Assembly: GCA_038851215.1 (NCBI GenBank)
Contig: JAWCLD010000004.1
Coordinates: 1 to 35,600 of the forward strand
Length of the DNA stretch: 35,600 bases
DNA from: Candidatus Nanoarchaeia archaeon
GTDB taxonomy: Archaea > Nanobdellota > Nanobdellia > UBA10117
Reading direction: 5' to 3'
A program made the position numbers and the translations under genes. Positions 1-35,600 of this stretch are shown here, piece after piece (position 1 is the stretch's first letter; each line of letters opens with the position of its first letter). The notes under the pieces are model-generated. The model ran no database searches. It was not told the DNA's origin and was given only the letters and a program-made list of their open reading frames with translations.

Positions 1-28
1 TCCAATTAGAATAATCTTTTTTGGCCAT
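1..28 (-). CDS. 5' end of a gene running off the window (MAKKDYSNW...)
   Basis: ATG at 28 with open frame to the edge, 2 nt after the stop of the 31..84 mini-ORF. Too short to assign a function. Confidence 0.4.
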
Positions 29-30
29 AT

Positions 31-84
31 TTATCTTTCTATTCTTTTTATCAATTCCTGTTTTAGTTCATCATCGAGTTGCAT
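31..84 (-). CDS. 17-aa bridging mini-ORF MQLDDELKQELIKRIER
   Basis: ATG 1 nt after the TAA at 86-88; its own TAA is 2 nt before the ATG at 28. Confidence 0.35.
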   Translation of the reverse strand: MQLDDELKQELIKRIER

Positions 85-85
85 T

Positions 86-230
86 TTATTTCACCTTCTT
101 CCTTCTTGGCATGTTCCAATAAGGGCTTTTGCATTTAGGACATACCTTTGGCTCTTCGGTTGTCGAATCTCGAGGAACCCATTTATGCCCGCAACGTTCG
201 CAAACATAAACTTCTATTAATTTTGCTCAT
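86..230 (-). pseudogene. small zinc-ribbon protein (about 47 aa) with out-of-frame ATG
   Basis: Frame 226..86 reads AKLIEVYVCERCGHKWVPRDSTTEEPKVCPKCKSPYWNMPRRKKVK* (two CxxC). The ATG at 230 is offset by one extra base (227); the only near-cognate in-frame start is ATA at 217. Confidence 0.6.
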
Positions 231-348
231 AAGTTGATTGTATCTTTTAGGATTTTAAGTTTTATTATCAATCCAATTAGAAAGAAGTGACAGAGAGTCT
301 AAAGGCAAACCTTAAAAGGTAGCATTGCAGCTCCAATGCTGATAAAGT

Positions 349-696
349 ATGCTATTTAAGAAAAAATCTGTTGAGAGAGCGGCGCGGCCGCAATTCATGC
401 AAGTTAATCTTGTAGATGTTGTTAAACAGGCGAGTATGCAAATGAAATATGAAGAAATCTATTGCTGGCTTGTAACACACAAGACGCCACTAGTTTGGTG
501 CCATGACAAGGGTTTCTCTATCGTTGACAATAGATTTATAGAGGAGCGTGCTTGGCTTAAGCGTGCACTATCGAGAATGGTAAAAGAAATAGAAGAGCAA
601 AAGCTACAGAAACAACAACAAGTTCAGCAACAGATGCAAAAGCTTGTCAATGATATGAAAGAGGATAAGCCTACTAATACTGGCTATATTGGCTAA
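349..696 (+). CDS. hypothetical protein with Q/K/E-rich coiled-coil C-terminus
   Basis: 115-aa ORF; TATA-like AAACCTTAAAA about 30 nt upstream. Confidence 0.7.
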   Translation: MLFKKKSVERAARPQFMQVNLVDVVKQASMQMKYEEIYCWLVTHKTPLVWCHDKGFSIVDNRFIEERAWLKRALSRMVKEIEEQKLQKQQQVQQQMQKLVNDMKEDKPTNTGYIG

Positions 697-751
697 TTAA
701 AGGTTACGTTCTCGACTCATTTAATTAATACACTATAGACATTTTATCTAG

Positions 752-906
752 TGTTTCAAATTAAGAACGCCACCCCTTCATTTCCTATGGAGTTTTGTTT
801 TTGATAAATTTTCAATATAATTGAAAATATGATTAATTTTTGAAACTGAGTTTCAGGAACATGTTTCAATTTTAGAAACATATGACCAAATACGAAACAT
901 TTATAT
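752..906. promoter_or_regulatory. cluster of GTTTC/GAAAC inverted repeats ending at a TATA box
   Basis: IRs ATTTTCAAT-ATA-ATTGAAAAT (808-828), TGAAACT-G-AGTTTCA (841-855), ATGTTTC-N7-GAAACAT (861-881); GAAACAT again at 894-900; TTTATAT at 900-906. Confidence 0.6.
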
Positions 907-978
907 TTCAGTAGCGCTTATCATATTTTTACTCCATGGCCCCCGGTTTAGGGGGTTTCTCATCTTACAATTAAGCAA

Positions 979-1506
979 ATGGAAGAAATTGAAAAGGCGC
1001 AGCTACTTGCAAACCTCTTTGACAGAAAAACAGTCGAGATTCTAAAGAAGTTATTGCTAAAAACTGGCAATTTTTACATTCGCGATTTATCAAAAGAAAC
1101 TGGTGTTCCATTAGCCACTACTTTTCGTATAATCCAAAAACTTACTACATTGAATTTGGTACAAAAGAAAGAAATGGATAAGTTTGTTTTCTATAGCGTT
1201 AACAAAGAGGCACCCATCTATAACGAAGTTCAAAATCTTGTCTTTGGCACTACTAATGATCCAATTGAATTGTTCAAGAAAGCTCTTCGTGAAAGATACG
1301 GTGGTTCTTTTACTGCTTATCAAGACAAAGACAAGAAAATCTTTGTTGTTTCTGATATTCTGAAGGAGGCAGAAGTGTCAGATATAGCAAACTTTGTTCA
1401 GCAGAAGACAGAAATTAAGCCTAATTATATTCTCATAACGAGGGACTTTTTCCAGAAGATGCAAGAGATGGGTTTAATACAGCGAGATAAGTTACAAGTA
1501 ATATAG
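979..1506 (+). CDS. winged-helix DNA-binding protein with uncharacterised C-terminal alpha/beta domain
   Basis: HTH FYIRDLSKETGVPLATTFRIIQKL followed by a beta-wing (LVQKKEMDKFVFYSVN). Confidence 0.75.
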   Translation: MEEIEKAQLLANLFDRKTVEILKKLLLKTGNFYIRDLSKETGVPLATTFRIIQKLTTLNLVQKKEMDKFVFYSVNKEAPIYNEVQNLVFGTTNDPIELFKKALRERYGGSFTAYQDKDKKIFVVSDILKEAEVSDIANFVQQKTEIKPNYILITRDFFQKMQEMGLIQRDKLQVI

Positions 1507-1546
1507 CAAACATTTATAATATGAACCGAATTCTGGATGGGACAAA

Positions 1547-1705
1547 ATGAGTATATGGGCAGTAATCTGGCAGAATGTGAAGCAATGGCTTAGTCAATGG
1601 CTATTCTATAAAGTCAATAAAATAGAAAAGCCAAAAGAAGTCTTAGTAATTGTTGCCAAATCTCAGCCAAAGAGACTAATGAATAAGTATTCTAGACGTT
1701 ACTAA
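1547..1705 (+). CDS. 52-aa small protein with Trp-rich amphipathic N-terminus
   Basis: MSIWAVIWQNVKQWLSQWLFYKVNKIEKPKEVLVIVAKSQPKRLMNKYSRRY*; TATA box TTTATAAT at 1513-1520, at leaderless spacing. Confidence 0.5.
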   Translation: MSIWAVIWQNVKQWLSQWLFYKVNKIEKPKEVLVIVAKSQPKRLMNKYSRRY

Positions 1706-1888
1706 TATTTTCTAAATTAATATTTTTAAATCGCACTCTTACGACATATCTTTTTAACTGCATAGTTGCATTTTGAAAATTGTCCCTTGAATGTGTAAAA
1801 TTTTACAGAGTCGCCGCGCAGGGACAAATATGCGTAACATATATAAAGTAGTGAATGTATAATTCAATCAACTTAGGAGGACGGCCAT

Positions 1889-2695
1889 ATGATCGTAAAT
1901 GAAGAATTTTTAAATAAACTACGACGAGCTTTTGGTCTAAATCTCTATGAAGTAAAACTTTGGGCTGCGCTTCTCTCGAGAGGAGTTTCAACCGCAGGAG
2001 AGCTATCAGATATTGCTGATGTTCCAAGAAGTAGAACTTATGATGTTCTTGAATCTCTTGAAAGAAAAGGTTTCATCATAGTAAAGCCTGAGAAACCTAT
2101 CAAATATATGGCTATTCCTCCTGCAGAAGTTCTTGATAGAGTCAGAAAAAGATTGATGGAAAATACTGAAGACAGATTAAAACGCTTGGGCGAGCTAAAA
2201 GACTCTGATGTTCTCAAGGAGTTGAGCCAATTGTATAAGCAAGGTGTTGAGCCGCTACAGCCAACTGACTTTAGTGGCGCGCTAAAAGGACGTCATAATC
2301 TTTATGACCATTTATCATTGCTAATAAAAGAGGCGCAAAATCAAATTTGTATTATGACGACGGAAGATGGCATTATTAGAAAAGTACGTGCTCTTAAGCC
2401 ACTTTTAGAAAAAGCAAAAAGCAAAGGTATTAAGATCAAAGTCGCTGCCCCTGTTACAGATAAAACAAAAGAAGCAATAGATAAGCTCAATGGCATCGCC
2501 GAAGTCAAATCTATTAAAGACATAGATGCAAGATTTGCAATTATTGACGGCAAGCATGTTTTATTTATGCTTCTCGACGATAAAGACGTACACCCAACAT
2601 ACGATTTAGGAATGTGGGTTCAAAGCCCATATTATGCTACCGCGATGCAAGAGTTGTTCGACAACGCTTGGAAGAACAAGACAAATGGCAAATAG
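1889..2695 (+). CDS. trmB: TrmB-family regulator / chromatin protein (TrmBL2-like)
   Basis: FGLNLYE...TAGELSDIADVPRSRTYDVLESLERKGF wHTH, then coiled coil and C-terminal ARFAIIDGK domain; AGGAGG SD upstream. Confidence 0.9.
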   Translation: MIVNEEFLNKLRRAFGLNLYEVKLWAALLSRGVSTAGELSDIADVPRSRTYDVLESLERKGFIIVKPEKPIKYMAIPPAEVLDRVRKRLMENTEDRLKRLGELKDSDVLKELSQLYKQGVEPLQPTDFSGALKGRHNLYDHLSLLIKEAQNQICIMTTEDGIIRKVRALKPLLEKAKSKGIKIKVAAPVTDKTKEAIDKLNGIAEVKSIKDIDARFAIIDGKHVLFMLLDDKDVHPTYDLGMWVQSPYYATAMQELFDNAWKNKTNGK

Positions 2696-2732
2696 TTAAG
2701 CTGGAAAAATTCTGGCTGTCTAAGATGTATAA

Positions 2733-3659
2733 CTAAACATCCATTTGCGGCATTCTTTGGTTGTTGCTCGCCTCAATAAATGTTGCAGCTATACCTTTGC
2801 CTATCCAGTAAGCTATTGAATTCGTGCCGCCACTCAGCAGCTCAAATAATGGTGGCCTTTTTTCCTCGAGCCTTAAAAGCCTCGATTCTGTAATGCCTGC
2901 AAGTTGCTCAGCTGTTTTTTGCGCTTCTTTCTCACCACCAAGTATGTCAACTATACCATAAGCTTGTGCCTCGGAACCAAGCCAGATGCCGCCATCTGCT
3001 AATTCACTCACAGTCTTCACAGGCAGATTTCTGTTTTCTGCAATGGCCTGCACGAAAATATCTTTTATGATTGTAATTTTTTTCATTATGTACTCGCGTT
3101 CCTGCGGCGTTAATTCTTTGTAAGGCGTGCCTGCATCTTTTAGCTCACCTGTTACGAGCCTATTATATGTAATACCATATTTCTGCATTAAATTTTCAAA
3201 ACTTACATACGAAGCTGTAACGCCAATGCTCCCTGTTATTGATACTGGGTCAGCAACAACCCTATCGGCAGAAGTTGCAATCCAGAGAGCGCCAGATGCA
3301 CCTACTTCTCTGATTAGCGCAACTGTTGGTTTTTCGGCTAATTTGATAGCGTCTGCGATTTGCTTTGAACCAACCGCTGAGCCACCAGGAGAATTAATAT
3401 CAATAATTATTGCCCTGACTGTAAGCTCTTTATCAGCTTTTTGAATCAGCTTCGTGATTGCAATAGGATCTGCTTCGCTATTAATACCAATTTCACCATG
3501 CACAGGAATTACCGCAATTACAGGTTTTAGGGAAAAATCTTGCCGCACCTTCAACATTATACTTATGCTAACAACTATAAATAATATTATAGCAAGTGCC
3601 ATCAGCACTTTTGCAATATTCGAGCTCTTAGGTGACATTTGCTTAAGATTAGAGGCCAT
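2733..3659 (-). CDS. sppA: signal peptide peptidase SppA (S49)
   Basis: N-terminal TM; INSPGGS, GASGALWIA, GSIGV, GELKDAG motifs. Confidence 0.93.
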   Translation of the reverse strand: MASNLKQMSPKSSNIAKVLMALAIILFIVVSISIMLKVRQDFSLKPVIAVIPVHGEIGINSEADPIAITKLIQKADKELTVRAIIIDINSPGGSAVGSKQIADAIKLAEKPTVALIREVGASGALWIATSADRVVADPVSITGSIGVTASYVSFENLMQKYGITYNRLVTGELKDAGTPYKELTPQEREYIMKKITIIKDIFVQAIAENRNLPVKTVSELADGGIWLGSEAQAYGIVDILGGEKEAQKTAEQLAGITESRLLRLEEKRPPLFELLSGGTNSIAYWIGKGIAATFIEASNNQRMPQMDV

Positions 3660-3760
3660 AATTTTATTCTGTAAGAAGGCAATATAAAGGTTTTTAGGGC
3701 GGATTTTCTCGAGAGCGAGGCCAGTAAAACCTTTTTAAATGAATTTTTAAGCCTCTAGTT

Positions 3761-5332
3761 ATGAGACCTTTAAAATTCTTGTCGGAGGAGACTATGCCAA
3801 AGTCTGCGATAAAAGAACTTGTGCTATCGCTTTTAAAGCTAAAAAATCCTACAAGAAAAAAGGTTGAACTAATAAAGCTTCGATGGTCTGCAAAATATCA
3901 CTCTAAGATTCCACTTAACTCCTCCTTGCTTGAATTCGTTCCCAACAAGTATAGAGAAAAACTTCGCGCAATTCTAAAAACAAAGCCAACTCGCACATTA
4001 TCTGGAGTTTCAACAATTGCAATAATGACTGCTCCTATGGGTTGTCCAGGTAACTGCATTTATTGCCCTACATCAAAAATTGCGCCGAAATCCTACACTG
4101 GATTTGAGCCAAGTGCGAGAAGGGCGGCGAGAAACAATTGGGATCCTTACAGAATTGTTAAAAACCGTTTGGAACAGTTGCAAGCTGTTGGTCATAGTAC
4201 TGCAAAGAATGAAGTTATAATTCAGGGTGGCACATTCACAGCACTACCTTGGAAATATCAATATAATTTTATCAAAAGAGCCTTTGATGCTTTTAATGGG
4301 GTTAATTCTCGAAGTCTGAAAAAAGCTCATAAGCTGAATGAGGTTTCTCAAAATCGCGTAGTTTCACTGATTATAGAGACCAGACCTGACTTTTGCAACA
4401 AAAAGGAAATTAAAAGATTACTTAGGCTCGGCGCAACTCGTGTTGAATTAGGTTTGCAATCAGTTTATGACAATATTTTGCAGAAAATAAAGAGAGGCCA
4501 TGATTTGGCAGAAGCAAAAAGAGCAATCCGAGAGTTAAAAGATGCTGGCTTTAAGGTTGATTTACATATAATGCTTGGTCTGCCAGGCTCGACAAAGAAA
4601 AAAGATATTGAGATGTTTCGTATTTTGTTCGAGGACGAAGACTTGAGGCCGGATGGGTTGAAAATCTATCCAACTGCAGTTCTACCTGGCACAGAGCTTT
4701 TCAAGCTATGGCAAAGTGGTGAATATAAGCCTATAAGTGAAAAATACATTATTGATGTATTGACAGAGGTAAAAGCAAAATATATTCCTCCTTACACAAG
4801 AATAAAGAGAATAATGCGAGATATTCCTGGAAATCTGATTTCGGCAGGCTACAAAAGATTAAATCTCCGAGAATTTGTACAAAAGAAATTGTATAAGAAG
4901 GGATTAGTTTGTAGATGTATTAGGTGCAGAGAAATTGGTCAGAAATACAAAACAACAGGAAAACTTCCAAAATTAATGCAACTTAAGACTCTCGAATATG
5001 ATGCATCAAAGGGCAAAGAATTTTTCATCTCTTTTGAAGATTCGGAACAAGATATTTTATTAGGCTTTGCAAGATTGCGCATTATTAAAAACGCCGCATT
5101 TTTGCGAGAGCTACATGTCTATGGCGAATCCGTCCCTCTCGGTAAAACAATAGGCAATGCGATCCAACATAAAGGTCTTGGGAAAAAACTTTTGATGGAA
5201 GCTGAGAGGATAGCAAAAGAGCATGGTAAAAAGAAACTTTCGGTTTTATCGGGAGTAGGGGTTAGGCCATATTATGAAAAGCTCGGTTATAAAAGGGAGG
5301 GCTACTACATGGTTAAAAGGTTAGCCTTTTAA
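3761..5332 (+). CDS. elp3: Elp3 tRNA U34 acetyltransferase (radical SAM + KAT); start may be 3794
   Basis: TRTLSGV, CPGNCIYCP, PKSYTGFEP, ETRPD, LRELHVYG, QHKGLG, SGVGVRPYY. Confidence 0.96.
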   Translation: MRPLKFLSEETMPKSAIKELVLSLLKLKNPTRKKVELIKLRWSAKYHSKIPLNSSLLEFVPNKYREKLRAILKTKPTRTLSGVSTIAIMTAPMGCPGNCIYCPTSKIAPKSYTGFEPSARRAARNNWDPYRIVKNRLEQLQAVGHSTAKNEVIIQGGTFTALPWKYQYNFIKRAFDAFNGVNSRSLKKAHKLNEVSQNRVVSLIIETRPDFCNKKEIKRLLRLGATRVELGLQSVYDNILQKIKRGHDLAEAKRAIRELKDAGFKVDLHIMLGLPGSTKKKDIEMFRILFEDEDLRPDGLKIYPTAVLPGTELFKLWQSGEYKPISEKYIIDVLTEVKAKYIPPYTRIKRIMRDIPGNLISAGYKRLNLREFVQKKLYKKGLVCRCIRCREIGQKYKTTGKLPKLMQLKTLEYDASKGKEFFISFEDSEQDILLGFARLRIIKNAAFLRELHVYGESVPLGKTIGNAIQHKGLGKKLLMEAERIAKEHGKKKLSVLSGVGVRPYYEKLGYKREGYYMVKRLAF

Positions 5333-5355
5333 AGCAATTTTTAAAATTTCTTTTT

Positions 5356-5497
5356 AGCCCCGTCGTACAGCGGTCAAGTATAGCGGGCTTTGGCGTTAGC
5401 CAAATGTAAATTGGCGTGACGAGGAAACCCGCGGACCCAGGTTCGAACATTGCCGAAGGCGTGCGAACGCCTCAATGAGGGAATCCTGGCGGGGCTA
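5356..5497 (+). tRNA. tRNA-Gln(TTG) with two introns (5394-5426 at 37/38; about 5448-5483 at 59/60)
   Basis: Acceptor AGCCCCG/CGGGGCT, anticodon stem GCGGG/CCCGC, TTG at 5390-5392, T stem CCAGG/CCTGG; strict BHB for intron 1, relaxed BHB for intron 2. Confidence 0.9.
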
Positions 5498-5507
5498 TTA
5501 ATTCAAA

Positions 5508-6254
5508 ATGGGAGAGAGGTTACAAAGAATTAAAGCTAAATGGAAAGAAAAACGAGAGGAATACAAATTAGAGCTAAAAAGGCAGTTTGTGCATGCTCTT
5601 GGAGTTATTTTTGTAATACCAATAATACTTTTTCCGGAAACTATCGCAATTAAAATATTTGGCGTATCTGCAGTTCTAGTTGCATTTGGCCATTGGTATT
5701 TTAGTGCGAGAAGGCAAAGGCACAAACACTTCAAGGAATTCATTAGAAATCTTCGATTGAAGCGTGAAAAAGAAAAAACTCTTCTGGCAGGAGAAAAAAA
5801 ACTGCAAAAATTTGAAAGCCTTTTGCTATCGGCCCTGAAGGCGCATCTCATGAGAAAAAAAGAAAGCCCTTTGCTTTCATCATTTTATTTTCTACTTTCT
5901 AGCATTTTCGCTCTTCTTTTATTTGGTGCGTCTTTTGCTATAATAGGTCTCATAACGTTAGGAATCGGCGATTCTGCTTCTACAATAGTAGGTAAGAAAT
6001 TCGGCAGGACAAGGTTGCTTTATAACAAAGACAAAAGTATTGAAGGCTCTTTTGCCTTTTTTATAGCTACCTTCATTGCGCTACTAACATTTTTTTATTT
6101 TTTCCCACAATACGCACTAATCAATAAATATCTCCTAGCAATTTTTGCAGCATTTTTTGGTGCTCTGATAGAAACAATTCCTACAGCTAACGATAATGCA
6201 ACGATTCCGGTAGGCGTTAGCGCTTGCCTTTGGCTAGTTTTGCTTCTTCTTTAG
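5508..6254 (+). CDS. polyprenol/dolichol/phytol kinase family membrane protein
   Basis: ELKRQFVH, LGIGDSASTIVGKKFG, KSIEGS, NDNATIP motifs; multiple TM segments. Confidence 0.88.
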   Translation: MGERLQRIKAKWKEKREEYKLELKRQFVHALGVIFVIPIILFPETIAIKIFGVSAVLVAFGHWYFSARRQRHKHFKEFIRNLRLKREKEKTLLAGEKKLQKFESLLLSALKAHLMRKKESPLLSSFYFLLSSIFALLLFGASFAIIGLITLGIGDSASTIVGKKFGRTRLLYNKDKSIEGSFAFFIATFIALLTFFYFFPQYALINKYLLAIFAAFFGALIETIPTANDNATIPVGVSACLWLVLLLL

Positions 6255-6753
6255 CCAGTGCTGTTTCCATCTCTAACAGCTCGCGCTGCAGTCTCTTTGC
6301 AGTAAGAGTAGGCTTTGCTTCTTCTAATATGGAACCGCAAGTCGGACAAGTAAATTCTGTCTCTAGTGCTTCTTCATATTGATACTTAGTCTCACAACTC
6401 TTACAAGCAAAAGCAAATTTCCTCTCTGCCTCAAGTTCGCGACGCTTTTTCTCTATTTGCCTTCGCTTATACTCTAAGAATAATTCTTGTATCCTATCTT
6501 TATCGAGGCTCCAATAATAAATATACCACCATTTTTTCTTCGGATCTGCCTTCTTTTCATAAATTGCTAGCCTTTTTTCATATAACTTATACAAAAGTTT
6601 CCTAGTATCATTGATTTTGAGTTTTAGTTTTTTTGCAATCTCTTCTTCAACAGCACTTTTTTTCTTTTGCAAGAGTGAAAGAACTTTCAGCGTTGCATCA
6701 TCAAGCTCTATACCTATTTCGCTAAGCATCACTTCGAGTTTCGTTGCAGCCAT
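6217..6753 (-). CDS. tfe: transcription factor E alpha
   Basis: EEEIAKKL...RKLLYKLYE, WYIYYW, zinc ribbon CKSC...FTCPTCG. Confidence 0.93.
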   Translation of the reverse strand: MAATKLEVMLSEIGIELDDATLKVLSLLQKKKSAVEEEIAKKLKLKINDTRKLLYKLYEKRLAIYEKKADPKKKWWYIYYWSLDKDRIQELFLEYKRRQIEKKRRELEAERKFAFACKSCETKYQYEEALETEFTCPTCGSILEEAKPTLTAKRLQRELLEMETALAKEEAKLAKGKR

Positions 6754-6759
6754 TTGCGA

Positions 6760-7938
6760 TTATAGCGCTTTAATTATATATGGCCCAAGTAAGTTGGCCA
6801 GTAACAGCACTAGCGATATAGCAGAAAGTATGGAAAAGAGTTTTTTAGCTTTTTCTTCACTTTTTAATCTTTTTTCGAGCACTGTTTTGGCCATTCTGCC
6901 TCCATCTATAGGGCCAAGGGGCAATAAGTTGATTAACCCTATACCTAAATTAAGCGCGAATATCCAGAACAACAGTTGTAGGATATGCCAAGGAATCCAA
7001 GGCAACACAGCACCATATTTAGCAACAATTTGGGGTTTGACTTGTAGCTCTTGCTCGAATGTTATTCCTAGATATGCTAAAGAAGCATTTTGAGGGTTAT
7101 GCGTCGTCGTAATATGGTAAGTTGTGCCATTGGCAACAATGTCAATAGTCTGACCAGGCTCAATAGTTCGCATATAAGCAATAAAATCGTCTACTTTTGA
7201 AATATTTTGACTATTAACGCTACTAATAATCATACCTGGTTGCAGGCCTGCGAGAGCTGCTGGCTGGTTATCAGCAACAGATCGCAACGAAAGGCCTGCA
7301 GGTTCTATTAGCGCATTAACTGCTGGTGCGAGTAGTAGTGATGTAATTACAACTACAATGGCAGCTGTGACAAAATTTGCCATTGTGCCTGCAGAGAAAA
7401 TCGCTAACTGCGTGCTGGCGGACTGCCTCTTTAGTTTTTTCTCATCTGGTTCAACAAAAGCTAGCGGCAAGATTGCCAAAAGGCCTACGCCTGCAGACTT
7501 GATTTTATTTTTGAAAGCTTCTGCAACTATACCATGCGAGCCTTCATGTACGAGTATTACGACAAAAAGAGCGATAATGCCATACCAAAATGGAATAAAA
7601 ATTGACGCACCAGGAATGCGTACACCTGGCAGTACGATAGAAATAGTAGCTTGTGGAGATGGTGTAGTGAGCATCTTGAGCAGCGCATATGTAAGATAGC
7701 CAAAGATTACTGCCATGCCGCCAAATCCAAGTGGTATGCCTATATAGCCAAAGGCGCGCCAAAACTTTGGCCATTTATTGGCAAGGTTTCGCATAAAATT
7801 GTTAAATCGCTCGGTTTTGTAAAGAAATAATATTTTGTTTTGCACAATTATCTTTTTTCTTTTGACATAAAGTAAAACAGCTATAACACTATAGAAAACT
7901 ATAATTGATATTAAGTTCGTATCAAATTCAAAGGGCAT
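6760..7938 (-). CDS. site-2 protease (M50) with PDZ domain
   Basis: HEGSHG, AFVEPDE, NLLPLGPIDGG; start placed at ATG 7938, 1 nt after the rpoN stop. Confidence 0.92.
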   Translation of the reverse strand: MPFEFDTNLISIIVFYSVIAVLLYVKRKKIIVQNKILFLYKTERFNNFMRNLANKWPKFWRAFGYIGIPLGFGGMAVIFGYLTYALLKMLTTPSPQATISIVLPGVRIPGASIFIPFWYGIIALFVVILVHEGSHGIVAEAFKNKIKSAGVGLLAILPLAFVEPDEKKLKRQSASTQLAIFSAGTMANFVTAAIVVVITSLLLAPAVNALIEPAGLSLRSVADNQPAALAGLQPGMIISSVNSQNISKVDDFIAYMRTIEPGQTIDIVANGTTYHITTTHNPQNASLAYLGITFEQELQVKPQIVAKYGAVLPWIPWHILQLLFWIFALNLGIGLINLLPLGPIDGGRMAKTVLEKRLKSEEKAKKLFSILSAISLVLLLANLLGPYIIKAL

Positions 7939-7939
7939 T

Positions 7940-8137
7940 TTAATCTTTTTTGTATCTTGCCACAATATCTATCAGATCTATGTGGCCAAGGAACAGTGCT
8001 CGGCAACAATACCTCTTTAGGCCAAGCTTGTCCAAAACTTCTTTAGCAGGCTCTCCTTTTTCTACTCTCTCCTTAAAAGCCTCCCATAAATGGGCAATTG
8101 GTTTACCACAACTGAAACAACGTACAGGTATTATCAT
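7940..8137 (-). CDS. rpoN: RNA polymerase subunit N (Rpo10)
   Basis: MIIPVRCFSCGK...RYCCR. Confidence 0.98.
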   Translation of the reverse strand: MIIPVRCFSCGKPIAHLWEAFKERVEKGEPAKEVLDKLGLKRYCCRALFLGHIDLIDIVARYKKD

Positions 8138-8163
8138 GTTTTCGGTTTAAACTTTTTAACCAT
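8134..8163 (-). CDS. 9-aa bridging mini-ORF MVKKFKPKT
   Basis: ATG 8 nt after the uS9 stop; TGA overlaps the rpoN ATG (ATGA). Confidence 0.3.
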   Translation of the reverse strand: MVKKFKPKT

Positions 8164-8171
8164 TTTAAAGC

Positions 8172-8582
8172 TTATCTATATGATTTTTGGCGTTTTGCTC
8201 TTGCTCTTGAATGCCTGCCAAATTTTTTTGGCTCTTTTCTTCTTGTATCTGCAACTAGCATAAACCTGTCGTAATCGAGATATGTTCGTTTTAGCTGCTC
8301 AGAACCGGTAAATGCAACAAGCGCTTTTGCAATCGCCAGACGACTAGCTTCTGCTTGTGAGCTCCAACCTCCGCCTGTTACAGTTACGTCTATGTCAACA
8401 TTCGCAGCCATTGGGCCAGCGATCATTAACGGTTCTTTCATTCGCAGGCGCGCAATTTCAGGATTGTATAAATCTAGGGGTATTGCATTTATCCTTATAA
8501 TACCTTTGCCGGCCTTTGCCGTAGCTCGAGCTATGGCTTCTTTCCTTTTTCCTGCTACATGCACCGACTTTGTTTCTACCAT
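8172..8582 (-). CDS. rps9: ribosomal protein uS9
   Basis: GKRKEAIARA, GGGWSSQAEA, RAKRQKSYR. Confidence 0.98.
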   Translation of the reverse strand: MVETKSVHVAGKRKEAIARATAKAGKGIIRINAIPLDLYNPEIARLRMKEPLMIAGPMAANVDIDVTVTGGGWSSQAEASRLAIAKALVAFTGSEQLKRTYLDYDRFMLVADTRRKEPKKFGRHSRARAKRQKSYR

Positions 8583-8583
8583 C

Positions 8584-9015
8584 TTACGCTTTTTGCCTCA
8601 ACAGCTGCGCTATTTCACCAACTGTTGTGTAAAATTCTGTTTTAAGCTTATCTACAGAAATATCTGTAAAAGTTTCAATTTTTTGTGTTTTATACTTATC
8701 TGGAATTCCAATAAAGCATTTTATTCTGCGAAGCGCAAGTCTACCTCGGCTTTCTTCAGACCATCTGCCGTGAGGCAACATTCCTCTTATTGCGCTTCTA
8801 ACAATTCGATCTGGCATCCTTTTTCTGAATGGGCCTTTAAAAGGTTGCACCCTCGCTTCCCGTTGTTTAAACTTTGCTAGTACAACGGACTTTTTGCCAG
8901 AAATGATTGCTTTTTCGCAATTTACTACAATAACTTCTTCGCCTGATAGCGCAAGCTTAGCAACTCTTGCTGCCATTCTACCTAAAATCAAGTTTGTTGC
9001 ATCGATAATTATCAT
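8584..9015 (-). CDS. rpl13: ribosomal protein uL13
   Basis: IIDATNLILGRMAA, VVNCEKAIISG, IRGMLP. Confidence 0.98.
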   Translation of the reverse strand: MIIIDATNLILGRMAARVAKLALSGEEVIVVNCEKAIISGKKSVVLAKFKQREARVQPFKGPFRKRMPDRIVRSAIRGMLPHGRWSEESRGRLALRRIKCFIGIPDKYKTQKIETFTDISVDKLKTEFYTTVGEIAQLLRQKA

Positions 9016-9056
9016 TTTGCACCAGTCAAAGCTTTTTGTTTCTCCTCCAAGCCCAT
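9012..9056 (-). CDS. 14-aa bridging mini-ORF MGLEEKQKALTGAK
   Basis: ATG 1 nt after the eL18 TAA; TGA overlaps the uL13 ATG (ATGA). Confidence 0.45.
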   Translation of the reverse strand: MGLEEKQKALTGAK

Positions 9057-9057
9057 T

Positions 9058-9408
9058 TTAACCTATTACTTTAATTCCCGTGCCCTTCGGGTTAGTTTTT
9101 AGTAGCTCGCCGATTGTCAACACTTTGCCGCCGGCGGCCATAATTTTGTTTTTAGCTGCGGATGAGAAGGACCACGCAGCAACATTCACTTTTTTTAATA
9201 ATGTTCCTGCAGCAAGCACTTTGCCTAGTACTAATACTGTTTCTCCATTTGCGGCAAATCTTTGTATCTTCGATAAATTGATCTCTCGTCGCATCCTGGT
9301 TGGCTTTTTAAGCTCTCGAGCTACAAGCTTCCACAGTTTTGCCTTCTGCGCGCTTAACTGTGCAATCGCTTCTTGTAGCGCCGGATTTGTCGGTCCTGTT
9401 TTCGCCAT
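9058..9408 (-). CDS. rpl18e: ribosomal protein eL18
   Basis: TNP, INLSKI, VLGKVL, FSSAAKNKI, NPKG. Confidence 0.97.
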   Translation of the reverse strand: MAKTGPTNPALQEAIAQLSAQKAKLWKLVARELKKPTRMRREINLSKIQRFAANGETVLVLGKVLAAGTLLKKVNVAAWSFSSAAKNKIMAAGGKVLTIGELLKTNPKGTGIKVIG

Positions 9409-9419
9409 CTTTTAATTGC

Positions 9420-9446
9420 AAAAGCCCAAAATTTAAAAGGGCTTTT
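9420..9446. promoter_or_regulatory. bidirectional TATA box framed by an 8-bp inverted repeat
   Basis: AAAAGCCC (9420-9427) and GGGCTTTT (9439-9446) flank ATTTAAAA; about 23 nt from both the rpl18e ATG and the tRNA-Leu 5' end. Confidence 0.6.
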
Positions 9447-9461
9447 CATTCACTTCATTAT

Positions 9462-9584
9462 GCGGAAGTGGGTGAGTGGTCAAAACCGCACGATTGAGGT
9501 CGCCCGAAATGCAATGCATTTCGGTTTTTGCGTCGAAAGTCGTGTGCCTTAGTGGCTGCGCAGGTTCGAATCCTGTCTTCCGCA
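9462..9584 (+). tRNA. tRNA-Leu(GAG) with 39-nt intron (9500-9538) at 37/38
   Basis: Acceptor GCGGAAG/CTTCCGC, stem CACGA/TCGTG, GAG at 9496-9498, long variable arm, GGTTCGAATCC; BHB helix TTGA/TCGA. Confidence 0.93.
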
Positions 9585-9590
9585 TTTTTG

Positions 9591-10317
9591 TTATTTTAAC
9601 TTAACCTCTTTCGTTTTTGCTTTAAGCACAGATATTGCTTCCGCAAGTATTTTTGCTGGCTCTAGCTGACCCCAACTTTCTATTGTGAACACGAATTTAT
9701 TTTCACTATTTGTAATTTTGACGCCGCTTTTTTCCAGAATTTCTTCATAAGAGGGTAGCCATTTTGTGAAGTCAAGTATTTCTATGTTTCCATCAGATTT
9801 CTTTGCAACGTTTGGAGGTATCGCAGCAAATGCCGCACTTAAGTCTGCGCCTTTTGTTTCAAATTCTGGCCATCCTCTATAATAAGCATGGCAAGCAGAC
9901 CACAAACTCAAGCTCTATATTTTGGCCTTCAAGCAACTTGACAATCGGTATTTTGCCATAAACTGCTTTTACAGCAGGGTCTTTAAACTTCAAGTCTTCT
10001 GCATAAACAGTTGCGGGACCTTTCGCTTTTAATGTTCCCTTGACAGAACACTTTGCACAAAGCTTTCCCTTGCAACTACATTCTTCAGGCAAGTTATAAG
10101 ATTTAAGATCTGTTTTCAGCGGGATTAGACCCAGTCTGTGCGCTATGATCTCATCGTAAAGAACAGAAGAATTTTGCGTGAAATAAACATCTTCGATTGC
10201 AAGCACCGGCACCTCAAAAGCCGCTGCTCGTCGTAGTGCATTTAAAAATGCCGGTCCAACGCCGTCTATAATAAATGTTATTTCATTTTCGGTTTGTTTG
10301 AGTACAGATATTTTCAT
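9591..10317 (-). pseudogene. rpoD: RNA polymerase subunit D (Rpo3), frameshifted at about 9903 in this sequence
   Basis: N-part NALRR...VPVLAIE...NSSVLYDEIIAHRLGLIPL...IPIVKL; C-part WSACHAYY...FVFTIESWGQL in another frame; the GxGxxHxK segment is absent. Confidence 0.88.
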
Positions 10318-10324
10318 ATTTATC

Positions 10325-10714
10325 TCACACCCTCCGTCCTCGCTTACCGCCTTTCTTTCGGCAGCCGCCATGAGGAATAGGAGTGACGTCTTCTATACCA
10401 ATAATTTGCAGACCTGCCCTCGTTAATGCCCTTATTGCCGGTTGCGCGCCAGGGCCAGGAAAACGGGTGCCATTTTGCCCACCTTTTGCTCTAACTTTAA
10501 CATAGATTTTTTTAATACCTTGCTCGAGAGCAGCCGCGGCAGCTTTGCTTGCAGCTTTGAGTGCAGCAGTTGGGCTTCCTTCGAGCCTATCTGCAGTCAC
10601 GACCTGTCCACCAGATGCTAATGCAATCGTTTCGGCACCTGTTAAGTCTGTGATGTGAACAATCGTATTATTGTAAGTCGCATAAATGTGTGCTATACCG
10701 ATTTTTTCAGCCAT
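10325..10714 (-). CDS. rps11: ribosomal protein uS11
   Basis: [40 protein letters not shown]; start at ATG 10714. Confidence 0.98.
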
Positions 10715-11291
10715 TTTGCACCTTAGCCTCTTCAGCTTTGGACTTTGTGCTTTCGAGCGCCTCACTTTCTCCAGTAGGCGCCAGTGCCTTAATTTGTGCT
10801 GAAGCCTCTTCTGGCTTTAATTTTGGCACGAAACCTGGCACGAAGCTGATATCGTCGTTAACTTTGACAAGATAAGATGGGGCATTTAATTTTTTACCAT
10901 TAACCATAATTTTGCCATGTACGATGAATTGTCGAGCTTGCATCGGAGTTAGCGCTAAACCTTTCTTAAACACGACAGTTTCAAGTCTTTTATTAAGTAT
11001 ATCTTTTAACTGCAATGACAGTACATCGTCGAGGTCTGCTTCAGCCGTTACAACGCCAAACTTTTGCAGCTTGTCCATCAAAATCTTTTGGGCGGCATCC
11101 TTTTTAGGACCGGGACGCATGCCGATGATTTCCTTCGCTTGTCGCTGCCAATTCCTAAGGATGGCGCGCATTTTCCAAATCTCTCGCATTCGGCGTATGC
11201 CATATTCTTTGGCCAAATTATGTTCTTCTTCTATTCGTTCCTTTTTCCAAGGATGCTTTGGTCCAGAATAAGTTTTCTTTTGGCGCCACAT
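10707..11291 (-). CDS. rps4: ribosomal protein uS4
   Basis: [35 protein letters not shown]. Confidence 0.97.
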
Positions 11292-11293
11292 AG

Positions 11294-11332
11294 TTACTTC
11301 AGTCCTTTTAGTTTGTATTCAAATGCTGGCAT
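11294..11332 (-). CDS. 12-aa bridging mini-ORF MPAFEYKLKGLK
   Basis: TAATG overlap with the uS13 stop; its TAA is 2 nt before the uS4 ATG. Confidence 0.45.
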   Translation of the reverse strand: MPAFEYKLKGLK

Positions 11333-11844
11333 TATTTAGCCTCCTTTTTTCCAGCCTTTGATGTGGTTTTTGGCGTCTCCTTTTGTCGCACTACGCCAAG
11401 TGTGCCACCTTTTCTGCCAGTAGTTCTTGTTCGCTGACCTCTTACCTTTTTACCTTTGGCATGTCTTATTCCGCGATAATTTTTGATCTTTTTCAAAAAT
11501 CTGATATCTAAATTCTGCTGCAGCCCGACATTAGCACCAACTAGATGCCTATCTTCACCAGTTTCTGGGTCTTTTCTTCGATTTAGCATCCAGGCAGGTA
11601 TTCCAAATTTTGAAGGGTTTGCCATACAAGCTTCTATTTTTTTTATGTCCTCTTCTGTGAGGTTACCACATCTTTCTAACTTTGGTAAATTTAATACACC
11701 ACAAATAGCATTGGAAAGCATAAAGTCAACACCTTTAACCCTAGTGAGAGCGAGCCATACAGACTCGTTGCCGTCGATATCTTTATCTACAATTCTAATC
11801 AAAGGTTTGAATTCTTTTGTTGCGGATTTTACTTCTTCAACCAT
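11332..11844 (-). CDS. rps13: ribosomal protein uS13
   Basis: IPAWMLNRRKDPETG, YRGIRH, VRGQRTRTTGR. Confidence 0.98.
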   Translation of the reverse strand: MVEEVKSATKEFKPLIRIVDKDIDGNESVWLALTRVKGVDFMLSNAICGVLNLPKLERCGNLTEEDIKKIEACMANPSKFGIPAWMLNRRKDPETGEDRHLVGANVGLQQNLDIRFLKKIKNYRGIRHAKGKKVRGQRTRTTGRKGGTLGVVRQKETPKTTSKAGKKEAK

Positions 11845-11852
11845 TCAATATC

Positions 11853-11925
11853 GCAGAAACTACAATGCGTTTTGTGCCATTTGGCAACCTTGCTCAAAGG
11901 CAAGGGAACACTGCAGTTACTCTGC
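11853..11925 (-). promoter_or_regulatory. structured 5' leader of the uS13 operon (candidate r-leader)
   Basis: Stems GCAGAG/UUCUGC, ACUGCAGUG/CAUUGUAGU, CCUUGC/GCAAGG, UGCC/GGCA; TATA at 11950-11957. Confidence 0.7.
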
Positions 11926-11979
11926 ATCAAACTTGCTTTTAGGAATGACTTTTTAAATATATCGCTTTTATTTATCGAG

Positions 11980-12465
11980 ATGAAAAGAACGCTACTTGCA
12001 ATTTCGATATTGGCTGCAATTGGCATAGGCTTGGCAGCATACCTCCTTTATTCCTATTATGCGCCAACAGGCGTATGCACAAGCTTTTGTAGCATTGTCC
12101 TCGAATCAGGATATGCAGTGCTATTTGGTATTCCAATTGCCTTAATAGGCCTTGGTGGGTTTGTTATCTTATTTACAATTGCGGCGTATGGCTTTATAAC
12201 CAATAATAGAAAAATACTAAAACCACTTTTTGCATTGTCGACGATTAGCTTGGTTTTCGTGGCATATCTTGTATACTTAGAACTGGTAAAAATACATCAA
12301 ATATGCAATTTCTGTACGGCTGCTCATTTTATTGGTATAGCAATTTGGGGCCTAACGCTATTTGAGTTGTTTAAAAATACGAAAAGCGCCGAGGCTGGGA
12401 TTTTCGCAGACCATGTAGCAAATAAGCCTTGTGGAGGAAACCCTAATCCTCCAGGTCAACTTTGA
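11980..12465 (+). CDS. vitamin K epoxide reductase (VKOR) family membrane protein
   Basis: CTSFCSIVLESGYAVLFGIPIALIG loop and ICNFC redox motif, four TM segments; start placed at ATG 11980. Confidence 0.88.
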   Translation: MKRTLLAISILAAIGIGLAAYLLYSYYAPTGVCTSFCSIVLESGYAVLFGIPIALIGLGGFVILFTIAAYGFITNNRKILKPLFALSTISLVFVAYLVYLELVKIHQICNFCTAAHFIGIAIWGLTLFELFKNTKSAEAGIFADHVANKPCGGNPNPPGQL

Positions 12466-12561
12466 ACCCAGATACCCTTTCGGGAACAAGCTAACTGTTT
12501 AATTCCAGGCTTGCGCAATCTCCTGTCCTTTTAAAGGGATACCAGGTTATGCGACCTCGGC
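12387..12561 (-). tRNA. tRNA-Ser(GGA) with three introns (12520-12540 at 20/21; 12493-12502 at 37/38; 12401-12460 at 59/60)
   Basis: Acceptor GCCGAGG/CCTCGGC with G73, stem CAAGC/GCTTG, GGA at 12506-12504, variable arm CCCGAAAGGG, T stem CTGGG/CCCAG. Confidence 0.87.
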
Positions 12562-12592
12562 ACATTATACAAAAAATTTAACTTTAAAAATA

Positions 12593-12763
12593 CTACTTTT
12601 GCATTTCTGGCGGTAGCAAGAGAGGGATTCCATTCTTTATCGAATAGACAAATTTGCACTTTTTGCAAGTCAAAGTTTGCTTCTTTTTATCATAAATCAA
12701 ATCGCATTTGTCAACAGGACAGCAAATTAACTGTAGAAGCTCCCGGGGTAGCGGTTTTGTCAT
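12593..12763 (-). CDS. trm112: Trm112-family methyltransferase activator (56 aa)
   Basis: MTKPLPRELLQLICCPVDKCDL...LTCKKCKFVYSIKNGIPLLLPPEMQK; below the ORF-track cutoff. Confidence 0.9.
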   Translation of the reverse strand: MTKPLPRELLQLICCPVDKCDLIYDKKKQTLTCKKCKFVYSIKNGIPLLLPPEMQK

Positions 12764-12764
12764 T

Positions 12765-13364
12765 TTACTTTACACCCTTTACAACCCAAAAGCCACCGCT
12801 CTTTGCTAATACTTTAACTTCTAAAAAGAGCTTTTTCATTTCATCAAAAAGGAATTGCCCACCTTTGGTTTTCCTAGCAACTATTTGCAAAGAGCCACCA
12901 GGGTTTAAATGATGTGGCGCCTCTCTAATAAGTTTTAAAACAATATCTCGACCTGCAGCCATTGGCGGATTTAACAAAATTATATCGAACTTTTCACCCT
13001 CTACAGCAGCGTAACCGTTTCCTTGCTTAACTTTTGCTCTAACTCTATTAAGAAGAACATTTTCTTTTGCGAGTTTCACCGCTCTCTTGTTAATGTCGGT
13101 TAGCACGACTTCGCATTGCGGGCAGGCTTTCGCAGCAACGATACCAAGTACGCCATAACCACAACCTAAATCTAACAAGCGGCCACCTTCAGTCGGCAAA
13201 TCTGCTTTCTCTATCAACAATTGTGAGGCCTTGTCTATCTTTTTGGCTGAAAAAACGCCGGAGGCTGACTTAAAAATTACATCAAAACCTCTAATCCTAT
13301 CCCTAATCATATATTTAACATATTTAGTTTTTGGCTTTTCGGCGTAGTAATGCTCAGCTTTCAT
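12765..13364 (-). CDS. class I SAM-dependent methyltransferase (RsmC/MTS-like)
   Basis: HYY, GVFSAKKID, LDLGCGYG, DINKRA, NPP motif. Confidence 0.9.
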   Translation of the reverse strand: MKAEHYYAEKPKTKYVKYMIRDRIRGFDVIFKSASGVFSAKKIDKASQLLIEKADLPTEGGRLLDLGCGYGVLGIVAAKACPQCEVVLTDINKRAVKLAKENVLLNRVRAKVKQGNGYAAVEGEKFDIILLNPPMAAGRDIVLKLIREAPHHLNPGGSLQIVARKTKGGQFLFDEMKKLFLEVKVLAKSGGFWVVKGVK

Positions 13365-13423
13365 CAAGTAGAAATTAAAAAGTACAAATAAAAGCTCATC
13401 GTTTCTTTAAAATACAAACTCTT

Positions 13424-14383
13424 TCACAGATTCTTAGCAGAGCTTATTAGCACAATATCAGTTTTTATAGCCATACCTTTTTGTGCTTTTTGAAGCTCTT
13501 TTGCATCTAATTGTGAAATGCCAATCGCAACAAGATTTTTGTTTACATCATAAATAGCAGTAACAGAGTTTTTTTGCAAATCTGACGTAAAGGCCAAAAT
13601 GCCTGGTACAAACACCGGCGAACCGTTTTTTATTCGGGGCAAAACACCTTCGTCCACATAAACCGCTGGTAGATGCGCAACAGCAGTTTCAGGTGGCAAG
13701 ATTATATTTTTAATATAGATGTCCTTTTTTGTCTTCAGATATTTTTTGTAATTTTGTCTAATGTCGTTTAAGGTAACAGATTCGGAGATTTTAAAAGGGC
13801 CAGCTTGCAGCCTTCGCAAAGAAGCCATATGCCCGCCAACTTTCAAATATTCTCCTATGTCATGACATAGTTTTCTTATATATGTCCCTGCTTCGCAGCC
13901 AACTTCGAACTCTACATTATTATTTTCAAATTTCTTTAAAGTTAACCAATAAATTTCTCTTTCTCTTAATTTGCGGGCAACAGCAGATACCCTTGGAGGT
14001 AGTTGTTTAATCTTGCCTGTGAATTTTCTAAATGCCTTTTCTACCATAGCTTTGGAAACTTTTCCATGCAAATGCATCGTGCCTTCATAGACCTTTCCAG
14101 CTTTAGAGATGACAGAAAGAACCTTAACGCCTTTGCCGATTCCGATAGGTAATACGCCTGTCACAAGCGGATCAAGCGTACCTGCGTGTCCAACTTTAGG
14201 CTGCTCTAATAATTTTCTTATCTTATTGCCGCAATGAATTGATTTGGGCCCTCTTGGTTTGTCCAAATTGATAATGCCAAAATTTAGTAATTCGTCAGCT
14301 GATCTTTTGGCAGGTTTGCCCAGTCTTATTTTTCGTTTATAAATCAATTTTTTTTCAACTAGCTCAAAGGGCAATTTGTTCAT
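13424..14383 (-). CDS. cbf5: H/ACA pseudouridine synthase Cbf5 (TruB family, PUA domain)
   Basis: GIINLDKPRGP, GHAGTLDP, CEAGTYIRKLCHDIG. Confidence 0.96.
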   Translation of the reverse strand: MNKLPFELVEKKLIYKRKIRLGKPAKRSADELLNFGIINLDKPRGPKSIHCGNKIRKLLEQPKVGHAGTLDPLVTGVLPIGIGKGVKVLSVISKAGKVYEGTMHLHGKVSKAMVEKAFRKFTGKIKQLPPRVSAVARKLREREIYWLTLKKFENNNVEFEVGCEAGTYIRKLCHDIGEYLKVGGHMASLRRLQAGPFKISESVTLNDIRQNYKKYLKTKKDIYIKNIILPPETAVAHLPAVYVDEGVLPRIKNGSPVFVPGILAFTSDLQKNSVTAIYDVNKNLVAIGISQLDAKELQKAQKGMAIKTDIVLISSAKNL

Positions 14384-14814
14384 TTTATAACTTTAAACTT
14401 CTTTAAATCCCTTAAAAATATTCTTGCAGTTGTTGGGCCTATACCTTTAAATTCTTGAAGCTTTTTATTAAGCTCGCTTGACGTTCCGGCTTTTCTAATT
14501 AGATTAGAGATAGTTCCATATTTTACTTTAAGGTCTTTGCAAATTGCTAGTAACTTTGTTGCTGTAGAAAAATCGTAGCGAACATAATGCCCTTTGTCTA
14601 GAACTGAAACAAGCTTGTCCCAACCTGCTTGTAGGATTTTATCTGGGCTCAACAAATTTTCCTTAACAAATTCAAAATAAGTTCTTTTTGCAACTTGTTG
14701 TTGTATTGGTTTACCAAATAGTAAGCAGGCAAGAAACCATTTGAATATTTCTTTATTGGATTTACTTTTGAGGTTTATAGATAATTCTGTGGAATAAATT
14801 TTGCTTTTAGCCAT
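14380..14814 (-). CDS. helix-hairpin-helix (HhH-GPD-like) protein
   Basis: FKWFLACLLFGKPI, GHYVRYD, FKGIGPTTARIFLR; start at ATG 14814. Confidence 0.75.
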   Translation of the reverse strand: MAKSKIYSTELSINLKSKSNKEIFKWFLACLLFGKPIQQQVAKRTYFEFVKENLLSPDKILQAGWDKLVSVLDKGHYVRYDFSTATKLLAICKDLKVKYGTISNLIRKAGTSSELNKKLQEFKGIGPTTARIFLRDLKKFKVIK

Positions 14815-14853
14815 TAATTTAAAATAAAAAAACAAGTTTTAAGTTTTATCTAA

Positions 14854-15225
14854 TTATTCCGCTATTTTGGGCTTTGCTTTTTTTAGCTTTGGAAGCTTAA
14901 GTTTCTTTTCTTCTTGAGATTTAGTCTCGGTTGTTGCAACTTTTGCTTCTGCTTTTTTTGGCTTTTGGGGTTTTGCTGGAGCTTTAGTTTCTGGTTTTAT
15001 TCCTAACGCTTGTAAAGCGGCAAGAACCTCATCATGAGTTGCACCTTTTTTGATGTCTGCTTTTTGCGGTAGCAATTCGAGATGATTAATGTTACATTTT
15101 CTTCGCCTTGTGTTCCCGTCTATCAAAACAAAGTTTTTGTCGATTATATCTACAATAAGGCATTCTTTACCTGCATCTCTACCCGCAATCTTTACACATA
15201 ATCTTCCGACTTCAATAGCCGCCAT
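14854..15225 (-). CDS. rpl14e: ribosomal protein eL14 with K/P-rich tail
   Basis: EVGRLCVKIAGRDAGKECLIVDIIDKNFVLIDG. Confidence 0.97.
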   Translation of the reverse strand: MAAIEVGRLCVKIAGRDAGKECLIVDIIDKNFVLIDGNTRRRKCNINHLELLPQKADIKKGATHDEVLAALQALGIKPETKAPAKPQKPKKAEAKVATTETKSQEEKKLKLPKLKKAKPKIAE

Positions 15226-15260
15226 AGCAATTCCTCACAAATGGAAATTTTAGTTACCAT

Positions 15261-15647
15261 TTATTTTGCTCCTGGTAAAATAAATTCTCTTAAGGAAATT
15301 GGTACCTCATCTGGTCTTGCGAGTTTATGCTTCACACGCGCGCGCCAAATTAAAATTTCTCTAGTACATGGCGAGCAAAGGTTTGCACCAAAAGGTCTTT
15401 GCACAGTTCTATCTGTCTTTGAAAGCCTTCGAATTTTAACTGGCAAACCTCTTGGGAGACCGTGAAGATAATTCTTACAAATTGCACATAAAGCTTTGCC
15501 AGGTGCTTTTTTCTTATAGTGGACAACAGTTCTGTTTCCTGGAGTCTTTCTTTGCGTCCTTCTGATACCTCGCCTAGATCGATAACGAGGCTCACCTCGT
15601 ATTTCTATTTTTGTTGCACCCCTTATTTTGTGCTTGATGTGCACCAT
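15261..15647 (-). CDS. rpl34e: ribosomal protein eL34 with terminal extensions
   Basis: RKTPGNRTVVHY, CAIC, RPFGANLCSPC. Confidence 0.95.
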   Translation of the reverse strand: MVHIKHKIRGATKIEIRGEPRYRSRRGIRRTQRKTPGNRTVVHYKKKAPGKALCAICKNYLHGLPRGLPVKIRRLSKTDRTVQRPFGANLCSPCTREILIWRARVKHKLARPDEVPISLREFILPGAK

Positions 15648-15667
15648 ATTGTTTCGATCGACTCTCT

Positions 15668-16096
15668 CTAAACTACTTTTAAAGCCTTTCTAAATGCCGA
15701 TGTAAAGAGGATTGAGAACATAATATAGGTACCAACCCACTTCAAATGCCCTTCCCAGAATGGAAGTGGCAATATAACCATTGAGCTATAAATCTTTCCA
15801 AGCAGAGCAAATATTATAATGAAAGGCACTAATGTCAATAACATTGGCTTCATACTTTGCGACATCAGCTTCATGTTTAGTGGCATTAATTTGTTCTGGA
15901 GCTCTGCAATTTTTTGAGGGTTGTCTTTATTCTGCTTCATTTCTTCTTGAAGTTTTTTTACTTCTTCCCGAATAGCTTTTACAAGAGACTGGTCAGTTGC
16001 ATATTTATATACAAGGGTGCTTCCAAGCGCCAGCGCTGCAGATATACCAATTATAGATAATAGTGCGTATTGTTGTAGTATTTCGATTATTGCCAT
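15668..16096 (-). CDS. DUF106 (EMC3/TMCO1, Oxa1 superfamily) membrane protein
   Basis: TM, coiled coil, SMKPMLLT, WVGTYI; conserved position between secY and eL34. Confidence 0.9.
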   Translation of the reverse strand: MAIIEILQQYALLSIIGISAALALGSTLVYKYATDQSLVKAIREEVKKLQEEMKQNKDNPQKIAELQNKLMPLNMKLMSQSMKPMLLTLVPFIIIFALLGKIYSSMVILPLPFWEGHLKWVGTYIMFSILFTSAFRKALKVV

Positions 16097-16164
16097 GAGT
16101 AGTACACCAAGCTAATGGAACAATCAACTTTATTGAAATTTGTGTTTACCATTTTATCTTACAC

Positions 16165-17559
16165 TCATTCAGATACTATTATTTTTCTCAAAGCAGGATG
16201 CATATCAAATGCGTGTTGCTTTGCTATATCTTCATACATTCTGTACATTATCATTACTGAAAGCAAAATTCCTGTTCCTCGACTTAATGCTCCGCCTAAG
16301 TCAGCGAGAGCCGCAAGTGCGCCAACAGTTATTGCACCCATTACCGTTAGACCAGGTATGTATCTGTTGAGAATAGATTCGAGGACGCGAGGATCGCGCC
16401 TAAAGCCAGGTATCTGCAAACCAGAAGCTATGATCTGTTTTGCCTGCGATGCAGCATCCATATTTGCCGTCTTTACCCATAGTACGGAGAAAAGAACAGC
16501 TCCGACTATCATGAATGTACAATAACCAAGTACCTGGCCTAACATTGTCCAGTTCGCTGAGCGAGTTATAAGTGCGCTAATTATGTCTGGCGAATGTATC
16601 CATTTTACAAAACCTGAGGCAGGCATGTTACCTGAAAATGTTCCAAGTATGGGAAAGCCCGCATTTTGTAGCAATCTTGCCCATAATTGTATATTTGCCA
16701 TCAGTGCGGCAATGAGGATTACAGGTATATTGGACGTATAAATGAAGCGAAGAGGCCACCGCATTCCAAAACCTCGCACTCTGCCAAATGACAAGGGTAT
16801 TTCCACTTTCATCGCCTGTGCATAAACTGATATGAGAAATACTACTATTGTAATTATAATCCCTGAAACCGCTAGAGCTGCACCTATACTGTCGCCTACG
16901 GAAAGAGCTTTGAAAAGAAACGGCACTGCACCTATTGGCACATCAGGATTCTGTGGCGATGCAAGAGGATTGAACGCTCTTACAAAAATTTGCCCGGCCA
17001 CCCCCGCAACGATAAAGAGACCTACACCAGAGCCAAAACCCCACTTAGAGCAGACCTCATCCATTAGTACTATAAGATAGCCACCTATTGCAAGCTGGCT
17101 AATTAATACGATCTGCATCAGCACATAACTTAAAGTTCCTGCTAATGCTGGATCTGGAGCTAGCCCACCCATCAACACATACACGGCAGCTTCGAACACT
17201 ACAAAGAAAAGGACTGCAACTTTTTGCATCGCCTGAAATTTTGCCTTTCCTTCTTTTGATGTTAAATCGATACCGAGAAGACCTGAGCCGACAAGCAACT
17301 GCATTATAATACTTGCAGTTACAATTGGCCCAATACCTAAAGATACAATAGAACCGAAGCTTGCGCCCAATATTATTGAAAGGTATTCGAATTGTTGTAG
17401 TGCATTTTGGCCAAGACCTATCAGTGGGATATACGAAAGAATGAAAAATAATACTAAGATTATGCCTGTCCAAAACAGTTTTTTGTTAAAAGCAAGTCTT
17501 TCTACCTCCGGTTTCTTGACTTCAGGGAAAAACTTTGCTATGCTTTGCCAATCGATCAT
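16165..17559 (-). CDS. secY: preprotein translocase SecY
   Basis: LGIGPIVTASIIMQLL, KWGFGSGVGLFI, YTSNIPVIL, GLQIPGFRRD. Confidence 0.98.
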   Translation of the reverse strand: MIDWQSIAKFFPEVKKPEVERLAFNKKLFWTGIILVLFFILSYIPLIGLGQNALQQFEYLSIILGASFGSIVSLGIGPIVTASIIMQLLVGSGLLGIDLTSKEGKAKFQAMQKVAVLFFVVFEAAVYVLMGGLAPDPALAGTLSYVLMQIVLISQLAIGGYLIVLMDEVCSKWGFGSGVGLFIVAGVAGQIFVRAFNPLASPQNPDVPIGAVPFLFKALSVGDSIGAALAVSGIIITIVVFLISVYAQAMKVEIPLSFGRVRGFGMRWPLRFIYTSNIPVILIAALMANIQLWARLLQNAGFPILGTFSGNMPASGFVKWIHSPDIISALITRSANWTMLGQVLGYCTFMIVGAVLFSVLWVKTANMDAASQAKQIIASGLQIPGFRRDPRVLESILNRYIPGLTVMGAITVGALAALADLGGALSRGTGILLSVMIMYRMYEDIAKQHAFDMHPALRKIIVSE

Positions 17560-18014
17560 TTTATCTCCTTAATTACGACAGAACCGCCAGCTTTTTCTAT
17601 CTTTTCTTTGGCCCTTGCTGAGCAGCTTGAACATATAACATTAAATTTCTTGCTGACTTGCCCTTCTGCAAGCAATTTTACAAAACCAAGCTTTGTTAAA
17701 TCTACATCATAAGTATTAACGTTCTTTAGCGCTATTCCTTTCTTCACCAAGATATCAATTTGCTCCTCAAGCTCTTTAATATTCATTAAAATAACTGAAA
17801 CTTTTGTGATTCTTGGTAGCACTTGCATACCCTGCTTTCCTATCGGCGAAGCGCCTTCCTTTAAGAATGCTGTTTCTCTATGTGCTCCACGCTTGCCGAC
17901 GCCGCCACTACGATAAGGCCTATTTCCTTTTCCTCGATGTCTTTTGCCAAATCCCCAACCGTGCGTTCTACTTCCGCGCAATTTCCGTGATTTTTTCTTT
18001 CTGCGAACTACCAT
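17556..18014 (-). CDS. rpl15: ribosomal protein uL15
   Basis: RGSRTHGWG, KRHRGKG, AKEKIEKAGG. Confidence 0.96.
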   Translation of the reverse strand: MVVRRKKKSRKLRGSRTHGWGFGKRHRGKGNRPYRSGGVGKRGAHRETAFLKEGASPIGKQGMQVLPRITKVSVILMNIKELEEQIDILVKKGIALKNVNTYDVDLTKLGFVKLLAEGQVSKKFNVICSSCSARAKEKIEKAGGSVVIKEIK

Positions 18015-18015
18015 T

Positions 18016-18060
18016 TTAATTCACATTCTGCAAATGAAGCGTTTTCATAACCGCATCCAT
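18016..18060 (-). CDS. 14-aa bridging mini-ORF MDAVMKTLHLQNVN
   Basis: ATG 1 nt after the uL30 TAA; its TAA is 1 nt before the uL15 ATG. Confidence 0.45.
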   Translation of the reverse strand: MDAVMKTLHLQNVN

Positions 18061-18061
18061 C

Positions 18062-18538
18062 TTAAATCATCCTCTGCAGCAGCTTGTTAATGTCTTTACC
18101 TCTATATCCGAGGGCGCCACCTTCGGCAAAGCTTTTTTTAATACCAAGTCGTTCGAAACCGCCAACAGGAGGGTGCAAGCGGAAAAAAGGCTTTAATCCG
18201 GGTATAGATTTTAACTCAGTTTTAAACATAAAAAAATCATCAGAAAATTTTTGAAAATCTGAATTTGTTTTCGCTTTGAGATAATCTTCGGTTAATGGTT
18301 TATTTCCAGCTAGCCTACCCCTTGCCTTTAGAAGTTTGTTGAAAGTCTCTTTATCAAGTTCGCCAAAAGTAACGAAATCTTTTATCTTTTGCAGCATACC
18401 AAGAATACTTTGTGTACTGGGAAAGATGACGCAATAGTTTTTTTTGTATAAGCGTAGTAGCTTTAATGTCTTACGAACATCTGCGCTAATTCCAACATCT
18501 CCACGGATGCGAACAATTGCGAGTCTTGTCTTTTCCAT
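18062..18538 (-). CDS. rpl30: ribosomal protein uL30
   Basis: AIVRIRG, TLKLLRL, KPFFRLHPP, GALGYRG. Confidence 0.97.
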   Translation of the reverse strand: MEKTRLAIVRIRGDVGISADVRKTLKLLRLYKKNYCVIFPSTQSILGMLQKIKDFVTFGELDKETFNKLLKARGRLAGNKPLTEDYLKAKTNSDFQKFSDDFFMFKTELKSIPGLKPFFRLHPPVGGFERLGIKKSFAEGGALGYRGKDINKLLQRMI

Positions 18539-18552
18539 TTTTGGTCAAACGC

Positions 18553-19332
18553 TTAAACAGCACCTCTATAAACCTTAAATTGCCCAGCACGTATTTCTGC
18601 GCCTTTTTTAAGAGCTTGGAATGTCGCAAGTATGAAGTTTCCTTTATGCCTTGTTTGGCCACGAGTTTTTGCCCAAATATCTTTGTAGCCAGCTGCTTTC
18701 AGTACTTTCTTAATTTCATTTTCGCAAACTAAGCCTGTGCCTTTTGGAGCTGGCATTAGCTTTACTCTAACACTACCGCACTTGCCTTCAATTTCGTACG
18801 GTAGTGAGTGGGGCTCGCCACAACTACATTTCCAACTTCCGCAACCACGTACAACTTCTATCAAATTTAATTTAGCATTTCTCAGCGCCTTTTCCTGCGC
18901 AGGTATCGATTCTTTCGCCTTTCCCTTGCCGATTCCTACATAACCGTTATTGTTTCCAACAATTGCAAGTGCTGAGAAGTTAGGCTTATTACCTTCAGCA
19001 GTTTTCTTTTGCGTTTGTTTCACTCGTCTACGCTTGCCACCGCCAAACTTACCTCTAGCTTGCCCTATTAAAATGAAATCACTAAATAAATTAGGTACAA
19101 GAGCGTCGACTATTGCGGCTTCTTTTATCTTGTAGCCTTTGGCAAAGATCTCTTTCAAATCTGTTATCTCCTTGGCCGCAACCTTCTTGCCAAGCTCAGT
19201 TTTAAATTCAAACTTTGGCGAAGCTTCTGCCACAATTTTGATTTCTTCTGCTTCGGCTTGTGCTAGCTCTTCCGGCTTTACAGCAGGCGTTACTTCTTTT
19301 GGTTCATCGTATAGCTTTTTTTGTTGCGCCAT
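18553..19332 (-). CDS. rps5: ribosomal protein uS5
   Basis: KTELGK, VGNNNGYVGIG, RGCGSWKC, PAPKGTGL. Confidence 0.97.
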   Translation of the reverse strand: MAQQKKLYDEPKEVTPAVKPEELAQAEAEEIKIVAEASPKFEFKTELGKKVAAKEITDLKEIFAKGYKIKEAAIVDALVPNLFSDFILIGQARGKFGGGKRRRVKQTQKKTAEGNKPNFSALAIVGNNNGYVGIGKGKAKESIPAQEKALRNAKLNLIEVVRGCGSWKCSCGEPHSLPYEIEGKCGSVRVKLMPAPKGTGLVCENEIKKVLKAAGYKDIWAKTRGQTRHKGNFILATFQALKKGAEIRAGQFKVYRGAV

Positions 19333-19333
19333 T

Positions 19334-19840
19334 TTACTTCAGTATTTTTTCCTTTACAGAATGGAAGTCTTCTACTATCTGATTTTTAAAGTAAGCTGCA
19401 ATATGTTTGCCTAAAATCCTATCTTCAGAAATATTTGTACTGTCAAAAGCTATTTGAAGACCTGCATCAATAGCACCTTTAATTGCGGCAAAGACTTTTG
19501 CTCCTTTTGTTGCACTATGCAAGCCAATATCTGCAATTGCATTTATTATTTTGGCTTGCTTTGCGAGTTTGCCTGCCAGTAAGCCTGTCAAATATGCGGC
19601 AGGCGTATTTTTGCAACTGTATTTCCAACCAAAATTTTTTAATTTTGCTGAATTTATAGTTAGCAAAGTTCTATCGCCTTTCGGATCATAGTTTACGAAT
19701 TGTATTGTAATGTAGTTTGTAGATTTTCTAACAACAATCCTTGGTAGTGCAGACTTTAGTAGCTTCAAACGTTTTTGATAGTTTGTCTTACCTTCGCGTC
19801 TTCTTCTGAATTTAACTGCGAATCGTGGTCCTCTTGCCAT
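19334..19840 (-). CDS. rpl18: ribosomal protein uL18
   Basis: FRRRREGKTNY, NTPAAYLTG. Confidence 0.97.
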   Translation of the reverse strand: MARGPRFAVKFRRRREGKTNYQKRLKLLKSALPRIVVRKSTNYITIQFVNYDPKGDRTLLTINSAKLKNFGWKYSCKNTPAAYLTGLLAGKLAKQAKIINAIADIGLHSATKGAKVFAAIKGAIDAGLQIAFDSTNISEDRILGKHIAAYFKNQIVEDFHSVKEKILK

Positions 19841-19843
19841 TTT

Positions 19844-20290
19844 TTATTTCATAAGTTTGTTTTGCTGTAGATAGATAAACATATGTCCTTTGTCTCTGAA
19901 AAAGCCGCCTTTTGCTTTTGCATAAATATCTTTGTAAACAGCTTGTGTTATTCTTCCAGAATTTTTTAAACGCTTTAATGTGGTCCTTATCAATCTAATT
20001 TTTCGCATCCAAAGTGTTTTGGCAGGTAGACGGGCATATTTTGCACCCTTTCTGCTTCCGTGCCCTCGTCTCCTGCTTTTTCTTCGTTGCGCCAGCTTTG
20101 CTTTTGCTCTGACCCTCGAAGGCGTTTTTGGTGGTAAAATCTTGATTGCACCACTTTTAATCAAACTACGAATATCCGTCTTCGTTATAGCATCTTTAAT
20201 TTCAGAAATTCTTTCTGGCACTAATACGACTCGGTCTACACCAACACCCGCAACTTTAGCAGCCAGAATTTTTTGATTGTGGAGCTCCAT
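19844..20290 (-). CDS. rpl19e: ribosomal protein eL19
   Basis: AITKTDIR, RRRGHGSRKG, WMRKIR, AKGGFF. Confidence 0.97.
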   Translation of the reverse strand: MELHNQKILAAKVAGVGVDRVVLVPERISEIKDAITKTDIRSLIKSGAIKILPPKTPSRVRAKAKLAQRRKSRRRGHGSRKGAKYARLPAKTLWMRKIRLIRTTLKRLKNSGRITQAVYKDIYAKAKGGFFRDKGHMFIYLQQNKLMK

Positions 20291-20859
20291 TATTTCTTAA
20301 CCTCCGTACTCTTAGGCTTAGGCTCTGTTTTAGTTTCGAGTTTAACCTCTTTTAATTTAGTGACTTTAGTCATAGACTTGGGCTCGGCCTCTACTTCAGA
20401 TTTAATTTCTGGCTTGGTTTCGGATTTGCTTTCTGCTTTTGCCTTTATTTTTGTTTCATAATCAGAAATAAATTTAGCAGCATCAACATTTACAAAAAGA
20501 ATTTTCTTTTCCATAGCCGCTTTCAAAATCTCATATCTTTTTTTGTTACCTATATTAGCGCTTAGAATACCTATTTGATGTGGTGGATGTATTTTATTTA
20601 TATCAGCAAGCGTATTGACATAAACAAATTCCGCTCCAGATTTGTGCAACCCGCGAACTTTTGCAGGATTTCTATAACCAACTTTGACGCTTGCGCGATG
20701 ACCGCGCTTGTGCTGGCGCATCTTACTATGGCGCCCTTTTGGCTTTCTCCATACTTCATCACGTATTTTGGCTCTGTGGTGATAATCTTGTCGAAGAAAC
20801 TTCGGTCTGGTTTTATTTTTCTTTTGCCTTAACTCTAATAGCTCTGTAGGAACTGTCAT
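20290..20859 (-). CDS. rpl32e: ribosomal protein eL32 with K/E-rich tail
   Basis: PKFLRQD, WRKPKGRHSKMR, GYRNP, RGLH. Confidence 0.96.
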   Translation of the reverse strand: MTVPTELLELRQKKNKTRPKFLRQDYHHRAKIRDEVWRKPKGRHSKMRQHKRGHRASVKVGYRNPAKVRGLHKSGAEFVYVNTLADINKIHPPHQIGILSANIGNKKRYEILKAAMEKKILFVNVDAAKFISDYETKIKAKAESKSETKPEIKSEVEAEPKSMTKVTKLKEVKLETKTEPKPKSTEVKK

Positions 20860-21413
20860 TTTGGTTTTTGGATTATGTAAATTCCGTCAGGAAAGACTCT
20901 TCTGTCTCTAGCTCTAACTTGAGTTGTTTGTTCAATAGAAGTTGCGGTTCTGCCAGCCAACTCGATATCTGGTGACTCAACAGTTATGATATTGCCTTGG
21001 ATAGAAACTTTAACATTTGCAGGTATGGAAGTTTTGCGCGGCTTTTTTTCGCCAAGAAAATTAGAAACAGAAAATTCCGAACCAGAAATAGAAGCAGTAA
21101 TTGGAAAATGAGTAAAAGTAATTTTCAACTTGTATGTATAAGGTTTTTGGACGCCTGTAATAATATTTTTAATGTGTGAATTAAAAGCGCCCGCAATCAT
21201 TCTCGCAGCTGCGGTTTTGTTTTTTGTTTTAATTAAGACTTTATTTTCTTCGACCTTAATTTCAATGCTCTTTGTTGGAAAAGTCCTTTCAACTTTGCCA
21301 GCAGGTCCACTAGCAATTATATTACCATTTTGTATTGCTAGCTGTACACAAGGTGGTATTATAATCTCATATACCGTATTATTGTGTACTGGAGCGTTGG
21401 TTTTAGTAGACAT
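20856..21413 (-). CDS. rpl6: ribosomal protein uL6
   Basis: HFPI, NFLGEK, RDRRVFPDGIYI; start at ATG 21413. Confidence 0.97.
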   Translation of the reverse strand: MSTKTNAPVHNNTVYEIIIPPCVQLAIQNGNIIASGPAGKVERTFPTKSIEIKVEENKVLIKTKNKTAAARMIAGAFNSHIKNIITGVQKPYTYKLKITFTHFPITASISGSEFSVSNFLGEKKPRKTSIPANVKVSIQGNIITVESPDIELAGRTATSIEQTTQVRARDRRVFPDGIYIIQKPK

Positions 21414-21792
21414 ATGCAAGCAACACACCTCCTTGATTTGCAGCCTTAGCGTCTAAATGCGTCATAATACCTTTTGACGTCGAAACTATTAACCTACCAA
21501 AATCTTTCGCTGGCAAATATCTTTTTTCAAATTTTTCAAATTCTTCAAGCGTTGCAGAAAATCTTGGCTTAATAACACCAATATCGTTAATTAGATTGCT
21601 TAAGATAATTCGAGCATGGCCTCCTCTTTTATCGGTAAAAATTTCAAAAGCTTCGATATAGCCTTCTTTTTTAAGAATTTCAAAAATCTTAATTACTAAT
21701 TTAGAAATTGGTCTAACTATTACTTCTTTTTGTCCCTTTTCTTTCACATTTTTCAGTGCACATAGTGCATCTGCTAACACGTCGTGTTTCAT
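21403..21792 (-). CDS. rps8: ribosomal protein uS8
   Basis: DVLADAL, IKPRF, YLPAKDFG, GGVLLAYVY; ATG at 21792, in-frame TTG at 21819. Confidence 0.97.
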   Translation of the reverse strand: MKHDVLADALCALKNVKEKGQKEVIVRPISKLVIKIFEILKKEGYIEAFEIFTDKRGGHARIILSNLINDIGVIKPRFSATLEEFEKFEKRYLPAKDFGRLIVSTSKGIMTHLDAKAANQGGVLLAYVY

Positions 21793-21826
21793 TTTACCTT
21801 TAGTGAGTTGCGTCAGCAACGGTATT

Positions 21827-22045
21827 TCACCGCAGCTTCCTGAATCCTAAATCCTTCGCAACTTCGCGGAAACATCTGCCACAGATATTTAACTTATATT
21901 TAGATATGTGTCTGCGCGTCCCTCCGCATCTAATGCAGATGGCCAGCCTTTGGCCAAACTTGCGTGGTTTAGGAACATTATGTCTGAGGAACCTTTGCTT
22001 CTTAGTTTTGCCGACCATGATTTTCTCTGATACGGCTCGTTTCAT
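21827..22045 (-). CDS. rps14: ribosomal protein uS14
   Basis: CIRCG...ICGRCFRE...LGFRK. Confidence 0.96.
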   Translation of the reverse strand: MKRAVSEKIMVGKTKKQRFLRHNVPKPRKFGQRLAICIRCGGTRRHISKYKLNICGRCFREVAKDLGFRKLR

Positions 22046-22046
22046 T

Positions 22047-22583
22047 CTATTCAGACTCCTTTTCTTTTAGACCAAACTTAGCCTGCGCCCATGCGAAGGC
22101 TTCATCAGCTTTTATTATGTGGCTAGCACCGATTTTAGCCTTTTTAATCTTTCTCTTTGCAACCCGGTAACCTCTGCGCTTAAGCGAAACGGCAACGTCA
22201 AGCCCTATAATACCAATTTCAGGGTCGTATTTCATTTCAGGTATATCTACGTATTCCTTGATGCCAAATGAGAAGCCATTTTTTGTGAATGATTTTCGAG
22301 GAAGTGCAAAGTCCACCGCCGCAAGTAAGCGCTTTAGCAACGCCTCTGCTGCCTTGCCTCTAACTGTAACACGGGCGCCAATAGGCAAGCCCGGCCTGAT
22401 TTTCCATGTTGGGATTCGCTTTTTGGCAAAAGTTTTTACCGCCCTTTTGCCAGAAATTTTACTTAGTAAAGAAACTGCTTTTTCTACATTCTCTACTTCA
22501 GTGCCTGCGCCGATATTTAATGTTAAAGAAGCAATTAAAATTTCTTTCATTGGATTTTCTTTTATGTTTATGTTAGAGCTCAT
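22047..22583 (-). CDS. rpl5: ribosomal protein uL5
   Basis: NPMKEI, PIGARVTVRG, FSFGIKEY, YDPEIGIIG. Confidence 0.97.
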   Translation of the reverse strand: MSSNINIKENPMKEILIASLTLNIGAGTEVENVEKAVSLLSKISGKRAVKTFAKKRIPTWKIRPGLPIGARVTVRGKAAEALLKRLLAAVDFALPRKSFTKNGFSFGIKEYVDIPEMKYDPEIGIIGLDVAVSLKRRGYRVAKRKIKKAKIGASHIIKADEAFAWAQAKFGLKEKESE

Positions 22584-23293
22584 GGTAGTGTAATCTCCGC
22601 TGCATTTTTGCCAATCACGAAAAGCTCCTTTAGAGGAATTTTTAGCTTTTTTTCGTCAATTATCGTAATTGCGTATCGTTTTTTCCGTAAAATGCCTTCT
22701 TCTACAAAATCTGAAATTGTAACAACCTTGCCAGCGTGAGCACCACCTATTACATATGCTATGCAACCAGGTTCAAGTGCTATGTGTTTGATGGGTTTAC
22801 CCTCTTTTGCATCAAAAAGGACGCAATCACCTATTTTATAAATATCTTTATCGGCAATGAAATTCCAACCATTCGAAACGTGAATTTGCATTTTACCACC
22901 TTTAATTGTGTGTTTGCCTTCAACTTTTGTGATAATGAGATCTGTTTCTGTATGAGGGATTTCTATAAGCTTTAGCTGGCCTTTATTATCGAGCACAACA
23001 CGATAGTATTTATTATACTTCAAAATTTTTAGAGTATCAAAAAGACCGACAGGGAAACGTGCCTCTTTCCTTACCTTACCGTTTACTAAAACGAGATTTT
23101 GATTTAGAATTCTTTTGACTTCGGCTTTAGACTTGGCTAGATGTAAAATATCGATAAGATAAATTTGAAGGGGCATACTGTATTGCATAGAATGTGTAGC
23201 AGGTATGGGTTTAGCTATCCATTTAGCCTTTTTTCGTGCTATAGGCCATGTTTTCGGCGCCGCAAGTCTCGAAAGATGTTTTTGTTTTGACAT
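22580..23293 (-). CDS. rps4e: ribosomal protein eS4
   Basis: HLSRLAAPKTWPI, FPVGLFD, GGAHAG. Confidence 0.97.
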   Translation of the reverse strand: MSKQKHLSRLAAPKTWPIARKKAKWIAKPIPATHSMQYSMPLQIYLIDILHLAKSKAEVKRILNQNLVLVNGKVRKEARFPVGLFDTLKILKYNKYYRVVLDNKGQLKLIEIPHTETDLIITKVEGKHTIKGGKMQIHVSNGWNFIADKDIYKIGDCVLFDAKEGKPIKHIALEPGCIAYVIGGAHAGKVVTISDFVEEGILRKKRYAITIIDEKKLKIPLKELFVIGKNAAEITLP

Positions 23294-23294
23294 T

Positions 23295-23675
23295 TTATCT
23301 CCGTTCTAAAACTTTGAGCCTTTTCTTATCGTCTAAGTTTAAGGAAACGAGCATTAGTTTTGAAGGATCGATAGGTCTTGAAACTTTTGGAGCTCCTTCC
23401 TTTTTCTGGAGCTCTGCACCTTTTACGAAAACCTTATAGCGGTGCAGGTCAACTTTTTCTACATCTCCAATAATGCCACGAAACTTACCTCTCATTATTT
23501 TCACCTTATCACCCTTTCTTATTGGCAGAGAGCGTTTTTTGTACTTTAAGCGTAATTCTTTTGACAAATGACCTGCAATCATTTTATGTCTTAGATGCAG
23601 CGGTGCATTTGTTCTGTATCTTCGCTGCTTTTTTGGCAGTGAAGATGATCTCCATTTTATGCTAAAGTATTTCAT
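23295..23675 (-). CDS. rpl24: ribosomal protein uL24
   Basis: PKKQRRY, APLH, IRKGDKVKIMRG. Confidence 0.97.
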   Translation of the reverse strand: MKYFSIKWRSSSLPKKQRRYRTNAPLHLRHKMIAGHLSKELRLKYKKRSLPIRKGDKVKIMRGKFRGIIGDVEKVDLHRYKVFVKGAELQKKEGAPKVSRPIDPSKLMLVSLNLDDKKRLKVLERR

Positions 23676-23744
23676 AGCATGAACCTCGTTCTTTCAGCTC
23701 TAAATTATATCTATGGTTATGTTTCCACCTTTTTCTTTTGTTTA

Positions 23745-24149
23745 TCATAATACGATTGTTGCCTGCTTAGCCACATTGGGCCAGCGTATGGCCACCTCCT
23801 TTGCTATTGGACCTTTGATAAGAGTGCCTTTTGGCATCCCAAGTCTTACATCTTTTAGCACAACAGCAGCATTATCTTCGAAGCGAACTTTAAGACCTTC
23901 AGGTCTTGTAAACTCTTTCTTTTGTCTTACTACAACTGCTTGGACAACTTTATGTCGCATTTCAGGGTCGCCAACTTTTACAGTACCTGTCACAAGGTCG
24001 GCAACGCCAGCAGACATTAGTTTTTTTGTCCTTGTCTTGTAGCCTTTTACAGTAATTATTTGTAAGATCTTGGCGCCACTGTTATCAACAACATTTAGAT
24101 TTGCACCAATCGGCAGTGCTTTACTAACCTTTGATTTGATCGCTTTCAT
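23745..24149 (-). CDS. rpl14: ribosomal protein uL14
   Basis: DNSGAK, AVVVRQKK, FEDNAAV, GPIAKE. Confidence 0.98.
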   Translation of the reverse strand: MKAIKSKVSKALPIGANLNVVDNSGAKILQIITVKGYKTRTKKLMSAGVADLVTGTVKVGDPEMRHKVVQAVVVRQKKEFTRPEGLKVRFEDNAAVVLKDVRLGMPKGTLIKGPIAKEVAIRWPNVAKQATIVL

Positions 24150-24215
24150 TTTTATCTTCTGTAAAAGTTCGATAAGCTAATTTCGACTTTGCAATCTTTG
24201 AAATATAATTGTTTA

Positions 24216-24518
24216 TCATAGTTTCTCCCAAACTACAAATTGTACTGTTTTTGAAATTGGTTTGCATTCGACGATTCTTACTTTATCACCTGTCTTGACC
24301 GAAATGCAATCGGGAACATGAGCCATAACTCTTGTCCGTTTTTTTTCATAACGTTCATATTTAGGTAAATAGCGCAAAAAGGGCCACTCAACTTTAACGG
24401 TTTTTTGCATTTTATCTCCAATAACAATACCATCAAAAACCTGGCCACGAGCCTTCAGGCTACCGTGAAAAGGGCAGTTTCTATCTGTGCAGAGTGTTTC
24501 AGTCTTTTTTTCAGCCAT
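24216..24518 (-). CDS. rps17: ribosomal protein uS17
   Basis: CTDRNCPFHG, KYERYEK, ECKPISKT. Confidence 0.98.
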   Translation of the reverse strand: MAEKKTETLCTDRNCPFHGSLKARGQVFDGIVIGDKMQKTVKVEWPFLRYLPKYERYEKKRTRVMAHVPDCISVKTGDKVRIVECKPISKTVQFVVWEKL

Positions 24519-24543
24519 GCTCTACGAGTGCCTTAGAATTAGC

Positions 24544-24556
24544 TTTTATAAACCTT
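24544..24556 (-). promoter_or_regulatory. internal promoter before rps17
   Basis: Minus-strand AAGGTTTATAAAA about 26 nt upstream of ATG 24518. Confidence 0.65.
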
Positions 24557-24584
24557 ATCTTAAGGCCGTACCCTGTTAGCAGAG

Positions 24585-24866
24585 TTAGTATTTTGGAAAC
24601 TTTCTCTTAATGCGTTCCCAAGGTCTGCCCACTAACAATTTTCCATTCACTTGCACTTTTTTGCCATCTGGTAGTTCTATTACTAAAATTACGGCTTCTT
24701 TGAAAATTTTCTTTTCTCTACCATTTACTTCTAAAGTAATTGTTTGATAAGATTCATCAATAATTTTGCCTGCAAGACCAATATTTGCAGGATTTTTGGA
24801 TTTGATAACTTTTGCGTTAAGGCCTATTAGTTCCTGCCGCACAATGTTAATTGGTGTAATAGACAT
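24585..24866 (-). CDS. rnp1: ribonuclease P protein Rpp29/POP4
   Basis: ELIGLNAKV, GLAGKIIDE, GRPWERIK; position between aIF1 and uS17. Confidence 0.95.
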   Translation of the reverse strand: MSITPINIVRQELIGLNAKVIKSKNPANIGLAGKIIDESYQTITLEVNGREKKIFKEAVILVIELPDGKKVQVNGKLLVGRPWERIKRKFPKY

Positions 24867-24867
24867 T

Positions 24868-25197
24868 TTAGCTCTTGCTTACTTCATCTCGAATCTCTAT
24901 ATTTCCAACATTAAAGCCTAGTTTCTGCAAAACCTCTTTGATTCTTTTTCGGTGGTCTCCTTGCAATTCTATCGCATTATCTCTAATATTTCCTCCGCAG
25001 GCCAAATTATGTTTTAGTTGCTTGATAACATTTTTAAGTTCTTGACCTTTCACATCAATACCTTCAATCAATGTTAGAAACATATCTTTATACTTGCCTT
25101 TAACTATTTTGACAATTATTTTCTGTTTCTCTTTAGCTATCGTTTCGCACACACAAAGTTCTTTCGGCAAACCACAGACAGGACAGATCTCACTCAT
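24868..25197 (-). CDS. sui1: translation initiation factor aIF1 (SUI1)
   Basis: CPVCGLPKELCVCE, LACGG, IELQGDH. Confidence 0.97.
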   Translation of the reverse strand: MSEICPVCGLPKELCVCETIAKEKQKIIVKIVKGKYKDMFLTLIEGIDVKGQELKNVIKQLKHNLACGGNIRDNAIELQGDHRKRIKEVLQKLGFNVGNIEIRDEVSKS

Positions 25198-25277
25198 ATT
25201 GGTAAAACAGTATTATTCATTAATAGTCTAAATCTCCAAATTACTTCTAAAAATCTTAGATTTTTTTGTATTCTCAT
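25194..25277 (-). CDS. 27-aa bridging mini-ORF MRIQKNLRFLEVIWRFRLLMNNTVLPI
   Basis: ATGA overlap with the uL29 stop and ATGA overlap with the aIF1 start. Confidence 0.5.
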   Translation of the reverse strand: MRIQKNLRFLEVIWRFRLLMNNTVLPI

Positions 25278-25468
25278 GACTTGGTTCTTTTAATCGTATT
25301 TATTTTAGCAATTGCCCTTTTTATAGCTTTCAGTTTGCCAGGACTGGCTAAAGTAGCCGTAGCTTTCTGTGCAGAAAGCTTCATTAATTCTTTTTTTAAC
25401 TCCTGCTCTTTTGCAACTAATTCAGCTTTTGGAGCTTTTCTTAATTCGGAAACTCGTACGAGGCTCAT
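25274..25468 (-). CDS. rpl29: ribosomal protein uL29
   Basis: ELR...LKKELM...PGKLKAIKRAIAKINT; synteny. Confidence 0.93.
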   Translation of the reverse strand: MSLVRVSELRKAPKAELVAKEQELKKELMKLSAQKATATLASPGKLKAIKRAIAKINTIKRTKS

Positions 25469-25469
25469 T

Positions 25470-26108
25470 TCACTGTTTACTTGGTTGCGGTTCTATATGA
25501 ACGGCAGCTTCTTTTAGCTTGATTTTGTCAGGCAGTTTTATGTCTGGCGGCATTATACTAACTTTGACGCCAACAGTGCCAGAATGTAAATCAACATTAG
25601 TTGTTGCATAATCAATTCCTTCCATTGCAACCTGGCCACATTTCATCATATAACCGGCACTAAAACGCCAATTTTGTGCTCTTTGCCCCGGTACGCCACG
25701 ACCACCTATACGAATCTCCGCACCTAAAGCGCCAGCTTGCATTATATCTTGAAGTGCTTTCCATCCTATCGCCTTAAAACGACTTGTGCCAAATCGCTCA
25801 AGCTCAGATGCTATTCTATTAGCCATAACTGTAGCATTCAGCGCTGGAACAGCAATTTCCTTAACTTCTATTTGTGGGTTTTCTAAATTAAATTTTGTCT
25901 TTAATGTTGCAGTGATATCGGAAATATTTTTTCCACTTCTACCTATAATTATGCTCGGTCTGACAGCTTCTATGGCAATTCGTTCTCCAAGAGGCGTCTT
26001 TTCAATAGAGATCTTACCAAGGCCTGCTGTTCTTGGTACTATTCGAATTATATACTCCTTGATTTTCAAAAACTTATTCTTTTCCTTAATAAATTCCCGT
26101 TCTATCAT
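25470..26108 (-). CDS. rps3: ribosomal protein uS3
   Basis: KTPLG, IIGRSG, GALGAEI, GVKVSIMPP. Confidence 0.97.
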   Translation of the reverse strand: MIEREFIKEKNKFLKIKEYIIRIVPRTAGLGKISIEKTPLGERIAIEAVRPSIIIGRSGKNISDITATLKTKFNLENPQIEVKEIAVPALNATVMANRIASELERFGTSRFKAIGWKALQDIMQAGALGAEIRIGGRGVPGQRAQNWRFSAGYMMKCGQVAMEGIDYATTNVDLHSGTVGVKVSIMPPDIKLPDKIKLKEAAVHIEPQPSKQ

Positions 26109-26590
26109 TTTACTTGGGCCTCTTTTTTATTTTTTTCTTTCTTTTCTTGTTTAATTTCCTTTGCAATAAGCTCAAAATGTGTGTTTTTTCTTTCAAGACC
26201 AACTTTTCTACCATATCTATGGCGAATCGGTCCTTTCTGTGCTGCTGCATGTATTATAGTCAAATTATTGACATCAAAGTTTTTGTTTCTTGCAGCACCC
26301 TGCAAATTTCGCAGCAATTTAATAATGTACCTCGAAGCTTTCACAGGATACCGTGCGGCAGAGCCGATACCGGGCTTTGGCGCAACATCCATACAATATC
26401 TCGTGTAAGGAATTGCGACTTTCTTTTCAATCACATTTTCGAGGGCTTTCAATGCCCAGGTTACTTTTCTACCTTTAATGAATTTTGCAATCTCATAGCT
26501 TGCTTTATGCGATATTGGTAAGTTTCGTCCAGCTACGCGAACCATTGTCTTAGAATCAAAGCCCTGGAAACTGTATCGCAACGATGTCAT
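26105..26590 (-). CDS. rpl22: ribosomal protein uL22
   Basis: ISHKASYEI, RYPVKAS, THFELI. Confidence 0.96.
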   Translation of the reverse strand: MTSLRYSFQGFDSKTMVRVAGRNLPISHKASYEIAKFIKGRKVTWALKALENVIEKKVAIPYTRYCMDVAPKPGIGSAARYPVKASRYIIKLLRNLQGAARNKNFDVNNLTIIHAAAQKGPIRHRYGRKVGLERKNTHFELIAKEIKQEKKEKNKKEAQVK

Positions 26591-26599
26591 TTTGCAACT

Positions 26600-26995
26600 T
26601 TATTTCACAGACAGGAACTTGGAGCCTCTTGTAGCACCAATACCTGGACCTCCATGCTTTACGTCTTTTGCGTTTAAGACGAAATCGCCTAAACGATTAC
26701 CAACCATCTCTGCATTTATTTGCACAGGAACAAATTCCTTACCATTGTGAACGGCTATCTTGAGACCGAACATTATAGGCAAAATTGGCATTTCTCGGCA
26801 ATGAGTCTTTATCATTTTTTTATACTTGCCTTCTTTCGCTTTGACGATTTTGGCCAAAAGTTTTTGCTCTTGCTCAGAAAATCCTCGCCTAAATACTCTT
26901 CTGACTCTAGAAGGCACTAATTGAGCGAATGCGTTTAAGTCTAGCTGCTTCAATTCCTCTTCAGTTTTGCCCTTATAGGTAAATATTTTTGCCAT
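26600..26995 (-). CDS. rps19: ribosomal protein uS19
   Basis: IKTHCR, VHNGKEF, HGGPGIGATRGS. Confidence 0.98.
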   Translation of the reverse strand: MAKIFTYKGKTEEELKQLDLNAFAQLVPSRVRRVFRRGFSEQEQKLLAKIVKAKEGKYKKMIKTHCREMPILPIMFGLKIAVHNGKEFVPVQINAEMVGNRLGDFVLNAKDVKHGGPGIGATRGSKFLSVK

Positions 26996-27000
26996 GAGCG

Positions 27001-27720
27001 TTACTTACCTCTTCCTGTTTTTCTTGCACCGAGCAAGCCAACTTTTCTACCTGGCGGTATACCCCATTTTCGCGTGGTTGTCGGCCTGCCTTTAGTTCGT
27101 CTGTGTGTTCCACCGAATGGATGGTCAACAGCGTTCATAGCTACACCTGCAACACGCGGAAATATTCGTCCACCTTTTGCCCGTAAGGCAATGAACTTCT
27201 TGCCTGCTTTAACCCAAGGCTTTTCTGGTCTGCCGCCGCCTGCTATTACACCAATAGTTGCTCGGCATCGTGGGTCAAGTAAAAGTGTTTGTTTTGATGG
27301 TAAGCGCACAAGAACTTTTCCTGCTTCCTTGCCTACAATCGTAGCTGCGGAGCCTGAAGTTCGCACAAGTTCAGGCCCATTATAAGGTATTCGTTCTATG
27401 CTATTAATAGGGTAGCCTGAAGGTATTTCGCTAATAGGAATTATGTTGCCAATTTCAATTGGCGCGCCTGCTCCAGCGTAAACTACTGCACCAACTTTGA
27501 TGCCGAGTGGGGCAGGCAAAAGCGCCGTATCGCCATTTTCATACTTAACTATCATTAAAGGAGCAGAATGGCCTGAAGAATTTGCTATTTCGATAACCTC
27601 GCCTTTAAGAAGCTCTTTTGCAGGTGCAGGATATTCAATAGTACCTAACCATCGATGAGACTTAGCTCTATACCGAGGTCCACCTTTTCCTCGAGCCTGC
27701 ATTATTAATCTCTTACCCAT
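27001..27720 (-). CDS. rpl2: ribosomal protein uL2
   Basis: MGKRLIMQARG, LPSK, GVAMNAVDHPFGG, PPGRKVG. Confidence 0.98.
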   Translation of the reverse strand: MGKRLIMQARGKGGPRYRAKSHRWLGTIEYPAPAKELLKGEVIEIANSSGHSAPLMIVKYENGDTALLPAPLGIKVGAVVYAGAGAPIEIGNIIPISEIPSGYPINSIERIPYNGPELVRTSGSAATIVGKEAGKVLVRLPSKQTLLLDPRCRATIGVIAGGGRPEKPWVKAGKKFIALRAKGGRIFPRVAGVAMNAVDHPFGGTHRRTKGRPTTTRKWGIPPGRKVGLLGARKTGRGK

Positions 27721-27726
27721 TTTAGT

Positions 27727-27996
27727 TTATGTTAATCCGAGTGCTGTTGTTACGTCGGCAGCTGGTGTTTCAGGCTTTAGTTTAATGTAAGCTTTTTTTT
27801 CGCCCGTTCGTGTTATTAGCGTGTTTACAGCCGCAACTTTAACATTAAAGGCCTTCTCGGCAGCCCATTTTATTGCAGCCTTTGTCGCCTTTGAATCAAC
27901 GATGAAAATAAGTTTATTTTCTGCTTCCATTTGCCTTACTGCTTTTTCTGTTGAGAGAGGATATTTTAATATATCATATGGATTTTTTATTGCCAT
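27727..27996 (-). CDS. rpl23: ribosomal protein uL23
   Basis: PLSTEKA, NKLIFIV, KKAYIKL; start at ATG 27996. Confidence 0.97.
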
Positions 27997-28799
27997 AGTT
28001 TCTCCTTTTCTAATATGTCTAGCGCAGGTTTTGTCCACAACGTAAGCCTTGCTGGTTGTGCTCCTGGTGCAAGCAATGCGGCATTTAGCGATTTCACTGG
28101 TACAATATCAATGCCAACAAGATTCGCTGCAGCTTTTTGTAAATTGCAGGGCTTTGAAACTACAATTAAAGGCCCACATCTTACTTTGTAGCGTCTACCT
28201 CGCATTTTTCCCTTACCTGCGCGAATCTTTTTTGGCTTTGTTCGCGCTAGTTCTTCCTTTAACCCTAAAGCTTTGAGTAGCCTATAAACTTCTCTTGTTT
28301 TTTGTATAGATTCGCACTTATCTTCTAAGACTATTGGTAAAATTTTTATCTCATTAATCTTATGATTTCTTGCAACTAATTCTGGTATAGCAGTTGCAGC
28401 AAGGGCACTTCTTATTGCTTTGCGATTTTCCTTTTTGTTTATTTTTTCCTTAAATATGCGCTCAACTTTTGGCGGAAAACTTTTCATTCCTTTAACGGTT
28501 TGGCCACCTCTTGCGCCAACCCAACCAAATTGTTCTCCACGCCTCCATCTATATTTTCTAGCAACTCTAGAGATACCCCTGCCATAAGTGCTGCCGAATT
28601 TTCGTCTTCGCTTTGGCCAAGCTTTTCCTTGCCTTTTACCAGCAAGCGGGTCAGTACCGTAAGCTTGGTGCTGACTCGACATTACTGCAAGGGCGGCACG
28701 CTTAATCAAATCTGCCCTGACAGGCTCATTAAACTGCGCAGGTAATTCTATCTCTGAAATGGCTTTTCCTTCCATAGATAAGATTGGAACTTTTGCCAT
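27987..28799 (-). CDS. rpl4: ribosomal protein uL4
   Basis: [32 protein letters not shown]. Confidence 0.97.
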
Positions 28800-28800
28800 G

Positions 28801-29802
28801 TTAACCTTGCTGGCTTCTTAGGCTTATATGTGTAATATCTGGAGCCTGTTCGAAGTGTGCTTTGCGTGGCCTGATAGCATGTGATAGAATGACGAGGCGC
28901 TTTTTGGGTCCTGGAATTGAGCCGTCAATCAAAATAAAATTATTTTTGACTAAACCGTAACGAGAAAATCCAGAAATAGGGTTGATATTCAACTCTCTTG
29001 TATTAGAAATTTTGATAATTTGCTTGTTATAATCGGTTCGTTTGTGGAAACCCATTTGACCTGGTTGCAAAACCCACCAACCTGTTACAGCAGGGGTGAT
29101 TGGACCCATTGTTTGTCTGTGTCGTCTGCCAAATTCCGCCTTGTGGCTTGCTAACTTAACACCATATCGCTTAATATCGCCTGCAAACCCTTTACCTTTT
29201 GTCACAGCATGAACGTCTACGTATTGGCCCGGTTTAAACACATCTGTAATGAAAATGTCTTTTCCTAAAATGCTTACAGCATAATTAAATTGCTCTTCTG
29301 CAGAGATACCTCCAATTGGAATTTCAAAAACTTCTGGCGTTTTCTTACCAAGACCAGTGCTTCTCGGTTGGGTGTGAACTATAACTCTAACTTCGGTAGC
29401 ATGAGGTAATTTTGTTTTTAATTGCTCTAAAGTCGATTTCTTTTTCTTAGGAAGATTTAGCTTACGTGCTAAATCCTTCCCTAAATTATCTGCCCAAACT
29501 TCTCCTATAACTTTTACACCATAAGGAGTTGCTTTGTAAAGTCTAATAGATAATACTTTCAATGGCGGAGTCTCGACAACAGTTACGGCTTTCTTCAATT
29601 CTTCGCCTTTAGTTGGAGATTTTGGCCTATTGTCTACTACTATTACAGAAAGCATTCCTGCCTTGTAACCCGCGAATCCTAACAACTTAACTTCTTTCTT
29701 CTTTGCAAAATTCTTAACAATAGGATAGATTCGCTTGGCTCGCTTCCGCGGCCACACTCCTAATGATCCTCGTCTCGGTCTTTTTCTTTTGATGTGTCCC
29801 AT
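28801..29802 (-). CDS. rpl3: ribosomal protein uL3
   Basis: PRRGSLGVWPRKRA, GYKAGM, TKGKG, GQMGFHKRT; start at ATG 29802. Confidence 0.98.
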   Translation of the reverse strand: MGHIKRKRPRRGSLGVWPRKRAKRIYPIVKNFAKKKEVKLLGFAGYKAGMLSVIVVDNRPKSPTKGEELKKAVTVVETPPLKVLSIRLYKATPYGVKVIGEVWADNLGKDLARKLNLPKKKKSTLEQLKTKLPHATEVRVIVHTQPRSTGLGKKTPEVFEIPIGGISAEEQFNYAVSILGKDIFITDVFKPGQYVDVHAVTKGKGFAGDIKRYGVKLASHKAEFGRRHRQTMGPITPAVTGWWVLQPGQMGFHKRTDYNKQIIKISNTRELNINPISGFSRYGLVKNNFILIDGSIPGPKKRLVILSHAIRPRKAHFEQAPDITHISLRSQQG

Positions 29803-29833
29803 TTCATTTATGTTTGCCGCAATAGCTAACTTC

Positions 29834-29911
29834 AAATGGATTGCCAAAATACAGGCGTTCCATTTTTGCGGGTCATATGCGACCCATAGCTAATGGAGGC
29901 GGCTAGCCTGT
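29834..29911 (-). promoter_or_regulatory. structured 5' leader of the uL3 operon (candidate r-leader)
   Basis: Nested stems ACAGGC/GCCUGU, UCCAUU/AAUGGA, GGGUC/GACCC downstream of GAAAGG-TTTAAAAA (TATA about 29931-29938). Confidence 0.65.
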
Positions 29912-29959
29912 GTTTGCCTTTAAAACGAGATTTTTAAACCTTTCACTTTATTTGAAGCC

Positions 29960-31171
29960 ATGCAAAGAGTATCCTTTCCAAACAAACTTGCAGGAGAGCC
30001 TGGCATAAGTCTTCTATTTGCAACTTGGCTGAAGCGAAAAGGGCTATTAGGTCTTTTCTTGGAAAAAAAGAAAAATTTCAAAGGCCTCGAATTAATTTGC
30101 GCAGATAAAGATTGCCAAGAGCCCAAAGCATTGTCTAATTATAGCTGTGGAGAATGTGGCGCGGGACCATTAAAGCTACAAGCTGATGTCATAATAGAAG
30201 GTGGTATCGAAAAAATTGTTCCAAGTACATTGCGAATATGGTGTCCTAGAGGCCACAGTTTATATGGTAAGCGATTCGACGCGAGGTGTGAAAAAGATGG
30301 TGCACGGCTAAAATATTTTTTAGTTGGAAATGAAAGAGATGAATTTTTATTATATTCAATATTAGAACTTTCTTTAGGCGAAGCCTATAAGACAACTACA
30401 TATTATCAAGCATATTTGAGTTGTGGTAGCAACGTAAGAAAAGCATTGAGCTGGCTCGCAGAGGAAGGCTTTCTTGAAAAGAAGGAATTGGGTTTGACGT
30501 ACAGACGATGGATAAACGAACCTGACGCTTATAAAATTACTATGAAAGGCTGTGAAAAGCATAGCGAGTTCTGCCAAATTCTTGGTGATCCGCTGCGCCA
30601 AGAATTTGGTGAAATGGTACATTATAGAAGCTGCGAACTGTCGAAAATTGAAGAAAATTTAGAGCAAAAAATCCAAAGATACAATACACTTATTCGAGAA
30701 CTAAAAGTTTCAGATTTGCCTCAGGAGACAATAGATAAAATTTGTGCAGAATTTACGCCAGACGACATTTTTTACAAAAAGCTCGATGAGGCAATTAAAA
30801 ACAAACAATTACCTGAAGAAAAAAGAGAAAAATTCATGGTTTTAAGAAATCAGCAACTTAGCCAAGAGGATAAACTCGAACTAGTTAAGGAATTTAAAAT
30901 GAAAGCTACAAGTATTAAAAAGATGCTTGCAATCGAGCTTAAGCACGATTTAAAGAAGGGTACGCAAACTATTTTTCCACTTTTAGAAAAATTATATTAT
31001 AATCCTGGTATCATTACTATTAAACAAATAGGTTGTATTTATTTTTTTCAAATACCTCACCTAACAAAAGATAAGTTCACATTAATTAAACATGTACCGA
31101 GTAGCTATCTACCACAAATTTACGAAGCCGATAAGAGATATGTAGATTGGGAACTTGCGAGGGAGTTATGA
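29960..31171 (+). CDS. hypothetical protein: Cys-rich zinc knuckles, wHTH-like segment, coiled coil
   Basis: CADKDC, CGEC, CPRGH, CEKD; VRKALSWLAEEGFLEK...YKITMKG; 403-aa ORF, start uncertain. Confidence 0.65.
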   Translation: MQRVSFPNKLAGEPGISLLFATWLKRKGLLGLFLEKKKNFKGLELICADKDCQEPKALSNYSCGECGAGPLKLQADVIIEGGIEKIVPSTLRIWCPRGHSLYGKRFDARCEKDGARLKYFLVGNERDEFLLYSILELSLGEAYKTTTYYQAYLSCGSNVRKALSWLAEEGFLEKKELGLTYRRWINEPDAYKITMKGCEKHSEFCQILGDPLRQEFGEMVHYRSCELSKIEENLEQKIQRYNTLIRELKVSDLPQETIDKICAEFTPDDIFYKKLDEAIKNKQLPEEKREKFMVLRNQQLSQEDKLELVKEFKMKATSIKKMLAIELKHDLKKGTQTIFPLLEKLYYNPGIITIKQIGCIYFFQIPHLTKDKFTLIKHVPSSYLPQIYEADKRYVDWELAREL

Positions 31172-31746
31172 AGCGGGCAAAGTGGGCATTTTATCTTTCG
31201 CCATATGAAGTTGCGCTTGCGGCTACACAAGGCGTGGAAGCTGCCAAAAAGCACATCAAAGACGGAATTGATGCAGTTAGTATCACATATACGTGGAGCG
31301 ATGAAGAAAAAAGGAGAAGAAGTTGTCAAAAGCTTGAAAAAGTGCTTAAGGAACATTTCAAATATCAGCCGCCTTATGCTGTGGATAGCTATTGCACAGC
31401 TTATGCCCAAGGTCTGGAGCATCTAACTTGCAAGTGCGATGGCATTAGCGGTAGACCAAATGCAATTCTTTTGCTTAACGAAAATAAGTTAGCATTACTA
31501 CAATTTAGAAATAATATTGATGAAATTGCAATTTTGCAAGCGGTCGGCCTTAATCTAATTATGCGTTGTAACAAAAAGAGAATAGCAAAAAAATTTTATA
31601 ATAAGCCGCCACAAAATGTTGAAATAAGTGGGACTATTTATTTTCTCACAAAGGAGAAAATCTTAGAGCATTTAATCGAATCAAGTGAAGAAGATAAATT
31701 TAAGTCGTTTGCTAAAGAGTTAAGGCAAAAGCTTGCACTTGGTTAA
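31168..31746 (+). CDS. hypothetical protein
   Basis: ATG 31168 overlaps the upstream TGA (ATGA); 192 aa; no family recognised. Confidence 0.65.
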   Translation: MKRAKWAFYLSPYEVALAATQGVEAAKKHIKDGIDAVSITYTWSDEEKRRRSCQKLEKVLKEHFKYQPPYAVDSYCTAYAQGLEHLTCKCDGISGRPNAILLLNENKLALLQFRNNIDEIAILQAVGLNLIMRCNKKRIAKKFYNKPPQNVEISGTIYFLTKEKILEHLIESSEEDKFKSFAKELRQKLALG

Positions 31747-31764
31747 TACTTCTTTGCCGTGGAG

Positions 31765-31995
31765 CTAATTTGTTTTCCAAGCCTTTTCGATTACAGATAA
31801 AAGACCAGTTAACGTTGTCAAGACTGCTCTGAAGGCGGTTGCATCCTCTGCCCTTACACTTATTTTGAGTTTTGAATTTAATTTCATTACATAGTTTGCT
31901 CTAGTTGTCTTAAAAACTGTTTCAGGCTCGAGAGCGGTGTAGCAAGCTTTAAGAAATTCTTTATCGCCTTCAATTATAATTTCAGCAGATAGCAT
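31765..31995 (-). CDS. pcc1: KEOPS complex subunit Pcc1
   Basis: ALEPE...R, ISVRAEDATAFRAVL; position after rpl37ae-rpoP. Confidence 0.85.
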   Translation of the reverse strand: MLSAEIIIEGDKEFLKACYTALEPETVFKTTRANYVMKLNSKLKISVRAEDATAFRAVLTTLTGLLSVIEKAWKTN

Positions 31996-32042
31996 AATTA
32001 AAAAAGATTTTATATGCATTAAAGCTTTTCATTATTAGTACC

Positions 32043-32180
32043 TTATCGAGCCTTAACTTTCTTTACAGTGCCAGTTCTTGTTTTCATTATTATTCTGGCG
32101 CTGCAGTAGGGACAAATTATTCTCTTACTTATATCAAGTTCGGTGAGTTCTTTTTGGCAATAAAAACACTTGTATGGCAT
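32043..32180 (-). CDS. rpoP: RNA polymerase subunit P (Rpo12), 45 aa
   Basis: MPYKCFYCQKEL...IICPYCSARIIMKTRTGTVKKVKAR; below the ORF-track cutoff. Confidence 0.93.
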   Translation of the reverse strand: MPYKCFYCQKELTELDISKRIICPYCSARIIMKTRTGTVKKVKAR

Positions 32181-32181
32181 T

Positions 32182-32433
32182 TCAAACTATCTCCTGCACT
32201 GCTAATGGTTTTTCCAGTCCAGGTTCATAAGCTTTGCCTGCAAACTTGCTGCCGCAACTCTTGCAAAGCCAAATTCCACTAGCGATTCTTTTAAGGGTAA
32301 ATTTAAAGCATTCTGGGCACTTATGTTTTTGTTTTTGTACTTGTTCTATTTCAAGAACTTTTTTTCTTATTCGTAAGCCATAGCGAGCGCCAAAACGGCC
32401 CGCCCTGCCGATTTTTTTTGTATGTGATGGCAT
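32182..32433 (-). CDS. rpl37ae: ribosomal protein eL43 (L37Ae)
   Basis: AGRFGARYG, CPEC, GIWLCKSCG, FAGKAY. Confidence 0.97.
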   Translation of the reverse strand: MPSHTKKIGRAGRFGARYGLRIRKKVLEIEQVQKQKHKCPECFKFTLKRIASGIWLCKSCGSKFAGKAYEPGLEKPLAVQEIV

Positions 32434-32479
32434 TTCTTTCAACCGAGAATCCTAAATTTCTTTATAAGCGTATCGGAAG

Positions 32480-32619
32480 CGCCGAGGCAGGGATTTGAAC
32501 CCTGAAGCCCTTGCGGGCATACGCTGTCTTCCTTTGATTAGACTCAAGGCGTACGCATTTTTCCGCTCAGTCACATAGCTTAATTATGCTAGCTGAGGAC
32601 CGGATTCTGCCACCTCGGC
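32480..32619 (-). tRNA. tRNA-Ser(TGA) with two introns (32560-32598 at 20/21; 32526-32542 at 37/38)
   Basis: Acceptor GCCGAGG/CCTCGGC with G73, stem TACGC/GCGTA, TGA at 32546-32544, variable arm GCCCGCAAGGGC, GGTTCAAATCC. Confidence 0.9.
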
Positions 32620-32731
32620 ACCTATTTACTTCTTATTTAATGAGCTAAAAGCTTTTTGCTAAAGAGATACTCTATAGTAGCGGCATAGCAGCAAGAAAGG
32701 TTTTATAAAGGCAATTTTTTGCCTTGAGATA

Positions 32732-33172
32732 ATGACAGCAAAGCCAAAGTTCAAATTCTTGGAGAAATTAGTAACAGCAGATATTGCTTTTGAAGCATTT
32801 GGAAAAAATCTTAACGAAGTTTTCGAAAATTCTGCTTTTGCATTATGCGCAACAATGGTTCAGCCAAAATCAATGGTAGCAAAAATCAAAAAAATAATTA
32901 AAATGCAAAACAAAGACATAAACACATTATTGATAGATTTTCTAAATGAGCTAATTTATTACAAGGACGCTGAATCCTTATTATTTCCTAAAGTCAAAGT
33001 TAAAATTGTTGAAAAAAATGGTATTTATCTTTTAACAGCGGAAGTTGCGGGTGAAAAAATAGATTTCCAGAAGCATAAAGTACTCGCTGATGTGAAAGCA
33101 GCTACTTGGCATCTTTTTGAGCTGCAAAAGAAAGGTAAAGCTTGGCGCGCACAAGTTGTACTAGATATCTAA
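32732..33172 (+). CDS. archease (RtcB cofactor)
   Basis: TADIAFEAFG, FENSA, DVKAATWH, VVLDI. Confidence 0.95.
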   Translation: MTAKPKFKFLEKLVTADIAFEAFGKNLNEVFENSAFALCATMVQPKSMVAKIKKIIKMQNKDINTLLIDFLNELIYYKDAESLLFPKVKVKIVEKNGIYLLTAEVAGEKIDFQKHKVLADVKAATWHLFELQKKGKAWRAQVVLDI

Positions 33173-33211
33173 AGACTTAAAAAATTCTAATTTTCTTTTA
33201 ATAAGATTACA

Positions 33212-34687
33212 ATGATACGCGTACCAACTACAAGGCCACCACTAAAACGCATATCAGAAGTAATTTGGGAAATATCTCCTGATTATAAAAAAGATGAACC
33301 AAAAATGCTTGTCCCAGCACGAATCTTTGCAACTCCAAAGCTTCTTGAAGCAATGGACTTGGCCGTCTTTGAACAAATTAGTAATGTAGCCTGCCTGCCA
33401 GGAATTCAAAAGGCTGCGCTTTGTATGCCTGATGCTCATTGGGGCTATGGCTTCCCAATTGGTGGCGTTGCGGCTTTCGATGTCGAAACAGGTGTAATTT
33501 CACCAGGGGGTATAGGATACGATATTAATTGTGGTATGCGACTTATAAGAACAGATTTAACTATCAACGATGTGAAACCAAAACTAAAACTACTTGTCGA
33601 TCATCTTTTCAAAATTATTCCAGCTGGCGTTGGGGCTCATGGTTTTGTCAAACTTACTGCACAACAACATAAGGAAGTTATGCTTGAAGGTGCGCAATGG
33701 TGTATTAGAAATGGTTATGGCTGGCCCGAAGATAAAGAGAGGATTGAAGATTATGGTAGAATTGAAGGTGCAGACCCAACTAAAGTCTCTGAAAAGGCAA
33801 TGAAACGTGGTGCCCCTGAGCTAGGAACGTTAGGAAGTGGGAATCATTATTTAGAAATCCAATTAGTAGAAGCAAAAAATATTTTTGATAAACAGCTGGC
33901 AAAAAAGTTTGGGCTTTTTGAAAATCAAGTCGTCATAATGGTGCATTGTGGCAGTAGGGGATTTGGTCATCAGATTTGCACAGATTATGTTAGCATATTT
34001 AGGCCTAAAATGGCAGGATGGGGTATTCGTGTAAGGGACGAAGAGCTGGCCTGTGCGCCTTTCAAATCAAAAGAAGCGCAGGATTATTTTGCAGCTATGA
34101 ATTGTGCCGCAAATTATGGCTTCGCAAATAGGCAATTAATTTTACATAGAATTAGAGAAGGTTTTTCACATATTTTTGGCCAAGATGCTGAGAAACTTGG
34201 CCTTCATCTAATTTATGACGTTGCGCATAACATTGCCAAAGTCGAGGAGCATAAAATTGATGGCAAAAAGAAAGAAGTTGTTATGCATAGAAAAGGAGCA
34301 ACAAGATGTTTTGGTCCGGCAAGAAAAGAACTGCCTAAAATTTATAGAGAAACTGGCCAGCCAGTCATTGTTGGAGGCTCTATGGAAACTGGAAGCTTTC
34401 TATGCGTCGGAACTGACGCTGCTGACGAGATTACATTTGGCTCAACGATGCACGGTTCTGGCAGAACTATGTCGAGGGCTGCAGCTAAAAAGCAAGTCTG
34501 GGGCGCAGAGCTGCAAAAAGAAATGGAAAAAAGAGGAATCTATGTAAGAAGCGTATCAACAGCAGGGTTGGCAGAAGAAGCAGGTCTAGCGTATAAGAGC
34601 ATCAACGAAGTTGTCGAAACTATGGATATTGCGGGCGTATCTAAAAAGGTAGTCGCATTCAAACCAATAGGGAATGTAAAAGGCTAA
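33212..34687 (+). CDS. rtcB: tRNA-splicing ligase RtcB
   Basis: MPDAHWGYGFPIGG, DINCG, GSGNHYLE, YDVAHNIAK, HRKGAT, HGSGR, AYK. Confidence 0.98.
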   Translation: MIRVPTTRPPLKRISEVIWEISPDYKKDEPKMLVPARIFATPKLLEAMDLAVFEQISNVACLPGIQKAALCMPDAHWGYGFPIGGVAAFDVETGVISPGGIGYDINCGMRLIRTDLTINDVKPKLKLLVDHLFKIIPAGVGAHGFVKLTAQQHKEVMLEGAQWCIRNGYGWPEDKERIEDYGRIEGADPTKVSEKAMKRGAPELGTLGSGNHYLEIQLVEAKNIFDKQLAKKFGLFENQVVIMVHCGSRGFGHQICTDYVSIFRPKMAGWGIRVRDEELACAPFKSKEAQDYFAAMNCAANYGFANRQLILHRIREGFSHIFGQDAEKLGLHLIYDVAHNIAKVEEHKIDGKKKEVVMHRKGATRCFGPARKELPKIYRETGQPVIVGGSMETGSFLCVGTDAADEITFGSTMHGSGRTMSRAAAKKQVWGAELQKEMEKRGIYVRSVSTAGLAEEAGLAYKSINEVVETMDIAGVSKKVVAFKPIGNVKG

Positions 34688-34739
34688 TTAGAATTGTTGT
34701 AAAGCTTAGATTAAAATAAGCTGCTTCTGAACATCATTA

Positions 34740-35192
34740 TTACATTTCTAAGCTCTTTACATCCTTTATAGGTACAAATTCAGGATGTACTGGGTTGCTA
34801 CTAATAATGACCTTGCAGTCTTTACAAATTTTTTTTAGTGTATCTTCGAGAAAATTTCTAAGATGGTTATTTGATTTTGCTGCGCAAACTAGAAGGAAAT
34901 TATAGGGCCCGGTAGTTTCAAAACATTGCAATACTCTTGGCTCATTTGCCACAAGCTTCTTGAAGTGTGCTATCTTATTTTTGTCTATTTGCAGTTCTAT
35001 TATTAAAGTTTGATAGTTTAGCTTTTCTAGATTAACCAATGCAGAAACGCGAAGAACGTCAGTTCGCATTAGCTTTTCTATTCTGTTTGCAATTGCAACT
35101 CGTGATAAATTTGTAGCAGAAGAAAGTTCTGTCAGTGAAATTCTACCATTTTGAGCCAGTTTTGAGATGATCTTAATATCTACTTCGTCCAA
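34740..35192 (-). CDS. Lrp/AsnC family transcriptional regulator
   Basis: MDEVDIKIISKLAQNGRISLTEL HTH; CFETTGPYNFL RAM domain; TTG start. Confidence 0.92.
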   Translation of the reverse strand: MDEVDIKIISKLAQNGRISLTELSSATNLSRVAIANRIEKLMRTDVLRVSALVNLEKLNYQTLIIELQIDKNKIAHFKKLVANEPRVLQCFETTGPYNFLLVCAAKSNNHLRNFLEDTLKKICKDCKVIISSNPVHPEFVPIKDVKSLEM

Positions 35193-35272
35193 AGCGGCAC
35201 CTTTCTTAATAAAGTTAGATATATTTAAAAAGCAATCGCAAATTTGTAACTATATTGTTTCAAATAGAAATC

Positions 35273-35303
35273 TTTATATATAATAAACTTACAAAATGTA
35301 AGT
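35273..35303 (+). promoter_or_regulatory. TATA box followed by a palindromic operator
   Basis: TTTATATA at 35273-35280; ACTTACA-AAA-TGTAAGT at 35287-35303. Confidence 0.6.
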
Positions 35304-35315
35304 GAAAGTTGCAAA

Positions 35316-35558
35316 ATGAAAGCCTATCGAGGTCTACAAATTTACGATTTGTCGAATGACAAAGAGTATAAAATGTATTTTGCAGCTTTGAAGCACATAC
35401 TTCGCAACAAAGCTAAAGTTCCAATTATGGCAAAAGGAATGATGCGCATGATTGACTTTACGAAAAAACTAACAAAGTTAGATATATATCCGCCGTTCGA
35501 AACTGCCTGGACAAAACAGGAAAAACTTATGCTCGGCAATTTCTTTAGTGGCCAGTAG
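35316..35558 (+). CDS. hypothetical 80-aa protein divergent from Lrp
   Basis: ATG ORF downstream of a clear TATA box. Confidence 0.65.
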   Translation: MKAYRGLQIYDLSNDKEYKMYFAALKHILRNKAKVPIMAKGMMRMIDFTKKLTKLDIYPPFETAWTKQEKLMLGNFFSGQ

Positions 35559-35570
35559 CCATGTGCCTCC

Positions 35571-35600
35571 TTCCGGCCGGCGCGCCGAGGTCGGCCGGAA
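35571..35600. repeat. GC-rich inverted repeat truncated by the window edge
   Basis: TTCCGGCCG (35571-35579) and CGGCCGGAA (35592-35600). Confidence 0.6.

Follow-up and report, generated by a model that had tools for sequence, protein, structure and literature searches.

The ribosomal-protein cluster in the window (the whole 35,600-nt stretch analysed here, from the tiny archaeal genome G000) raises the question of whether the short ATG-initiated frames that span several of its intergenic spacers carry ribosomes from the stop codon of one gene to the start codon of the next. Every gene of the cluster lies on the minus strand, and a Pfam scan of 20 proteins confirmed the gene identities of 19, the remaining one (g29) having no family. 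All seven 1-nt gaps named in a first-pass annotation were found (uL3/uL4, uS3/uL29, aIF1/Rpp29, uL24/eS4, uL5/uS14, uL18/uS5 and uL13/uS9), together with two more (g31/g32 and RpoN/g43), and other junctions overlap, five as ATGA (that is, −4 nt) and one by −1 nt. The accompanying remark that such junctions mostly lack an obvious Shine–Dalgarno (SD) motif was inaccurate: SD-like 4-mers occur at −17 to −7 ahead of four of the seven genes at the named 1-nt junctions and, genome-wide, ahead of 55 of 124 tight-junction genes, a control window giving 16 of 124.

Four mini-ORFs had been claimed to fit at both ends, and measuring the gap between the upstream stop and the mini-ORF ATG (d1) and that between the mini-ORF stop and the next start (d2) confirmed all four, coordinates included:

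25194..25277, minus strand: mini-ORF between uL29 and aIF1 (SUI1), 27 codons, d1 −4, d2 −4 (ATGA overlap at both ends)
18016..18060, minus strand: mini-ORF between uL30 and uL15, 14 codons, d1 +1, d2 +1 (1-nt gaps)
11294..11332, minus strand: mini-ORF between uS13 and uS4, 12 codons, d1 −1 (TAATG overlap), d2 +2
9012..9056, minus strand: mini-ORF between eL18 and uL13, 14 codons, d1 +1, d2 −4 (ATGA overlap at the end)

The geometry of termination–reinitiation (a stop and a start that overlap or lie a few nucleotides apart) is thus present at both ends of these four, and it is present at the upstream end only of three more. The probability of an exact fit in shuffled sequence is, in the order listed, 0.059, 0.021, 0.012 and 0.031. 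An SD-like GAGG stands ahead of the uL30/uL15 mini-ORF start, and a GGAGG within the 3′ end of uS13 precedes the ATG of the uS13/uS4 mini-ORF; an upstream scan found no SD-like motif of their own for aIF1, uL15, uS4 or uL14.

Looser fits had been listed as well, and four of the five are present as described, but the fifth (16087–16168) is two ORFs rather than one. These frames, and two promoter-like elements in other spacers, are as follows:

24124..24219, minus strand: overshooting ORF between uS17 and uL14, 31 codons, starting in the ATGA of the uS17 stop and ending 26 nt within uL14
23662..23748, minus strand: overshooting ORF between uL14 and uL24, 28 codons, starting in the ATGA of the uL14 stop and ending 14 nt within uL24
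15192..15260, minus strand: overshooting ORF between eL34 and eL14, 22 codons, starting immediately 3′ of the eL34 stop and ending 34 nt within eL14
16087..16168, minus strand: two serial ORFs 3′ of SecY, of 4 codons (16168–16154, ATGA start) and, after a 1-nt gap, 21 codons (16152–16087)
8134..8163, minus strand: ORF between uS9 and RpoN, 9 codons, starting 8 nt past the uS9 stop and ending in an ATGA overlap with RpoN
24543..24554, minus strand: TATA-box-like element in the Rpp29/uS17 spacer, PWM score 5.8
13385..13396, minus strand: TATA-box-like element in the Cbf5/methyltransferase spacer, PWM score 5.4, no bridging ORF

The three ORFs that overshoot the next start by 14–34 nt count against a coupling function; uL24 and eL14 have SD-like motifs of their own (GAGGT at −12 and GAGG at −11, respectively), and the second serial ORF stops 9–11 nt within an EMC3/TMCO1-like gene. 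As the uS9/RpoN spacer carries a promoter-like TATA element (score 7.6 at −35), its ORF is probably incidental. The Rpp29/uS17 spacer, described earlier as having its own TATA box and no ATG, does hold a TATA-box-like element and lacks an ATG at the stop, and the core of its TATA-like element is 87–93% conserved in L002, L041 and L042. More generally, TATA scores of bridged cluster spacers are low (−2.3 to 2.4; for example, −2.3 for eL18/uL13, 0.8 for uS17/uL14 and 2.0 for uL29/aIF1) and resemble those of tight junctions (median 1.0) more than those of first genes (median 4.7), and none of the three promoter-like cluster spacers (5.4–7.6) is exactly bridged.

Against 8,000 dinucleotide shuffles per spacer, exact ATG bridges in the cluster are in clear excess (4 of 13 spacers of 30–120 nt versus 0.25 expected; P(≥4) = 5.7e-5), as are ORFs extending to or beyond the next start (7 of 13 versus 0.70 expected; P(≥7) = 1.2e-7). 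In 8 of the 13 cluster spacers an ATG is found no more than 4 nt from the upstream stop, versus 7 of 112 spacers elsewhere in the genome (Fisher 5e-6); the corresponding figures are 6 of 36 where genes converge and 11 of 56 for longer co-directional gaps. The expectation that a genome-wide count would reveal the same excess failed outside the cluster, where 112 spacers hold a single exact bridge versus 0.81 expected; these 112 spacers resemble promoters. Breaking the frame leaves 0 and 1.3 bridges where the cluster has 4, a result that is weak by itself and could also arise if one third of neutral remnants stay in frame.

The pattern replicates in related genomes, in which gene starts were provisionally assigned by homology. 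Among 98 unique spacers of 30–120 nt, 20 are exactly bridged versus 2.7 expected (0 of 1,000 shuffles match the observed number), and deletion of 1 or 2 nt within the spacer reduces the 20 bridges to 3.9 or 4.4. An ATG at the stop is found in 37 of the 98 (25 expected), and only 4 frames overshoot, besides the 20 whose stop is no more than 4 nt from the next start. The excess is confined to spacers longer than about 30 nt: across L001–L120, bridges number 6 of 61 versus 4.3 expected at 8–14 nt, 1 of 43 versus 1.7 at 15–29 nt, 8 of 53 versus 2.0 at 30–59 nt and 12 of 45 versus 0.8 at 60–120 nt. Direct termination–reinitiation is reported to be lost at a separation of about 20–30 nt (PMC10666635), a distance limit matched by the excess of bridges from 30 nt upwards. 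In 60 genomes from other orders and families of the class, enrichment is weak (5 of 104 versus 1.6 expected; 2.7 and 2.4 when frame-broken). The geometry and its excess are thus features of one lineage and one operon. Given that 44 of the 98 spacers in relatives have no bridge, no TATA element and no SD motif, a bridge is not required for expression. SD-like motifs lie ahead of 5 of 9 mini-ORF starts in G000 and 10 of 20 in relatives, and ahead of the downstream gene start in 4 of 9 and 12 of 20 bridged spacers, respectively.

Most relatives are tight at the orthologous junctions (gaps of ≤12 nt in 28 of 35 at uL30/uL15, ≤2 nt in 15 of 16 at uS13/uS4 and ≤1 nt in 10 of 11 at eL18/uL13), and the mini-ORFs are therefore probably recent lineage-specific inserts. 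Duplicated junction sequence flanks some inserts (9/9 nt in L014, 8/9 in L054, 7/9 in L016 and 9/9 in L061), direct repeats of 8–15 nt are also present, and relatives carry non-homologous inserted ORFs of 45–150 codons at uS17/uL14, uL14/uL24 and uL30/uL15, the longer of which include real domains (MtN3/PQ-loop and ChaB). The spacers of G000 are single-copy, matching only themselves in a search of the genome, and do not resemble the ends of their flanking genes, with the sole exception of the Rpp29/uS17 spacer, which has no ATG. None of the nine G000 peptides has a convincing tblastn match in the genome and 188 loci (the best hits reach E = 4.5e-4, for the g27/g28 frame, part of which lies in the eL14 gene, and 0.007, for the uS17/uL14 peptide over 14 residues), which speaks against a conserved small protein. 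A leader peptide or attenuator is not favoured either: the 13 spacers folded are not structured (z-scores −1.45 to +1.30), and no Rfam family was found within them.

Several explanations of these frames have to be weighed together. A chance pattern picked from many scanned windows is barely credible: P = 5.7e-5 would be unremarkable over some 250,000 windows, but the pattern recurs in relatives beyond anything in the shuffles, survives the frame test there and sets the cluster apart from the remainder of its own genome in ATG placement. That the mini-ORFs encode functional micro-proteins is very unlikely; the frames are kept open, many begin as strong genes do (ATG then GC in 9 of the 20 bridging frames of relatives) and the longer inserted ORFs do hold real domains, yet the peptides are without convincing matches, those of different genomes at one junction are unrelated and the inserts are absent from close relatives. 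It is improbable, too, that translation of the spacer serves to shield the transcript from cleavage or premature transcription termination (polarity), the next gene then being started through its own SD motif. Archaea do have factor-dependent transcription termination on untranslated RNA, the SD-like motifs before many downstream starts would suit this explanation, and overshooting ORFs would leave the spacer covered all the same, but the excess in relatives sits in frames that end at the next start; moreover, aIF1, uL15 and uS4 have no SD-like motif to be started through.

The strongest of these alternatives, which we nevertheless consider unlikely, is that the frames are neutral fossils, in which insertions, junction duplications or gene remnants left behind the old ATG together with a stop where the next gene now starts, about one third being in frame by chance and none having a role. 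The duplicated junction sequences, the direct repeats and the non-homologous ORFs at the same junctions are what such a history would leave, and in G000, where 8 spacers have a stop-adjacent ATG, 4 of these are exact bridges, not far off one third. What speaks against it is the in-frame class in relatives, which is about 4.5 times each out-of-frame class, and some 17 excess exact bridges come without double that number of out-of-frame remnants (compare the count of ATGs at stops); the dissimilarity of the G000 spacers from their flanking gene ends points the same way.

Exact spanning frames so far above chance suggest instead that ribosomes are handed across inserted DNA. We put at roughly 55% the probability that lineage-specific inserts into formerly tight junctions have been kept mainly where an open frame preserves termination–reinitiation coupling. 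Insertions of 35–76 nt would have entered once-tight junctions (−4, −1 or +1 nt) of long ribosomal-protein operons, the left end retaining the old junction, that is, the upstream stop, an ATG at −4 to +1 nt and often an SD motif in the 3′ end of the upstream gene. Such inserts would survive mainly if the frame from the old ATG stays open to a stop a few nucleotides from the displaced start; a ribosome ending the upstream gene could then reinitiate on the mini-ORF, cross the insert and, on terminating at the next start, reinitiate once more, with two termination–reinitiation events per bridged junction where there was formerly one. Selection was probably purifying (coupling-breaking inserts being lost), although in relatives it may also work on a small palindromic repeat equipped with a coupled frame of its own. 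Judged from sequence, the mini-ORFs may be translated and downstream expression may depend on them. The original interpretation, that selection on frame geometry carries ribosomes to the next start, is partly supported: the bridging frames are non-random in the operon, recur independently in relatives, are frame-specific and occur only in spacers above about 30 nt, but they are not enriched genome-wide, their geometry is not conserved at orthologous junctions and the enrichment in other orders is weak; the anticipated combination of conserved geometry with divergent peptides held for the peptides and not for the geometry.

The first-pass annotation knew of no description of this as a systematic feature, but a 2025 review considers that a short ORF may serve solely to deliver ribosomes and gives MIRUs as a natural example (PMC12548453). 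Coupling by termination–reinitiation is known where the two genes of a pair overlap or lie close together (Huber et al. 2019, PMC6728339; Huber et al. 2023, PMC10666635), with which the exact mini-ORFs share the −4, −1 and +1 nt junctions at both ends and SD motifs embedded in the upstream gene; unlike in those pairs, two junctions are chained here through a short frame without a conserved product, and coupling is read from geometry. In ribosome-delivering short ORFs and bicistronic expression designs, a frame with an irrelevant product similarly stops where the gene it serves begins, but lies at the 5′ end with its own initiation site, whereas here it would be loaded from the preceding gene's stop (PMC12548453). 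MIRUs are short inserts in mycobacterial operon spacers, with an ORF coupled to the neighbouring gene at −4 spacing, oriented with the flanking genes and overlapping their stop and start as here, and this coupling is thought to limit insertion damage (PMC12548453). Unlike MIRUs, the G000 spacers lie in an archaeal ribosomal-protein operon and are single-copy and unstructured, with no tandem arrays in the four exact spacers and only weak short ones in the uS9/RpoN (9-nt unit, 2.7 copies) and g30/g31 (14-nt unit, 2.0 copies) spacers. Rickettsia palindromic elements are inserted in frame inside genes and become part of the protein; they resemble the present inserts as selfish or inserted DNA tolerated in a reduced, gene-dense genome where translation is uninterrupted, but lie within coding sequences rather than between genes.

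If translated, the mini-ORFs would lend support from natural, comparative evidence to the experimental claim that termination–reinitiation requires very short distances, show how gene-dense genomes endure inserts in essential operons that need balanced products and suggest that mycobacterial MIRUs have a parallel in archaea. As short defined sequences, the spacers are directly suited to existing dual-reporter systems, and in annotation such frames are best recorded as coupling elements, neither ignored nor called proteins. More tentatively, and with less confidence than in the account above, a family-wide rule can be envisioned in which junction inserts above about 30 nt in ribosomal-protein operons need a frame coupled at both ends, from a 12-codon filler to a 150-codon foreign gene, with at least one palindromic mobile element having evolved to carry such a frame and an SD motif. 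If this were so, the operon would be a natural record of the travel range of the post-termination archaeal ribosome, and the element an archaeal counterpart of MIRUs, to which its behaviour is similar (PMC12548453). The palindromic element occurs at four ribosomal junctions in three sources (three copies in G007 and one or two each in G013 and L041) and at one non-ribosomal junction. Its frame bridges all four of the former exactly, and at the fifth it runs 13 nt past the next start.

The ribosomal-protein cluster occupies the minus strand from approximately 29802 to 6217 of the window, which is the entire 35.6-kb contig of a 468-kb genome (G000; 34 contigs, 38% G+C and 93.8% complete by marker genes). 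Pfam supports the identities of uL29, SUI1/aIF1, RNase P p29, uS17, uL14, uL24, uL30, uL15, uS13, uS4, eL18, uL13, uS9, RpoN, an EMC3/TMCO1-like protein, eL34, Cbf5 and a methyltransferase; a further product is a KOW protein by Pfam and was assigned to eL14 from its position. With starts placed at the first ATG, the junctions of the cluster include nine 1-nt gaps, five ATGA overlaps and one 1-nt overlap, and 13 co-directional spacers measure 30–120 nt. An ATG-frame scan identified exact bridges in four of these 13, that is, mini-ORFs whose start falls between −4 and +1 nt of the upstream stop and whose in-frame stop falls between −4 and +2 nt of the next start, each at the position where the first-pass annotation had placed it:

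25277-25194, minus strand, exact mini-ORF bridge
18060-18016, minus strand, exact mini-ORF bridge
11332-11294, minus strand, exact mini-ORF bridge
9056-9012, minus strand, exact mini-ORF bridge

Three further frames begin at the upstream stop and extend 14–34 nt inside the next gene. The spacer downstream of SecY contains two frames in series, so that the stretch 16087-16168, formerly described as a single ORF, in fact holds two; the frame downstream of uS9 starts 8 nt past the stop.

Such frames are more frequent in the cluster than its base composition predicts. When spacer interiors alone were shuffled with dinucleotides kept and flanking genes unchanged, 0.25 exact bridges were expected against the four observed (P(4 or more) = 5.7e-5), and 0.70 frames reaching or passing the next start against seven observed (P(7 or more) = 1.2e-7). 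In the unshuffled sequences, 8/13 cluster spacers have an ATG no more than 4 nt from the stop, compared with 7/112 other co-directional 30–120-nt spacers, 6/36 convergent gene ends and 11/56 longer co-directional gaps elsewhere in G000. The bridging pattern is non-random and real.

In a SecY search, all but one of 41 related genomes proved to hold the cluster; the resulting 40 stretches and 80 metagenome loci were annotated via homology to the proteins of the window, and the metagenome scan for closer relatives returned none above 83% SecY identity. The junctions orthologous to the bridged spacers are mostly tight in these relatives (uL29/aIF1, gap ≤5 nt in 21/23; uL30/uL15, ≤12 nt in 28/35; uS13/uS4, ≤2 nt in 15/16; eL18/uL13, ≤1 nt in 10/11), so the G000 spacers represent lineage-specific inserts whose geometry is not conserved at orthologous junctions. 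The pattern itself recurs among the relatives. From 1705 canonically adjacent junctions, removal of 335 without a confident start and then of 13 duplicate spacers left 98 unique spacers of 30–120 nt: an ATG sits at the stop in 37, a frame makes an exact bridge in 20, and in 24 a frame reaches or passes the next start (shuffle means of 25.3, 2.7 and 5.5, respectively; none of 1000 shuffles attained any observed value). Frame matters: deleting 1 or 2 nt within the spacer reduced the 20 exact bridges to 3.9 or 4.4, and the same operation in G000 gave 0 and 1.3 against 4 intact, a comparison that is weak by itself. Length matters as well, with exact bridges close to expectation at 8–14 nt (6/61 versus 4.3) and 15–29 nt (1/43 versus 1.7) and in excess at 30–59 nt (8/53 versus 2.0) and 60–120 nt (12/45 versus 0.8); the 121–300-nt class (11/29) may include ordinary unannotated genes and was left out as evidence. 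Loci with at least 70% SecY identity contribute 14/40 exact bridges (1.0 expected), more distant ones 6/58 (1.7 expected), and 60 further genomes from other families of the class 5/104 (1.6 expected; 2.7 and 2.4 with the frame broken).

The genome-wide count that had been suggested as a check shows that the feature does not extend across the genome. A purpose-written simple gene caller (516 genes; 38 of 41 manual genes recovered, with identical starts in all) missed uS14, the Trm112-like gene g32 and RpoN and hence covers 11 of the 13 cluster spacers; outside the cluster, the 112 spacers hold seven ATGs at the stop, one exact bridge and three reach-or-pass frames, against expectations of 12.5, 0.81 and 2.86. 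Promoters likely account for this. In the first genes of G000 transcription units, A+T content peaks at positions −28 to −23 relative to the ATG, pointing to leaderless transcripts. Under a TATA matrix built from these genes, the spacers outside the cluster score like first genes (medians of 4.6 and 4.7, versus 1.0 for tight junctions) and thus resemble promoters that separate transcription units. Within the cluster, the only promoter-like spacers are Rpp29/uS17 (5.8), Cbf5/methyltransferase (5.4) and uS9/RpoN (7.6), all three of them lacking an exact bridge, and bridged spacers score −2.3 to 2.4; the TATA box earlier noted in the Rpp29/uS17 spacer is further supported by conservation of the spacer core in three relatives. 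Among relatives, scores of 5 or more occur in 0/20 bridged versus 6/78 other spacers, a difference that is not significant (p = 0.34).

The 3′ end of the G000 16S rRNA carries the usual anti-Shine–Dalgarno (anti-SD) sequence, and SD-like 4-mers precede 55/124 tight-junction genes versus 16/124 in a control window and 14/124 first genes; the architecture of G000 is one of leaderless first genes and coupled internal genes, with SD motifs frequent at tight junctions. An SD-like motif lies upstream of the mini-ORF start in 5/9 G000 cases and 10/20 in relatives, and aIF1, uL15, uS4, uL14 and RpoN have none of their own, so that the signals of the old junction occupy the insert's left end. Among relatives, an SD motif precedes the next gene in 12/20 bridged versus 28/78 other spacers (p = 0.07, not significant), and 44 of the 98 spacers lack bridge, TATA box and SD motif alike.

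One source of bridging frames in relatives is a repeated element of 55–96 nt whose arms form inverted repeats and which may include a perfect 8-bp hairpin module, found at five gene junctions from three sources. Its copies (locus:coordinates) are:

L002:16554-16649, repeated element copy
L002:12224-12311, repeated element copy
L001:15937-15993, repeated element copy
L041:6565-6621, repeated element copy
L127:1489-1596, repeated element copy

The junctions concerned are uL24/eS4 (L001 and L002), uL18/uS5 (L002), uL30/uL15 (L041) and a non-ribosomal junction of the related genome G007; the element's frame bridges the four ribosomal junctions exactly and runs 13 nt past the next start at the fifth. 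The two long copies differ in length from the short ones by 39 nt, in frame, and the hairpin module by itself also occurs in genome G013 and three times in G005. The G000 spacers, by contrast, are single-copy and unstructured (folding z-scores of −1.45 to +1.30), and they are not tandem repeats.

Where the inserts came from, and whether they serve some other purpose, can be weighed on the same material. Duplicated junction sequence flanks some mini-ORF inserts; as a general origin, tandem duplication of the junction is contradicted by 12/13 G000 spacers, which have no significant similarity to flanking gene ends (the exception being Rpp29/uS17), and in 24 exact cases paired identity barely exceeds unpaired identity (permutation p = 0.13 and 0.03). 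That the spacers are frameshifted tails of their neighbours conflicts with the ends and lengths of the proteins in the window, which match those of orthologues in related genomes. C/D-box or other structured RNA is disfavoured in the G000 spacers by the absence of convincing boxes on inspection by eye and by the folding scores. In relatives, ORFs of 45–150 codons, tightly joined at both ends, sit at the same few junctions, namely uS17/uL14, uL14/uL24, uL30/uL15 and eL19/uL18 (loci L002, L007, L008, L013, L016, L020, L025 and L038); these are mostly mutually unrelated, and ten that were scanned comprise one MtN3/PQ-loop membrane protein, one ChaB and eight without a family above the Pfam cut-off. 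The G000 mini-ORF peptides have no convincing match in the G000 genome or in the 188 loci compared.

In Haloferax volcanii and Escherichia coli, according to one study (PMC10666635), reinitiation is down by ~60% at 13 nt and abolished at ~22 nt, so that an insert of 35–76 nt in a tight junction should uncouple the downstream gene in the absence of a carrying frame. A frame across such an insert would carry the ribosome to the downstream gene (that is, termination–reinitiation chained through the mini-ORF), and this agrees with the excess of bridges, with their frame specificity and with their appearance from 30 nt upward. We infer that the mini-ORFs are translated and regard the relay as plausible and unproven, with a probability of roughly 0.55; of the original proposal, the non-random frames in the cluster stand, and the scope, one lineage and one operon, is narrower than proposed. 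Tolerance (that is, purifying selection on inserts) fits better than a designed system, since the pattern is confined to one lineage and is not conserved, SD motifs occur alongside bridges, and many spacers have no bridge. According to a 2025 review (PMC12548453), ribosome delivery may be the sole purpose of a short ORF; the review also describes MIRUs, mobile repeats that carry an ORF coupled at −4 and insert at start codons. In full-text searches of openly accessible articles, we found no description of chained coupling via filler ORFs in archaeal ribosomal-protein operons.

The uL29/aIF1 spacers of the related loci L002 and L046 align end to end, both with a self-complementary GCAAATTTGC-type motif, and in L046 only does an ATG at the stop open a frame that reaches aIF1. 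The uS13/uS4 mini-ORF matches a conserved uL6 coding stretch of distant relatives in the same frame (20/21 nt; 11305-11325, minus strand); the match is probably due to chance, because the uL6 of G000 itself deviates at that motif. The sequencing runs listed included no RNA dataset; contigs of four DNA runs, all belonging to one study, are nearly identical to the window and differ from it by 16 single letters in 17.5 kb, too uniform for a selection test, and the sample of origin may be among them; one difference (G>A on the plus strand at 11325, in one run's contig) changes codon 3 of this mini-ORF from Ala to Val and creates no stop.

Contigs from all four runs carry 33 letters more than the window at 9902-9903, where the RpoD-like gene appears as two overlapping ORFs (10371-9877 and 9911-9591), and this apparent split may thus be an assembly gap. 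Between the Trm112-like gene and uS13, 566 nt (12027-12592, minus strand) hold no convincing ORF; Rfam returned nothing at E ≤ 0.1 there save a weak sub-threshold snoRNA match, and nothing credible for 11800-12800. ARAGORN reported zero tRNAs in the window; the sole Rfam match in the window is a 123-nt, probably intron-containing tRNA at 9462-9584, on the strand opposite the operon (plus).
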